Positions 1-64,000 of a stretch of 64,000 bases of DNA are shown piece after piece. Each line of letters opens with the position of its first letter. Within the stretch, counting starts at the first letter, position 1. Source of the stretch: Mytilus californianus (taxonomy: Eukaryota). A model generated the notes under the pieces. That model had not been told where the DNA came from. It searched no databases and was given only the letters and a program-made list of their open reading frames with translations. The stretch lies in NCBI RefSeq assembly GCF_021869535.1, contig NW_026262581.1:48546001-48610000 (forward strand). Reading direction: 5' to 3'. Both the position numbers and the translations under genes were made by a program.

Positions 1-434
1 ATTTATATAATATTTGGTTTTTACTCATATTTGATTCTTAAGCGTAAATTTTAGCATTTCTTTCGTCATTTTTCTCTTTGCATTTAATCCTTTTTTTTAC
101 ATTAAATAACGTAGTCTACGCCAGGGGTTACATTGTATCCTATCCAGCTAAACTAGGAGGAGGGGAGTAGAATAAGCTCAAACAGTCCCATGACTAAAAA
201 AAATACGGAGTTAATTTAATAATATTTACCGTCAAAGGTTTCTCAACAAGCACATTTGATTTAATATTAAGTACCGTTAAAGATATCCCAACAGACAAAA
301 GTGTTTGGTTGAAAAATATCAACTGCCCTTTTTTTTAATTTCGACCGGTGGAAATTAAAGAAAGAGTAATATAAACCAGTAGAAGAAAAACACTTCACAG
401 TATAGTATAACGGTAAAATGAATTATGATAATGA

Positions 435-650
435 ATGACGTCCAGCGGCAAATTAAAGGAATATTCAGGACGATAACATGTAAACATAATATGAGTATCA
501 ACCCTGCTTTGTACTAGACCGACAAGCTGAGCCGGTTTTTTAACGCGTAAGTTCACATTATATCAGTTCGCAGGAAGAAAGTCAGCCTACCCGGAAACAT
601 TCGGATTCGAACCTACGACCTCCAGCACTCGAGGCGAACACATTCTCACG
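435..650 (-). mobile_element. tRNA-derived SINE relic, internally deleted
   Basis: The minus strand reads GTGTTCGCCTCGAGTGCTGGAGGTCGTAGGTTCGAATCC, a tRNA-like head with a Pol III B box (GGTTCGAATCC, 603-613). The rest resembles a common mollusc SINE body from memory. Boundaries are approximate. Confidence 0.5.
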
Positions 651-1372
651 AAATAAACCAGGAGAGCGGTAGTAATATCATATCAAAAACTAATGTACAA
701 TTGATACAGTTTCACAGAATTTTCACAGTTACTAAAGCGAGCTAAAAGTATCTAACCTAAATAAGATGCCTTAATTGATAGTGGAAACTACACGTAAATA
801 TGGATGGCCGACTTCAGAATAGATTTAATGGATCAACGCTCTCTGCAAATTAGAAACTCTTGCACCAATTACTTAAGGGGTGTGAATGTAACCGGATGTG
901 GCCAGCTGTTGTAAGGCTATATTTCTGTCCTCATTCAATATACCCTCAAATTCAAGTGGTATTCCAAATTTCACGTCAAACCTCACTATCGACCTCCTAT
1001 TGCAAGACCTACCTATTGTATTTAAAATGTATATGTCCTCGTCATAAACATGCTTGAAATATTTTTCACTGGACGTAAAGCAAACAACAATCAATCAACT
1101 CCATAAATTGTTCCATGTACATAGTACACGAAGACAAGATCTTGTATAATGCTATAATAGAAAATTTCCATTTTACTCACTCAATAATAGTGCAAATGTT
1201 TTTTTATGGTTTTGCAATTTATTAATTACTACATAACTGATCACTTAAAAAAATAAAATATTTTTTACTATGGTTCTTATCTAATGTACATGTTTTATTA
1301 CAATTAATGATATATAATTTTGTAAGGTAATAATAAAACTAAGAAAGGTCAAAGTTTTTTTTCTAGGTGTTT

Positions 1373-1510
1373 GTTTATGCTACATTTAGACGTGAAAAGG
1401 AATGACGAACGACTAAAGTAAAAGTGTTTATTTTCATATAGGTTATGCTACATTTAGACGTGAAAAAGGAATGACGAACGACTAAAATAAAAGTGTTTGT
1501 TTTCATATAA
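1373..1510. repeat. Direct tandem duplication, about 2 x 69-70 bp
   Basis: The unit gttatgctacatttagacgtgaaaaggaatgacgaacgactaaa.taaaagtgttt.ttttcatata occurs at about 1373 and 1442. Confidence 0.9.
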
Positions 1511-2340
1511 TACATTGTATTATTACTTAAAGAATGGTGATCAACCTTGCGAAAATATCTCATCTATACACGTTTAGATCGAGCCACTCAAACCTACATC
1601 ACTTGGTGCTAAAGATGTTACATTTAGGTTATTAAATACGATTTTATTTATTGAAGTTTACATGCATAGTTTATATAAAAAAAAAAAACAAACAAAACAC
1701 GATTTATAAATTAATTGGACTGAACAGACAACACTAATTTTTTTGTATTCGCATGTAACGTAGTGTAGGAAATTTACAGAATCAAAACCAAAAGGAACTT
1801 TTACCTGAATATTGTGAAGGACCATATGCATCTAGGTCTGTTCGATTAGAAGTTGTGAAACAAGCTGTTTCAAAAGCTAATTGTTGGAAGAGTTTACTTA
1901 CTTTTTTCATTTGGTCTGGTCTTTACGAATCTATTTCATGATTACTGACAGATTAAAAACATCAAATATATATATCAAGAATATTTGTGCAGAATATTCA
2001 TTGCTCAGTTGTAAATAGGGTTTTGATTTCCTCATTTATAAAATAGAAAATTGTTATATTTAAAAGTTGGAATTCAAAAATATAAGTTTCCCCCTTAATT
2101 TTATAAAACTATCCTATGGTGTTATTTTATTGCTAAAAAATTGTAATAAATAGATAATTAAATGATGTAATGCCATTTAATCGGTCCGTTTTCAGTAGAA
2201 TTAGGTAACTGTTATTTGTCTATATCAATCTGAGTACTGTTTAACTATCATTTGAGTTAAACATATTAGGACTCGTCCAATTCAGGGGAATTAGGCTTCT
2301 GCAAGTGGTTTTTTGTGTGTTTTTCTTATGTTTTTGACGG

Positions 2341-2530
2341 TTTGTAAGTCAGTAAAAGTTCAATGATTAAGTTAATATTGACATTAAAAGACCTCCTCAC
2401 AAGAAGGGCTGTTCAAATCACTCGCCCTTCGGGATCTGTAGACTGCTCTAGGAACTCAACATCCCTTTTTGTTCGAAGGTCTTTTAATATCAATTTTAAC
2501 TTATCACTGAGCTTTTACAATTACTTAAAA
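2341..2530. mobile_element. MITE-like inverted-repeat element in the 3' UTR region of G1
   Basis: Arm 2352-2393 (gtaaaagttcaatgattaagttaatattgacattaaaagacc) is an imperfect reverse complement of 2478-2518. Pairing extends loosely to 2341/2530 around an ~85-bp spacer. Confidence 0.55.
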
Positions 2531-5015
2531 TAATAACTTAGTGTTCAAAGTCGGGATTTCGGTGATATCTTGTTCATCGTGTGTATCCATTAGACGGCCT
2601 TCTTCTACAAATCATATGAAAATAAACTGTTGCACAGTATTTGTTCGATGGACAATCAACATCGCGATGACAGTCTTTTTTGCAACCAATTGCTCAACTC
2701 ACTGCTGACTGAGAAATGACTCTTGAACCAGAAGTTCTTACTGATCCACTACGTCTTAACGAAACAGTGTCTAATACATCTAGCCCACTTCGTCTAGAGG
2801 TAATTGCGTCAAGAATATCCTAACCTGTATGACCAGATATTGCATGGCTACTACCTATAGTTTTCAAATAAATGAATTGCAAGATAGGTCTAAATTTCTA
2901 GCCAGACCGGATGAACCAATTCTGCTGCCAGAGGATGAATGACCATCATTACTTGAACCTCTGGGCAAGCCAGATGATGAACTTCTAATTATTTCTGAGA
3001 CTGTGTTTCCCCTTCTTATAAAGTCTGACAATCCAGATGCACCAATTCTACTTCCAGAAGAAATGTCGACGCAGTAACTTCTACAACCATCATGGACACA
3101 TTTATGGCCTGAACGACATAATTTATATCCTCCGCACCCATAATGACAATTACTGATACTGTCATCGTCAGATATAGCACGGGACATACCAGCTGAAGAA
3201 CCTCTAATGATTTCAGATACAGAGTTCCTGCCTCCAACAGAACCCCCAGACAATACTCTACTGGCTGATGACCCATGTGTTATAAATTCATTGCCTATTC
3301 CATGGGATGTTCCAACAGCTCTTGATCCTGTTCGTCTATTTGCATTAATTACATCCAGTAAAGAAAGAGATCCGCCACGACGCCCGTTTATGTCTCTTCC
3401 AACTGTGTTTCCGACCTGTAAATCCTTCTCCACTGCGTGTACATCTAATGCATGCTTTTTCGTGGGTGCATAGACTGTAAAATTAAATATCTGACAATTT
3501 TATAATCTTCACAAATCAAGTAAAAAAACTATACAGATGAACTACTATCTATCTATATATATAAGATTGTCTAGTATTATTGATAATAAGACAACAATCC
3601 ACCATTAACCAGATGACAATAATGTAAACAACTGCTGGAACCATACGGTTTCAGCACTGAGCGAAAGCCATACATTATAGTAAGCTATAATGGACCCACA
3701 CGATAAAATGTGAAACAATTCAAAGCACAATACCATTCGTTTTTCTATAATAATTTACAAAATATGTATATGTTGGTAATATACCTTCTTATGTACTAAT
3801 TATATAAATTAATATCTTTTTGGTGATTTGTCCACGATAAGGTGTTTAGTTCTAATCATCGCACCGAAGACATTTTTGTTAAAACAGCCTATAAATCTTG
3901 AGAAAGCAAAGCGAATATTTTCTTACCGGCTACTGCCAATGTGGTCAACGCCATCGAAAAGAAAATGGTCTGGAATCTCATCATCTCTAAGAATTCTGAA
4001 ATTTACAGGATACACATTATTTCTTACAAAAACATTTCAAACTTTAGGATTTATTGAGCTTGTAATCGAGCTATAGGTTGTGCAAAATTAAGATATTGTG
4101 TAGGGATTATACATGTGGAAGTCATTATCACGTGATTGAAAAGAAATATTGAAGTCCATAAGTTTTGATATAAAAAAAAGTATTTGATGACCGCTATTTT
4201 ATAATTCATTCTGAAAATAGAAGACTAACTAGGGAAAGAAAATTATATATCAAAAACAAACTAAAGGTGACATTGAGTCCTTAACCATCACATAAACGGT
4301 ACCAATATTCATGCACCAGAAGCGCATTTCGACAATTAAGGTCTGTTCAGTGATGCTCGAGGCATATTTGAAAAAATCCTAAATGGAATACTGCTGTTGA
4401 AGAGCTAATTAAACCAAACAGAACTTGAAGTATAGCAAAATATGCAGAGCGAATCAGAGCAATATATCATGAAATATAAAACACAATGTGAGATTTGGTT
4501 AAAACTACAAATCAGAAAGCTATGTTAGATATTGATTTACAATTTAACAAATGAGGAAAAAGGGATTGAAGCTAATTGTTAATCTCGAACTTGCATCACT
4601 TACATCGATTTTCAAATCTAAGTATAAATAATCATTCAATTTTACAGCAAATAATATTTAGAAACGCACATTACTTTGTATGTATATCATTTTCAATGTT
4701 TCAAATAATTATTTCAGGCGGATTTGCAATTCCGATTTATAAAAAAAAAGCTTTGTTGCCAATAAATATTACTTTGAAGCAGTATTTCTTACCCTTTACT
4801 TATTTAAATCAGTACACAAATGTATAACAATGCACAACGCTTAAATCTTAATAAATCCTATTTCTAATTCCTTAATGTTAATGATTTATTTCCTGTTATC
4901 TTTTCACAATTGCATTATTATTGCTTTGTATATATATCATATTTATTTATGATAAATATTTATGTTAAATAATTTCTTACCTTTGATTGAAGCAATTGGG
5001 AAGATTTCTTATTAA

Positions 5016-5289
5016 ATAAACTCATCATAGATACCAGGATTGAAATTTTGTATTTGCGCCAGACGCGCGTTTCGTCTACAAAATACTCATCAGTGACGCT
5101 CGAATAAAAAAAAGTTAAAAAGGCCAAATAAAGTACGAAGTTGAAGAGCATTGAGGACATAAAATTCATAAAAGTTTTGCCAAATACAGCTAAAGTAATC
5201 TATTGTTTGAGGTAGAAAAGCCATAGTATTTCAAAAATGTAAAGTTTTGTAAACAGTTAATTTATAATTATGACCATATCAATTAATTA
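5016..5289 (-). mobile_element. Retrozyme-like non-autonomous retroelement (family A) with 7-bp TSD
   Basis: 274 bp flanked by TTATTAA at 5009-5015 and 5290-5296. It is absent from exon 1 of G2-G6 and carries a hammerhead motif. Related, mostly degenerate or truncated pieces lie near 7128, 9969, 11405-11522, 16395, 29215, 39475, 45125 and 58875. Several share the end ctggtatctatgatgagtttat. Confidence 0.8.
5057..5098 (-). ncRNA. Minimal type I hammerhead ribozyme
   Basis: Minus strand: CGUCA CUGAUGA GUAU-UUUGU-AGAC GAAA C-GCGC-GUC^UGGCG. Both core boxes are intact. Stem I is CGUCA/UGGCG, stem II has one A.G mismatch, and stem III is short with a palindromic GCGC loop. Predicted cleavage is between 5062 and 5061. 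Confidence 0.82.
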
Positions 5290-5322
5290 TTATTAATATT
5301 GTTTTACTGCTTCAGAATCGTT

Positions 5323-5330
5323 CTTTTATA
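5323..5330 (-). promoter_or_regulatory. TATA box of G1
   Basis: TATAAAAG at the same position as in G2-G6, 30 nt upstream of the inferred TSS (~5300). Confidence 0.7.
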
Positions 5331-6684
5331 CAGTTTTTAATTATTTGTTTATAATTGACATGTATACAAGGAAATTTGTAACTGAACCGCAAATGATAAA
5401 TTCGTTAATTATTGTTGAAACTTTAAATGTCACGATGTCGTAGTACAACAACATTGCAGATTATGCCTATCTAAAGAAATGTATTAAGGGTCAATAAACA
5501 CATTTTGTTTCCTCCTACACTAGACATAATATTCATGACATCATAATACATTTTTATATTATGAAAAATTGCCTCCACGGATAAGATGTTTTTAATTAAA
5601 TGCATTTGGTAGTCGCCACAGACTTGTAAAGTTTAAAAAAAAACTCTAGTCTTTTATTTCCTTATAAAAGATATAGTTTGTTTAGAATTGTCAAGAAATC
5701 TCTGTTTGAAAGTTAATTCACCTGACGATAGAAAAGTTATAAGGATTTTAATCTGAAGCGGATGACTCGCCATTTGTCTGTATAAGATTCACTAGTCATG
5801 ATCGAATCTAAACAGTAGAATGGGCAAATAAATAAAGAATTTAAAGATAAACCAAAAGCTCAAAATTAGTTGGGTCAAGATGTGCAATTCAGTTTAGGTA
5901 GGCAACAATGGTTACCTTTTTTTCTTTCCTCTGTCCATATCGTAAACCTGGATATGTATGATTGCTCTTTTAAAAGCTGAGACATTTTCACTTATGTGGT
6001 TAATTCTTTAGTGTACGAAGTGGGAATAATGTTTTCACAAATTGGAAAACCCAGAAAGGCCCCATGTTATTCGTCTTCATCATGTAAAAAGTTCCTATTT
6101 GCACATAGCAAAATTCTTTGGAAATTCAGTTCGTTTCAAATATTTTAAAATAACTCCAAAGTGTTCACATCTTTATTATACAGTCATCGGCTCTTCAATA
6201 AAGCATAAATGTTTCAGCTTACAAAAAATATCCAATATCATTCAATACAGCTTTTCCATTTCTCTTTATAATTGAGTTCTTCAGTTTGAGGCGCATTAGT
6301 GATATTGCCCCAGTTGCGTCAAGTCTGGCGAATGCCATATTTGTCTTGTGATAGAAAACAGTATGCGGTATGGGTTTTGTCCAAGGCAGTACGGTGACCT
6401 ATAATTGTTAACCTTTATGTCATTTTGTCTAGTGGAAAGCTGTCTCATTGGCAATCATACCACATATTTTTTTTTTTAAATCAAAACCAAACTGTCTTTA
6501 ACCTAAAATTATTGAGAGCTTGATATATCATGTGGGGATATGTCTATTGTCGAAGACTAGATGTTACCTTAATTATGTCTTTTGGTTTTTGTTGTCGTTG
6601 GATTGCTATCTCAACATTAAACCCAAAAATATACGTCAAAAAAATACGTCACTTTTTATGGCGTTGATACATTGTTGCGTTTAT

Positions 6685-7031
6685 TTGTACTGTATTCCTG
6701 TCACGTAATGTTGTAATTTTAGTGGTATTTTTTAACATTGCCATATAAGCGGGAGGTTTGGCTAGTCATAAATCCAGGTTCAACCCACCATTTTTTTCTT
6801 ATTATGTCCTGTACAAATTCAAGAATATGGCATTTGTTATCAAATAGTCCGTTTCTATGTATGTTGGCGTGTTTTTTTTGTTGTTGTTGCAGTTCGGTGT
6901 TTTTCTTGTTCCGTTGTTTTCCTCTTATAGTTGATGTGTTTCCCTCGGTTTTGGTTTGTGACCTGGATTTGTTTTCACTTAATCGATTTATGACTACTGA
7001 ACAGCTGTATACTACTGTTGCCTTTATTTAA
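6685..7031 (+). mobile_element. Interspersed repeat family B, 5'-truncated copy
   Basis: Shares gctagcca.aaa.ccaggttcaacccacca...atactactgttgcctttattt with 21454-21711 and, in reverse, with 59946-60643. The 3' end is common to all three. Confidence 0.75.
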
Positions 7032-8689
7032 CGAGGTGCATTCACATCTCCTTTTATGGTTAACTTTATCACTCAGGTTTTTATTTCTATCAAGGTCTTA
7101 ATTCTAATAACAAATTTGTTTTTTCCAAAGATACCAGCTTATGATTTGGTACGCTAGACGCGCGCTTCCTCTAAATAACACTCATCTGTAGCGCTCGAAA
7201 TCAAAACAGCTGAAAGATCAGATCAAATACGAAGTTGAAGAGCATTAAACGTTTAAATCGTTTTTCACAAGAATCATTGTAAAATAATGATTTAAACAAA
7301 AGTTTAACATTGAAATGAACTTACGAAAAACTTCTCTATCAGCTACAACTGATGAGCATTATTATTACGAGAATGATGTAAAAAAACATATTTAATACCG
7401 ACAATCACTTCACTTTCTTTTCTTTACATTGAGAACTGACATGAAACAACAAACTTTGTCTATTGTCTGTATACAAAAAATAAAAATATAGTTGGTGTAC
7501 AACACATACTCAAAATCTGATAGGTTTTATAAAAAACAGGTATATTCCTTTGTTGATAAAATCGCAATGATAAGAACAGATTCTTTTATAAATCTATATA
7601 TTATATCAGTAAACACCATAGGCTTATGTTGGTGGTGTGTCACTACTCTGGGATGGAAGGTTGACAATAGTGAAACTTAAATCATCAATTTGTTTCAAAG
7701 ATTTTAATTTTCAGTGTTTATACGGATATTTTAGTCTTTGTTTGCCACCTTGATTTTATTTTCTTAACCAATATAATCGATTTGACCATCTGTGAAAGAG
7801 ATGAAAAAGATACCAAAGGGATATTCAAACTCATAAGTCGAAGAAAAACTGACAATTTCATGGAAAAATACGGAAAACGACTAAAAGGCAATATAGAATT
7901 TTTAAAAATTAATGCCAGTTTCAATTATAATTCTGTCATTCGCATATATCTTTCAATTCCTTTTATTATTACGTTGTACACAATCATGACAATGTCATCG
8001 CCACAAATTGTTATTGGGGGAATATCTGATGTCGCACGATGTCATAAGGTTTCTGATTTTCTAATTATGATAAGCAATTAGGCTAAATAAAGTGTCGTAA
8101 ATCAATCAAAAAATTGCGCATCGTTAAAAGTTAGTGATCTTCCTTATGAAATAACAGTATTGTTTATCTGTATTCTTCTTTAAATATATTGATATATTTG
8201 GGGAAATTTCTTATTTTGGGGCACTAAGAGTTCTTAAGAAATAGTTGGTTGGCACATCCAGTTTTTGGGACTGCATATTCAAATAAACATTACTTAGAAT
8301 TCATTTAAAGCAGATTGCTAGTTTATCTTTGACGAAATCTACTAAATTGTTCTAATTAATAAATCTTGAGTTAAGGTTGATGCTATTAGGAATAGCTACA
8401 CAATTAATGGAAAAGTACCTAGACCAGTAGGGTGAGATGTCACTAGTTATCCTCTTTTTTTTCGTACAAATTCCCTAAATTTGTGTGCTGAGTTTCAAAA
8501 GATATAAAAATATAATCAATGAAGAAATGTGAATCGAAACGGGGAATGTGTCTACAGAGACAGCAACCTTACCAAAGATGTTGTTGTTTATTCGTCAATA
8601 CTTTAACATCTCCTGACATGGATTTAAGCAATCGTAGAAATGGAGACAAAAATTGTTGGGAAGGCTATGTCGGACATTTCACATGAATT

Positions 8690-10260
8690 AAACGATTTGG
8701 AATTTCAACCAAAGAACAAGAACGGGGTCTTCCTTCACTGTATTGGATACCTAAACTACAATAATGTCCTTACAAATAACATTGCTGAGTTTTCCAGGTG
8801 CTCCACGAAACCTCTTTCTAAATTATTAAAATCAACAATTAAAGCTAGGCTTCAAAGTTATTGTGAAACCACTGATGTCAGAGCTGTCGTGAATCAGACG
8901 TGGATACTAACATTTTTTGAAAAAATGGCAAAAGATACCAAAGGTACATTCAAACTCATAAGTCGAAAACAATCTGACAATGCCATGGCATAAACGAAAG
9001 ACGACGAAATGGCATACAACAGTACAAAAACAACCACATGACAAAAATTGAAGACTGAACAACATGAACCCTACAGAAAACTCGGGGTGATCTCTGGTGC
9101 CCCGGAAGGTCAATCAGATCCTGATCTACATGTGGCACCCTTCTATTGCTCATTTAAATACATCCCCGATGATAAATCTAATTTAGTATCGATGTTCTCC
9201 CAAAATGTCGGTATTTGCCTGTATATTGAAGAGACGGATATGTGTTGGCGTTCCAAAAATTGAGTTGTGTTTTCAATGTTTAAGCAACAAATCTGTGTAA
9301 ACGTTATATATTCCGTAGAACACATAGTTGCTACAGGCGCAGCAAAGTTTGACTGTCCCTCTGGTATCTTTCGTCCCTCTTTTTATAAAATATCATTCTC
9401 ATTTCAAGCTTTTTAAGATAGAATTTGTATATTTCCTTTTAGATGAATATCATATGAAGTGTACGGGTAATGTAAGGTATTAATTAAATTGAAAACCCAT
9501 CTTAAAGAAATAATCAACCATGCTTTCCTCCATAAAAATTGTACTATACGCTATAAATTAATTGTTTAGAGATATAATTTGGCATATTTTGTTAAAAATA
9601 ATCCCGAAAAAAAAACATGCTTCATCGAAGAACGAGTTTCTCATTGAGAACACATGTGTCCAGCAGGTTGTCTACATTCCTATTTTAACCAACTGCGAAA
9701 CTCATATGTGATTTTGATATGAATCAGAGTTCCTTTAAACACTGGGAAAAAACAAGAAGATCAAAGAAGCTAGATTATTTAGTTTGACATACAGGTTAAT
9801 AGATGATGTTCTTTCCATTAACAAATAAAATTTTTCCGATTAAGTCCCATAAATATGTCCTCCTGAACTAAAGATTAAAAAAAAAACATATACAGCTTTC
9901 CGTCCCATTTCTAGACCTGTACCTCAAATTGAATTATATCGGTCATATCAATACCAGAATCGATGACAATAAACTTATCATAGATACCAGGATTACATTT
10001 TTGTAAGCCAGACAACCGAGACGATTTTAATTTTGAAATTATAAATTTTTCTCATCTTAGCAGCGATATACCAACTTCGCCAGCGTATGGAGTATACATT
10101 TCTCAACTAGTACGATATTCAAGAAACCTGCAGTTGATACTCGGACTTTGCAAAATGTCATCGTTGGCTGGGCAAATTGATGGGCATGGGTTTTGTCAAA
10201 AAACATCACATCCTTTTTCTCAAAATGTTCATAGGAAAGTGCCAAGACATAACAGATGAA
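8690..10260 (+). mobile_element. Decayed Penelope-like element reverse transcriptase
   Basis: Frame-broken RT motifs occur in order: LPSLYWIPKL (~8730), CSTKPLSKLL, VNQxWIL, LKEIINHAF, EFLIEN, RLIDDVLSIN (~9795, YIDD equivalent) and RDDFNFEIINFSHLSSDIPTSPAYGVYISQLVRYSR (~10017-10125). It is interrupted by other repeats at ~8912-9385 and a short family A piece at ~9969-10015. Confidence 0.8.
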
Positions 10261-11961
10261 TACTCTGTATCTACTTTACAAATATTAAAAAAAAATGGTA
10301 TGAATTATAGCTTTTAGGGGCTGAAGCTACGTATCATTTTATTTACTTATTTCCCGTTTTGTGTCTTCATGTTAATATGCTCTTTTTGGTCATATGACTC
10401 TTGACGTGACTCCGTATTTAAGCATTCAGCTATCGGGTTTTTGACGATATGTGATTCTGACGCAAGAGGTTTTTACAACATTGTTTCCATTTTGCTTACC
10501 CTTGTATTTATATTTAACTTAATTTGTACTTTATCGAGAGAGTGTATACTATATACGATATGTACAATCAACTTCAAAAACGTTTATATCTGCGTCTTTG
10601 ACAATTTACAATCAACTACAAAAAAATGGTTTTGGCGTTATTGTTGATGTATGTGTACACATTTTTTGCTGCTTGATACCAATTATTGTCACATTAACCT
10701 ATCATAGAAAAAAAACCAAAGGATATGGGGTATCCATCCATGGCACAAAATCAGTACATGCAGAGCACAAAAGAAAACAAGTAAAAAATGTCAAATAGAG
10801 TATAAATGTATAAAGACAGAAACATGTCTGTTTGTGATGCTCACCAATTTTTGTCAATATAGCGGAACTATAAACTGTCATACAAGTGGGAGGTTTAGCT
10901 AGGTATAAAACCAGGTTTAACTAACCACTTTCTTTGGAAAATAACTTACCAAGTCAGGAATGTAACAGTTTTTTTCCGTTCGTTCCGATAGTAAATAACT
11001 TTCTACTTTGTCAGTTGTTATGGACTTCCCCTTTTTGAATTAACCTTGTATTTCGGTATTTTTTTTTAATACTTTTTTAGCTGTCTCTTAAATGCTTGGT
11101 CAGATATGTTTTAAGTTTTAGGAACGTCCCCATAAATTCACAAAATATATTTATTATTTGCATGTTTCATAACAATACCCTATGTAATCATAAATTGTAA
11201 TTAAGGCCTTGATAAATTTTCATCGTTTTATTTTAATTGTATGTTTGTCAGATCAAACAACTTTTTGCCAAGCTAAATGTAATCACAGAAATATTAAACA
11301 CGTGTCAAAAAGTGTCTGATGCAATTGATCGACGTTTTTTTAATCATAACGTCATACAAAACGTTTTAAGACTTTTTCATGTTTTATTGTGCTGATTGGT
11401 TTCTGATTTCACACATTTGTACTTTATTTGGGCTTTTACACTTTTTGATTCGAGCGTAAATGATCAGTCCTTTGAAGACGAAACGAGCATCTGGCCATGC
11501 CTGGTATCTATGATGAGTTCATTGACGTTTATAATGTGTCTTTTTAAATTATTATTTATTATTTAAACATATGTTAAATGGATGATAAGTATAACATCAG
11601 AAAAAGTAACATTTATAATGTCCTTCATTCATACCTTTTAATTCATCAAGAAGCAGGCGATTTTCATAAAAACATATATTCCTAAACATCTTTTAATAAC
11701 ATATTTTAGCTTAGTATTATAGACAGAAATAATTGTTAATGTTATGTTTACATGAACACAACGTTTCTAATACAAAACAATTTGCCCGATAGTTTCCCAG
11801 TGCTTTGTTTTGATAAAGGAATCGTGTTTTAGCTTTGTTTTTCAGCCATTAAGTGTGATAAGGAAAACCTATTCAATAACACAAACTGTATTCAACATTT
11901 AATTTTATAAAAAAAGATGGTTTGTTTTATAAAACAAGTTGAGATTTCAGCAATATTCTGT

Positions 11962-13340
11962 TCATCGTGTGTATCCATTGGACGGCCTTCTTCGACAAAT
12001 CATGTGACAATTAACAGTTGCACAGTATTTGTTTGTTGGACAATCTCCATCACGATGACATTCCTTTTTGCAACCAGTTTTTCCTCCTACCATTGACTGA
12101 GAAACTACTCCTGAACCTGAAGAACTAACTGATCCACTTCGTCTTAAGGAAACTGTGTCTAATACATCTAGCCCACTTCGTCTAGAGGTAATTGCGTCAA
12201 GAATATCCGAACCTGTATGACCAGATATTGCACGGCTTTTACCAATAGTTTCCAAATGAGAATTGCTAGATAGGTCCAAATTTCTAGCCAGACCGGATGA
12301 ACCAATTCTGCTGCCAGAGGATAAATGTCCATCATTACTTGAAACTCTGGTCAAGCCAGATGATGAACCTCTAATTATTTCTGAGACTGTGTTTCCCCTT
12401 CTTATAGAGTCCGACAATCCAGATGCACCAATTCTACTTCCAGAAGAAATATCGACGCAGTAACTGCTACAACCATCATGTACACATTTATGGCCTGAAC
12501 GACATAATTTGTCACCTCCACACCCATAATGGCACTTACTGATACTGTCATCGTCAGATAAAGCACGGGACATACCAACTGAAGAACCTCTAATGATTTC
12601 AGATACAGAGGTCCTGTCTCCAACAGAACCCCCAGATAGTCCTCTTCTTCCTGATGACCCGCGTGTTATAAATTCATTGCCTATTCCATGGGATGTTCCA
12701 ACAGCTCTTGATCCTGTTCGTCTATTTGCATCAATTACATCCAGTACTGAAAGGGATCCGCCACCACGAAGCCCGTGTATGTTTCTTCCAACTGTGTTTT
12801 CGGCCTGTAAAACCTTTTTCACTCCATGTATATCTAATGCGTGCTTGTCTGTTGGTGAATAGGCTGTAAAATTAAATAGACAATCTTGTTATCTTCAGAA
12901 AACAAGAAATAACGATATCTAGTATCATTGCCAATAAGACAATATTGCCAATTAAAGGACGAGGTTGTTAACAATTGCAAGAGCTTTCGGTTTCAGCACT
13001 GAACAAATCCCATACTGTATAGCAAGCTATAAAAGACCCCCCCCCCCATGATAAAATGTTTAACAGTCAATACACTAAACCAATCGTTTTGATCTTTGTC
13101 ATTATAATTTAAAAAACTATACAGATGCTGGCAATATACTTTCATATAATTATGTACGAAATTTATCTATGTTTAAGAACATTTTGGCGGTAAGACATTT
13201 GGATTTTATCTACATATCGAAAAACACTTTTGTTAAACACAGCTTATGAATTTCTAGAAATAAAATCGAATATTTTCTTTACCGAATACTGTCATTGTGG
13301 TCAATGCCGTCAAAAAGAATATGGTCTGGAATCTCATCAT
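11962..13340 (-). CDS. G2: secreted Ser/Gly/Arg-rich protein with two 6-Cys WAP-like modules (~319 aa)
   Basis: Coding exon 2 is 13340-13283 (MMRFQTIFFLTALTTMTVF, phase-1 GTAAAG donor). Exon 3 is 12863-11962 (after ttacag, TGA stop) and open throughout. ATTAAA at 11898-11903. Confidence 0.88.
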
Positions 13341-14934
13341 CTCTTGAAATTCTGAAATTTAAAGGATAAAAATCATTTCTAAGAAAAAAAAAACTTCACA
13401 CATTTAATCTTAATACGAATCAGTAGATAGCAAAATAGTGCTTGCTTTTACTATACACCTGCAAGACAGTTAAATTTTGTAAACAATACTCATCGAGGCT
13501 TATATTACTTTGGGGGATATAAAATTTCATACTGAGCCAAAATGTAGATTGTATTGTAACTGGTTATTCAAACATGAGGTATTGTGTAAGGATTATACCC
13601 GAAGAAGGCATGTGAATAAAAAAATGTCTGAAAGTCGATAGAATATTGAAATGAATATTTAAAGACAACAATATATAATGCATTTTGAAACTAGAAAACA
13701 AAGTAAGAAAATATGGAAAGGATGTCTATATTTCGGCCGTTTTTATCTTTTCTAAGGGATATCTTCGAAATAAGAAAAGAGAAAACTAAACCGAATGTGG
13801 ACAATGTGTCCTTAATAAAAGCACGAATGGCACCAATACCGATGCACCAGATGCGCATGTTGACAATTAATGTCTCTTAAGTGATAATCGATGCAAAAAT
13901 ATTTCAGAATAAAAAATGTTAAACTAGCTTTGAAATGCTGAATAAAAAAGAAACTAAAGTATAGCCAAATCTTGGGGAAGGAAGCAGAGCAATAAATCGT
14001 AAAAATCAAGCTTTAATCTTAACACTATTTGATTTTTCAAGCTTCAATTTTTAACACTATTTGATATTTCAGAGAGATTAGGTTGAAATTACAATATAGA
14101 AAGATATGTTAGATATCGATCCGCAAATTAACAAATAAAGAAAAGGGGATTGAAGCAAAATATAAATCTCGAACTTGCATAACATTCATTGATTGTCAAG
14201 TTTAGTATGAAATAGACATTTACTTTTTACAGTATTTAAACTTCAGAAAGGAACATAACTTTGTATATTTATTCCGATAGACTTAAAAACACAGCAGCGA
14301 AAATCAGTTGTGCTAATAAATAATACTTTGATGCAGTACTTTGTTACTGTATCGTACACTAAATTACTTAGATCAATACAAAAATTTTGAACTATGCACA
14401 ACGCTTTAGCCTTTATAAATCATTTATCTTAAATCTTTTTGTGTCATTCTTTGTAAGAATCATCCAATTTTGAAAAAAATAAAAACATGGCAGAAAAAAA
14501 CCCACCGACTTAACCATTCTATTTTGAAGTTACCCTCATCCTGAGTTAGAAATGGTAGATCTTTAATTTCTGCGTGTCTGGTAAGTCAAGAAATTTCTAA
14601 ATAACTTTTGGTTAGAATGATAGTAAAATACGGACTTAGCTCCACTTAATTGTTAATTTCTAGTGCATTTCAATCAATTTATATCTTGAATTATCAAAAT
14701 TGGAAAAGGAAAAGAATGTTATATTTGTGCACCATTATACATTTTGAACATGAATTAATGTCAACTTGAGTGGGTTTTTGTTTGTCATGTTTTCACCACT
14801 GCCCGATTCTTAGGCAGATTGGCACTTAAAATGACTTATTTCTTGTCTTTGTTACTATTGAATTATTTATGTTTTGTATATTTATCATATTTATTTATAA
14901 TAATAGCTATGATTAAGCTTCGATAATTTCTTAC

Positions 14935-15003
14935 CTTTGTTTCTAGCAATTGGAATTATTTCTAATGAATAGTGTTTTACTGCTTCCGAATCGTCCTTTT
15001 ATA
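14935..15003 (-). promoter_or_regulatory. G2 TATA box and 39-nt non-coding exon 1
   Basis: TATAAAAG 14996-15003, inferred TSS ~14973, exon ends ...AAACAAAG|GTAAG at 14935. The geometry matches G3-G6. Confidence 0.75.
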
Positions 15004-15896
15004 CTGACTTCAATTATTTGGTTTATCATAGACATGTGCACAAGGAAATTTGTAAGTGAACCGCAAATGATGAATTCGTTAAATTTAGTTTAAACTTTAA
15101 ATGTCACGTTCTCGTTGTACTAATAAATTGCAGATTACATAAAGAAATGTACCAAGGATCAATAACAAATTTTGTTTCCTCGTACATCATATATATTTTC
15201 CATTACATCATAATACATGTAGGTATTATGAAATATTTCTTTCACCTATTGGTAATATTCTCAAAGAAACGCATTATATATTTGGTAGAAGCCAGAGACT
15301 TGTACAGTTTAGAAAAAATTATATGAACTGAAGTCGTTTATTTCCTTATAGACGGTATTATTTTTCGTTGAATTGTTTGGAAAACTACTGCATGATAATT
15401 ATTTAAGTTGACGTTGGAAAACTTATCTTAGTTATAAGAATTTCAATCTAAAACGTCAGACTCGCAATCTATCTGCACATGATTCACTAGTCTTGTTCGA
15501 AGCAAAACAGGGCTCAATGCAAAATTAATTACGAATTTAAAGAGAATGAAAACCAAGAATTCCTCAAAAAATTGCGTCAAATCTGGCTACTGTCAACTTT
15601 GTCTTTGGGTAACATTTTTTTGTGAAATGTAAACTTTCATACAGTAATCTTTTATCTCAACAAAGGTAAGATGATTACTGGTCAGATGGGACAAAACGTC
15701 TTCCAGCAGTGGTTTCGACCCAGGTGTGGTAAAATTCAGCGACACGATGAATATGTAGTTGTCACGGGTTCTCCCGCGCTTCAGATATTGTTTGCAATAA
15801 GAACAAAATACTTTTCTAACTTTAACCAACTCTCTTTATCCTTTCAAGACGACTAAGAGCTTAAAATAAAGTGTGGGCACCTGTCTGTAGTCTAAG

Positions 15897-16200
15897 AGAT
15901 ATAAGACGTTGTGGTATGAGTGCCAATGAAACAACTCTCCAACCAAGTCACAATTTATAAAAGTAAACCATTATAGGTCAAAGTACAGTCTTCAACACGG
16001 AGCCTTGGCTCACACCACACAGCAAGCTATAAAGGGCTTAAAAAAATACTAGTGTAAAACCATTCAAACAGGAAAACCAACGGTCTTATCTATATAAAAA
16101 CGAGAAACAAGAAAACTTATGAACCACATCAACAAACGACAACTACTGAACATCAGATTCCTGACTTAGGACAGGTGCAAACAATTGCAGCGGGTTTAAA
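15897..16200 (-). mobile_element. Family C insertion (~300 bp, Penelope-linked 3' end)
   Basis: On + it starts agatataagacgttgtggtatgagtgccaatg. It has an AAGA target duplication, and the paralogous site near 44985 is empty. Confidence 0.8.
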
Positions 16201-19200
16201 GACTATATCTTACCCTAAAGATGTCTTTTTTTTAATTTTTGTCGATGGATTGCTATCTCTTAGACATGCATCCACATCTCCTCATTCATAACTTTCTCAA
16301 TTCTGATTTTGTTCACATTAAGTTCGAAGTCATAATTTCAATAATGCATTTAATTTTTGAAGTAATCTTCATAGTAGTTTAGTAGATGTTCAATCTCATC
16401 AAAGATACCAGGTTATAATTTAGTACGCTAGACGCTCGTTTCATCTACATATAACTCATCTGTGGTGATCGAAATTTAAACAGCTGGAAGACCAGATAAA
16501 AAACAAAGCTGAAGAGCATTGAACCATTTAGTCAGTGTGACCATCATACCATTTAAAATATCATATTATTTGACATAACTTTGCTTTGTTCTAAATTTTT
16601 TATCAATCAAACCTAAAAAGGGATTGTACATCTATCTACATTTCATTCCTGCAAATTAACTCACATAAAGATTTGGATCTTAAATAACATTTTAGGGATT
16701 TTCATTTTTTGTTTGGCGAGACAATATCATAAACAGGTATACGTCGAAAAAAATCCTTTTAAATTTCTTTTCCATGTTGAAGTTTGATTCGAACTTTATC
16801 CAGCCATCAAAAATAATGTAAATTGGATTTTGATAAAATCAAAGCTTAATATTTATATCAGATTTTGTGTGTTACCTTGAGTTGTAATTTATTAATCGGA
16901 TAATGTGATTTGACATTGATAAACTGTTGTTGCTGCACATCATTTCAACAAGCATCAATTGAAGACAACAATCTAGATATGAAAAATAATAATTTGGGGG
17001 AAACCACGGCGATATAAAAAAAACTCATCAGATGAAAGAAAATGAAAAAAACCATTGCAATAAAAAAAAAAAGAAAGAAAGACGACGAAAAGACAAACCA
17101 GTTCACAAAACATTACAAAGATAACTAATAAATAAACAACACAAACCCCATCAATAACTCACACATTCTTGATAAATGTGAAATGTAAGCACTCACTAAC
17201 AAATAAAGGAGCACGTCAATTTGTCTGAAAGAGAAATTAAAATATTTTTTAATTTATTTTCTTCTCTATGAGAACAATTTTGTTTCAATTCTGTTTCATA
17301 AGAGATAAAGAAATAGTTTTTACTAACTTATTTACATTTATGTTAATTTCGTCAACATGTTCCTTTTAACATTGTTTCTGATAGATAGTAAACCTTAAAT
17401 TTTCAATCTGAACGTCTTAATTGGTATTTTACAACAGTTCTGCAAAAAAACATTGTAGTGTACATTTGTGTCATTACGCCCTTTGTATTTATAAAGATAG
17501 TATTCTTTATTTTTTTTATTGTTACAATTTCTATATTGCACATTTTCTGTAGCATGTTACTAATTTAATAGCTTTGAACTTTGTATTCTTCAGTTTAGCT
17601 TATCTTTTAAGGGAAGCACTGTTTAGTAAGATATAACTTATTTCACTATGTTAGTATTAATAATATAACTCATCTCACAAAATTTATTATAAAGCTATCA
17701 AATTATATCAATAGGTTCATTATATTTGTATATTTCATCATGTTCATGTTGGAACAATTTACTAAGTGTCTAGTGTCATGCACTTAGGAATGGCAAGCAT
17801 ATTTATCAAATAGAATAGAATCATTCTCAACACAACTATCTAACATTTTCTAAAGTATGTGTATAACATGTTTAACTTTAAATTCATTGGTAGACTAAGG
17901 CAACGATGTCCAAACATATAGATACCAGTTCATGACTTCGTAATCTGTTGGTACTAAGTACAATTCCTTGAAACTTAAGGTAAACGTGGTGGTAAAGTAA
18001 TCTATATTTTTTGGCACTAAGAAATATTGTGGTGGCACATCCTGCTGTTTGGATTGCATATTAAACATTACTTAATATTCATGTCAGGGCAATTTCTGGT
18101 TGATCTTGAGTAAAAATCTATTAAAACTGTTCCAATTAATAAATCTCTTGTTCAAAGCTTGAAGTGATTGGGAATAACTGCAAAATTATATGGAATGATA
18201 CTCTGGACCAACATGTTAAGGAATCAAGAACCGGTATCTATCAATTTGTTATCCTATTTTTCCATACAGATTCCCTAAACTCACGTGGTGAGTTTAAAAG
18301 ATATAAGCAATATAATTAACTACCATTTTTAACTGCATATTTATTATCTTGCGAAAAATGTGAACATTTTTTCTTTGGAGATAGGCAAGTTTTTACTGTC
18401 CGCTTTAGCAACTATTCGCCATTGACTGATGTGATGATCTTAATTCACCAATCTTATTAGTTACGTGCTATGAGTTAGACCAACCGTTCCAATGGAATCA
18501 ACAATGGTATGGAAAGTTTGCAAAGGTGTTTCGATTTAAAAAAGACATGATTTTAAAAAAGTTGGTCTATGGTTTAAAATGTACTACTCTACGTAAATTT
18601 TGTTCGGGCATGCAAAACATGCGATCGTATATAACTTCTTGATACAAAGATGACGCTGGTATCGTTAATGTTATTAAAAAGTTGTTATTATGCTTTTGAT
18701 AAAAAATCTATGTGCGGCAAAAAATTAGTATCCAAGTACATAAATACATCAGGAATCATTTAAAGCTTTTAATGCCCGAACTTTCAGTTAACAAAAAATG
18801 CGAAACATAAATGGTGAAACGCTTTAATTTGTAGAAGACGAAATTCCACCAAAATGGTCAAGTGGCTTTGTTACATTTGTGATCGTCTTAACAACTGGGG
18901 AATAGATAATTGAAACCTCATTTTTATTTTGAAAGATTTTCAACATCAAATCAAAGTCAGAATTCACCTTATATTTATTTCATTCCGTAGAACATCTGTG
19001 AAATTCGGTAAACTACAGTTGCCATAATTTAGAGCTATACAAAATTTTTAAAAAGAAAAGCTTAAAGACATTTCTTTAAAATCGAAACAATAGAAACAAT
19101 AGAAACACTAATTAATGATTTTTGAACCATATTTTTGAAAATATAAAATTGCCAACTTTCACAAAGAAATCAATGGGGCTATAATTCAGTGGTTTTATTC

Positions 19201-21453
19201 TTATGACTGATAAGCTTGGCAAATTTAAATTTTAGAAGTTATACCCATTACAATCAAAGTTGATAACATTTGTTGTTAGTAATCATGTTACATCTATTTC
19301 TTTTGAAAAACTTATGTTGGTGTAAAATTACAGCCCATAAACTGATAAAATAGGTATTTCAGCATTATCTGGTGATTTAATATGAAAGTATTAAGGCTTT
19401 ACCTGAAGTTTCAATTTTTTCATTATGTTGAAATCAATGGAACATATATGTTATGCCTTGTTTATAGTAAAATGATAGCTTTTTGTCAAATTATCATGTG
19501 ACTTTCCATATGTTATTGGGTTTCTTATCATTGTATCATTTTATAGACTTAATAAATTGGTATATACTTATATGAATTCATAAATCTCACTTGAAATGCA
19601 ATCTTCAACCAGTTTATCAATTTGTCAACTGGTAATAACACAATTTGCTCTTGTTGATCAATTTAACTACATAAAAACGTATGGAGTTTTTACCAAAAAC
19701 ATCCCTTATCTAACTTCCAGAAAAACAGAGGGGACAAATTTATCAATGAATTTAAGTTTTTATTGCTCATATATTACTACCAGTTCGTTTGGCCTGAGCT
19801 GAATTCAGCAAAATAGTGTTGGACAAAGTCTTTATGTGTTTTTCTTTGCTAGAAATAGATCATGGAATGAAATTAAGTAAAGCAATAGTCAATATAGCAA
19901 GTTAGGTTCTGTTACCACTAATTCAGGCCCGATCAGAAAGAACATACAAGAAAGTAGAACGTATTTAAAACAAAATAGTTCTACGCATACTGTTGCTTTG
20001 TCAATAAGAAAAAAATATCGATAATTTTAATTGGTATCAAATGAAGGCTAAATAACTTGAGATTAATGTAAAACCCTTTTTGCATATTTCTTTCGAATGA
20101 TAATTTATTTTTTATATAAAACATATTTCCTCTGTCGCTCAAATCAGAAGAACTCGTACTATCAAACTTCGGTGCACTCTAATATGCAATTAAAGGTATA
20201 TCGAATTATACAGCACACGTCAGGATAAGGTATATAGTTTTGACATGAAATGATCGTCACTTTATTCAAACTTAAGACAAAATAGCTATGAATGCTTGAA
20301 ATTGCAGAATTCAACAAAGAAAGCATTCATAACTTTGAACTAGTGGCTTTATTCTTAAAGACGACGTCTTAACTCACGAGGGTTCAATCGTTCGTGTACC
20401 ACTTAAGGAAAAGAAAATACTTACCTTTGTTAGATCATCCAAGATCTCCCGAAATAAGTCGGGTGAATATTTTTTATATGTTATTTGTTTATTAAACATT
20501 GTTTGTGTTGCTGTCCCAAGTTTTTTTTCTGCAGCGGAATTGTCTGTATTTTTTGTATTTTATACTTTTTGAAGTAGTTTTACCTATCATTTGAAGTGTT
20601 GTAAAGTTTTATTTGCTGTGGACATCAATTTGTTTTCAGAAAGATTCTTTCTTACACAACTGCATTTTTATGTTTATCTAGTTAACTTAAAGAAACAGTG
20701 GTTACCTCATGAAAAGTAAAACAGTGATAGATGTAGAAAACAATAACGGTTCAACACTTCTTCTGTTTTTTTAAGTGGCTGCTATGATAAAAGTCGATGT
20801 TTGTAATTAACTATCTTAAAAGTGACCATTACCTTAAATGTTTGTATTTACTTGCCTTATGTTAAGTCGGGATTATGTTGGTTGACGTTCCAAAAATGCA
20901 CGTAATTTTGAATTACAGTCTAAGTAATATTAAAAGAAATAATATTCATTTAAAGACAAAAAACGCTTGAGAGTTAAGACATTTTCGAGTTTGTTTGTAT
21001 CGGTGAACCACCAGTTTATGTATGCAACAAAATACCAATTTCCTTTCAGATTGTACTAAACTTGTGTAGTTGTGGTTTCGGTCGTTTTTCTTCATAACTC
21101 TTATCAGCAAAAACACTTTTGTAATATCGCGAAACCCGTTTGATTGATGAGTTTTTTTAAGGGGTTATAGCCTTAGTCGACTGGTTATGTCAATACTTTA
21201 GCATCAGTCCTGGTTACTTGTTCTACAAAGAAATATAGAACCAGAATGCATATTGTATGTCGTAGAGAAGATAGATGTTTCGGGCGCAGCAAAATTGTAA
21301 AGTGTCACAGTCATTTTTTTGCTATTAAAGACCGAATCTGTATATTTCCTTAACAAATAAGAACAATCCTCACATAAGACCTGTTATCATATAACTGATA
21401 TTTTATTGCAATACCCTGTGTTATACAAGATTCAATTTGTAATAAAGCTTTGA

Positions 21454-21711
21454 GGTTTGGCTAGCCACAAAACCAGGTTCAACCCACCATTTTTTTTCTT
21501 AAAATGTCCTGTACCAAGTCAGGAAAATGGCCATTGTTATATTATAGTTCGTTTCTGTGTGTGTTACATTTTAATGTTGTGTTTCTGTTGTGTCGTAATT
21601 CTCTTATATTTGATGTGTTTCCCTCAGTTTTAGTTTGTAACCCGTATTCATTTTTTTCTCAATCGATTTATGAATTTTGAACAGCGGTATACTACTGTTG
21701 CCTTTATTTGA
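21454..21711 (+). mobile_element. Family B insertion with TTTGA TSD
   Basis: TTTGA occurs at 21449-21453 and 21707-21711. The paralogous site near 48960 is empty. Confidence 0.8.
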
Positions 21712-22095
21712 TATATTTTGATCTCTTTTATATTGTGTTAATGTGAAATTGAACACTTTTTGTCATGCTAAATGTAGTCATAAAAATTTTTAACATATGT
21801 GTGCTAGCACATGAGTTTTTTTCTTAACATTTTCCAGTGTAAATGATAGTATTTTTTTCAACACTGAAGCATATCCTTAGATGTCCACTAAAAACTTTGA
21901 AAGAATCGTTTTCATGTTTTATTGTGGTGATTGGTAGCTGTCTTATTGACGTCTATAATATGTGTGTTTGATTTTCGTTTTTTAAATATATCTAAAAGGG
22001 ATGAAAAATACAACATATATTAAAAATTGGAAACGGTATTCAACATTTAATTTTATTAAAAATAATACTGTGTGTGTCAAATGTGGATTTCGGTG

Positions 22096-23452
22096 TTATC
22101 CTCGTGTGTATCCATTAGATGGCCTTCTTCGACAAATCATGTGACAATTAACAGTTGCACAGTATTTGTTGCTTGGACAATCTCTATCAGCAAGACAGTC
22201 TTTTTTACAACTAATTTTCCCATTTAATACTGACTGGGAAACGACTCCTGAACCAGAAGTACGTACTGATCCACCACGTCTTAAAGAAACTGTGTCTAAT
22301 ACATCAAGTCCACTTCTTCTAAGGTTGGTTGCGTCAAGCATATCAGACCCTGTATGACCAGACATTGCACGGCTTCTACCTTTAGTTTCCAAATGAGCAT
22401 TGCTAGATAGGTCCAAATTTCTAGCCAGACCTGATGAACCAATTATGCTGCCAGAGGATAAATGACCATCATTACTTGAAACTCTGGTTAAACCAGATGA
22501 TAAACTTCTAATTATTTCCCTCCTTATAGAGTCCGACAATCCAGATGCACCAATTATACTTCCAGAAGAAATTTCAACGCAGTAGCTGCTACATCCATTA
22601 TGAATACATTTATGTCCTGATCGACACAATTTATCTCCTCCACACCCATAATGACAGTTACTGATACTGTCATCGTCAGATAAAGCACGTGACATACCAA
22701 CTGAGGAGCCTCTAATGATTTCAGATACAGATGTCCTGCCTCCAACAGAACCCCCAGACAATCTCGTACTGCCGGATAACCCACGTATTATAAATTCGTT
22801 TCCTATTCCATGAGATGTTCCAACTGCTCTTGATCCTGCTCGTCTATTTGCATCAATATGATCTAGTACTGAAAGAGATCCGCTACCACGACGCCCGTTT
22901 ATAGCTCTTCCAGATGTGTTTTCGACCTGTAAAATCTTCTTCACTCCATGAATGTCTAATGCATGCTTTTCTGTTGGTGCGTAGGCTGTAAGATTAAATA
23001 TATAATAATCTTTACAATCTTCACAATACAAGTAATACAAAAAAAAAATATAGGTGAACTACTATCTTTATATCTGCCAATAAGACAACTAATGGATGAT
23101 ATAAACAATTGCAGTGACCTTACGGTTTCAGTCGTAAGCAAAGTGCATACCACATATTAAGCTATAAATGAACCCACATAACAAAATGGGAAACAAATCA
23201 AAATTCAAGAGCATTCTTTTCAAACTTTTACATTGTAATTCACAAAAAATATGTAGACGTTGGTAATAATATTTTTTATGTACTTTAGTTATATATTTTT
23301 TTTTTACTTTTCTGCAGTAAGGTATTTATCTCAACATCGAAAACACTTTCGTTAAAACAGCCTATAAATCTAGAAAAAAGCAACATTTTCTTACCGGCTA
23401 CTATCATTGTGGTCACTGCCATCGATAAGAATGTGGTCTGGAATCTCATCAT
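22096..23452 (-). CDS. G3: same family (~315 aa)
   Basis: Coding exon 2 is 23452-23395 (MMRFQTTFLSMAVTTMIVA, GTAAG). Exon 3 is 22985-22096 with a TAA stop. The ancestral TGA has become GGA, adding one Gly. AATAAA at 22052-22057. Confidence 0.88.
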
Positions 23453-24630
23453 CTCTTCAAGAATTCTGAAAATAACAGGATAAACCTTGTTTCTCAGAAA
23501 ATCATAATTGATACTTTAAATACGAATCAGTTTATAAAATCTTTTTTGTATTTACATGTTTTTACTATAAACCTGCTAGAAACAATCTGCAGCGATATTT
23601 ATACTTGTTTTGGGTATAAAAAATGACAGAATATCTTTATTCGAAGCCGAATTGTAGGATTTATTGTGCTTGCCTTCGAGCTACAAATTGTTCAAAATTG
23701 AAATATTGTGTAAGGTTATATCTGGAAAAGCCGTTGTTATGTTAATTACAAAAACCTCACTATCGTTAAAACTTTGAAATTAAGTGTTTGAAAACAGCTT
23801 TTCTAAAGTTTATTCTGAAAATAGAAGACTCAATAGGAAAAGTTGGAAGGGGACCTATATTTCGACTTTTATTGTTTAAAAACGGAAATATTTGAAAAAT
23901 AAAACCGAAACAACCAACTTAATGTGAACATTATGGCCTAAATATTTACAAGTCAGATGCTCGATTCGACAATTAATGGATCTTCTGTGATTCTCAAGCC
24001 AAACATATGTGAACATCCACGATTTAATACCGGCCATGAAGAGCTGATCATACAAAAAAATAGAGTATAACAACTTCTAGACAAGGAATTGGAGCAATTT
24101 ACCATGAAATATAAGGTTCAATTTATTATACAATATGGGTTGACATTAAAAGTTCGAAAAATATGATAGAAATAGTTTTACAAGTTAACAAATTAAAAAA
24201 AAAAAAGGGATGAAGCATAATATAAATCTCGAACTTCTATCACTTAAATTGATTCTTAATATCTCAAAAAATTAATTTAGTCGGGTTTTCATTTTCGATA
24301 GATTTTAAAAGGCAGACAAAATCATATGTGTTGCTAAAATATGCTTTGAAGCAGTTTTTTGTTTTAATACTTTTTTCTTACTATTCTATTACAGAAATGT
24401 AAACAATCCACAACTTTCACTATACTATTCTTTATAAAAGTAAATTGAACTGTTTCGTTCTGCCAAGGGAGCAAATGCTTCTTTAGAAGTATCGAATTAT
24501 CCTAATGCTTTAAACTTAATAAATTCTAATTCTATAATGATTTATTTCCTGCTATCTTTGTCACTATTGTATTATTGTTTTGTTTATTTATCATATTTAT
24601 TCATAAATAATTGTTACCTATAAACCTTAC

Positions 24631-24699
24631 CTTTCTTTGAAGTTATTCGAAGGATTTCTTATGAATACTGTTTCACTGCTACAAAATCGTTCTTTTATA
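24631..24699 (-). promoter_or_regulatory. G3 TATA box and non-coding exon 1
   Basis: TATAAAAG 24692-24699, CAGT initiator-like site at 24669, donor GTAAG after 24631. Confidence 0.75.
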
Positions 24700-25599
24700 C
24701 GGTATCAATTTTTTGTTTATGATTGACATGCACACAAGGAAATTTGTAACTGAACCACAAATGATGAATTCGCTAATTATAGTGAAAAACATTCAATGTC
24801 ACGACGATATCGTAGTACTACAAAATTGCGGATTATGCATATATCAGGATATGTACTAAGGTTCAATAACACATTTTTTTTCCTCCTACAACAAACATAT
24901 TTTTCATGACATCATAAACTTTAATGTTCCCATGTCTTATTTCAATGAAATTGTAGATTATGCATATGTTTACTTTTTAAAATGTATTAAAGCTGAAAAA
25001 TTGTCCTACAACAGACATATTTGTCATTATGTAATAATACATGTAGTTATTACGAAATATCGTTTTGACTTTTAAACAATCTGGTTAAATATGCATGTTA
25101 TTAATTTCGTTGTAATCAGAAACTTGCACTGTTTTAATATTAATTAACCGAAAGCATTTTATTTCCTCATGGTATGGACGTTATTGTTTATTAATTGATT
25201 TGCTTGAAACCCATTGCTTGATATTCTGTTCAACTGCTGTTAGAAACACAGCGATTATTTAGACTCATTGCGTTTCTGATTTTACCATGCTTGAGATTAC
25301 GCTAAGAAAAAGGTCGGGAACCATTCTCAGTTAACACCAAACCATTGAACAATAAAATACTTCTCGGTTTTCATGTATCTTCGAGATCTTCTCTTCATGC
25401 TCCGTCATTTTACGTTATAATCATTATCATAAAACTCACATTTAAAAGGATTTGACATCATTTTAGTCGATCTAAATAACGAACCATTCAAACTATTTAT
25501 ATTCTCTTTGATTTACGTCTACATATGTATCAACCCTAAAATTTGTTTTACAGGGTTGGATGGAAGAACACTTCATTTCGTTTTTTCATTAACAGAGGT

Positions 25600-25890
25600 G
25601 GGAGATACTGAAAGGATATTCAAACTCTAACGTCAAGATAAACTGACAACACTAAAAACGAAAAAACAACCAAAAAACAAATAGCAGTCTACAAATCATT
25701 ACATAGAAATCTAAAGACCGAGCTACACATATAAACCGGGTGATCTCATGTGTTCCGGAAGGAAAGAAGATCCTGCTCCACATGTGGCATCCGTCATGTT
25801 GCTGATCGTGAGTATAAATTGTTGGGCAGTCTAAATCGGAGAATGTCGTTACGACAATTGGTACACATCTGTAGTCATCTGAGAAACAGA
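25600..25890. repeat. Interspersed repeat family D relic
   Basis: Contains ga.ac..aagg.atattcaaact...ccggaagg...gatcctgctccacatgtggca. Similar copies lie near 7795, 8925-9140, 37100-37420 and 56440. Boundaries are approximate. Confidence 0.6.
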
Positions 25891-28800
25891 TAGAAATAAA
25901 AATTTATTCAAAAAATGAATAGTAAAAACAGTTTCTTAAATTACATTTAACGTGGTTGGAATTTGTTTAAATTTCTATTCAAAATCAATCACCATCAGTT
26001 ATAGGAAATTAAAATTGTTTTGAACGTGGAATCAATTAAAGAAAAAAATGTACTTCATTTAAAAAAAAATGAAATAACACTATCAACTTTTTGCGTCCGA
26101 AGCGTTTTTATCGATTAATCAGGATCGCTCCAAGCCAAAAGCCAAAATTTCAAGCCAAATGGATAAATTCCGAACTTGGTTTATGAAGAGCTATACGACC
26201 AGATGGATTCAAAAGTGATAGCCAGATCCTCCTAAGGTAAACTTTACGTGAGGAATTAGAACCTTAGTTTCTTCATTATTTTGAATGTATCAAAGGAGAA
26301 TTAAAGAACGATTTGTTATAAATCATGCCAGTACCGAAATACTATAGAACTGATAATGCCCTCTGGGACTAATAGTACAACAGTTGTGGTATTAACCCAA
26401 TGCATGCAAAATTAATATAACATTATCATTTTTTTCCAAAGTGCTATTCTAGATGTCATAAGTTCTATATTAACTCATTCAAAATAACAAATCTCTATTA
26501 CACTGTTCTTGTATCTCTCTATATATCAACGCTGGTGAGAAGACTTTAGACCTAGCTTGATCAAAATATTTTTTACTTCAAATTCTGTATCAAACATCTT
26601 CCTTTTCAGGCAAAAGGTCTTATTCGCATTGATCAGAAAAGAGCTTCAGAATTACAAGAATTGCATAAAGAAAAATTTGTCATAAAAGATTTTTACAGTT
26701 AATTCATCCTTTTCAGTGTTTCTCTAAAAGAAATTTCATCTCCACATGTATATAAACGTAGGTAAAACAATAAAATCAGGTAATTGTTTTATTTTAATTC
26801 TTGGGAGTGTTATTAAAAAACAAAGTATAGGATTGACATCTTGGACACAGATATTTTTTCTCATTTCGGCTGTTTTATATGATAAATATTTTCGGCGTTT
26901 TCAAAATATTTACGTTCTCCCCATTTTTGTTTTGCCTTTACCATTCATATGGGAACCAACTTCTCCTTTTGCAGAGTTGTTCCTTTATTTATTTAAGCCA
27001 GACGTTATACAGTAGCTTCGCAAGAAAATGGAAAGAATCTAGATTTATCCTATAATTTCACTGTATAAGTGATGTCCCCTCGGTAAATAATTCATTTCAT
27101 AATTTTCTGAACTGTTGTTTGTGCATTTACCGATTTGTTGTTTTTGCCATGATTTTGTTGGGTTTTTTTTAACTGATGAATTTTTCATTTCTCCTTTGCT
27201 ATCTTCTGCATCTTTTAATCACTTCACAATGGGAACTGATTACTTTGAAAGGTGATTTAATTTTTTTTTGTTGTGATTAAGATTGTGACACGGTGTTGAC
27301 TGCTGTACCCCTATTTTGACATTTTTACCTATTATGTCTGTTTGTTTTATTCACGCATCATTGTCAATATAATGGAATTTGATGCGACTGCCATACAAGT
27401 GAGAGGTTAAGCGCTATAAAATCAGGTTCAATCCTTCATTTTCTACATAAGAAAATGCCTGTACCAAGTCAGGAATATGATAGTTGTTGTCCATTTGTTT
27501 CATGCGTTTGTGCTTTTGATTTTGCCATTTGATTAGGGACTTTCCGTTTTGAATTTTCCTCGGAGTGCAGTATTTTTGTGATTTAACATTTTGAAAGATA
27601 TTTGTGTGACTATATCAGCCATTACACGAATATGCTCTATAACAGCTTACCAACTTATACCTCTAACACAATATGCTGAACTGATGGTTTGGTGTACTCA
27701 GTAAGAAGTAGATAATAGGAGAACTCAAATTAACATATTTTGATATGCATATACTTTTTCATTTTAAATGTATCTATGTCGAATGTGTTTGAAAAGGTGA
27801 AATATTGGAGAATATTATGAATTGTAATTCTATGATAAAAGTAAAATAACAAAAATACCGAACTCCAAAGGAAATTCAAAACGGAAAGACCTTTTAAAAA
27901 TGGCAAAATTAAAGGCTAAAACAAATCGAACAAATGGAAAAAAAAACTGTCATATTCATGACTTGGTACAAACATTTCCTTGTGTAGAAAATGATGGATT
28001 AAACCTGAATTTTGTTATCATTGAAATATGCCATTTGTTCCCTTGGGCAAATGCAGAATGTAACGAAAAAGGGCCCAGAAGTCTGCTTTCCTGGGCTGCG
28101 TAGGGATATTGTATGACAGAGGAAATTTGGCATAAAACAATTTATCACTCAAAAAAAAAAATATTTTGTTTTGAAAGATTATAATCTTTAGATTTTCGAC
28201 ATGAAAGCCTACTGCGATATTATGTTACACATTTTATTAAAATGCCATGTTATGTATGAAGGAGATATCACACACATTTATATTTACCCTTATACAATGA
28301 TATCTTAAGTCATATCAAAAGATTCATATTACCATTGGATATGTCATGTTACCACTCTTAAGTCACATGATAGGTTTGTCTGGAATAAAAGACTGTTTCC
28401 ATAATTTTCTGGCAATCATAATGTTTGTGCATTCTTATTATTATCTTAAAATGCACTTGTTCCCGTCTAAAACATTATTTTAATTCATAACTATGATAAC
28501 GTCAAATCGTTTTGTAATGTTCTAATAGTGATCAACAGCCATGCTCAATAAATTTTGGTAAATCATTTTAAAATTATATCCTTCTATTGGCGGACAGGAC
28601 AAATAGTTATCAAATAAAGGAACGAGTAAAAAGCAACTGTCGTATTCCTGACTTAATACTGGTTTTGATAGCTAGCTCAACACCGGTTTAAAGTGAGGCA
28701 CTAAAAGATTTTAAGAAATATTTTAAACTGGAATTTTCAAACAATATAATTCATTTCAGGCCGAATTAGGGTTTATCTTGGTTAAATTGTTATTCAAATG

Positions 28801-31800
28801 GTTCCAATTAATACATCTTTGATTCAAAGTTTGATGTAATTGGGAACAGTATAAAACCAAGTTAAGGTATTCAAGACAAACAGGTTGACAAGTCATGAAC
28901 TGGTTTCTATTTGTTATCCTTATTTTCCCATACACATTCCACTTAACTTATGTGTTGATTTAGCTATACGTCGAATCTTATTTACCAAAATAATAATCAT
29001 GTGATATCGCTTTGATCATTCATAGCATTGGGAACAGGTATTGTACGGAAAGCTGAATTAGGTTCTAATATTAATTAAACCGTCTGAGAAGTAATTTACA
29101 GATAGCAGCTATCTCAAGTGTTGCGTTTAAAAGACATGGCTTAAAAGAAAGCGGGGTTTCAGTTTGAAATATACTTCACTGTGTAAATTTTGGAAGAACA
29201 ATCATAGTGATTTTGCACACCAGACGCGTGTTTCGTTTGTAAGAGACTCATTGGTATCGTTCAAACATTTGGACAAACTCAATACAAAGTTAGAGAGCTT
29301 TATATAACAAAGAGTTTGAATGTTTGTGCCAAATACGGTTAAGACAATCTATACCCGCTATTAGAAAGCCCTAAGTGTTTCGAATATTTGGCTGATAATA
29401 CCCTCGGGGAAGAAAATTCCACCAGCAGTGGCATCGACCCAGTGGTTGTAAAAACTCATCAAAGATAGAAAGATTGTAAATTTGTTAGCAAGACCTGCAT
29501 TTTGTTTGCAAAGACTCACGTTTCCATCAGGAATTTCGACAACAAAAATTCAGAGAAGGCAACTAATTATTATCATATAACAAGTACTCAGAAATGGCAA
29601 AGTATTATGAATGAGAAAAATTATGATTTCGAACTGATGAAAATTCAGAAATCATTGTGAGGTTTTTATCAATGCAAATAATGCCACTGAGTGAGTATCG
29701 CAATAATATAAACTCGAACTCTTATATCTGATACATAGATATGTTTTAAGATTTTTCTAAAACTACAATAATTAATTTTGCATTTTGTCCGTTTTTAAAA
29801 TATTGCAATAACAAATGCACGCAATTATTTCTGAATTTACAGTATTCTATGGTTTTTTTCAACCCTGTGCAATACCAAATGTTTGTTTGTGTGTGGCCTT
29901 ATAAACATTTTATTTTTCCATGTATATTTATGACACAGATCGCACGGAATCGGTATATAGTTCTGATTTTACTACCACTTACGTTGTAATGCTAAAAGCT
30001 ACTTCAGGTAAAATACATGTCCCCTAGTAGATAACACACATTCCAGCGCTTGTTATTCAAACCATGATTTCCTTGATAGAGGACATGACTGAACAAGAAA
30101 GTTAATAAACTTAATGATAAGATTTACAGACTCAATCATGACTTGATTGACATCGTCCTGAAGATCATAGATGAGTTCGTATACGAGATACAATGGCATC
30201 CTTGTTCATAGCTTGTCACCAAAAACTACGATAAATGGAAATTTACTCTAAAAACACGACGACTGATCTCAACAAAGTTGTGTACTACTTAAGGAGAAGG
30301 AGATGCGTACCCTTTCTTGGGCATTTGTGTTCCTCCTTAAACTAGATAGGTTAAATTGTTTGCCTCTCTGTGCAATTTCTTGTTTATAAAGTGTTATTTT
30401 AAGTTTTGGTAGTGAACATTGTTTGTTTTGTTTGTATCCATTTCATTGTTTGACTCGTCGGGTCTCTATTTCTTCGTCATTGATACTTTTTGAAGTAATC
30501 TTACTTGTCATCTGTCGTTTATTTGAGTGTTAAGACCCTTTCGAGTTTGTTGGTATTTGTTGGCCAGGAATTTAAGAATGGAAAATACAAATTTCATTTC
30601 CGCTTGTTTAAAATATGTATTGTTGTTCTCCATCAACACAAATTCTTATTTTGATATCAATAAAACTGCTTAATGATTGAATTTTTTTCTTGAATATCTC
30701 ATCATTAAATCTGATTTCATTTTCTACAGCGAAACAGAACCAGAAAAGTCTCTTATACCACATAAATATAGAAGCACAGATAAACAGGGAAGTGTTATTT
30801 TTATTGTCATGCTTTAAAAGACTAGCTGTATGTTTGCTTACAAATGTAATATTGATACTCTGAAATTTCCATAAAAAAATGATTTCGGGTGATGTAAGGT
30901 AGTTATCAAATATGGAACCTCGAAGAGTGCTTCAGGAACCTTTTTACCTGTCTATCAAAAATAAAAATAAGAATGTTGTGGCATGATTGTCAATGAGACA
31001 ACTCTCCATCAGAGACGTAATGATATAGAAGTTGACAACTATAGGTCACCAAACGACCTTCAACAATGATCAAAACCCATACGGCATAGTAAGCTATAAA
31101 TAATTCATATGTATCGTTAAATTTTAAGGACCGACCATATAAATGTACATTTAAGAACAAAATGGTGGGTTGAACCTCACTTAGAGATATTAAGAAATAT
31201 TTTGAACTGGAATTTTCAAACAATATAATTTATTTCAGGCCGAATTAGGGTTTATCTTGGTAAAATTGTTATTCAAATGGTTCCAATCAATTCATCTTTG
31301 ATTAAACAAATAAACATGATATTGCTTGAGGTAAACTATTTTCGCAATTAAAATATTTTCTTAAACTTCATTCTATGACATTATTCTGGTTTCATGTATA
31401 CCTATTTTTATAACAAAGACTATTTGGCTACACTCGAAAAGGTCTTAACAATCAACCTTTCATCGTTGTCCTTAGGTGAATGATATTCTTCTTGAAATTA
31501 CGTATAATGTACTTTCAGTTCGTGCATTTTCTGAAAGCCAACACATTGCCCACTCTTTGTTAGGTAGGCAAAGACAGAAATAATGGTAATGGTCACTTTT
31601 AAAAAACAAATTTGAAACATTGACTTTTCGCTAAGCACTCACTCACAAAATAACAAATTGGTGTTTGTAACCATTGTTGATGTCTACATCGATCACTGTT
31701 GAACTTCTATAATGTAACCACGGTCTGCACTGCAATTGTGCCAAAAAAGGACTTTTTTGAAAAAAAGTTGATATCCACCGCAAATCAAACGTAAAAACAC

Positions 31801-31899
31801 AATAGATGATAACTAAAACTACTTCAAAAAGTATCAAAGACGAAAAAATACAGACATGCCGAGTCAAACAATGAAATGGATATAAACAAAACAACCAAT

Positions 31900-32895
31900 A
31901 GATATAAGAATATGTGATATGAGTGCCAATGGGACAACTCTCCATCCAAGCCACAATTTGTAAAAGTAAACCATTATAGGTCAAAGTACGGCCTTCAACA
32001 GGCAGCCTTGGCTCACACCGAACAGCAAGCTATAAATGGCCCCCAAAATGACTAGTGTAAAACCATTCAAACAGGAAAAACTACGGTCTAATCTATAGAA
32101 AAAACGAGAAACACTTATGAACAATCTCAACAAACGACAACCACTGAACATCAGGTTCCTGACTTAGGACAGGTGCAAATAAATGCAGCGGGTTTAAACG
32201 ATTTAATAGGCGCCAACCTTCACCCTACCTAAAACAATAGTGTACCATCACAACATAGAAAGACACACTATAAAATATCAATTGAAATGGCTTAACTCAA
32301 TCAAAAGACATATTAACAAAACAAGTGAACATACACTGAACGAATAAATTTGATCTATGACACAATGTAAATACAAAATTAATAAAACAAGGGAGTTAGA
32401 TGTTTAACAATATCAGAAAGACAATCATAACCTTGGACAAAATGCCGCCAAATAAAATAACGTACACAGGTAAAAAAAAGAAGACATGACTTTTGCAATG
32501 CCAAAATAAAACTATCGACCGGCAGTAGGATAGTTAGGAGTTAACCTGTTAATACATATGTATAATGTATTATATAGATAGAGTAATCTCTATATAGAAA
32601 ATGAAAATGAAAATAGGATGTGAAATACCGTTTTTAATAAGTTTTCTACAGGTACAGCCAATTCTTTGTATCTATGAAAGAATTTAGTAAAAGTTTTAAG
32701 CAATGTATGGTAACGAAATCCCTGACTTAATAATTTACCAATGATGCATTGATTACGTTCGTTAAAATCTATAACAACACTACACACACGGGCATAACGA
32801 ACGAGTTGGGATATATAAACACCGTATGATGGAGCCAAAGAAACATCGCCGTCTAAAAAGGAAAAATTAACAATAGTGAATGAAAAATCGTCTAT
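31900..32895 (-). mobile_element. 5'-truncated Penelope-like element: RT C-terminus plus family C 3' tail
   Basis: The minus strand encodes DDFSFTIVNFSFLDGDVSLAPSYGVYISQLVRYARVCS...KLLSQGFRYH (about 32895-32590). It continues into the family C sequence ending at ~31900. Confidence 0.8.
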
Positions 32896-33176
32896 TTTGT
32901 CGTAAATTTTAGTATGGAGTTTCCCTTTAAAAATTGAAATGTCTAAATCTTGAAAAGGACAACTACTGCTGCTTATGTTAAATTTATCTTAAGCAAGTTC
33001 TTTATATCTTTTTGCTGTTTCAATTTTTTCTGAGTAGGATTGCTTTGACGCCTAAATAATCAATATTTTGTATTGTAGTATAGAAAAGTTATACAATAAC
33101 AAAAACTGAATTCAACATTTTATTTTATAAAAAAGATAAATAAGTATTAAAAGTCTGGATTTCGGTGATGTGCTGT

Positions 33177-34558
33177 TCATCGTGTGTATCCATTAGACGG
33201 CTTTCTTCGACAAATCATGTGACAATTAACACTTGCACAGTATTTGTTCGTTGGACAATCTCCATCACGATGACACTCTTTTTTGCAACCAATTGCTCCA
33301 GTTACTACTGACTGAGAAACGACCCCTGAACCAGAAGTACGTACTGATCCACCACGTCTTAAAGAAACTGTGTCTAATACATCAAGTCCACTTCGTCTAA
33401 GGTTGGTTGAGTCAAGAATATCAGAACCTGCATGACCAGACATTCCACGGCTTCTACCTATTGTTTCCAAATGAGAATTGCTAGATAGGTCAAAATTTCT
33501 AGCCAGACCAGATGAACCAATTCTACTGCCAGATGATAAATGACCATTATTACTTGAAACTCTGTTCAAGTCAGATGATAAACTTCTAATTATTTCCCTT
33601 CTGATAGAGTCCGATAATCCAGATGCACCAATTATACTTCCAGAAGAAATTTCGACGCAGTAGCTGCTACAGCCATTGTGAACACATTTATGTCCTGAAC
33701 GACATAATTTATCTCCTCCACACCCATAATGACAATTATTGATACTGTCATCGTCAGATAAAGCAAGTGAAATACCAGCTGAGGAGCCTCTAATGATTTC
33801 AGATACAGATGTCCTGCTTCCAACAGAACCCCCAGACAATCTCGTACCGCCCGATGACCCACGTGTTATAAATTCATTGCCTATTCCATGAGATGTTCCA
33901 ACTACTCTTGATCCTGTTCGTCTATTTGCATCAATTACATCCAATACAGAAAGGGACCCGCCACCACGACGCCCGTTTAAATCTCTCCCAAGTGTGTTTT
34001 CGACTTGTAAAACCTTCTTCACTCCATGTATATCTAATGCATGTTTTTCCGCTGGTGTATAGGCTGTAAAATTAAATATCGAACAATTCTTATTATCTTC
34101 ACAAATCAAGAACTACAAAGTACAATACAGGTGAACTACTATCTACATGTAAACATCAGGATATATATTGCCAATAAGACAATTATTCACTATAAACCAA
34201 AGGATGATGTAAACAACTACAGGCCGTACGGTGTGAGTTCCAATCAAAGGACATACCGCATAGTAAGCTTTAAATGACCCCACATGCCCAAATGTAAAAC
34301 AAATCAAAACAAAAGATCAATCGTTTAAAACTTTTACATTATAATTTACAAAATATGTATATGTTGGTAATATTCTTTCTTAAGAATTTCAATTATATAT
34401 ATTTGTTTTAGGATTTTCTGCAGTAAGGTATTTAGATTTTATCGCAACATGGAAAACAGCCCATAAATCTCGAAAAAAGCAAATCGAACATTTTTCTTAC
34501 CGGCTACTATCATTATGGTCACTGCCATCGAAAGGAATATGGTCTGGAATTTCATCAT
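33177..34558 (-). CDS. G4: same family (~314 aa)
   Basis: Coding exon 2 is 34558-34501 (MMKFQTIFLSMAVTIMIVA). Exon 3 is 34063-33177 (TGA). AATAAA at 33119-33124. Confidence 0.88.
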
Positions 34559-35747
34559 CTCAAAGAATTCTGAAATTAACAGTATAAACGTTATTTCTTT
34601 TAAAATCATAATTGACACATTGAATACGAATCAGTTAATAAAATATTACATGTTTTACTATAGATCTGCTAGAAAACAATCTGCAGCGATATCTTTACTT
34701 GTTTGGGGTATACAAAAATGACAGAATGTCTTTATTCTAAGCCAAACTTAACGATTGATTGTGTTTGCTACGAGCAACAGGTTGTTCAAAATCGAGATAT
34801 TGTTAAGTATTATATCTGAAAAAAGGCATTATGATGTTAATTTTTAAAAAAATCACTGTTGTAAGAATTTTGAAATTAAGGATTTAAAGACAGCTCTTCT
34901 AAAATTAATTCTGAAATTTGAACAATCACTAGGAAAAGACGGAAAGGGAGGAGGGGGGGGGGGGGGGGGAGGGCTTTATTTGACTGTAATGGTTTTACAC
35001 GGATATCTTTGAAAATTAAAACAGGAACAAACAATCTCAATGTGGACATTTGCTTCTCAGAAATAACATAAATACATTCAATATTTATAAACCAGATGCG
35101 CGTTTCGCCATTTAATGTATCTTCCGTGATACTCAAGGCCAAACTTTTTCAAAATACAAAATTGAAGAGCTGATCATACAAAAGAAATAATAGAGTATAG
35201 CAAATTCTAGAAAAAGAATTGGAGCAATTAATCATGTAATATAAGATTTCAATTGATAATACACTATGAGATTTGGTTGATATTACAAATCAGAAAATTA
35301 TGATAGAAATTAATTCATGAATAAACAAATGAGGAAAAAGGAATTGAAGCAAAATATCAATCTTGAACTTGATTTACTTAAATTGATTTTCAATATCTCA
35401 AAAATATTTCAGTCGGGTTTTCACTTCCGATAGGTTCTAAAACGCAGTAAAAATAATTTGTGTCAATAAAATATACTTTGAAGCAGTATTTTGTTAAAAA
35501 TCGTGTCTCTTACTTTTCAATTACAGAAATTTGAAACAATTTCAGTATATCATTCTTTATAAAAGTAAACTAAATTGTTTCTTTCTTTCAAAGGAGCAAA
35601 TGTTTCATTGGAAGTATAGAATTATCTGTACGCTTTAAATTTAATAAATCATGATTTTATAATGACTTGTTTTCTGCTATCTTTATCACTGTTGTATTTT
35701 TGGTTGGTTTTATTCATAATTGAAAGTTAGTTACCCATAAGCCTTAC

Positions 35748-35816
35748 CTTTGTTTGAAGCTATTGGAAAGATTTCTTATGAATACTGTTTTATTGCTTGA
35801 AAATCGTTCTTTTATA
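35748..35816 (-). promoter_or_regulatory. G4 TATA box and non-coding exon 1
   Basis: TATAAAAG 35809-35816, CAGT at 35786, donor GTAAG after 35748. Confidence 0.75.
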
Positions 35817-36465
35817 CCGTTTTAATTATTTTGTTTATGATTGACATGCAAACAAGGAAATTTGTAACTGAACCACAAATTATGAAGTCGTCTATTATAG
35901 TTAAAAACTTTAAATGTCACGACGATGTCGTAGTACTACGAAATTGCAGATTATGCATATATTAGTATATGTACTAAGGGTCAATAAAACGTTTTGTTTC
36001 CTCCTACAACAAACATATTTTTCATGACATCATAAATTTTAATGTCACCATGTCTCAATTTTATTAAATTGTGGATTATGTTTATCAAGGCAAAAAACAC
36101 ATTATTTTTCTTCCTACAACATATTTGTCATTATGTCATAGTACTTGTAGTTATTACAAAATATCGTTTTGACTTTTTTGACAATATGGTTAAATATGCA
36201 CGTTTTTATATTCGTTATAAGGTAGAGACTTGTACTGTTTTAATAAAAACAAACCAGACGCCTTTTATTTCCTTATGGTATGTACGTTATCATTTTTCAA
36301 TTAGAATAGTTTGAAAATCACTGCTTAATATTCTATATAATTGATCTTAATATCACAGCGATTATTTAGACTCATTACGTATCTGGTTTTACCACGCTTG
36401 AGCTTACGTTAAGAAAATGTTCGAGAACCATTATAAATTAGCACCAAACTGTTAAACAATAAAAA

Positions 36466-36889
36466 ACATTAGTAAACCGATTTTGGTATGAAACGGTTAT
36501 TTTGATCTGAATACCTCTGAAAAGACTAAACAGTACATTACTAAGTCAGTTTCAGTTTTTCAGTAAATTTTCTGACTTATCCACTGTGGTAAGTTCAGAA
36601 CTGTTCAGTCATTTCGCTAGCAGTCAATTAAAATCTGTTTAGACTATGTCCAGACTGTTCAGTAGCTTCTATTTACCTGTACACAAAACATCATACTGAC
36701 TTGTCAGAAATGCTACTGAAAAGTACTGAATTGACTGCAAGCAAACTGTTTAAACAGAACTGAGTTTACAGTGGTGAATAAGTCTGAAAATTGACTGAAA
36801 AGCTGAACATGACTGAATAATTTATTGTTCAGACTATTCCGATCCTGATGAAAATGACCGTCAGAGTTATATTCATTTCTAGAGAAAAT
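36466..36889. mobile_element. G4-specific insertion with a long fold-back core
   Basis: Absent from the paralogous G3 site (~25360). 36551-36605 pairs with 36752-36806, and inner arms gctagcagtcaatt/aattgactgcaagc also pair. Confidence 0.6.
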
Positions 36890-38134
36890 TTCTCGGTTTT
36901 CATGTATCTAACAGATCTTCTCTTCATGTTCCATCATAAAACTCAAGCTGAAAAGGATTTGACATCACTATTGTAGGTATAAATTACGAACAATTCAAAC
37001 TAGTTATATGTTCCTTAATTTACGTCTACGTATGCATCAACCATAAAATTTGCTTTACATGATTGGATAGGAGAATACTTCTTTTCATTTTGTCATAAAC
37101 AGAGCTGGAAGATACTTAAAGGCTATTAAAACTAATACGTCAAAGATCGACTGACAACACTAAAACAGAATACGACCAAAAAACAAATAACAGCCTACAA
37201 ACGCAACAGAGAAATTTAAGGACCGAGCTATACATAAAGCCGGGACAATCTCAAGTGTTTTGGACGAGTAAGAATATTCTGCAACACATATGGCATCCGT
37301 CGTGTTGCTCATGGCAAGAACAAACTGTTGGCTAGGCCTTAATCGGGGATTTCGAGAAAAGTAGACGGGATTGTAGTGACGACAACTGGTACATATCTGT
37401 CATCATCTGTGAAGCAGATTGAAATTAAAATTGACTGAACTTTCACAATCAATAGTAAAAACAGTTTCCCATATTACAAATGCAGAATGTAATAAACAGG
37501 GCTCCCTGAGTTTGCTGTCCTAGGCTGATAAGAGATATTGTATGACAGAGAAAATTTAAATAAAACAATTAAAAAAAGAAAAAAAAAAGCAAAATAAATG
37601 TTTTATTTTAAGGTTATAATCTTTAGAGTTTCGACATGAAAGCCTACTGCGGTATTATGGTACAGATTTTATTGAAATGCCATGTTATGCATAAAGGAGA
37701 TATCACACACATTTATATTTACCCTTATACAATGATATCTTAAGTCATATCAAAAGATTCATATTACCATTGGATATATCATGTTACCACTCTTAACTTA
37801 AGTCACTTGATAGGTTTGTTTGGAATAGAAGACTGTTTCCCTAATTTTCCGGCAATTCATAATTTTTGTGCATTCTTTTTATTATCTAAAAATGCTCTTG
37901 TTCCCGCCTGAAAGATTTATTTAATTGATAACTATGATAACGTCAAATCGATTTGATGTTCTTATAGTGATCAGCAGCCATGCTCAACAAATTTTGGTAA
38001 ATCATTTTAAAATTATATCCTTCTATTGGCAGATAGGACTTATTATGTTTGAATTAGCGTAGGAAAGGTAATGAAATGCTTTTTGGGGAATACTGGAACA
38101 TGACTAGATAGAAATATGACATATTCAAGATGCA

Positions 38135-38156
38135 ATATATATATATATATATATAT
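38135..38156. repeat. (AT)11 microsatellite
   Basis: Read directly from the sequence. Confidence 0.9.
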
Positions 38157-40087
38157 GTTGGTTATTGACGGTAACACGACACATTTTCGTAACATTTTAA
38201 TCGATCTTCAAATTACGAATAAAACCAACAAAAAAGGGTGAGTAAAAGACAACGCACATACTATATCAAACCAGGTACTTAGAAACAAAGACAATACTTA
38301 AACAAGAAACGAAAAGAGAGTAAAAAATTGAAACATTTCAGCAGTACAATTTACGAAAAATAAAGTAATATTGAAGTCATATCATACTCTGCATGCCAAA
38401 CTGGTTATTGAGATGTACAGAAATTACAGTTGCGATTGATCTGTTTTGGATTTTGTATGATCTAGGATAACCTTTGATATGTGGTATGGGTTTTGCTCAT
38501 TGTTGAAGACCAAACAGGGACCTATAGTTGTTAACCTCCACGTTATTTGGTGTCTGGTAGAGAGTTGTCTCATTGGCAATCATACCCCATCTTCTTACTT
38601 TTTTTCAGCATATATGTATTATCTATCTGCTTGAACTCTGTAAGTTACTGCATCAAAAACAAATTCTAACCACATTGACTTAATGCGTAAAAAAGTGTAA
38701 CAAAAATAAAACCGAACTCGAAGGTGAATTCAAAAAGGATGTCTATAAATCTTTTTAAATCAAACGTAATAAACAAACGGAACGAATAAAAGCAACTGTC
38801 GTATTCATATTCCTGACTAAATGCAGGCTTTTCCGAAGAATATGGTGGAATAAACCTGGTTTTATAGCTAGGCAAACACCTGTTTAAAGTGAGGCACTTA
38901 GAGGTATCAAGATATATTTGGAACTTTCAATACTATAATTCATTCCAGGCAGAATTTTGGTTTATCTTGGTAAAATATCAAATGGTTCCGATTAATACAT
39001 CTTTGATTTAAAGGTTGATGTAAATGGGAACAGAAGCAAAATTATATAAAAAGGAACTCAGGAAAAACAGGTTGAAAGTCATGAGCTGGTCTCTATTTGT
39101 TATTCTTTTTTCCCACAAAAAAATGAAATTCCCCTTAATTTATGTGTTGAGTTAGCTATTCGTCGGTGACTAATACGGCGATTCTTATTTATTAAAATCA
39201 TCAGTCATCTGACTTTGGTTTGACCATTCATAGCATTGGAAACAGATATTGAAGGAAAAGCTGAGCTTATATGTATTAAACGGTTTTATAGATAGCAGTT
39301 TGCTTAAGTGTTGCGTTTGAAAAGATATGGCTTAAAGGAAACCGATGCTTTAGTTTAAAAATATTACACTGTGTAAATTAGGTACAGGCATTTAAACATG
39401 TTATCTGATATATCGTTTTTTTTTTTACAAAAATGACGTAAAAACCCGAAAAATATACCAGCATAGTGATTTTGCACACCAGACGCGTGTTTCGTCTGAA
39501 ACAGTTGACCAAACTAAATACGAAATTGAAGAGCTTTATATACTAAAGATTTCGAATGTCTGTGCCAAATTAAGACCATCTATACCCACTGGTAGAATAT
39601 TTGGCTGATAATACCCTCGGGGAAGAAAAGTTCACCAGCAGTAGCATCGACCCAGTGGTTGTAAAAACTCATCAAAGATACAAAGATTGTAAATTTGTAA
39701 GTCAGACGTGCATTTTGTTTGCAAAGACTCACGTTCCCATCAGGTATTTCGACAACAAAAATTAAGAAGAGGCAACTAAACATTATCATAATTCAAGTAC
39801 TTAGAAATGGCAAAGTATTATGAATAGGAAAAAGTATGATTTCGAACTACTAAAAATTCAGAAATTATTACGGGGTTTTTATCAATGCGAATAATGCGAC
39901 TGGGTGATTATCGCAATAATAAGAACTCGCACTTACATATCTGATACATATATATATGTTTTTCTAAAAAAAACCGCAATAATTATTTTCGCCTTTTGTC
40001 CATTTTTTAAATATCGCATTAATAAATGCACGCAATAATTTCTGAATTTGCAGTATTCTATGATTATTTTTAACCCTGTGCAGTACC

Positions 40088-40577
40088 TGATAGATATAAG
40101 AAGATGTGGTATGAGTGCCAATGAGATAACTCTCCATCCAAGTCACAATTTGTAAAAGTAAACCATTATAGGTCAAAGTACGGCTTTCAACACGAAGCCT
40201 TGGCTCACACCGAACAGCAAGCTATAAAGGGCCCCAGATAATAACTAGTGTAAAACCTTTCAAATAAAAAAACCAACGGTCTAATCTATATAAAAATAAA
40301 CGAGAAACACTTATGAACCACATCAACAAACGACAACCACTGAACATCAGGTTCCTGACTTAGGACAGGTGCAAACAAATGCAGCGGGTTTAAACGTTTT
40401 GATAGGCGCCAAACTTCACCCTATCTGAAACAATAGTGTAACATCACAACACAGAAAGACACACTATAAAATATCAATTGATTAGCTTAACTCAATCAAA
40501 AGATATATTAACAAAAACAAGTGAACATACACTGAACGAATAAATTTAATCTATGACACAACGTAAATATAAAATTA
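40088..40577 (-). mobile_element. Family C insertion (~490 bp)
   Basis: Same fixed end (agatataagaagatgtgg on +). The paralogous site near 59525 is empty. Confidence 0.8.
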
Positions 40578-41589
40578 ATGTATGTTTTAGTGTGGCCTCA
40601 CACACTTTTGATTTTTTTCAATGTACATATATGACACAGATGTACAGCACAAATGCAATAATGGATATTCTGAAATTTCCATAAAAAACGTTTTCGGATG
40701 AGGTAAGGTAGTTATCAAATATGGAACATCAAAGAAGGCTTCCAAAACCCTCTTAGCTGTCTATAAGATATAAAAAAAAAATGAAGATGTGGCATGATTG
40801 CCAATGAGACAACTCACCATCAGAGACGTAATGATGTGAAAGTTGACAACTATAGGTCAGCAAACGACCTTCAACAATGATTAATACCTATACCGCATAG
40901 TAAGCTATGAATACTTCATATATTTTTAGATATTAAGGACCGACCATATAAATGTTCATATATAAATTTACAAACAATCATAATATTTTCTGAGGTAAAC
41001 TATTTTTGCTATTAAAATATATCCTTAAACTTCTTTCCATGACATTATTCTGGTTTCATGTATACCTATTTTAATAAACAAAGATTTTTTGGATAATGTC
41101 ATTCACTGATTCTGTTTTCTTATAGTAAATCTTTGGTTGTCCGATTTGCCTAACTTGCAGCACGTATCCAGATTTAAAAAGTTCCAAAATATAAATACTT
41201 TTAGTAGTTATTTTAGAATGCAAATAAATGTAGAACATTCCAAGGCATTGTGTTTGCTTTGGCGAATATAGTTTATAGATTTTGCTCTACAATTTTTCTA
41301 ATTGTTTATGGTATGTATGTTTTTGTGTTAAGAGTAAATGTGTAAATGGTATTAATTGAAATCACCAAACTCTTTTTCAATTGATATCTTATTTTTCTTA
41401 TCTGTATTAATATCCTTTCGTTGTTTCACTTTTTCTGAGTAGGATTGCTTTCACGCCTAAATAATCAATATTTTGTATTGTAGTATAGAAATTTATACAA
41501 TAACACAAACTGAATGAAACATTTTATTTTATAAAAAAAAAAATAAATAAGTGTTCAACGTCTGGATTTTGGTGATATTCTGTACATGT

Positions 41590-43213
41590 TCATCGTGTGT
41601 ATCCATTAGACGGCCTTCTTCGACAAATCATGTGACAATTAACAGTTGCACAGTATTTGTTCGTTGGACAATCTCCATCACGATGACACTCTTTTTTGCA
41701 ACCAATTGATCCACTTACTACTGACTGAGAAACGACCCCTGAACCAGAAGTACGTACTGATCCACCACGTCTTAATGAAACTGTGTCTAATACATCAAGT
41801 CCACTTCGTCTAAGGTTGGTTGCGTCAAGAATATCAGAACCTGCATGACCAGATATTCCACGACTTCTACCTATTGTTTCCAAATGAGAATTGCTAGATA
41901 GGCCCAAATCCCTGGCCAGACCAGATGAACCAATTCTGCTGCCAGAGGATAAATGACCATCATTACTCGAAACTCTGGTCAAGCCAGATGACAAACTTCT
42001 AATTATTTTCCTTCTTATAGAATCCGACAATCCAGATGCACCAATTATACTTCCAGAAGAAATTTCGACGCAGTAGCTGCTACAACCATTGTGAATACAT
42101 TTATGTCCTGAACGACATAATTTATCTCCTCCACACCCATAATGACAGTTACTGATACTGTCATCGTCAGATAAAGCACGTGAAATACCAGCTGAGGAGC
42201 CTCTAATAATTTCAGTTACAGATGTCCTGCCTCCAATAGAACCCCCAGACAATCCTCTACTAGCTGATGACCCGCGTGATAAAAAGTCATTGCCTATTCC
42301 ATGAGATGTTCCAACTGCTCTTGATCCTGCTCGTCTGTTTGCATCAATTACATCCAGTACAGAAAGAGATCCAACACCACTACGCCCGTTTATGTCTCTC
42401 CCAACTGTGTTTTCGACCTGTAAAATCTTCTTCGCTCCATGTTTGTCTAATGCATGCTTTTCTGTTGGTGAATAGGCTGTAAGAATAAACATAGAATAGT
42501 TTTTACAATATTCACAAATCAAGTAATAAAAAATACAATACAGGTGAATTACTATCTGCATATGAATATCAGGATATATGTAGTTATTGCAAATAAGACA
42601 ACTATTCACCATACACCAAAGGATGGTGTAAACTTGTAAAACCTTCTTCACTCCATTTATATCTAATGCATGCTTTTCAATGGGTACATAGACTGTAAAA
42701 TTAAATATCTCACAATTTATATAATCTTTATCAATCAAGTAATACCATTAACAATACAGGTTAACTAACATTTATATATTTATATAAGGATACTTGGTAT
42801 AATTGTCAAAAAGACAATTATCCACCATAGACCAAAAGGCGAGGTTGTAAACAGTTGCAGGTACCGTTCGGTTTCAGCACTGAGCAAAACCCATACCTTA
42901 TCGTTATCTATTAAAAGACCCCCATGATAAAATTAGAAACAATTCAAAACACAAAACCATTTGTTTCAAATTTGTTTCATTATAATTTACAGAATATGCA
43001 GATGTTGGTAATATGCCTTCATATAATTATGTACGAAAGTTATCTATGTTTAAGAAGATTTCGGCGATAAGAAATTTAGATTTTATCTACACATTGATAA
43101 AACTTTGTTAAACAGCTTATAAATTTTGAAATGGCAAATCAAATATCTTTCTTACCGGCTACTGTCATTGTGGTCAATGCCATCAACAAGAATATGGTCT
43201 GGAACCTCATCAT
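41590..43213 (-). CDS. G5: same family, chimeric copy (~314 aa via the proximal acceptor, ~386 aa via the distal one)
   Basis: Coding exon 2 is 43213-43156 (MMRFQTIFLLMALTTMTVA). Exon 3 starts at 42476 or 42692, both after ttacag and in frame, and runs to TGA 41590-41592. AATAAA at 41523-41528. Confidence 0.85.
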
Positions 43214-44166
43214 TTCAAAGAATTCTGAAATTAACAGGATAACATCATTTCTATGAAAATAAAAATTCACACATTTAATTTTAATACGAATCATTTAATA
43301 GTAAAACTGTGTTTGATTTTTCTATACATTTGCAAGACAGTAAAATTTTAAAAACTATACTTTTCGAGGCTAATATTTTCTTTGGGAGGTATATAAAATG
43401 ACAGAAGGATGATACATGAAGAAGGCATGTGACTTAAGATAAATCTGAAAGTCGATAGAATTTTGAAATGAACATTTGAAGACAGCCTTTATTAAATGCA
43501 CTCTAAAAATAGAAAATAGAAAACAATTTGAGAAACGAAGGGAAGGTGCCTATATTTCGACCGTTATGATATTTTCTAAGGGATATCTTCGAAATAAGAA
43601 AACAGAATACCAAACTGAATGTGAAGAGTGTGTCCTACATGTAAATAAAATTATAAGAGGTACCAGTATTCATGCAACAGATGCGTATGTCGACTATTAA
43701 TGTCTTATTAGTGTTTCTCGAAGCAATATTTCAATATTCAAAGTGTTATACTGGGGTTGAAGAGCTAAATAAAAAGGAAATCAATTTACAGACAAATCTG
43801 GGGAAAAATTCAGAGCAATAAATCGTATAAATCAAGCTTCAATCTATACCACAACTTTATTTTTCAGAGAGATTAGGTTGATATTACAAAATAGAAAGAT
43901 ATATAAGTTATCGATTCACGAATTAACATTCAAAGAAAAGGGGATCGAAGCAAATTATTCATCTCGAACTTGCATAACATTCATTGATTGTCAAGTCTTA
44001 GTATGAAATAGACATTTACTTTTTACAGTATTTAAACCCTACAGACTGGAACATAACTTCGTATATTTATTATTGCTTATCTATCAAACAGTTATTTCAG
44101 TCAGATTATCTATTCCGATAGATTCTAAAACAGAGAAAATCTGTTTAATATTTAATAATTTCTTAC

Positions 44167-44235
44167 CTTTGTTTCTATCAATTGGAATTATTTCTAATGA
44201 ATAGTGTTTTACTGCTAACAAATCGTCCTTTTATA
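44167..44235 (-). promoter_or_regulatory. G5 TATA box and non-coding exon 1
   Basis: TATAAAAG 44228-44235, inferred TSS ~44205, donor GTAAG after 44167. Confidence 0.75.
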
Positions 44236-47200
44236 CCTTTTCAATTATTTTGTTTATAATACACATGTACACAAGGAAATTTGTAAGTTAGCCGCAAATG
44301 ATGAACTCGTTAATCATATTTGAAACTTTAAATGTCATGTTGTCTTAGAAATTGCAGATTATGTCATCTAAAGAAATGTACTAAGGGTCAGTAACACATT
44401 TTGTTTCCTCCTACATCAAACACGTGTTTCAACATATTACGTATTATGAAATGTTTCTTTCACCTATTGGTAATGTTCTCAAATAAACGCATTATATATT
44501 TGGTAGAAGCCAGAGACTTGTACAGTTTGAAAAAATAATATGAACTGAAGTCATTTATTTCCTTATAGACGGTGTTATTTTTTTCGTTGAATTGTTTGAA
44601 AAGCCACTGCTTGATTTTAGGGCTCAATTGAAAATTAATTACAAATTTAAAGAGAATGAAAACCAAGAATTCCTAAAAAAAATTGCGTCAAATCTGGCTA
44701 CTGTCAGCTTTGTCTTTGTGTAACATTTTTTTGTGAAATGTAAAGTTTCAAACAATTATCTTTTATCTCAATAATGGTAAGATGATAAGGGGTCAGATGA
44801 TACCCACGGGGATAAAACGTCTTCCAGCAGTGGTTTCGACCCAGTTGTGGTAAAACGCAGCAACACGATAAATATGTAGTAGTCATGCAATAAGAAAGAA
44901 AACTTTTTCTAACTTTAACTAGCCCTTTTTATCCGTACAAGACGATTTAGAGCTCAACATAATTTGTGGGCACCTGTCTTTTGTCGAAGACTATATCTTA
45001 CCCTAAAGATGTATTATTGGTTTTTTTGTCGATGGATAGCTATCTCTTAGACGTGCATCTACATCTCCTCATTCATAACTTTCTCAATTCTGATTTTGTT
45101 CACATTAAGGTCGAACTCATAATTCAAACTCATCAACGATACCAGGTGATAATTTAGTACGCTAGACGCTCGTTTCATCTACATATCATTCATCTGTGAT
45201 GATCGAAATTAAAATTGCTGGAAGACCAGATTAAATAGAAAGCTAAAGAGCATTAAATCATTTAGACAGTGTGACCATTATACAATTTAAAATCTCACAT
45301 TATTTGACATAGCTTTGCTTTGTTCTAAATTTTGTATCAATCAAACCTTAAAAGCTATTATACAAACTCCTGTATCTACATTTCATTGCTGAAAATTAAC
45401 TCAGATAGATTTGGATCTTGGACAACATTTTAGGGATTTTCATTTTTTGTTTGGCGAGACAATGTCATAAACAGGTATACGTCGAGAAAAAAAACCTCTT
45501 AAGTTTCATTTCCATGTAGAAGTTTGATTCGAATTTCATCCAGCCATCAAAAATAATGTAAAATGGTTTTCGATATAATCAAAGCTTAATATTTAAATCA
45601 GATTTTGTGTCTTACCTTAATTTGTAATTTATTAATCGGATAATGTAATTTCACATTGATAAACTGTTGTTGCTGCACATCATTTCAACCAGTATCAATT
45701 GAAGACAACAATCTAGATATAAAAATTTTATATTGGGGGAAAACCACGGCGACAAAAAAAAAAACTCATCAGATGAAAGAAAATGAAAAAAACAATTGCA
45801 ATAAAAAAAAAGAAAGAAAGATGACGAAAAGACAAACAAGTTCACAAAACACGAAATGAGAAAAACTAATAAATAAACAACACGAACCCCACAAAAAACG
45901 TACACATCCTTGATAAATGTGAAATACTAGCACTCACTAACAAATAAAGGAGCGTCAATTGTTAGAAAGAGAAATTGAAATATTTTTTAATTTATTTTCT
46001 TCTCTATGAGAATATTTTGTTTTAATTCTGCTTCATAAGAGCTAAAGAAATATTTTTTACTAACTTATTTAAATTTATCTTAATTTCATCAACATGTTCC
46101 TTTTAACATTTTTCCTGATAGATAGTAAACCTTAAATTTCCAATCTGAACGTCTAAATTGGTATTTTACAACAGGTCTGCAAAAAAACATTGTAGTGTAC
46201 AGTTGTGTCATTAAGCTCTCTGTATTCATAAAGATAGTATTCTTTATTTTTTTTCATTGTTACAATTTCTTTATTGCACATTTTCTGTAACATGTTACTA
46301 ATTTAATGGCTTTGAACTTAGTATTGTTCAGTTTAGCTTATCTTTTAAGGGAAGCACTGTTTAGTAAGATATAACTCAATTCACTATGTTAGTATTAATA
46401 ATATAACTCATTTCACAAAATATATTATAAAGCTATCAAATCATATCAATAGGTTCATTATATTTGTATATTTCATCATGTTCATGTTAGAACAATTTAC
46501 TAAGTGTCTTGTGTCATGCACTTAAAAATGAAAAGTATATTTATCAAATAGAATAGAATCATTCTCAACACAACTATCTAACATTTTCTAAAGTATGTGT
46601 ATAACATGTTTAACTTTACATCCGTGGGTAGACTAAGGCAACGATGTTCAAACATATAGATACCAGTTCATGACTTCGTAATCTGTTGGCACTAAGTACA
46701 ATTCCTTGAAACTTAAAGTAAACGTGGTGGTAAAGTAATCTATAATTTCTGGCACTACGAAATATTGTGGTGACACATCCTGCTGTTTAGATTGCATAGT
46801 AAACATTACTTAATATTCATGTCAGGGCAATTTCTGGTTGATCTAAGGTAAAACGCTATTTAAAACTGTTCCAATTAATAAATCTTTCGTTCAAAGGTTG
46901 AACTGATTGGGAATAACTGCAAAATTATATGGAATGATACTCTGGACCGACATGTCAAATTATCATGTGACTTTCCATATTTTATTGGGTTTCGTTATAT
47001 TGTATCATTTTATAGACTTAATAAATTGGTATATACTTATATGAATTCATAAATCTCACTTGAAATGCAATCTTCAACCAGTTTATCAATTTGTCAACTG
47101 GTAATAACACGAATTGCTTTTGTTGATCAATGTAATTACATAAAAACGTATGGATTTTTTACCAAAAAACATCCCTTATCTAACTTGCAGAAAAACAGAG

Positions 47201-49267
47201 GGGACAAACTTATCAATGAATGTAAGTTTTTATTGGGCATATATTACTACCAGTTCGTTTGGTCTGAGCTGAATTCAGCAAAACAGTGTTTGGACAAATG
47301 CTTTATGTGTTTTTCTTTGCTAGAAATAGATCATGGAATGCAATTAAGTAAAGCATAAGTCAATATAGCAAGTTAGGTTCTGTTATAGCTATATGATCAC
47401 TAACTCAGGCCCGATCAGAAAAAACATACAAGAAAGTAGAACGTATTGAAAACAAAATAGTTCTACGCAAATTGTTGCTTTGTCAGTAAGAAAAAAAAAT
47501 CGGTAATATTAATTGGTATCAAATGAAGGCTTAATAACTTGAGATAACTGTAGAACCCTTTTTGAATATTTCTTTCGAATGATAATTTATTTTTTATATG
47601 AAACAAAAAAAATAAGATGGCATATTTGCTCTTTCGCTCAACTCAGAAGAACTCGTACTATCAAACTTCGGTGCACCCTAATATGCAATTAAAGGTATAT
47701 CGAATTCTACAGCAAAATTCAGGATAAGGTATAGTTTTGACATGAAATGGTTGTCACTTTATTCGAACTTTAGACAAAATAGCTATGAATGCTTGAAATT
47801 GCAGAATTCAACAAAGAAAGCATTCATAACTTTGAACTAGTGGCTTCATTCCTAAAGACGACGTCGTATCTCGCGAAGGTTTCAATCGTTCTTGTACCAC
47901 TTAAGGAAAAGAAAATACTTACCTTTGTTAGAGCATCCGAGGTCTCCCGAAATAAGTCGGATGAATATTTTTTATATGTTATTTTTTTATTAAACATTGT
48001 TTGTGTTGCTGTCCCAAGTACTTTTTTTTTCTGCATCGGTATTGTTGGTATTTTTTTGTATTTCATACTTTTTGAAGTAGTTTTACCTGTCATTTGAAAT
48101 GTTGTAAAGTTTAATTTGCTGTGGACATCAATTTGTTTTTAAAAAGGTCGTTTCTTACACAACTGCTATTGTATGTTTATGTAGTTAACTTAAAGAAACA
48201 GTGGTTACCTCATTAATAGTAAAACAGTGATAGATGTAGAAAAAACAATAACGGTTCAGCACTTCTTCTGTTTTTTTAAATGGCTGCTATGATAAAAGTC
48301 GATGATTGAAATTAATTATTTTAAAAGTGACCATTACCTTAAATGTCTGTATTTACTTGTCTTATATTAGTCGGGATTATGTTGGTTGACGTTCCAAAAA
48401 TGGACGTATTGAATTACAGTCTAAGTAATATTAAAAGAAATAATATTCATCTAAAGACAAAAAACGCTTTAGGGTTAAGATATTTTCGAGTTTGTTTGTA
48501 TCGATGAACCACCAGTTTATGTATGCAAGAAAATACCAATTTCCTTTCAGATTGTACTAAATTTGTGTAGTTGTGATTTCGGTCGTTTTTCCTCATAACT
48601 CCCATCAGCAAAAAACACTTTTGTAATATCATAAAACCCGTTTGATTGATGAGATTTTTTTTAAACCGGTTATGGCCTTAGTCGACTGGTTATGTCAATG
48701 CTTTAGCATCAATCCTGGTTACATGTTCTACAGAGAAATAGAACCAGAATGAATATTGTATGTTGTAGAAAGATAGAAGTTTCGGGCGCAGCAACATTTT
48801 AAAGTGTCACAGGTATTTGTATGCTATTAAAGACCGATTCTGTATAATTCTTTAACATATAACAACATTCCTCACATAAGACCTGTAATCATTTAACTGA
48901 TTTTTATTACAATACCCTGTGTTATACAAGATTCAATTTGTAATAAAGCTTTGATATATTTTGATCTCTTTTAAATTGTGTTAATGTGAAATTGAACACT
49001 TTTTGTAAAGCTAAATGTAGTCACAAAATTTTTTGACATATGTATGTTAGCACATGAGTTTTTTTCTGAACATTTTCCGGTGTAATTGATCGTAATTTTT
49101 TCAATACTGAAGCATATCCTTTGATGTCGACTAAAAACTTTTAAAGACTCTTTTTCATGTTTTATTGAGGTGATTGGTAGCTGTCTTCTGGACGTCTATA
49201 ACATGTCTGTTTGATTTTCGTTTTTTAAATATATCTAAAATGGATGAAAAAATACAACATATATTAA

Positions 49268-49980
49268 TAAACAGCTGCGCCATGAGCGCATGATACGCCC
49301 GTCGTCTTGTGTGTGAATTTTTATGCAATAAGCATAAATAGTTTCTGACATACGGCGTGACATGCGAAAACCCCCTTTTTTTTTTACAAAAAACTCAATA
49401 TCTCTTAAATAAATTTTGAATCAAAACCAAAAAGTATACAGATCTTTAGATTAATATAACTAAGAAGTGTGTAAAGTTTTAAGCAATAATCATAAACTGT
49501 TTTTGAGATACGGCGCGACATGTGAAAATCCCCTCCCCCTTTTTTAACAAAATACTCAATATCTCTAAAATAAAATTTTGAATCATACCAAAAAGTATAC
49601 AGATCTTAAGATTAATATAGCTAAGAAGTGTGTAAAGTTTTAAGCAATAATCATAAATTGTTTTTGAGAAACGGCGCGACATGTGAAAAAAAACCACACA
49701 CCTGTTTTAGTTAATAAGTCCCGTAACTCAAAAAGTTTAAATCTTATTTTCACCAAAAAGTATACAGATCATTTGACCATCAAAAGAAACAACTATGTTA
49801 AGTTTCATGAAATTTGGATAAGTCATTATCAAGTTACGGTGCGACATGTTTACGCCGGACAGACAGACGGACAGACGGACAGACAGACTGACAGACGAAC
49901 AGACAGACGGACAGACGGACGGACACCGGACATTTGTGTACCATAATACGTCCCGTCAAAAATTGACGGGCGTATAAAAA
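49268..49980. mobile_element. HINE/pearl-type non-autonomous Helentron-like element
   Basis: Subterminal inverted repeats atacgcccgtc (49293-49303) and gacgggcgtat (49965-49975). Terminal hairpin cccgtc-aaaaatt-gacggg. Internal ~160-bp tandem repeats start at ~49325, 49483 and 49644. GACA/GACG microsatellite at ~49856-49927. Absent from the paralogous G3 flank (~22022). Confidence 0.8.
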
Positions 49981-50059
49981 CTGCAAATGGTATTCAACAT
50001 TTAATTTTATTTAAAGATAATATTGAGTGTGTCAAATGTGGATTTCGATACCATCCTGT

Positions 50060-51240
50060 TCATTGTGTGTATCCATTAGACGGCCTTCTTCTACACATCA
50101 TGTGACAGTTAACAGTTGCACAGTATTTGTTGGTTGGACAATCTCCATCAGCAAAACACTCTTTTTTACAACCAACTTTTCAACTTACTACTGACTGGGA
50201 AACGACCCCTGAACCACACATACATACTGATCCACTACGTCTTATCGAAACTTTGTCTAATACACCAATAGATATAAGAAGATGTGGTATGAGTGCCAAT
50301 GAGACAACTCTCCATCCAAGTCAAAATTTATAAAAGTAAACCATTATAGGTCACAGTACGGTCTTCAACACGGAGCCTTAGCTCACACCGAAAAGTAAGC
50401 TATAAAGGGCCCACAAAAAATTACTAGTGTAAAACCATTCAAACGGGAAAACCAACGGTCTAATCTTTATATAAAAAACGAGAAACGAGAAACACTTATG
50501 AACCACATCAACAAACGACAACTACTGAACATCAGATTCCTGACTTAGGACAGGTGCAAACAGATGCAGCGGGTTTAAACGTTTTAATGGTACCAAACCT
50601 TCACCCTTTTTCTGAAACAATAGTGTAACATCACAACATAGAAAGACACACTATAAAATATCAAATGAAATAGCTTAACTCAATCAAAGGACATATTAAC
50701 ACCATTGAACATACACTGAACAAATAAATTTGACCTATGACACAATGTAAATACAAAATAAATAAACTAAGGGAAGAATAATAAAAGTAACATATTATAT
50801 CGGTAAGAAATGTTTAACAATTAAAGAAAAACAATATGCTCGAACAAAAATATCAGCCATCAAGTCCACTTCTTCTAAGGTAGGTTGCGTCAAGAATATA
50901 AGAACCTACATGACCATACATTCCTCGGCTTCTACCTATAGTTTTCGAATGAGAACTGCTAGATAGGACGAAATTTCTAGCCAGACCAGACGAACCAATT
51001 CTCCTGCAAGAGGATAACTGATCATCATTACTTGAAACTCTGGTGAAACCAGATGATAAACTTCTAATTATTTCCCTTCTTATAGAGTCGGACAATCCAG
51101 ATGCACCAATTATACATGTTATACTTCCAGAAGAAATTTCAACGCAGTAGCTGCTACATCCATTGTGAATACATTTATGTCCTGAACGACACAATTCATG
51201 CTTTTCCGTTCGTACCATTTTACAATCTTTACAAATCAAG
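50060..51240 (-). pseudogene. Gf: broken G3-type exon 3 fragment
   Basis: 3' part 50265-50060, middle part 51198-50859, split by an insertion at 50266-50858. A deletion joins EKH directly to LCRSGHKC. The exon 3 acceptor is lost and no exon 2 or exon 1 follows upstream. Confidence 0.85.
50266..50858 (-). mobile_element. Family C insertion (~590 bp) in Gf exon 3
   Basis: It splits tctaataca|tcaagtcc and is colinear with 31900-32400. Confidence 0.8.
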
Positions 51241-51429
51241 TACTAGTACATTATAATACAAAATATAACACAGGTAAACCACTATCTGCCTTTAAATATC
51301 AGGATATGTAGTTATTGCCAATTAGACAACGATTCACCTTACAAGAAAGGATTGCGTAAACCATTGCAGGGACCTTACGGTTTCAGTTCAAACCAAAGGA
51401 CATACCGCATAGTAAGCTATAAATGCACC

Positions 51430-51702
51430 TGTCCTAAGTCAGGAACCTGATGTTCAGTAGTTGTCGTTTGTTGATGTGGTTCATAAGTATTTTACGTTTT
51501 TAATATAGATAAGACCGTTGGTTTTTCTGTTTGAATGGTTTTACACTAGTCATTTTGGGGACCCTTTATAGCTTGCTGTTCGGTGTGAGTCAAGGCTTTG
51601 TGTTTAAAGGCCGTACTTTGACCTATAATGGTTTACTTTTACAAATTGTTACTTGGATGGAGAGTTGTCTCATTGGCACTCATACCACATCTTCTTATAT
51701 CT
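51430..51702 (+). mobile_element. Family C copy in the opposite orientation
   Basis: It is the reverse complement of ~50270-50560 and ends ccacatcttcttatatct. It has the same flank as the 31900 copy. Confidence 0.8.
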
Positions 51703-53437
51703 ATTGGTTGTTTTGTTTATATACATTTCATTGTTTGACTCGTCTTTGATACTTTTTGAAGTAGTTTTACTTGTCATCTATCGTGTTTTTACGTTTGATT
51801 TGCCGTGGATTTCAACTTTTTTTCAAAAGTCCTTTTTGGCACAATTGCAGTGCAAACCGTGGGTACATTATAAAAGTTTAACAGTGATCGATGTAGACAG
51901 CAACAATGGTTGAAAACATCAATTTGTTATTTTGTAAGTGAGTGCTAAGCGAAAAGTCGATGTTTCAAATTTAATTTGTAAAAGTAACCATTAGTTTACC
52001 ATTGTTTCCGCCTTTGCCTACCTAACAAAGAGTGAGCAATGTGTTAGCTTTCAGAAAATGCACGAACTGAAAGTACATTCTACGTCATTTCAAGGAGAAT
52101 ACCATTCACCTAAGGACAGCGATGAAAGGATGAGTGTTAAGACCTTTTCGAGTTTGTTGGCATTGATTGGCCACGAATTAAAGTATGCAAAATACAAATT
52201 TCATTTCCGCTTGTTTAAAATATCTATTGTTGTTCTCCGTCATTTCCCCAATTGAACAAAATTTCTTTTTTTATATCCATAAAACCGTTTGATGATTGAG
52301 TTTTTTTAATCAATTACAAACTAAACACATAATCTTCACCATACTCATTGATATAAACCGATGGTTTTTTTTCAATACTTCATCATTAAATTTAATTTCA
52401 TGTTCTACAGCGAAATAGAACCAAAAAAAAGTCTCCTATACCATATAAATATAGAAGCACAGATAAACTGTGAAGTGTTATTTTTATTGTCATGCTATAA
52501 AAGACTAGCTGTATGTTTGCTTACAAATGTAATAATGGATACTCTTAAATTTCCATAAAAAAAATTTCGGTGAGGTCAGGTAGGTAGTTATCAAATATGG
52601 AACCTCGAAGAGGGCTTCTGGAACCCTTTTACCTGTCTATCAAATATAAAAATAAGAAGATGTGGCATGATTGCCAATGAGACAACTCTCCATCAGAGAC
52701 GTAATGATGTAGAAGTTGACAACTATAGGTCACCGAAAAACCTTCAACAATGATCAAAACCCATACCGCATAGTAAGATATAAATACTTCATATATATTT
52801 AAATATTAAGAACCGACCATAAAAGTGTACGTACATAAATTTACAAATAAACATAATATTTCCTGAGGTAAACTATTTTCGCAATTAAAATATATCCCAA
52901 AACTTCTTTCTATTACTCTATGACATTATTCTGGTTTCATGTATACCTATTTTTATAAACAAAGATTATTTGGTTAATGTCTTTGACTGATTCTGAGTTT
53001 TTTATGGGAATCTTTTGTTGCTCGATTTGCCTAGCTTTCATCACGTTTCCAGAATAAAAAAACTTTTAGTAGCTATTTCAGAATGCAAATCAATGTACAA
53101 CTTGTCAAGGCATTGTGTTTGCTTTGGCGTAAGTGTTTATATAGGCTTTGTTTTACATTTTTCTCATAGTTTATGTTATGATATTTTTTTTGAGTTAAGA
53201 GTAAACGGTATAAATACAAATCACCAAACTTTTTTCAATTGTTGTATTATTTTTATTATCTGTACTTATATCTTTGCGTTGTTTTAAATTTTCTGAGTAG
53301 GATTGCTTTGACGCCTAAATCATCAATATTTTGTATTGTAGAACGGAAAATATACAATTACATCAATTGAATGCAACATTTTATTTTATAAAAAAAATAA
53401 ATAAGTGTTGAAAGTCTGGATTTCGGTGATATACTGT

Positions 53438-54648
53438 TTATCGTGTGTATCCATTAGACGGCCTTCTTCGACAAATCATGTGACAATTAACAGTTGCACA
53501 GTATTTGTTGGTTGGACAATCTCCATCCGCAAGACACTCTTTTTTGCAACCAATTGCTCCAGTTACTACTGACTGAGAAACGACCCCTGAACCAGAAGTA
53601 CGTACTGATCCACCACGTCTTAAAGAAACTGTGTCTAATACATCAAGTCCACTTCGTCTAAGGTTGGTTGCGTCAAGAACATCAGAACCTGCATGACCAG
53701 ACATTCCACGACGTCTACCTATTGTTTCCAAATGATCATTGCTAGATAGTTCCAAATCCCTAGCCAGACCAGATGAACCAATTCTGCTGCCAGAGGATAA
53801 ATGACCATCATTACTTGAAACTCTGGTGAAACCAGATGATAAACTTCTAATTATTTCCCTTCTTATAGAGTCGGACAATCCAGATGCACCAATTATACTT
53901 CCAGAAGAAATTTCGACGCAGTAGCTGCTACATCCATTGTGAATACATTTATGTCCTGAACGACACAATTTATCTCCTCCACACCCATAATGACAGTTAC
54001 TGATACTCTCATCGTCAGAGAAAGCACGTGACATACCAGCTGAGGAGCCTCTTATGATTTCAGATACTGATGTCCTGCCTCCAACAGAACCCCCAGATAA
54101 TCTTCTACTGCCGGATGACCCACGTGTTATGAATTCGTTTCCTATTCCATGAGATGTTCCAACTGCTCCTGATCCTGCTCGTCTATTTGCATCAATAAGA
54201 TCTAGTACTGAAAGAGATCCGCTGCCACGACGCCCGTTTATAGCTCTTCCAGATGTATTTTCGACCTGTAAAATCTTCTTCACTCCATGAATGTCTACTG
54301 CATGCTTTTCTGTTGGTGAGTATGCTATAAGATTAAACATAGAATAATTTTTACAATCTTCACAGTACAAGTAATACAAAATACAATACAGGTTAACTAC
54401 TATCTTTATATCATTTTACTTTTACATTGTAATTCACAAAAAAATTGTAAATGTTGGTAATAATATTTCTTATGTACTTTAGTTATATATATTTTTTTTA
54501 ATTTTCTGCAGTAAGGTATTTATCTCAACATCGAAAATACTTTCGTTAAAACAGCCTATAAATCTCGAAAAAAAAGTAGCATTTTCTTACCGGCTACTAT
54601 CATTGTGGTCACTGCCATCGATAAGAAAATGGTCTGGAATCTCATCAT
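53438..54648 (-). CDS. G6: same family (~314 aa)
   Basis: Coding exon 2 is 54648-54591 (MMRFQTIFLSMAVTTMIVA). Exon 3 is 54324-53438 (acceptor ttatag, TAA stop). AATAAA at 53380-53385. Confidence 0.88.
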
Positions 54649-55835
54649 CTCTAAGAATTCTGAAATTAACAGGATGAACGTTGTTTCTCAGAAAATCATA
54701 ATTGACCTATTAAATACGAATCAGTTAACACAATCTTTATATTCATATTTACATGTTTTTACTATACATCTGCTAGAAACAATCTGCAGCGATATTTATA
54801 CATGTTTTGGGTATACAAAAATGACAGAATATCTTTATTCGAAGCCGAATTGTAGGATTTATTGTGCTTGCTTTCGAGCTATAAATTGTTCAAAATTGGA
54901 ATATTGTGTAAGGTTATATCTGGAAAAGCCGTTGTTATGTTAATTACAAAAACCTCACTGTCGTCAAAACTTTGAAATTTACTGATTGAAAACAGCTTTT
55001 ATAAAATTTATTCTGAAAATAGAAGACTCAATAGAAAAATATGGAAGGGGGTCTATATCTCGACTTTTATTGTTTAAAAACGGATATCTTTGAAAATTAA
55101 AACCGAAACAACAAACTCAATATGGACATTGTGACCTAAATATTTACAAGTCAGATGATCGATTCGACAATTAATGGATGTTCTGTGATTTTCAAGCCAA
55201 ACATATTTGAAAATCCACGATTTAATACCGGCCACGATGAGCTGATCATACAAAAAAAAATAGAGTATAACAACTTCTAGACAAGGAATTGGAGCAATTA
55301 ATCCTAAAATATAAATTTCAATTTATTATACAATATTAGACTCGGTTGACTTTAAAAGTTTGAAAAATATGATAAAAATAGTTTTACCAGTTAACAAATT
55401 TAAAAAGAAAAGGAATGAGGCAAAATATAAATCTCGAACTTCTATCACTTAAATTGATTTTCAATATCTCAAAAAATTAATTTGGTCTGGTTTTCATTTT
55501 CGATAGATTTTAAAAGGCAGTAAAAATAAGATGTGTTGCTAAAATATAGTTTGAAGCATTTTATGGTTATAATACTTTTTTCTTACTATTCTATTACAGA
55601 AATGTAAACAATGCACAACTTTCACTATACTATTCTTTATAAAAGTAAATTGAACTGTTTCGTTCTGCCAAGGGAGCAAATGCTTCTCTAGAAGTATCGA
55701 ATTATCCTAATGCTTTAAACTTAATAAATTCTAATTCTATAATGATTTATTTCCTACTATCTTTGTCACTATTGTATTATTGTTTTGTTTATTTATCATA
55801 TTTATTCATAATTAATTGTTACCTATAAGCCTTAC

Positions 55836-55904
55836 CTTTCTTTGAAGTTATTCGAAGGATTTCTTGTGAATACTGTTTCACTGCTTCAAAATCGTTCTTT
55901 TATA
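55836..55904 (-). promoter_or_regulatory. G6 TATA box and non-coding exon 1
   Basis: TATAAAAG 55897-55904, CAGT at 55874, donor GTAAG after 55836. Confidence 0.75.
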
Positions 55905-58900
55905 CCGTATCAAATATTTTGTTTATGATTGACATGCACACAAGAACATTTGTAACGAAACCGCAAATGATGAATTCGTTAATTATAGTTAAAAACTTTA
56001 AATGTCACGACGATGTCGTAGTACTACGAAATTACGGAGTATGCATATATCAGGATATGTACTAAGGTTCAATAACACATTTTGTTTCCTCCTACAACAA
56101 ACATATTTTTCATGACATCATAAACTTTAATGTCACCATGTCTTATTTCTATGAAATTGTGGATTATGTTTATTTTTTAAAATGTACTAAAGGTGAAAAA
56201 ATGTCCTACAACAGACATATTTGTCATTATGTAATAATACATGTAGTTATTACGAAATATCGTTTTGACTTTTTTGACAAATCTGGTTAAATATGCACGT
56301 TATTAATTTCGTTGTAATCAGAGACTTGTACTGTTGTAATAATAACTAACATAAAGCCTTTTATTTCCTCATGGTATGGACGTTATTCTTTAATAATTGA
56401 TTTGCTTGAAACCCATTGCTTGGTATTCTATTCAAATGCTGGGCAGGCCTAAATCGGGGATTTCGATGAAAAGATGACGGGAATGTTGTTACGACAATTG
56501 GTACACATCTGTAGTCATCTGAGAAACAGATAAAAATAAAACTTTATTCAAAATGAATAGTAAAAACAGTTTCTTAAATTACATTTAACGTAGTTGGAAA
56601 ATGTTTATATTTCTATTTAAAATCAGTCACCATTAGTTATAGGAAATCAAAATTGTTTTGAACGTGGGAACAACTAAAAAAAATTGTACTTCAAATAATA
56701 AAAAAATGAAATAAAACTATCGACTTTTTTTGCGTCCGAAGCGTTTTTATGAATTAAAATCAATCAGGATCGCTCAAAGCCAAAAGCCAGAATTTTAAAG
56801 AAGGATGTATAAATTCCGAACCTGGCTTATGAAGAGCTATACGACAAAATGGATCTAAAAGTGATATCCAAATCCTTCTAAGGTAAACTTTACTTGAAGA
56901 GTTTGAATCTTAGTTTCTTCATTGTCTTGAATGTATCAACAGAGAATTTATTAAAGATTTGTTATAAATCATGTCAGTACCGAAGTATTACAGAACTGAT
57001 AATGCCCTCTTGGACTACAATGACAACAGTTGTAGTATTGACCCAATGCTTGCAAAATGAAAATAACACTATCAATTTTTTGAGTCCAAACCGCTTTTCT
57101 AGATGGCATATGTTCTATATAAACTCAAATTTCAAATAACAAATATCTATAACACTATTCATGTATCTCTTTATATAGCAACGCTGGTGAAAAATCTTTA
57201 GACCTGGCTTGATTAAAATATTTTGTACTTCAAATTACTGTATTGAACATCTTCCTTTTCAGGCAATGGTCTAATTTGCATTGATCAGAAAAGAGGTTCA
57301 GAATTACAAGAATTGCATACACAAAACTTTGGCATAAAAGATTTACAGTTAATTCCCCCTTTTCAATGTTTCTTTAAAAGAAATTTCAAATTCATATGTA
57401 TATAAACGTAGATAAAACAATGAAATCAGTTAATTGTTTTATTTCAATTCTTGGAAGTGTTATTAGAAAAGAAAGAATAGGATTGACCTCTTGAAGACTG
57501 ATATTTTTTTTATCATTTCGGCTGTTTTATATGATAAATATTTTCAGCGTTTTCAAAATAATTAACCTCTCCCTATTTTAATATGCCTTTACCAATCATA
57601 TGGAAACCAACTTCTCTTCTTGCACAGTTGTTTCTTTAGTCATTTACGCCAGACTCCATACAGTACGTAGTTTAGAAAGAAAATGGAAAGAAGCCAAAGA
57701 TATCATTTATTTTCACAAATCGCTGTATAAGTGATGACCTCTCGCTCAATAATTGATTTCATAGTTTTCTGAACTGTTTTTGTGCTTTCTTCGATTTTTA
57801 TTTTTTTGCCATGATTTTGTTAGTTTTTCGTTTCCCCTATGGTATCTTCTGCATCTGCATCTTTTTGATTACTTCACACTGGGAACTGATTACTTTGAAT
57901 AGTTACTTGAAATATTGTGTATGATTATGGCAGCCATAACGCGCATCTTACCAACTTCTACGACTAACACAATATGCTGCATTGATGGTTTGATACTACT
58001 CAGTAAAAGGTAGATAACAGGAGGAGAACTCAAATTAATAAATTTTTTTTAGATCTGAATTCCTATCAGCATAATTCAAGAAAAAAATATGAAATGAAGC
58101 AAACTACCTTTTCACTAGTATATAATTTTTCAGGTGATATATGAGATATGAATATTCACTTAAATATAAAAGAAAATGCCAAGGATTTGACATAGAAATC
58201 GGCAGATTTTGTAATATGTATTTTTTTTATACTAATATACATGCTTATATACATGAGGGCAAGAACAAAGTGGCAACAGTTTCAGTTTCTTACTGGCCAA
58301 TATAATTCTTTTATCATATTTTGATATGCATATATTTTTTTCATTTTAAATGTTTCTATGTCAACTGAGTTTGAAAAAGATTGAAATGGTTCCGATTAAT
58401 ACATCTTTGATTTAAGGGTTGTTGTAATTGGGAACAGTAGCAAAATTATAAGAAAAGGAACTCAGGAAAACAGGTTGAAAATCAAGAGCTGTTCTCTATT
58501 TGTTATCCTTTTTTCCCAAACAAAAATGAATTTCCCCTTAATTTATGTATTGAGTTAGCTATTCGTCGGTGACTAATACGGCGATTCTTATTTACCAAAA
58601 TTATCAGTCCTTTGGCTTCGGTTTGACCATTCATAGCATTGGAAACAGATACTGTAGGGAAAGCTGAGCTAATATGAATTAAACGGTTTTATAGATAACA
58701 GTTTGCTCAAGTGTTGCGTTTGAAAAGACATGGCTTAAAGGAAAGCGGTGCTTTAGTTTAAAAAATATTACACTGTGTAAATTAGGTACAGGCATGTAAA
58801 CATGATATCGGATATATCGGTTTTTTTTTACAAAAATGACGTAAAAACCCGAAAAATATACCAGGTTAGTGATTTTGCACACCAGATTCGTGTTTCGTCT

Positions 58901-59945
58901 GCAAGAGACTCATCGGTATCGCTCAAACATTTGACAAAACTAAATACGCAGTTCAAGAGCTTTTTATACTAAATATTTTGAATGTTTGTGCCAAATTATG
59001 GCCATCTATACCCGCTGGTAGAAAGCCCTAAGTGTTTCGAATATTTGGCTGATAATACCTTCGGGGAAGAAAAGTCCACCAGCATTTGCATCGACCCAGT
59101 GGCTGTAAAAACTCATCAAAGATACAAAGATTGTAAACTTGTAAGCAAGACGTGCATTTTGTTTGCAAAGACTCACTTTCCCATCAGGCATTTCGACAAA
59201 AACAATTAAGAAGAGGCAACTAAACATTATCATATTACAAGTACTTAGAAATGGAAAAGTATTATGAATAGGAAAAATTATGATTTCGAACTACTAAAAA
59301 ATCAGGAATTATTACGAGGTTTTTATCAATGCGAATAATGAGACTGGGTGATTATCGCAATAATAAGAACTCGCACTTATATATCTGATACATATATATG
59401 TTTTTCTAAAAAACGCAATAATTATTTTCGCATTTTGTCCATTTTTCAAATATCGCATTAATAAATGCACGCAATAATTTATGGATTTGCAGTGATCTAA
59501 GGATGTTTTTAACCATGTGCAGTACCAAATGTATGTTTTAGTGTGGCCTTACAAACTTTATGACACAGATGTAGTGCACACGAAATTAGTATATTGTTTT
59601 GATTGTACTACCACTTAAGTTGTAAAGCTAAAAGCTGCTTCGGGTAAAGAATTGTTCGTCTCTCTGTGCAATTTCTTGTTTATAAAGTGCTATTTTAATT
59701 TTTTGTTTTTGAACATTGTTTGTTTTGTTTGTATCCATTTCATTGATTGCCTCGGCATGTCTGTATTTCTTCGTTTTTGATACCTTTTCCTGTCATCTAT
59801 CGTATTGTTACGTTTGATTGGCCGTGGATATAAAAAAAGTCCTTCTTGACACATTTACGGTGCAGGCCGTTGTTACATTCTGAAAAGTTTAAAAGTGATC
59901 GATGTACACAACAACAATGGTTAAACACATCAATTTGTTATGTTT

Positions 59946-60643
59946 TAAATAAAGGCAACAGTAGTATACCGCTGTTCGAAATTCATAAATCGATCGAGAA
60001 AAAAACAAATCCGGGTTACAAACTAAAATTGAGGGAAACACATCAAATATAAGAGAACTACGAAACAACAGAAACACAACATTAAAATGTAACACACACA
60101 GAAACAAACTATAATATAACAATGGCCATTTTCCTGACTTGGTACAGGACATTTTAAGAAAAAAATTGTGGGTTGAACCTGGTTTTGTGGCTAGCCAAAC
60201 CTCCCGCTTTTATGGCAATGTTAAATATAACATTAAAATGACAACATAACATGACAGGCCTACAATACAAATAAAGGAAGAACATATAGGACAGAGAAAC
60301 ATACGAATAATAGCTAACAAAAGGTACCAGGTTAAAAATTTAATACGCAAGACGCGCGTTTCGTCCACACAAGACTAACCAGTGACGCTCAGATCAAAAA
60401 GTTCGAAAGCCAAAACAAGTACAAAGTTGAAGAGCATTGAGGACTAAAAGTTCCAAAAAGTAGTGCCAAATACGGTTAAGGTTATATGTCTGGAATAAGA
60501 AAAACCTTAGTATTTAGAATAATTCATACATTTGCAAACAATAAATTTATAAAAATGACTATATAATAGATATACATGATAACACCGAAGTCGTGACTAA
60601 CTACAGAATAAAAACGGATACATAAATCAACATAAACCAGCAC
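59946..60643 (-). mobile_element. Long family B element with a core-mutated hammerhead motif
   Basis: It has the same 3' end as the 7031 and 21711 copies, in reverse. A hammerhead-shaped motif lies at 60346-60387. The paralogous site near 51925 is empty. Confidence 0.72.
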
Positions 60644-62153
60644 ATAAGTGAGTGCTTATTAAAAAGTCGATGTTTGAAATTATTTTTTTAAAGCAACCAT
60701 TAACCATTATTTCTGTCTTTGACTACCAAACAAAGATCGGCTAATGTGCTGGCTTTCAGAAAATGCACGAACTTAAAGTATATTCTACGTAATTTCAAGG
60801 AGAATACCATTCACCTAAGGACAACGATGAAAGGTTGAGTGTTAAGACCTTTTCGAGTTTGTTGGTATTGATTGGCCACGAATTTAAGTATGAAAAAATA
60901 CAAATTTCATTTCCGCTTGTATAAAATATCTATTGTTGTTCTCATTTGAACAAAAATTTTTTTTTTTTTATATCCATAAAACCGTTTGATGATTGAGTTT
61001 TTTTTTCTCAATTATAGACTAAGCACACAATCTTCACCATACTCATTGATATAAATCGGTTGTTTTTTTTTTTTGAATACTTCAACATTAAATCTGATTT
61101 CATGTTCTACAGCGAAATAGAACAAGAATAGTCTCCTATACTATATCAATATATTAGCACAGATAAACTGTGAAGTGTTTTTTTGTCATGTTATAAAAGA
61201 CTAGCTGTATGTTTGCTTACAAATGTAATAATGGATACTCTGAAATTTTCATAAAAAAGTTTTCGGATGAGGTAAGGTAGTAATCAAATATGGAACCTCG
61301 AAGAGGGCTTCCAAAACCCTTTCAGCTGTCTATTAGATATAAAAATAAGAAGATGTTGCATGATTGCCAATGAGACAACTCACCATCAGAGACGTAATGA
61401 TGTGAAAGTTGATAACTATAGGTCAGCAAACGACCTTCAACAATGATTAATACCCATACCGCATAGTAAGCTATAAATACTTCATATATCTTTAAATATT
61501 CAGGACCGACCATATAAATGTACATATATAAATTTACAAACAAACTTAATATTTCCTGAGGTAAACTATTTTTGCTATTAAAACATATCCTTAAACTTCT
61601 TTCCGTGACATTATTCTGGTTTCATGTATACCTATTTTAATAAACAAATTTTTTGGATTATGTCATTCACTGATTCTGTTTTCTTATAGTAAATCTTTAG
61701 TTGTCCGATTTGCCTAACTTTCAGCACGTATCCAGATTTAAAAAGTTCCAAAATATTAATACTTTTAGTAGTTATTTTAGAATGCAAATAAATGTAGAAC
61801 TTTCCAAGGCATTGTGTTTGCTTTGGCAAATATAGTTTATAGATTTTGCTCTACAATTTTTCTAATTGTTTATGGTATGTATGTTTTTGTGTTAAGAGCA
61901 AATGTGTAAATGGTATTAATTGAAATCACCAAACTCTTTTTCAATTGATATCTTATTTCTCTTATCTGTATTAATATCCTTTCGTTGTTTCACTTTTTCT
62001 GAGTAGGATTGCTTTCACGCCTAAATAATCAATATTTTGTATTGTAGTATAGAAATTTATACAATAACACAAACTGAATGAAACATTTTATTTTATAAAA
62101 AAAAAAAAAAATAAGTGTTCAACGTCTGGATTTTGGTGATATTCTGTACATGT

Positions 62154-63777
62154 TCATCGTGTGTATCCATTAGACGGCCTTCTTCGACAAATCATGTGAC
62201 AATTAACAGTTGCACAGTATTTGTTCGTTGGACAATCTCCATCACGATGACACTCTTTTTTGCAACCAATTGATCCACTTACTACTGACTGAGAAACGAC
62301 CCCTGAACCAGAAGTACGTACTGATCCACCACGTCTTAATGAAACTGTGTCTAATACATCAAGTCCACTTCGTCTAAGGTTGGTTGCGTCAAGAATATCA
62401 GAACCTGTATGACCAGATATTCCACGACTTCTACCTATTGTTTCCAAATGAGAATTGCTAGATAGGCCCAAATCCCTGGCCAGACCAGATGAACCAATTC
62501 TGCTGCCAGAGGATAAATGACCATCATTACTCGAAACTCTGGTCAAGCCAGATGACACACTTCTAACTATTTCCCTTCTTATAGAATCCGACAATCCAGA
62601 TGCACCAATTATACTTCCAGAAGAAATTTCGACGCAGTAGCTGCTACAACCATTGTGAATACATTTATGTCCTGAACGACATAATTTATCTCCTCCACAC
62701 CCATAATGACAGTTACTGATACTGTCATCGTCAGATAAAGCACGTGAAATACCAGCTGAGGAGCCTCTAATAATTTCAGTTACAGATGTCCTGCCTCCAA
62801 TAGAACCCCCAGACAATCCTCTACTAGCTGATGACCCGCGTGATAAAAAGTCATTGCCTATTCCATGAGATGTTCCAACTGCTCTTGATCCTGCTCGTCT
62901 GTTTGCATCAATTACATCCAGTACAGAAAGAGATCCAACACCACTACGCCCGTTTATGTCTCTCCCAACTGTGTTTTCGACCTGTAAAATCTTCTTCGCT
63001 CCATGTTTGTCTAATGCATGCTTTTCTGTTGGTGAATAGGCTGTAAGAATAAACATAGAATAGTTTTTACAATATTCACAAATCAAGTAATAAAAAATAC
63101 AATACAGGTGAATTACTATCTGCATATGAATATCAGGATATATGTAGTTATTGCAAATAAGACAACTATTCACCATACACCAAAGGATGGTGTAAACTTG
63201 TAAAACCTTCTTCACTCCATTTATATCTAATGCATGCTTTTCAATGGGTACATAGACTGTAAAATTAAATATCTCACAATTTATATAATCTTTATCAATC
63301 AAGTAATACCATTAACAATACAGGTTAACTAACATTTATATATTTATATAAGGATACTTGGTATAATTGTCAAAAAGACAATTATCCACCATAGACAAAA
63401 AGGCGAGGTTGTAAACAGTTGCAGGTACCGTTCGGTTTCAGCACTGAGCAAAACCCATACCTTATCGTTATCTATTAAAAGACCCCCATGATAAAATTAG
63501 AAACAATTCAAAACACAAAACCATTTGTTTCAAATTTGTTTCATTATAATTTACAGAATATGCAGATGTTGGTAATATGCCTTCATATAATTATGTACGA
63601 AAGTTATCTATGTTTAAGAAGATTTCGGCGATAAGAAATTTAGATTTTATCTACACATTGATAAAACTTTGTTAAACAGCTTATAAATTTTGAAATGGCA
63701 AATCAAATATCTTTCTTACCGGCTACTGTCATTGTGGTCAATGCCATCAACAAGAATATGGTCTGGAACCTCATCAT
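62154..63777 (-). CDS. G7: same family, near-identical to G5; exon 1 lies beyond the window
   Basis: Offset exactly 20564 bp from G5. Coding exon 2 is 63777-63720. Exon 3 starts at 63040 or 63256 and runs to TGA 62154-62156. AATAAA at 62087-62092. Confidence 0.85.
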
Positions 63778-64000
63778 TTCAAAGAATTCTGAAATTAACA
63801 GGATAACATCATTTCTATGAAAATAAAAATTCACACATTTAATTTTAATACGAATCATTTAATAGTAAAACTGTGTTTGATTTTTCTATACATTTGCAAG
63901 ACAGTAAAATTTTAAAAACTATACTTTTCGAGGCATATAAATTCTTTGGGAGGTATATAAAATGACAGAAGGATGATACATGAAGAAGGCATGTGACTTA

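What the first reader, a model, noticed from the sequence alone, without database searches (positions are those of the whole stretch)
5009..5330. Sense hammerhead retrozyme inserted at the transcription start of the one full-length pseudogene
Seen: a 274-bp TSD-flanked element sits ~4-10 nt after the inferred TSS, inside exon 1 of G1 only. It carries the only hammerhead I found in the window with both core boxes intact, on the gene's sense strand. G1 also has a frameshift and a nonsense codon, while uninterrupted copies are open. Established: Penelope-associated retrozymes carry minimal type I hammerheads that cleave poorly as monomers and better as dimers. Inference: cleavage near +240 would remove the cap and silence the paralog before coding decay. 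Alternatively the strong TATA promoter now drives retrozyme RNA and makes this a source locus.
Basis: partly seen in the sequence, partly recalled or inferred. Interest (0 to 1): 0.8.

Follow-up and report, generated by a model that had tools for sequence, protein, structure and literature searches.

The report
Solo mussel retrozyme copy in pseudogene leader
A 271-base, 5'-shortened single copy of an already published mussel jumping element that carries a self-cutting hammerhead RNA motif sits in the untranslated first exon of a dead copy of a secreted WAP-protein gene; nothing shows that the motif cuts here or silenced the gene, so this is an ordinary insertion.

Summary
A 271-nt element (5019-5289) lies between 9-10-bp target-site duplications in the inferred 5'UTR exon 1 of G1. 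Five paralogs show the empty site. Its minus (gene-sense) strand carries the only hammerhead in the window with an intact core (5056-5099, cut between 5062 and 5061). G1 has a +2 frameshift and two premature stops.

The element is not new. Its 45-nt hammerhead differs by one base from Mg353, the cloned Mytilus galloprovincialis retrozyme (Cervera & de la Peña 2020). That base is helix II C10.3 to A. The body reads colinear with Mg353 by eye. The G1 copy is a solo partial monomer lacking about 90 nt of the unit, so one hammerhead cannot release a circle.

Read depth indicates a very abundant family with many copies at least 95% alike. Copies share one 3' end and vary at the 5' end, as in target-primed reverse transcription.

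Neither functional reading gained support. The one RNA run gave no reads on G1 or its promoter junction. All element reads came from other loci, with no pile-up of ends at the cut site. The mismatch costs about 6 kcal/mol. The insertion also adds eight upstream ATGs. It looks younger than much of G1's decay.

Earlier scan notes report retrozyme families elsewhere in this genome.

The parts
5019..5289 (-). Solo, 5'-truncated partial monomer of the Mytilus Mg353-type retrozyme family. The family-homologous part is about 5016-5283; 5284-5289 are extra letters of unclear origin.
   Evidence: Empty sites in five paralogs. By eye colinear with Mg353 as printed in the supplement of PMC7229834. Read loose ends mark a common 3' boundary at 5013-5015 and show that the family continues beyond 5283.
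5056..5099 (-). Type I hammerhead motif, predicted cut between 5062 and 5061. Helix II carries an A10.3 x G11.3 mismatch (+ strand T5084).
   Evidence: Rfam Hammerhead_1, 29.8 bits, full model. 44 of 45 letters identical to the Mg353 hammerhead. Fold energies.
5009..5018 (.). Target-site duplication, copy on the element's 3' side in gene sense (TTATTAAATA on the + strand). It overlaps the element's own TTTATT end, so the exact boundary is uncertain by a few bases.
   Evidence: read loose ends at 5013-5015.
5290..5298 (.). Target-site duplication, copy on the element's 5' side in gene sense (TTATTAATA on the + strand).
5299..5330 (-). G1 core promoter: TATAAAAG at 5330-5323 and an Inr-like ACAAT with the inferred start near 5300.
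   Evidence: TATAAAAG is invariant in all six aligned gene copies (G1-G5, G7); the flanking block is 82-87% identical between paralogs. The start site is inferred, with no RNA evidence.
4981..5008 (-). Rest of non-coding exon 1, ending in the conserved donor AAAG|GTAAG (last exon base 4981).
3927..3995 (-). G1 exon 2: start codon and signal peptide, intact, with splice sites conserved.
2574..3475 (-). G1 exon 3 (Ser/Gly-rich protein with WAP-type modules). It is broken by a +2 nt insertion at 2873-2872 and by stops at 2822-2820 and 2696-2694. One module cysteine is replaced by Phe.
   Evidence: Pfam WAP on paralog G4 at 24.3 bits, cut-off 20.8.

Best explanation
This is a dead-on-arrival copy of a known, very abundant mussel retrozyme family, the Mg353 type of Cervera & de la Peña 2020.

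Inferred mechanism: an RNA of the family was reverse-transcribed at a nicked, AT-rich target. Copying started at the family's fixed 3' end (...GAUGAGUUUAUU), about 47 nt downstream of the hammerhead cut site. It stopped early, leaving a 271-nt 5'-truncated partial monomer between 9-10-bp target-site duplications. A Penelope-like element enzyme is the published candidate for this step.

The copy landed by chance at about +11 of the non-coding exon 1 of G1. G1 is one member of a roughly 10-kb tandem array of secreted WAP-type protein genes and was probably already free of constraint.

Shown: the insertion, its family membership, its truncation, its single hammerhead, and the absence of transcripts from this locus in one RNA run.

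Inferred: the hammerhead here is weak or inactive, and the insertion has no function. If G1 were transcribed, the 280-nt longer leader with eight upstream ATGs would by itself impair translation.
For: - Empty sites in five paralogs and the target-site duplication.
- The hammerhead is 44/45 identical to the cloned Mg353 retrozyme, and the body is colinear with it by eye. About 90 nt of the unit ('segment B') are missing here and occur only in old tandem relics elsewhere in the window.
- Summed contig depth is 4x10^5 to 1.5x10^6 over the element against about 5-30 on the flanks (X7), which points to a very large number of copies at least 95% alike.
- Read loose ends are heterogeneous at 5013-5015 (agreement 0.43-0.55), which marks a shared 3' terminus with many different flanks. 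They are uniform beyond 5283 (agreement 0.65-0.87), so other copies are longer at the 5' side.
- Solo copies in two unrelated metagenome contigs have the same 3' end and different 5' truncations.
- RNA run X21 gave zero reads on 2400-4952 and 5286-5700. Of 374 reads on the element, 371 continue into unlike flanks. No pile-up of read ends was reported.
- The hammerhead fold costs +14 kcal/mol against the ensemble in G1 and +7.7 with the published C10.3.
- Eight upstream ATGs are added and the leader grows from 51 to 331 nt.
- G1-private substitutions in exon 3 are flat across codon positions (15/13/14; 42 in about 850 nt) and there are three disabling lesions. The element shows one listed near-unanimous private letter, at 5223.
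Against: - Only one RNA run, of unknown tissue, was read, and only about 6% of it. I could not check whether the paralogs are expressed there, so the silence of G1 is weak evidence.
- The hammerhead core, helix I, the helix III palindrome and the GUC site are all intact. The sister sequence Mg353 cuts as a single copy in vitro, so some cleavage cannot be excluded.
- Nearest-neighbour energies also disfavour the proven Mg353-type fold, so only the 6.4 kcal/mol difference is informative.
- The age argument rests on a truncated table (71 rows not shown) and on copies pre-filtered at 95% likeness.
- G4, an open paralog, also has flat codon-position counts (6/7/7), so flatness alone does not prove loss of constraint.
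Confidence: 0.78

Rival explanations
1. The gene-sense hammerhead cuts the G1 leader at about +240, separates the cap from the coding region and so silenced G1. Coding decay followed.
For: - The orientation is gene-sense, the core is intact, and the motif lies in the 5' leader.
- The near-identical Mg353 hammerhead self-cleaves at about 0.1 per min from a one-hammerhead construct.
- Abstracts of engineering papers report ribozymes in UTRs used to lower gene expression (PMC10403566, PMC10761166, abstracts only).
Against: - The helix II mismatch makes the fold 6.4 kcal/mol less stable.
- No G1 transcript and no ends at 5061/5062 were seen.
- The element looks much younger than G1's private decay.
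- Eight upstream ATGs would impair translation without any cleavage.
- The start site and exon 1 are inferred only.
Confidence: 0.07
2. Insertional inactivation without catalysis. The insertion itself killed G1 by adding a long structured leader with upstream ATGs, by separating the start site from downstream promoter elements, or by attracting small-RNA silencing aimed at an abundant repeat.
For: - The leader grows from 51 to 331 nt with eight upstream ATGs, two in strong context.
- The insertion lies at about +11.
- A preprint on frog genomes reports retrozymes overlapping exons in only 0.24-0.32% of cases, mostly 3'UTRs, which implies selection against such hits.
Against: - The same age argument applies: one listed private change in the element against about 4.9% neutral-looking private divergence and three lesions in exon 3.
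- One of the two strong-context upstream ATGs (5224) was created by G1's own later change at 5223.
- There are no expression data.
Confidence: 0.12
3. Source locus. The TATA promoter of G1 now transcribes the element and feeds retrozyme RNA into the family's life cycle.
For: - A strong TATA box and an Inr-like motif lie directly upstream, in the right orientation.
- Family RNA is present in the RNA run, with first mates about 3:1 on the + strand. Depending on the library type, that could mean mostly hammerhead-sense RNA.
Against: - There is one hammerhead and about 90 nt of the unit are missing, so no unit-length RNA or circle can be released.
- Zero RNA reads lie on 5286-5396, and the reads on the element continue into other flanks.
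- Other copies extend beyond 5283 with a sequence that G1 lacks.
Confidence: 0.03

Closest known systems
Mytilus galloprovincialis non-LTR retrozyme, cloned genomic repeat 'Mg353' (Cervera & de la Peña, NAR 2020, PMC7229834)
   Same: The 45-nt hammerhead is identical at 44 positions. The body is colinear from ATTGATATGG to CTATGATGAGTTTATTT, at roughly 85-88% identity by eye. It is AT-rich and non-coding, and the target-site duplication is longer than 4 bp.
   Different: This is a solo partial monomer of about 270 nt out of about 365, not a tandem repeat. It lacks segment B. Helix II has C10.3 changed to A, and the helix I closing pair is G-C instead of G-U. It sits in a gene's first exon.
Penelope-like elements with hammerheads near their 3' ends (Cervera & de la Peña 2014; Craig et al. 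2021, PMC8557442)
   Same: The hammerhead lies close to the 3' end, 5' truncation is common, and the insertion has target-site duplications.
   Different: There is no reverse transcriptase or GIY-YIG coding sequence in the element. No ORF of 110 aa or more in the window overlaps it, and the three ORFs outside the gene family that I scanned (8640-8993, 31643-31984, 54605-54943) gave no such Pfam match. The element is a non-autonomous relative at most. Which enzyme copied it was not tested.
Monomer derivatives of animal retrozymes (Li, Clavereau & Pollet, bioRxiv 2026, 10.64898/2026.07.22.740005)
   Same: Dispersed single units of a retrozyme family, described there as offspring that probably cannot transpose.
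   Different: That survey covers vertebrates plus three insect and one coral genome, with the genomic-feature counts made in frogs. It found exon overlaps rare and mostly in 3'UTRs. Here the hit is in a 5'UTR exon, but of a pseudogene.
Self-cleaving ribozymes placed in mRNA untranslated regions (engineered tools, PMC10403566 and PMC10761166; the natural Clec2 3'UTR hammerhead, from my own knowledge)
   Same: A self-cleaving motif in cis within a UTR could lower expression.
   Different: Cleavage is untested here, the motif carries a destabilising mismatch, and the host gene is already broken.

Membership tests
Hammerhead ribozyme, type I (Rfam RF00163) | Conserved core CUGANGA ... GAAA and a cleavable triplet (GUC) | tested here: met
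   CUGAUGA, GAAAC and GUC are all present at 5056-5099 on the minus strand.
Hammerhead ribozyme, type I (Rfam RF00163) | Three helices around the core, with helix I open | tested here: inconclusive
   Helix I has 6 bp. Helix III is A-U and C-G plus a GCGC loop (palindrome). Helix II has G-C and U-A, then an A x G mismatch, then U-A. The minimum-free-energy fold is a different rod: -16.0 against -2.2 kcal/mol for the hammerhead fold.
Hammerhead ribozyme, type I (Rfam RF00163) | Score at or above Rfam's gathering threshold (34 bits) | tested here: not met
   29.8 bits. Relatives without the mismatch also fall short, at 32.5 and 25.9 bits, so the threshold does not separate good from bad copies of this family.
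Hammerhead ribozyme, type I (Rfam RF00163) | Self-cleavage | not testable with these tools
   No pile-up of read ends at 5061/5062 in RNA reads of the family. This says little, because circular or uncut RNA would show none either.
Metazoan non-LTR retrozyme (Cervera & de la Peña 2020) | Sequence homology to an experimentally shown retrozyme | tested here: met
   44/45 identity with the Mg353 hammerhead. The body is colinear by eye with the sequence printed.
Metazoan non-LTR retrozyme (Cervera & de la Peña 2020) | Tandem repeats (two or more units), each with a hammerhead, so that a unit can be excised | tested here: not met
   There is a single partial unit with one hammerhead. Segment B is absent. 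This locus is a monomer derivative of the family, not a functional retrozyme.
Metazoan non-LTR retrozyme (Cervera & de la Peña 2020) | Non-coding, low GC, target-site duplication longer than 4 bp when present | tested here: met
   GC is 0.286 in the 2-kb window 4001-6000 that contains the element. The element holds only short ORFs. The target-site duplication is 9-10 bp.
Metazoan non-LTR retrozyme (Cervera & de la Peña 2020) | Expressed as linear and circular RNA | tested here: inconclusive
   Family RNA is present, but it comes from other loci. There is none from this locus in one run, and circles cannot be judged on a truncated copy.
Autonomous Penelope-like element (5'-truncated copy) | RT and GIY-YIG coding sequence in longer copies of the same family | not tested
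   About 30 nt beyond 5283 were seen in read loose ends, and they match the retrozyme unit (the end of segment B), not a coding region.

The most novel reading that the evidence does not exclude
A natural case in which a retrozyme-derived hammerhead in the 5' leader of a host mRNA cuts in cis and separates the cap from the coding region. Retrozyme monomers would then act as ready-made off-switches that can retire members of tandem gene families. G1 would be an example caught after the event.
Probability: 0.05. Interest if true: 0.6.

Novelty: already known. Interest (0 to 1): 0.2.

Why it matters
If the hammerhead did cut the G1 leader, this would be a natural example of gene silencing by a transposon-borne ribozyme in a 5'UTR. 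That is a mode known to me only from engineered constructs.

As it stands, the locus is one more copy of a published mussel retrozyme family, lying in a gene copy that was probably already dead. Its modest value is as a clean insertion, with five empty-site paralogs beside it. It shows how solo copies of this family look: a fixed 3' end about 47 nt past the hammerhead cut site, 5' truncation and a 9-10-bp target-site duplication. That fits target-primed copying from an uncut or circular RNA rather than from a linear monomer cut at the hammerhead.

Tried and rejected
- The Rfam gathering scan of the whole window found nothing. The motif appears only at the E-value threshold.
- I looked in the window for the family's upstream continuation seen in the reads and found none.
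- The search of earlier findings by sequence, and by words for exon or promoter insertions, returned nothing.
- The first metagenome pattern scan was blank. A looser pattern gave two contigs.
- I tried to find paralogous empty sites and target-site duplications for other copies in the window (60.3k, 11.4k, 10.0k, 7.1k). The BLAST results were not clear enough to use.
- The predicted dimer fold did not give the double-hammerhead form, and I did not pursue it.
- I did not align Mg353 formally. The sequence exists only as printed text in a supplement, so I used two short patterns and comparison by eye.
- A truncated autonomous Penelope-like element was considered. It is set aside for lack of coding sequence and because the upstream continuation matches the retrozyme unit.
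- A premature polyadenylation signal in the element was considered. By eye there is no AATAAA on the gene-sense strand.

Full report

Yes. On the minus strand, 5056-5099 matches Rfam Hammerhead_1 over the whole model at 29.8 bits, E 2.2e-5 in a 551-nt search. This is below the gathering score of 34, so the whole-window scan at gathering threshold listed nothing.

- The core boxes CUGAUGA and GAAAC are intact.
- Helix I is GCGUCA paired with UGGCGC.
- Helix III is the palindrome ACGCGCGU.
- The GUC triplet places the cut between 5062 and 5061.
- A core-pattern search found only one other, unrelated match in 64 kb.
- An alignment of about 20 related copies shows every other core decayed.

**2. 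Is it an insertion?**

Yes.

- G1's two flanks abut each other in five paralogs.
- TTATTAAATA (5009-5018) and TTATTAATA (5290-5298) are the duplicated target, with 271 nt between them.
- The paralog alignment shows an invariant TATAAAAG (5330-5323 in G1, minus strand).
- An Inr-like ACAGT (ACAAT in G1) follows 31 nt downstream of it.
- A conserved donor AAAG|GTAAG ends a roughly 50-nt exon 1 that has no ATG.
- Exon 2 (3995-3927 in G1) carries the ATG and a signal peptide.
- Exon 3 encodes a Ser/Gly-rich protein with WAP-type modules. Pfam WAP scores 24.3 bits against a cut-off of 20.8.
- The element therefore sits at about +11 of an inferred non-coding first exon, in the gene's sense.
- The start site and exon 1 are inferred from conservation only. 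No RNA supports them.

**3. Is G1 a pseudogene?**

Yes. G1 has a +2-nt insertion at 2873-2872, stops at 2822-2820 and 2696-2694, and a lost module cysteine. G2, G3, G4, G5, G7 and G8 are open in this exon. G1's promoter motif, exon 2 and splice sites look intact.

**4. What is the element?**

The supplement of Cervera & de la Peña 2020 (PMC7229834) prints 'Rtz Genom mussel Mg353', a cloned genomic repeat of Mytilus galloprovincialis.

- Its 45-nt hammerhead matches 5057-5101 with one mismatch, C10.3 to A in helix II.
- By eye the G1 element is colinear with Mg353 from ATTGATATGG to CTATGATGAGTTTATTT.
- Mg353 then continues with about 90 nt ('segment B') that G1 lacks.
- That segment occurs in the window only in three old, paralogous tandem relics: 29418-29448, 39631-39661 and 59075-59105.

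According to the paper, about 5000 such hammerheads lie in repeats of 350-390 bp. The cloned repeat self-cleaves co-transcriptionally at about 0.1 per min. [quoted passage not shown]

The family is therefore already described. Earlier notes of this scan also call the genome a Mytilus mussel and report retrozyme families elsewhere in it. I treated them as leads only.

**5. What the reads add**

*Abundance.* In three DNA-type runs the flanks have summed contig depth of about 5-30, while the element bins reach 4x10^5 to 1.5x10^6 in X7. This points to a very large number of copies at least 95% alike, so the subfamily is abundant and young.

*Boundaries.* Loose ends at 5013-5015 have low agreement (0.43-0.55), meaning many different flanks and a shared 3' terminus. 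Loose ends beyond 5283 have high agreement (0.65-0.87). Their consensus is the reverse complement of the end of segment B plus the start of Mg353. Other copies are therefore longer, and the G1 copy is 5'-truncated.

*Independent copies.* Two unrelated metagenome contigs hold solo copies with the same 3' end and different 5' truncation points.

*Mechanism.* A fixed 3' end, variable 5' ends and a 9-10-bp target-site duplication are what target-primed reverse transcription gives. Because that end lies about 47 nt downstream of the hammerhead cut site, the template was not a linear monomer cut at the hammerhead. It was an uncut multimer or a circle, as the published model proposes. Penelope-like elements are the published candidate source of the enzyme. 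I did not test that.

*Presence in other individuals.* Contigs of two other individuals cross the left junction by 23-24 nt (X3 record 15, X7 record 20). The insertion is probably present there too, although this is below the tool's 31-nt bridging rule. No empty-site joint was among the listed joints, but 98 joints were not shown.

**6.

*RNA evidence.* The RNA run X21 (raw reads, about 6% read) gave zero reads on 2400-4952 and on 5286-5700. Of the 374 reads on the element, 371 continue into unlike sequence, so they come from other loci. No place showed a pile-up of molecule ends. G1 is thus not detectably transcribed in that sample, and nothing links its promoter to the element. The weakness is that the tissue is unknown and I could not check the paralogs.

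*Fold.* The hammerhead fold of the G1 copy scores -2.2 kcal/mol against -16.0 for a competing rod. With the published C10.3 it scores -8.6. In the full 320-nt leader, forcing the hammerhead costs +15.0 kcal/mol against +7.8. The proven Mg353-type fold is disfavoured by this model too, so only the difference of 6-7 kcal/mol is informative. It predicts a much weaker ribozyme.

*Upstream ATGs.* The insertion lengthens the leader from 51 to 331 nt and adds eight upstream ATGs, two of them in strong context. Translation would suffer without any cleavage.

**7. Order of events**

- G1-private substitutions in exon 3 number 42 in about 850 nt (4.9%). They are flat across codon positions (15/13/14). 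The nearest paralog G2 shows 7/5/17.
- Within the element, the listed comparison with copies at least 95% alike shows one place where nearly all others differ from G1: 5223, with 195,582 of 195,643 depth in X7.
- If that is close to the true count of private changes (about 0.4%), the insertion is much younger than the neutral-looking history of the coding exon. Two stops and a frameshift would be unlikely to arise in so short a time.
- I rate 'decay first, insertion later' at roughly 70%.

Caveats:
- 71 rows of that table were hidden.
- Copies were pre-filtered at 95% likeness.
- The open paralog G4 also has flat counts (6/7/7).

**8. Source-locus reading**

A single hammerhead and a missing segment B mean that no unit-length RNA or circle can be released from this copy. 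No RNA read joins the promoter to the element. I consider this reading very unlikely.

**9. Verdict**

The element is a solo, 5'-truncated monomer of a published mussel retrozyme family. The silencing and source-locus mechanisms have no support and some evidence against them. This is an ordinary transposon insertion in a pseudogene, of low interest, apart from giving a clean view of the family's insertion anatomy.

Noticed in passing
window 4310-4405, 13842-13907, 35091-35170, 43655-43765 (all minus strand): A decayed hammerhead-bearing relic of a related family lies in the gene's sense at the same place in intron 1 of G1, G2, G4 and G5. It was probably inserted before the gene array expanded.
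   Followed up: partly
window 29210-29540, 39451-39753, 58847-59212 (minus strand): There are old tandem (dimer-like) retrozyme relics that include the published unit's segment B, at paralogous positions of three array units. Their hammerhead cores are decayed.
   Followed up: partly
window 60321-60564 (minus strand): This copy is 75% identical to the G1 element over about 250 nt. Its core is dead (CUGGUUA), but helix II reads GUCU.
   Followed up: no
window 41590-42435 versus 62154-62999: Exon 3 of G5 and exon 3 of G8 are 99.5% identical, while other pairs are 86-94% identical. This points to a recent duplication of a segment spanning about 20.5 kb, or to gene conversion.
   Followed up: no
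window 5222-5224: G1's one clearly private letter in the element (+ strand A5223, T in nearly all other copies) turns AAG into an upstream ATG in strong context. That ATG opens a 44-codon ORF ending at the UGA of the hammerhead's CUGAUGA box.
   Followed up: partly
window 7782-8081 and 8640-8993 (+ strand): Two ORFs share a motif (KDTKG-FKLISR-K-DN), which suggests another repeated element of unknown kind. Pfam gave nothing significant for the second ORF.
   Followed up: no
L001 2538-2716 and L002 2597-2714 (ENA metagenome assemblies ERZ887851, ERZ887849): Contigs in public metagenome assemblies carry copies of this mussel retrozyme family, so they probably derive from bivalve host DNA in the samples.
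   Followed up: no

What the first reader, a model, noticed from the sequence alone, without database searches (positions are those of the whole stretch)
2574..63777. Tandem array of an apparently unnamed secreted Ser/Gly/Arg-rich family, hidden from the ORF track by splicing
Seen: 8 loci, a 58-nt signal-peptide coding exon and a 39-nt non-coding exon conserved across copies, with GT-AG sites and phase kept. Six copies have open CDS. The architecture is signal peptide, low-complexity Ser/Gly/Arg spacer, Cys module, spacer, Cys module. Established: mollusc shell and byssus proteins such as lustrin A and perlwapin combine Gly/Ser-rich tracts and/or WAP domains. Inference: this is a birth-and-death array of extracellular matrix, coating or defence proteins. 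I cannot name an ortholog.
Basis: partly seen in the sequence, partly recalled or inferred. Interest (0 to 1): 0.75.

Follow-up and report, generated by a model that had tools for sequence, protein, structure and literature searches.

The report
Amplified mussel mini-WAP secreted protein genes
The window holds eight tandem copies (six intact) of a California-mussel gene for a secreted, basic, mostly disordered protein carrying two cut-down WAP disulfide knots; the family is real, expressed and hugely amplified, but it is already annotated (uncharacterised) in public mussel genomes and its function is still unknown.

Summary
Eight minus-strand copies recur every 8-11 kb. Six have an open main exon, one is frameshifted, and one is a 5'-truncated fragment split by a repeat. 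Each full copy has a TATA promoter, a short non-coding exon, a signal-peptide exon (58 coding nt, phase 1) and a main exon of about 887 nt, with GT-AG kept.

The window is Mytilus californianus chromosome C1:48,546,001-48,610,000. It is only part of a roughly 470-kb array with at least 35 open genes. RefSeq already models these genes with the same splice: copy 2 is XP_052082931 and copy 5 is XP_052082945. UniProt labels relatives 'WAP domain-containing'.

Both six-Cys modules are WAP domains lacking exactly C1 and C6, which form one disulfide. The array's terminal gene still has a canonical eight-Cys WAP. Solved structures closest to the models are omwaprin, SLPI and elafin. The long protease-binding loop is absent.

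The 'spacers' are predicted disordered but are under purifying selection (dN/dS 0.40). One run covers only the main exon, at very high depth and with a poly(A) tail. A raw RNA run shows none.

Function is untested. My best guess is a bulk-secreted cationic coating or defence protein. The scan reached the same reading on a neighbouring window of this array.

The parts
2574..3473 (-). Copy 1 main exon, broken: open through the internal module, then frame lost with several stops
3927..3995 (-). Copy 1 exon 2 (signal peptide; 58 coding nt within core 3928-3985)
5277..5395 (-). Copy 1 promoter/exon 1 block; the exon 1 donor is lost and unrelated sequence follows
11962..12863 (-). Copy 2 main exon, open; equals RefSeq XP_052082931 (LOC127720382)
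13283..13351 (-). Copy 2 exon 2 (signal peptide)
14928..15069 (-). Copy 2 TATA promoter and non-coding exon 1
22096..22985 (-). Copy 3 main exon, open
23395..23463 (-). Copy 3 exon 2 (signal peptide)
24626..24763 (-). Copy 3 TATA promoter and exon 1
33177..34063 (-). Copy 4 main exon, open
34501..34569 (-). Copy 4 exon 2 (signal peptide)
35743..35880 (-). Copy 4 TATA promoter and exon 1
41590..42476 (-). Copy 5 main exon, open; equals RefSeq XP_052082945 (LOC127720407). Internal mini-WAP module at about 42052-42171, C-terminal module at about 41605-41724
43156..43224 (-). Copy 5 exon 2 (10 nt 5' UTR plus 58 coding nt plus phase-1 G)
44160..44300 (-). Copy 5 promoter block: TATA box at about 44227-44235, inferred exon 1 at about 44167-44205
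50060..51199 (-). Copy 6: 5'-truncated pseudogene in two pieces (50060-50268 and 50858-51199), split by a high-copy repeat; no signal-peptide exon
53367..54324 (-). Copy 7 main exon with 3' UTR: stop at 53438-53440, AATAAA about 15 nt before the poly(A) site at 53367
54591..54659 (-). Copy 7 exon 2 (signal peptide)
55831..55969 (-). Copy 7 TATA promoter and exon 1
62154..63040 (-). Copy 8 main exon, open; 99.1% identical to copy 5 over 2.4 kb
63720..63788 (-). Copy 8 exon 2 (signal peptide); its promoter/exon 1 lies about 720 nt past the window end

Best explanation
Shown: the window is a 64-kb slice of a roughly 470-kb tandem array on a Mytilus californianus chromosome. The array is built from three-exon genes: a non-coding exon 1 behind a TATA box, a signal-peptide exon, and one large exon. 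It grew by duplication of multi-gene blocks and has shed pseudogenes along the way. Each gene encodes a secreted protein of about 30 kDa and pI 9.2-9.7. The chain is predicted to be mostly disordered and is rich in Ser, Gly and Arg. It carries two small knots, each a WAP domain that has lost exactly the C1-C6 disulfide. The array's terminal gene keeps a canonical eight-Cys WAP plus seven such modules, so the window's genes are trimmed versions of a beads-on-a-string WAP protein. Transcripts are polyadenylated and extremely abundant in one sample and absent from others.

Inferred: the many near-identical copies under purifying selection serve high output of a bulk extracellular product. This would be a cationic coating or defence protein of a secretion (mucus, byssus or shell surface, or haemolymph). 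Its mini-WAP knots would act as stable binding or membrane-active heads of the omwaprin/crustin type, not as canonical elafin/SLPI-type protease inhibitors, because the long inhibitory loop and the C1 segment are missing.
For: Array and gene model. RefSeq proteins identical to the exon translations, with the same copy's signal peptide in front. Organism: contig length 142,435,203 equals the NCBI M. californianus chromosome. WAP derivation: Pfam WAP 23.2 bits against a cutoff of 20.8, on profile positions 11-39; 43 of 54 family members hit WAP; the terminal gene scores 51.7 bits and its N-terminal domain covers profile 1-41; the alignment shows C1 and C6 missing in every module. Fold: AF2 gives pLDDT 85-88 for the C-terminal module and 79 for the internal module alone. 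Top Foldseek and VIA hits are omwaprin, half-SLPI and elafin. The module profile's best PDB sequence is omwaprin, E 6e-4, aligned C2 to C8; elafin aligns only from C3. Disorder and charge. Selection: dN/dS 0.35 overall, 0.08 on the internal module, 0.34 on the C-terminal module, 0.40 on the spacers. Block duplication. Expression: run X1 covers only the main exon (word depth up to 18,477), shows nothing in intron or intergenic DNA, and has a poly(A) loose end at 53367 behind AATAAA. Sister runs X22 and X23 hold none of its words.
Against: No tissue, proteome or assay links the protein to any secretion or activity. The sample identity of X1 is coded, and X1 is only guessed to be RNA. The raw RNA run X21 (6% read) gave zero depth on the main exon. 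No read-level exon 2-exon 3 junction was seen; the joint table was filled by repeat joints. Immune effector families of mussels usually diversify, whereas these modules are conserved. The protein lacks the Tyr/DOPA, His or acidic signatures of known byssal or shell matrix proteins. Structural scores are weak in absolute terms (Z 2.6-3.5, Foldseek E at least 0.14) because the modules are only about 30 residues long.
Confidence: 0.6

Rival explanations
1. Canonical WAP-type serine-protease inhibitor that protects a secreted material (byssus, shell matrix) or tissue from proteolysis.
For: WAP superfamily membership. Half-SLPI and elafin are among the top structural hits. In other mytilids, WAP-like genes are foot- and mantle-specific and are interpreted as inhibitors (PMC5549309; PMC7971044).
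Against: The modules lack C1 and the segment before C2, and they have a 3-residue C2-C3 stretch where elafin and SLPI carry the long binding loop. Elafin aligns only from C3 onward, while the non-inhibitory omwaprin aligns from C2. No assay exists.
Confidence: 0.15
2. Polyprotein precursor: the chain is cut at conserved dibasic sites into several peptides, two of which carry a mini-WAP knot.
For: Four RR sites in the spacers are kept in 20 of 20 paralogues, each behind a recurring (S/G)-x-LD-type motif. R47, R223, R235 and R236 are at least 90% conserved across species. Similar LD...RR motifs recur in the distant relatives.
Against: Arg is 10% of the protein, so RR pairs are not rare. There are no typical KR or Gly-amidation signals. 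The conservation fits any functional linear motif. There are no peptide data.
Confidence: 0.15
3. Shell or periostracum matrix protein acting on calcium carbonate growth, in the manner proposed for perlwapin and lustrin A.
For: Gly/Ser-rich tracts plus WAP-type modules resemble those proteins. WAP domains occur in Mytilus shell proteomes and in genes upregulated during shell repair (PMC5854119; PMC8194122).
Against: The protein is basic (pI 9.2-9.7), with only one short acidic patch. No sequence search returned lustrin, perlwapin or any named shell protein. Those papers do not identify this family.
Confidence: 0.1

Closest known systems
Omwaprin / snake waprins (single WAP-domain antibacterial proteins; PDB 3ngg)
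   Same: Best structural and PDB-sequence match of both modules. Same short C2-x3-C3 spacing, same acidic xxDxDC stretch, cationic character.
   Different: Waprins are about 50-residue single domains with all four disulfides and a functional N-terminal segment. Here the C1-C6 disulfide and that segment are missing, and the modules sit in a 30-kDa disordered chain.
Type II crustins of crustaceans (signal peptide, Gly-rich region, Cys-rich region, C-terminal WAP)
   Same: The overall plan of a low-complexity Gly-rich stretch followed by a C-terminal WAP-type knot in a secreted cationic protein (plan of crustins as summarised in PMC10608444).
   Different: Crustins carry a 12-Cys C-terminal region with a full eight-Cys WAP. 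No sequence relationship beyond the WAP superfamily was found. Different phylum.
Lustrin A and perlwapin (gastropod nacre proteins)
   Same: Modular secreted mollusc proteins that combine Gly/Ser-rich tracts and/or WAP-type domains. The multi-module terminal gene of this array has a comparable beads-on-a-string look.
   Different: No detectable sequence match in any search. Perlwapin has canonical eight-Cys WAP domains, and lustrin's repeated Cys modules are a different type. This family is basic and has not been shown to be in shell.
Elafin / SLPI (canonical inhibitory WAP domains)
   Same: Shared fold core from C3 to C8.
   Different: Four disulfides and a long C2-C3 protease-binding loop, both absent here.
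RefSeq/UniProt predicted proteins of Mytilus spp. (e.g. XP_052082945, XP_052082931, 'hornerin-like' XP_052082407, 'mucin-21-like' XP_071157844, UniProt 'WAP domain-containing protein')
   Same: These are the same genes or their orthologues and paralogues.
   Different: They are automatic predictions with no functional characterisation. Some models have odd 3' ends.

Membership tests
WAP four-disulfide core domain (Pfam PF00095) | Profile score at or above the curated gathering cutoff (20.8 bits) | tested here: met
   Whole main exon 19.6-24.1 bits across four copies. C-terminal module alone 21.5 bits. Internal module alone 18.0 bits, below the cutoff. 43 of 54 family members match. The array's terminal gene scores 51.7 bits.
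WAP four-disulfide core domain (Pfam PF00095) | Eight cysteines forming four disulfides (C1-C6, C2-C7, C3-C5, C4-C8; connectivity from established knowledge of elafin and SLPI) | tested here: not met
   Both modules of the window's genes have six Cys with spacing C-x3-C-x5-C-x5-C-x4-C-x3-C. Alignment to the array's own canonical WAP shows that C1 and C6 are absent. They are therefore WAP-derived, not canonical WAP domains.
WAP four-disulfide core domain (Pfam PF00095) | WAP fold (central beta-hairpin inside a disulfide-braced loop) | tested here: inconclusive
   The models show a beta-hairpin. For the C-terminal module, WAP structures rank first by both Foldseek and VIA. For the internal module, VIA ranks them first, while Foldseek puts a starfish peptide (KASH2) first and omwaprin second. 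Scores are weak throughout (Z 2.6-3.5, E at least 0.14), and knottin toxins score nearly as well for the internal module.
Inhibitory WAP (elafin/SLPI type) | Extended protease-binding loop around and after C2 | tested here: not met
   The C2-C3 stretch is 3 residues. The elafin alignment starts only at C3, and there is no C1 segment.
Inhibitory WAP (elafin/SLPI type) | Measured protease inhibition | not testable with these tools
   Needs recombinant protein and enzyme assays.
Crustins (type II) | C-terminal 12-Cys region containing a full eight-Cys WAP, preceded by a Gly-rich region | tested here: not met
   The C-terminal module has six Cys. A Gly/Ser-rich region is present.
Lustrin A / perlwapin shell proteins | Detectable sequence similarity, or presence in shell matrix | tested here: not met
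   No such protein appears among the 65 word-search hits or the 18 profile hits out of 1.84 billion representatives. Presence in shell was not testable.
Mussel foot proteins mfp-16 to mfp-19 (Cys-rich cuticle-gland proteins of M. californianus) | Sequence identity to the published mfp sequences; high Cys content | tested here: inconclusive
   No cluster member carries a foot-protein name, and Cys is only about 4%. The mfp sequences themselves were not on hand, so a direct comparison was not done. The description comes from 10.1101/837146.

The most novel reading that the evidence does not exclude
The family is the main protein of a so far uncharacterised mussel secretion. It would be a new kind of extracellular material or defence protein, in which a conserved, disordered Arg/Ser/Gly chain (possibly processed at its invariant RR sites) is capped by three-disulfide mini-WAP knots. 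Its output would be scaled up by a 470-kb gene array that is specific to mytilid mussels.
Probability: 0.2. Interest if true: 0.6.

Novelty: new variant of a known kind. Interest (0 to 1): 0.4.

Why it matters
Mussels are models for underwater materials and for innate immunity built on expanded, variable effector gene families. Here is a gene family of at least 35 open copies in 470 kb that is extremely abundant in one sample, and no publication I could find describes it. It is therefore a concrete gap in both fields. The three-disulfide mini-WAP module, with its canonical ancestor preserved in the same array, also gives a clean natural case of how a disulfide-rich domain is simplified and multiplied. 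If the protein proves to be a major component of byssus, mucus or shell surface, or a new antimicrobial type, it would be of practical interest. If not, it is one more lineage-specific expansion.

Tried and rejected
(1) PDB sequence search with the whole main exon found only chance hits.
(2) ESM Atlas gave no usable hit.
(3) Raw RNA run X21 gave zero depth on the copy 7 main exon with 6% of the run read. Its reads fell only on transposon-like repeats, so there is no junction evidence.
C1:48.78-48.98 Mb is therefore known only from the match table.
(6) Seven literature searches found no description of this family and no paper citing member accessions.
(7) The joined (spliced) protein was deliberately not built or searched. 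Exons were searched separately by reference, and the join was checked only by substring comparison with RefSeq proteins. The 19-residue signal-peptide exon is too short for the search tools, and no SignalP is available. Its signal-peptide nature rests on the n-region/hydrophobic core/small-residue pattern read.
(8) A mucin reading suggested by automatic names ('mucin-21-like', 'hornerin-like') was rejected as unsupported: Pro is 1% and Thr 4%.
(9) Pervasive positive selection was rejected on average dN/dS. Site-level tests were not run.
Full report
OBSERVATION. A repeat search finds eight copies of a unit longer than 1 kb, all in the same orientation, at spacings of 9388, 10137, 11078, 8413, 8470, 3378 and 8716 nt. 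The genes lie on the minus strand. Six copies have a main exon that is open from its acceptor to the stop, with stops at 11962, 22096, 33177, 41590, 53438 and 62154. Copy 1 (2574-3473) stays open through the first Cys module and then loses its frame. Copy 6 consists of two fragments (50060-50268 and 50858-51199) separated by a high-copy repeat, and it lacks the 5' third and the signal-peptide exon.

Seven signal-peptide exons are present. Each has a tttcag| acceptor, 10 nt of 5' UTR, 58 coding nt (19 codons plus one base) and a G|gtaag donor. The main exon begins after (t)tacag or ttatag with the two bases that complete an Ala codon, so the reading phase is kept in every copy.

About 1.0-1.6 kb further upstream, six copies share a block with a TATA box (GTATAAAAG). 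Roughly 30 nt after the TATA box a short exon begins, and it ends AAAG|GTAAG. Copy 1 has lost that donor. Copy 8's block lies just beyond the window end. The 39-nt length of exon 1 rests on the TATA position rather than on reads. The main exon is not hidden from an ORF list; only the signal peptide is.

WHERE IT IS AND HOW BIG. The window is C1:48,546,001-48,610,000 of a 1.65-Gb assembly. The contig length, 142,435,203, equals that of the NCBI Mytilus californianus chromosome that carries the closest database proteins.

A six-frame search of the whole genome finds the family only between C1:48,524,915 and 48,994,744, a span of about 470 kb:
- 24 full-length open main exons of the window's type;
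- four copies with stops, plus several fragments;
- a second block of about ten genes with two internal modules;
- one gene with a 759-aa open frame.

In the 280 kb I could fetch, the order main exon, signal-peptide exon, promoter recurs at about 20 loci. The array grew by duplicating multi-gene blocks. The stretch holding window copies 6-7 recurs 20 kb away at 98.0% identity over 10.9 kb. A block of 36-40 kb (one pseudogene plus three or four genes) occurs three times at 94-98.6%. Copies 5 and 8 are 99.1% identical over 2.4 kb. The CDS tree shows several gene types interleaved along the array.

IT IS ALREADY ANNOTATED. The word-based protein search returns 65 proteins. All named ones are from Mytilus (californianus, coruscus, galloprovincialis, edulis, trossulus). 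NCBI calls them 'uncharacterized protein LOC...' and UniProt calls them 'WAP domain-containing protein'.

By substring comparison, without building a joined sequence, the copy 2 main exon is contained exactly in XP_052082931 and the copy 5 main exon exactly in XP_052082945. In both cases it is preceded by that copy's own signal-peptide exon translation plus Ala. This is the best support I have for the exon 2-exon 3 junction.

No cluster member carries a functional name. Seven literature searches found no description of the family and no paper citing member accessions.

A profile search of 1.84 billion representative proteins gives only 18 hits at E of 0.001 or lower. The distant hits are unnamed transcript-sized contigs with the same plan: a canonical WAP, Ser/Gly stretches, an internal six-Cys module, and a C-terminal six-Cys module ending ...NGY. 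One metagenome protein is made of nine six-Cys modules with identical spacing.

WHAT THE PROTEIN IS. The mature chain is about 294 residues, 30 kDa and pI 9.2-9.7. It is 18% Ser, 15% Gly, 10% Arg and 4% Cys, has almost no aromatic residues and 1% Pro.

Both Cys modules have the spacing C-x3-C-x5-C-x5-C-x4-C-x3-C. Pfam WAP matches the whole exon at 19.6-24.1 bits against a cutoff of 20.8, but only over profile positions 11-39 of 41. It matches 43 of 54 family members. On their own, the C-terminal module scores 21.5 bits and the internal module 18.0 bits.

The array's terminal gene (RefSeq 'hornerin-like' XP_052082407) opens with a full eight-Cys WAP covering profile positions 1-41. Seven internal six-Cys modules follow at a period of about 74 residues, and then the same C-terminal module (51.7 bits). 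Aligning all modules to that canonical domain shows that they keep C2, C3, C4, C5, C7 and C8 and lack C1 and C6. In the established WAP connectivity, C1 and C6 form one disulfide. The modules are therefore WAP domains minus one bridge, and the window's genes are trimmed versions of a beads-on-a-string WAP protein.

AlphaFold2 on the family alignment predicts the two modules as beta-hairpin knots (pLDDT 85-88 for the C-terminal module, 64-72 for the internal one, and 79 when the internal module is folded alone). Everything else is predicted disordered at pLDDT 31-36.

For the C-terminal module, Foldseek's first hits are omwaprin (rmsd 1.2-1.7 A over 31-34 residues, 35% identity), elafin-type peptides and half-SLPI. 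VIA, which does not depend on Foldseek, ranks half-SLPI, omwaprin and elafin first among 48,161 chains, at Z 3.3-3.5. For the internal module the same proteins lead in VIA at Z 2.6, but knottin toxins are tied with them. Absolute scores are low, as expected for domains of about 30 residues.

The module profile's best PDB sequence is omwaprin (E 6e-4), aligned from C2 to C8 with the same C2-x3-C3 spacing. Elafin aligns only from C3, because its C2-C3 stretch is the long protease-binding loop. The modules therefore lack the canonical inhibitory loop as well as the C1 segment.

THE SPACERS ARE NOT FILLER. Across the 20 open copies I could fetch, Nei-Gojobori dN/dS is 0.35 overall. It is 0.08 for the internal module, 0.34 for the C-terminal module and 0.40 for the spacers, at a mean dS of 0.17. 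Main exons are 84-90% identical between copies whose introns are 70-77% identical.

Across species, several spacer residues are invariant or at least 90% conserved, including a ...SRIGSSGLAR... stretch. Four RR pairs, each behind an LD-containing motif, are kept in 20 of 20 paralogues. AF2 sees no fold in these regions. I read them as conserved linear motifs in a disordered chain.

EXPRESSION. The raw RNA run X21 (same organism label, 6% of the run read) gives zero depth on the copy 7 main exon. A handful of its reads fall in the bins holding exon 1 and exon 2, too few to interpret. Its many other reads fall on transposon-like repeats.

Run X1 is only guessed to be RNA and is held as contigs. 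It covers just 53250-54249, with word depths of 1784, 18477, 3022, 3160 and 547 per 200-nt bin. It shows nothing in the intron (54450-55850) or the upstream intergenic DNA. It has a loose end of ten T before 53367, which is a poly(A) tail on the minus strand, lying about 15 nt after an AATAAA. So X1 behaves as RNA, and the family is among its most abundant transcripts.

Two runs from the same study hold none of the gene's words, which points to sample-specific expression. Sample identities are coded, so the tissue is unknown. The joint table was filled by repeat joints from the DNA run, so I could not read an exon 2-exon 3 joint directly.

HOW IT MOST LIKELY WORKS.
Shown: secretion signal; two disulfide-stabilised WAP-derived knots on a conserved, disordered, cationic chain; very high, sample-specific, polyadenylated expression; amplification of near-identical copies under purifying selection.

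Inferred: many similar copies serve bulk output of an extracellular product. The knots are of the short-loop, omwaprin-like type and so are more likely binding or membrane-active heads than canonical protease inhibitors. The overall plan recalls type II crustins (a Gly-rich region followed by a C-terminal WAP). I put about 0.85 on the identity statement and about 0.4 on the coating/defence function, and I give 0.6 for the combined statement.

Rivals:
- a true protease inhibitor protecting byssus or shell matrix (0.15);
- a precursor cut at the conserved RR sites (0.15);
- a perlwapin/lustrin-like shell matrix protein (0.10).
None can be excluded without tissue, proteome or assay data.

COMPARISON AND NOVELTY. 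The family belongs to the WAP superfamily by descent but fails the defining eight-Cys criterion, so I file it as WAP-derived and not as canonical WAP. It is not a crustin, waprin, perlwapin or lustrin by sequence.

Its existence is already recorded in RefSeq and UniProt. What is not recorded is the three-disulfide module, the link to a canonical ancestor in the same array, the scale and block structure of the array, and any function. The scan reached the same reading on a neighbouring window of this array (notes s1-302540 and s1-302646). That is a repeat, not independent support. I rate it a new variant of a known kind, with interest 0.4.

PROCEDURAL NOTES. The window has no N.

Noticed in passing
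window 42632-42836 and 63196-63400 (copies 5 and 8); also C1:48631814, 48690185, 48725782, 48779421: A roughly 205-216-nt duplicate of the main exon's acceptor region and first 60 nt sits inside intron 2 of six array copies, at 74% identity to the real exon start. It runs in frame into the main-exon ORF, but the RefSeq proteins do not include it.
   Followed up: partly
window 61611-61628, 41045-41062, 52926-52943, 31381-31398 (minus strand): A tiny conserved exon encoding YMKPE-stop lies about 0.5 kb (1.8 kb for copy 4) downstream of four copies. RefSeq XP_052085273 (copy 8) reaches it from a strong internal donor (TCA|GTACGT) just before the C-terminal module, which would give an isoform lacking that module. 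No read support could be checked.
   Followed up: partly
window 44087-44137 (minus strand): The last 17 residues of RefSeq XP_052085192 (otherwise copy 7) are encoded here, about 9 kb downstream inside copy 5's intron 1. This looks like a chimeric read-through gene model.
   Followed up: partly
window 5056-5099 (minus strand): Hammerhead type I ribozyme match at 29.8 bits (gathering 34), E 2.9e-5 in a 701-nt search. It sits in the sequence that replaces copy 1's exon 1 donor. There was no Rfam hit at gathering level anywhere in the window.
   Followed up: partly
window 50250-50850, 51450-51850, 52650-52850: High-copy repeats: word depth reaches millions in DNA contigs of run X17, and the repeats are transcribed on both strands in RNA run X21. 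One of them splits pseudogene copy 6.
   Followed up: no
L022:2762-5038 (C1:48,992,762-48,995,038, minus strand): Terminal gene of the array, a 759-aa open frame: a canonical eight-Cys WAP, seven internal six-Cys modules and the C-terminal module. RefSeq calls it 'hornerin-like'.
   Followed up: yes
protein P0098 (ENA/JGI metagenome contigs, 494 aa): A protein of unknown organism made of nine six-Cys modules with the same C-x3-C-x5-C-x5-C-x4-C-x3-C spacing. The mini-WAP module may therefore exist outside mussels.
   Followed up: no
L023 (C1:49,005,926-49,006,483, minus strand): Just beyond the array there is a 186-aa open frame with 16 Cys in CC/GCC clusters, unrelated to the family.
   Followed up: no

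What the first reader, a model, noticed from the sequence alone, without database searches (positions are those of the whole stretch)
42476..42692. Chimeric G5/G7: in-frame, stop-free duplication of the exon 3 acceptor region could create a new Cys/Tyr-rich segment
Seen: the G5/G7 upstream region and introns are G2-like, while exon 3 and the 3' flank are G4/G6-like. The junction at ~42633 (TGTAAA microhomology at 42627-32 and 42635-40) leaves two ttacag acceptors exactly 216 nt apart. About 150 nt of former intron between them is open in frame in both G5 and G7. The distal acceptor adds 72 aa (VYVPIEKHALDINGVKKVLQVYTILWCMVNSCLIC...CEYCKNYSMFILT) with 6 Cys and 9 Tyr. Inference: recombination-driven exonisation of intron or alternative 3' splicing giving 314- and 386-aa isoforms. 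An open, frame-preserving junction is unlikely in AT-rich DNA, so it may be the survivor of selection.
Basis: partly seen in the sequence, partly recalled or inferred. Interest (0 to 1): 0.7.

Follow-up and report, generated by a model that had tools for sequence, protein, structure and literature searches.

The report
Hybrid mussel gene with spare acceptor
Two copies of a California-mussel gene for a secreted WAP-type protein are old hybrids of two neighbouring gene lineages; the join left a spare splice acceptor and a 216-base stop-free stretch, which by comparison with 9 sister copies in two species is ordinary intron, not a new protein segment.

Summary
In G5 and G7 a 216-nt unit (last 156 nt of the intron plus the first 60 nt of exon 3) stands twice in tandem. 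This gives two ttacag acceptors 216 nt apart and a stop-free, in-frame 72 codons with 6 Cys and 9 Tyr. The hybrid origin is also right. Trees place the 5' half with the L008/G2/G1 lineage and the 3' half with the G3/G4/G6 lineage.

The exonisation and selection reading is not supported.
- The window is Mytilus californianus. The hybrid form has 8 copies there and at least 3 in M. coruscus, so it predates their split.
- L003, all three M. coruscus copies and the nearest non-hybrid paralogs carry an in-frame TAG where G5 has CAG. The join was therefore born closed, and one T>C change opened it in a young subclade.
- Other copies carry an 8-nt deletion, small frameshifting indels, a 2-kb transposon, a TGA and a 316-nt repeat in the segment. 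Exon 3 is intact in all 8 californianus copies.
- The segment diverges at the intron rate. Its hypothetical dN/dS is 0.4 to 2.3, against 0.43 to 0.60 for exon 3.
- All five matched RefSeq models use the proximal acceptor.

RNA reads did not cover the junction, so low-level use of the distal acceptor remains untested.

The parts
43156..43213 (-). G5 signal-peptide exon (ATG at 43213; phase-1 GT donor follows at 43155-43154). Of X-type (L008/G2/G1-like) descent.
   Evidence: Its translation equals the first 19 residues of RefSeq XP_052082945.1 (P0066). Tree of the 5' part.
42693..43155 (-). X-derived intron body ending in the distal acceptor AG (42694-42693). Weak pyrimidine tract (11/20) and further AGs at -18 and -35.
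42633..42692 (-). 60-nt relic of the X-type exon 3 start, now intronised ('pseudo-exon'). It ends at the chimeric join 42633|42632.
   Evidence: Alignment to G1/L008-type exon starts. Deleted in L009. Carries a TGA in M. coruscus L031.
42477..42632 (-). 156-nt Y-derived intron tail with its own acceptor (AG 42478-42477). Pyrimidines 15/20, and no other AG in the 60 nt examined upstream. T at 42485 (-9) is a change shared by all hybrid copies of both species.
42556..42558 (-). In-frame codon CAG. It is TAG in hybrid copy L003, in 6 close Y-type paralogs and in all 3 M. coruscus hybrid copies. This single T>C change opened the frame.
   Evidence: The CAG-bearing copies form one clade (96/93 support).
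41590..42476 (-). G5 exon 3 coding part (294 codons plus stop): Ser/Gly/Arg-rich region, a central Cys module and a C-terminal WAP-type module. Of Y-type descent.
   Evidence: PF00095, 23.2 bits against cut-off 20.8; 0 mismatches to P0066.
63041..63256 (-). The same 216-nt segment in G7 (distal acceptor 63256, proximal exon start 63040).
   Evidence: 99.9% identical over 851 nt.
62154..63040 (-). G7 exon 3 ORF. RefSeq model XP_052085273.1 (P0013) starts it at the proximal acceptor.

Best explanation
G5 and G7 belong to a hybrid gene lineage. It arose before Mytilus californianus and M. coruscus split, by an out-of-register, nearly blunt join between two tandem paralogs of a secreted WAP-type protein family. 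The 5' partner (X-type) gave the promoter side, the signal-peptide exon, the intron and the first 60 nt of exon 3. The 3' partner (Y-type) gave the last 156 nt of its intron, exon 3 and the 3' flank. The join therefore carries two complete acceptor units in tandem. Splicing to the downstream (proximal) acceptor removes the relic of the X-type exon start together with the intron, so the mRNA encodes the ordinary 314-aa protein. The 216 nt are thus an intronised exon piece plus intron, not an exonised intron. They have since drifted neutrally. In one young californianus subclade a single TAG>CAG change happened to leave the segment stop-free, and this has lasted over the few substitutions since. 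Shown here: the duplication, the chimerism, its age, the ancestral stop, the decay in sister copies, the intron-like rate, and the intact, constrained exon 3. Inferred: that the proximal acceptor is the one used. This rests on gene models and comparative evidence, not on reads.
For: Structure. Chimerism: the 5' part groups with L008, G2, G1 and L014 (100/99), and the 3' part sits inside the G3/G4/G6/L013 clade (96-98). Spread: 8 hybrid copies within about 206 kb of californianus chromosome C1 and 3 in the M. coruscus assembly GCA_011752425.2, with the same join. Ancestral stop: TAG in L003, L013, L015, L021, G4, L017, L028 and in coruscus L031, L036 and L037; CAG only in the clade L007, L009, G5/G7, L004-6. 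Decay in the segment: L003 has an 8-nt deletion plus the TAG. L007 has 2-nt and 1-nt deletions plus a 2,030-nt dispersed repeat with about 300-nt inverted ends. L009 has a 60-nt deletion. Coruscus L031 has a TGA plus a 316-nt dispersed repeat. Exon 3 stays open (289-294 aa) in all 8 californianus copies, with dN/dS 0.43-0.60. Rates: segment tail 5-12%, upstream intron 7-11%, exon 3 1.7-7.4%. Hypothetical dN/dS in the segment is 0.44, 1.42 and 2.26. Models: RefSeq proteins for G5, G7, L003, L004 and L007 all join the signal peptide to AYSPTEK, including the copies whose segment is closed. No protein of 201-640 aa among 5.8 billion cluster representatives matches the insert peptide. The proximal acceptor looks stronger: 15/20 against 11/20 pyrimidines, and no competing AG in the 60 nt examined upstream. 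The insert's composition is that of translated AT-rich DNA: F+L+I+M+Y+N+K is 63% against 24% in exon 3, and S+G+R is 4% against 43%.
Against: No read or contig was seen across either junction. RNA run X21 laid 0 reads. The RNA-like contigs of X11 stop at 42411, 65 nt short of the acceptor, miss the signal-peptide exon as well, and come partly from paralogs. RefSeq models are predictions, and I could not see their RNA support. The distal acceptor is an intact copy of a working acceptor, so some use is plausible. Three lineages (G5/G7, L004-6, L009) keep the frame open, one through an in-frame 60-nt deletion. Chance retention is about 0.4 for roughly 16 substitutions, so this neither supports nor excludes weak selection.
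Confidence: 0.8

Rival explanations
1. Alternative 3' splicing in the CAG subclade. In G5, G7, L004-6 and perhaps L009 both acceptors are used, so a minor 386-aa isoform with the hydrophobic Cys/Tyr-rich insert is made beside the 314-aa form. It could be splicing noise or a nascent exon.
For: Both acceptors are intact ttacag sites with their own upstream units. The frame is open and 216 is a multiple of 3. L009's deletion is also in frame. The G5-L004 hypothetical dN/dS is 0.44, from only 9 changes.
Against: There is no transcript or protein evidence. The frame was closed at origin and is closed in 5 of the 11 hybrid copies. dN/dS is 1 or more in two of three comparisons, and divergence is intron-like. 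The distal site has the weaker pyrimidine tract and AGs at -18 and -35. The insert's best 19-residue hydropathy (1.48) and six extra Cys directly after the signal peptide would more likely harm a secreted protein (inference).
Confidence: 0.15
2. A simple in-situ tandem duplication (slippage) within one gene, followed by divergence of the two units, rather than a join between two different paralogs.
For: Head-to-tail arrangement with period 216.
Against: The two units are only 75% alike, and each groups with a different gene lineage with strong support. The whole 5' region, not only the unit, is X-type (about 90% to L008 against 70-76% to Y-type genes).
Confidence: 0.03
3. Assembly artefact: the duplicated acceptor region is a mis-join of two paralogs in the assembly.
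For: The region is a dense array of similar genes, which is hard to assemble.
Against: Contigs from two independent DNA data sets span the join without mismatch. Eight copies in this genome and three in another species' assembly share it.
Confidence: 0.01

Closest known systems
Hybrid genes from unequal exchange between tandem paralogs (haemoglobin Lepore delta-beta, red/green opsin hybrids, glycophorin A/B hybrids; from my own knowledge)
   Same: The 5' part comes from one tandem paralog and the 3' part from another, with a single breakpoint. The hybrid is functional and is passed on.
   Different: Those arise by in-register homologous exchange and leave no duplication. Here the join is 216 nt out of register with about 2 nt of overlap, so it looks like end joining or template switching. 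The hybrid then multiplied to at least 8 copies.
Intronisation of one copy after tandem duplication across a splice site (Lehmann et al. 2010, BMC Evol Biol 10:156, PMC2891723, read)
   Same: A duplicated stretch containing exon sequence and a splice signal is removed with the intron, so the protein is unchanged. The exon-derived copy then decays.
   Different: In that work the duplication creates a new intron position within one gene. Here the duplicate boundary comes from a second paralog and only lengthens an existing intron.
Competing tandem 3' splice sites (NAGNAG acceptors; duplicated-acceptor constructs of Reed and Maniatis 1986; from my own knowledge)
   Same: Two acceptors in series behind one donor. 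The choice depends on site strength and context.
   Different: The spacing here is 216 nt, with separate pyrimidine tracts. Usage was not measured.
WAP 'four-disulfide core' proteins (Pfam PF00095)
   Same: The C-terminal module of exon 3 passes the Pfam cut-off. The protein is secreted and Cys-patterned, and Mytilus relatives are named 'WAP domain-containing protein'.
   Different: The module has six, not eight, cysteines (read from the translations). The rest of the protein is a Ser/Gly/Arg-rich region without Pfam hits.

Membership tests
Chimeric (hybrid) gene between tandem paralogs | The 5' and 3' parts have different nearest relatives | tested here: met
   Maximum-likelihood trees: the 5' part groups with L008/G2/G1/L014 (100/99); the 3' part sits inside the G3/G4/G6/L013/L015 clade (96-98).
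Chimeric (hybrid) gene between tandem paralogs | One discrete breakpoint shared by all members | tested here: met
   The same join is found in 8 californianus and 3 coruscus copies.
Lepore-type in-register homologous exchange (NAHR) | Exchange in register within homologous sequence, with no duplication at the join | tested here: not met
   The join is offset by 216 nt, links exon to intron, and has about 2 nt of overlap.
Exonised intron / functional alternative 3' splice site | Transcripts that use the distal acceptor | tested here: inconclusive
   X21 laid 0 reads. X11 contigs do not reach the acceptor. No protein with the insert was found. All five matched RefSeq models use the proximal site.
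Exonised intron / functional alternative 3' splice site | Reading frame kept among copies and species | tested here: not met
   The frame is closed in L003, L007 and coruscus L031, L036 and L037. The ancestral state is TAG.
Exonised intron / functional alternative 3' splice site | Purifying selection on the new coding part | tested here: not met
   Divergence 5-12%, similar to intron (7-11%) and above exon 3 (1.7-7.4%). dN/dS 0.44, 1.42 and 2.26, against 0.43-0.60 in exon 3.
Intronised duplicate of an exon-intron boundary | The downstream site is used, so the mRNA is unchanged | tested here: inconclusive
   Supported only by gene models and by intact exon 3 in the copies whose segment is broken. 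No junction reads.
Intronised duplicate of an exon-intron boundary | The exon-derived copy decays | tested here: met
   TGA in coruscus L031, a 60-nt deletion in L009, and up to 15% divergence in the 60-nt piece.
WAP four-disulfide core (PF00095) | Profile match above the curated cut-off | tested here: met
   23.2 bits against 20.8, residues 257-285 of exon 3.
WAP four-disulfide core (PF00095) | Eight cysteines forming four disulfides | tested here: not met
   The C-terminal module has six Cys in the translations. Disulfide pairing was not tested.

The most novel reading that the evidence does not exclude
In the young californianus subclade that lost the TAG (G5, G7, L004-6, L009), the spare acceptor is used at a low level. 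An in-frame 72-residue (52 in L009) hydrophobic Cys/Tyr-rich insert is then translated behind the signal peptide. This would be a caught-in-the-act proto-exon, born from a hybrid-gene join and opened by one point change.
Probability: 0.1. Interest if true: 0.5.

Novelty: new member of a known kind. Interest (0 to 1): 0.25.

Why it matters
The case shows how an out-of-register join between tandem paralogs can give a working hybrid gene. The second acceptor lets the spliceosome discard the scar. The hybrid then spread to many copies in two mussel species. As a candidate new coding segment it does not hold up: the open frame is a late, one-substitution accident in a neutrally drifting intron. Practically, the RefSeq 314-aa models stand, and long ORF calls of 382 aa across this region should not be taken as proteins.

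Tried and rejected
Raw-read RNA run X21 gave 0 reads on 3.5 kb, so it is no test. The RNA-like contig run X11 covers only 41535-42470, with nothing on the insert, on the first 65 nt of exon 3 or on the signal-peptide exon.
- X11 source of signal. Its strongest contigs belong to paralogs: one loose end is an exact match to the G3 3' end at 22072-22101. Only two contigs (42209-42316 and 42331-42411, depth about 90) look hybrid-type. I do not count this as evidence against distal use.
- Joints seen in DNA run X2 (42605>42873, 42611>42881, 41542>42881) have 20-21-nt anchors and probably come from paralogs. They were ignored.
- Protein search with the insert was blank. This is weak evidence, because only 90%-cluster representatives of 201-640 aa are seen.
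- Pfam on the insert gave nothing. Rfam on the coruscus locus gave nothing.
- TGTAAA as the microhomology of the join: rejected, since both hexamers are retained.
- Branch points were not called, as there is no validated mollusc model. Only pyrimidine and AG counts are given.
Exons were searched and compared one by one by reference. In one script the split codon was completed only to display the reading frame; it was left as X.

Full report
**What is there.**
The window is AT-rich animal DNA (GC about 0.32). It holds a tandem array, all on the - strand, of genes for a secreted protein. Each gene has a short signal-peptide exon and a phase-1 intron. A long last coding exon follows, encoding a Ser/Gly/Arg-rich region, a central Cys module and a C-terminal WAP-type module (Pfam PF00095 at 23.2 bits against cut-off 20.8).

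In G5 and G7 a 216-nt unit stands twice head to tail (42419-42836, period 216, 75% matches; self-BLAST). The unit is the last 156 nt of the intron plus the first 60 nt of exon 3. The two ttacag acceptors have first exon bases at 42692 and 42476 (63256 and 63040 in G7). From the signal-peptide exon the upstream acceptor reads 72 extra codons in frame without a stop, with 6 Cys and 9 Tyr.

**Which genome.**
Exon 3 of G5, searched by reference, matches Mytilus proteins. The signal-peptide exon and exon 3 of G5 equal, residue for residue, the corresponding parts of RefSeq XP_052082945.1 (LOC127720407, M. californianus, 314 aa). G7 matches XP_052085273.1 (LOC127722421). The assembly size reported by the own-genome search (1.65 Gb, 175 contigs) agrees with the published M. 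californianus reference (PMC9710001). Both RefSeq models join the signal peptide to AYSPTEK, which is the proximal acceptor.

**The hybrid origin holds.**
An own-genome search shows the family fills at least 340 kb of one chromosome. Eight copies carry the duplicated acceptor region:
- G5
- G7
- L003
- L004
- L005
- L006
- L009
- L007 (completed by L016)

In maximum-likelihood trees the 5' part (signal-peptide exon, intron, first 60 nt of exon 3) of these copies groups with L008, then G2, G1 and L014 (100/99 support). The 3' part (intron tail plus exon 3) sits inside the clade of G3, G4, G6, L013, L015, L017 and L021 (96-98). So the two 75%-alike units are not an in-situ duplication that later diverged. 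They are the acceptor regions of two different paralog lineages brought together by one join.

The join is out of register by 216 nt and links exon sequence to intron sequence. In M. coruscus it reads X-type ...TTTTACAGGT followed by Y-type TTACATC..., an overlap of about 2 nt. Both TTTACA hexamers are retained, so they flank the join rather than mediate it. This points to end joining or template switching, not to in-register homologous exchange.

**Age.**
Three loci of the M. coruscus assembly GCA_011752425.2 (L031, L036, L037) carry the same join. L036 and L037 have exactly 216 nt between the acceptors. L031 has in addition a 316-nt dispersed repeat inserted at the join. All hybrid copies of both species also share an A>T change at -9 of the proximal acceptor (42485), which no non-hybrid copy has. 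The hybrid therefore predates the split of the two species.

**Was the open frame selected?**
The data say no.
1. At the codon that is CAG in G5 (42558-42556), TAG is found in hybrid copy L003 and in the six nearest Y-type paralogs (L013, L015, L021, G4, L017, L028). All three coruscus hybrid copies also have TAG, in the same frame and with no indels between it and the acceptor. The CAG copies form one well-supported clade: L007, L009, G5/G7 and L004-6 (96/93). By parsimony the join was born closed, and a single T>C transition opened it later within californianus.
2. Among five independent californianus lineages the segment is broken in two.
   - L003 has an 8-nt deletion plus the TAG.
   - L007 has 2-nt and 1-nt deletions plus a 2,030-nt dispersed repeat with about 300-nt inverted ends.
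   - In coruscus, L031 adds a TGA in the exon relic.
   - By contrast, the four-times-longer exon 3 is open (289-294 aa) in all eight californianus copies. Its dN/dS is 0.43-0.60, including in pairs with L003 and L007.
3. Pairwise divergence of the 156-nt tail (5-12%) matches the upstream intron (7-11%) and the exon 3 dS. It exceeds exon 3 overall (1.7-7.4%). In the hypothetical frame dN/dS is 0.44, 1.42 and 2.26.
4. Retention of the open frame in the CAG clade needs no selection. With about 16 random substitutions the segment stays open in 38% of simulations.
5. The initial near-openness is only mildly unusual. Fifty-one open codons have a chance of 2-6%, and all relatives already have 8-30 open codons upstream of the acceptor in this frame.
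6. The insert's tail is 63% F+L+I+M+Y+N+K and 4% S+G+R, against 24% and 43% in exon 3. That is the composition of translated AT-rich non-coding DNA.

**Which acceptor is used?**
Direct evidence is missing.
- The raw-read RNA run laid no reads.
- The RNA-like contig run covers exon 3 only up to 42411, and it misses both the insert and the signal-peptide exon.
- Its strongest contigs come from paralogs: one loose end matches the G3 3' end exactly.

Indirect evidence favours the proximal site.
- All five RefSeq models matched to hybrid copies (G5, G7, L003, L004, L007) use it, including the two whose segment is closed but whose exon 3 is under constraint.
- No protein with the insert peptide exists among the searched representatives.
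- The proximal site has 15/20 pyrimidines and no other AG in the 60 nt examined upstream. The distal site has 11/20 pyrimidines and AGs at -18 and -35.
- The -9 A>T change shared by all hybrids lengthens the proximal pyrimidine run. Whether that was favoured is speculation.

**Best reading.**
This is an old hybrid gene whose scar is spliced out. The 60 nt of former X-type exon were intronised together with the Y-type intron tail. This is the kind of outcome described for duplications across splice signals (PMC2891723). The 216 nt are a neutrally drifting part of the intron, and the stop-free state in G5/G7 is a late accident. Low-level use of the spare acceptor in the CAG subclade is not excluded (about 0.1-0.15) and would be easy to test by RT-PCR.

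**Independent presence.**
Contigs of a second californianus-labelled DNA data set (X2) and of a run under another organism label (X8) bridge the join and the distal acceptor without mismatch. The only variant listed inside the segment (42499 G>A in X8) is silent in the hypothetical frame. These sequences are too close to the reference to test constraint.

Noticed in passing
window 62321 (G7) and 41757 (G5), - strand; downstream exon near window 61631: RefSeq models for G7 (P0013, 265 aa) and G6 (P0016, 277 aa) leave exon 3 at an internal TCA|GTACGT donor after ...RRGGS and end in a short downstream exon (VYMKPE* for G7). This drops the C-terminal WAP module, so a WAP-less isoform may exist.
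   Followed up: partly
window 22072-22101 (G3 3' end): A 91-nt loose end of a very deep contig in the RNA-like run X11 matches the G3 3' end exactly. G3-type paralogs seem to be the highly expressed members in that sample (depths in the thousands, against about 90 for hybrid-type contigs).
   Followed up: partly
L031:16264-16579 (M. coruscus): A 316-nt element sits exactly at the hybrid join, flanked by AG on both sides. It has more than 1,800 first-look candidates at 96-98% identity across the M. californianus genome, so it is a recently active short mobile element shared by both species. No Rfam family matched.
   Followed up: partly
G000:C1:48629755-48631784 (L016:1721-3220 plus L007): A 2,030-nt dispersed repeat with about 300-nt terminal inverted repeats (a non-autonomous DNA-transposon look; more than 1,700 candidates) is inserted in the intron tail of LOC127720429, whose exon 3 is still intact.
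   Followed up: partly
L008 (G000:C1:48851141-48851737, + strand): The closest non-hybrid relative of the 5' half lies in an inverted block of the cluster. It has a truncated exon 3 that lacks the central Cys module and the WAP module, and it sits on a long branch (0.22). The X-type parent lineage appears to be decaying.
   Followed up: partly
window 42485 and equivalents in all hybrid copies: An A>T change at -9 of the proximal acceptor is shared by all 11 hybrid copies in two species and is absent from all 13 non-hybrid copies examined. It lengthens the pyrimidine run.
   Followed up: partly
window 50057-51361: A fragmented, rearranged copy of the gene (pieces of exon 3 and of the 3'-flank repeats in both orientations) lies between G5 and G6.
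   Followed up: no
L009 (G000:C1:48642890-48643431): This hybrid copy lost 60 nt covering almost exactly the exon relic, and 15 nt in true exon 3. Both deletions are in frame, and the gene is otherwise intact (289-aa exon 3).
   Followed up: partly
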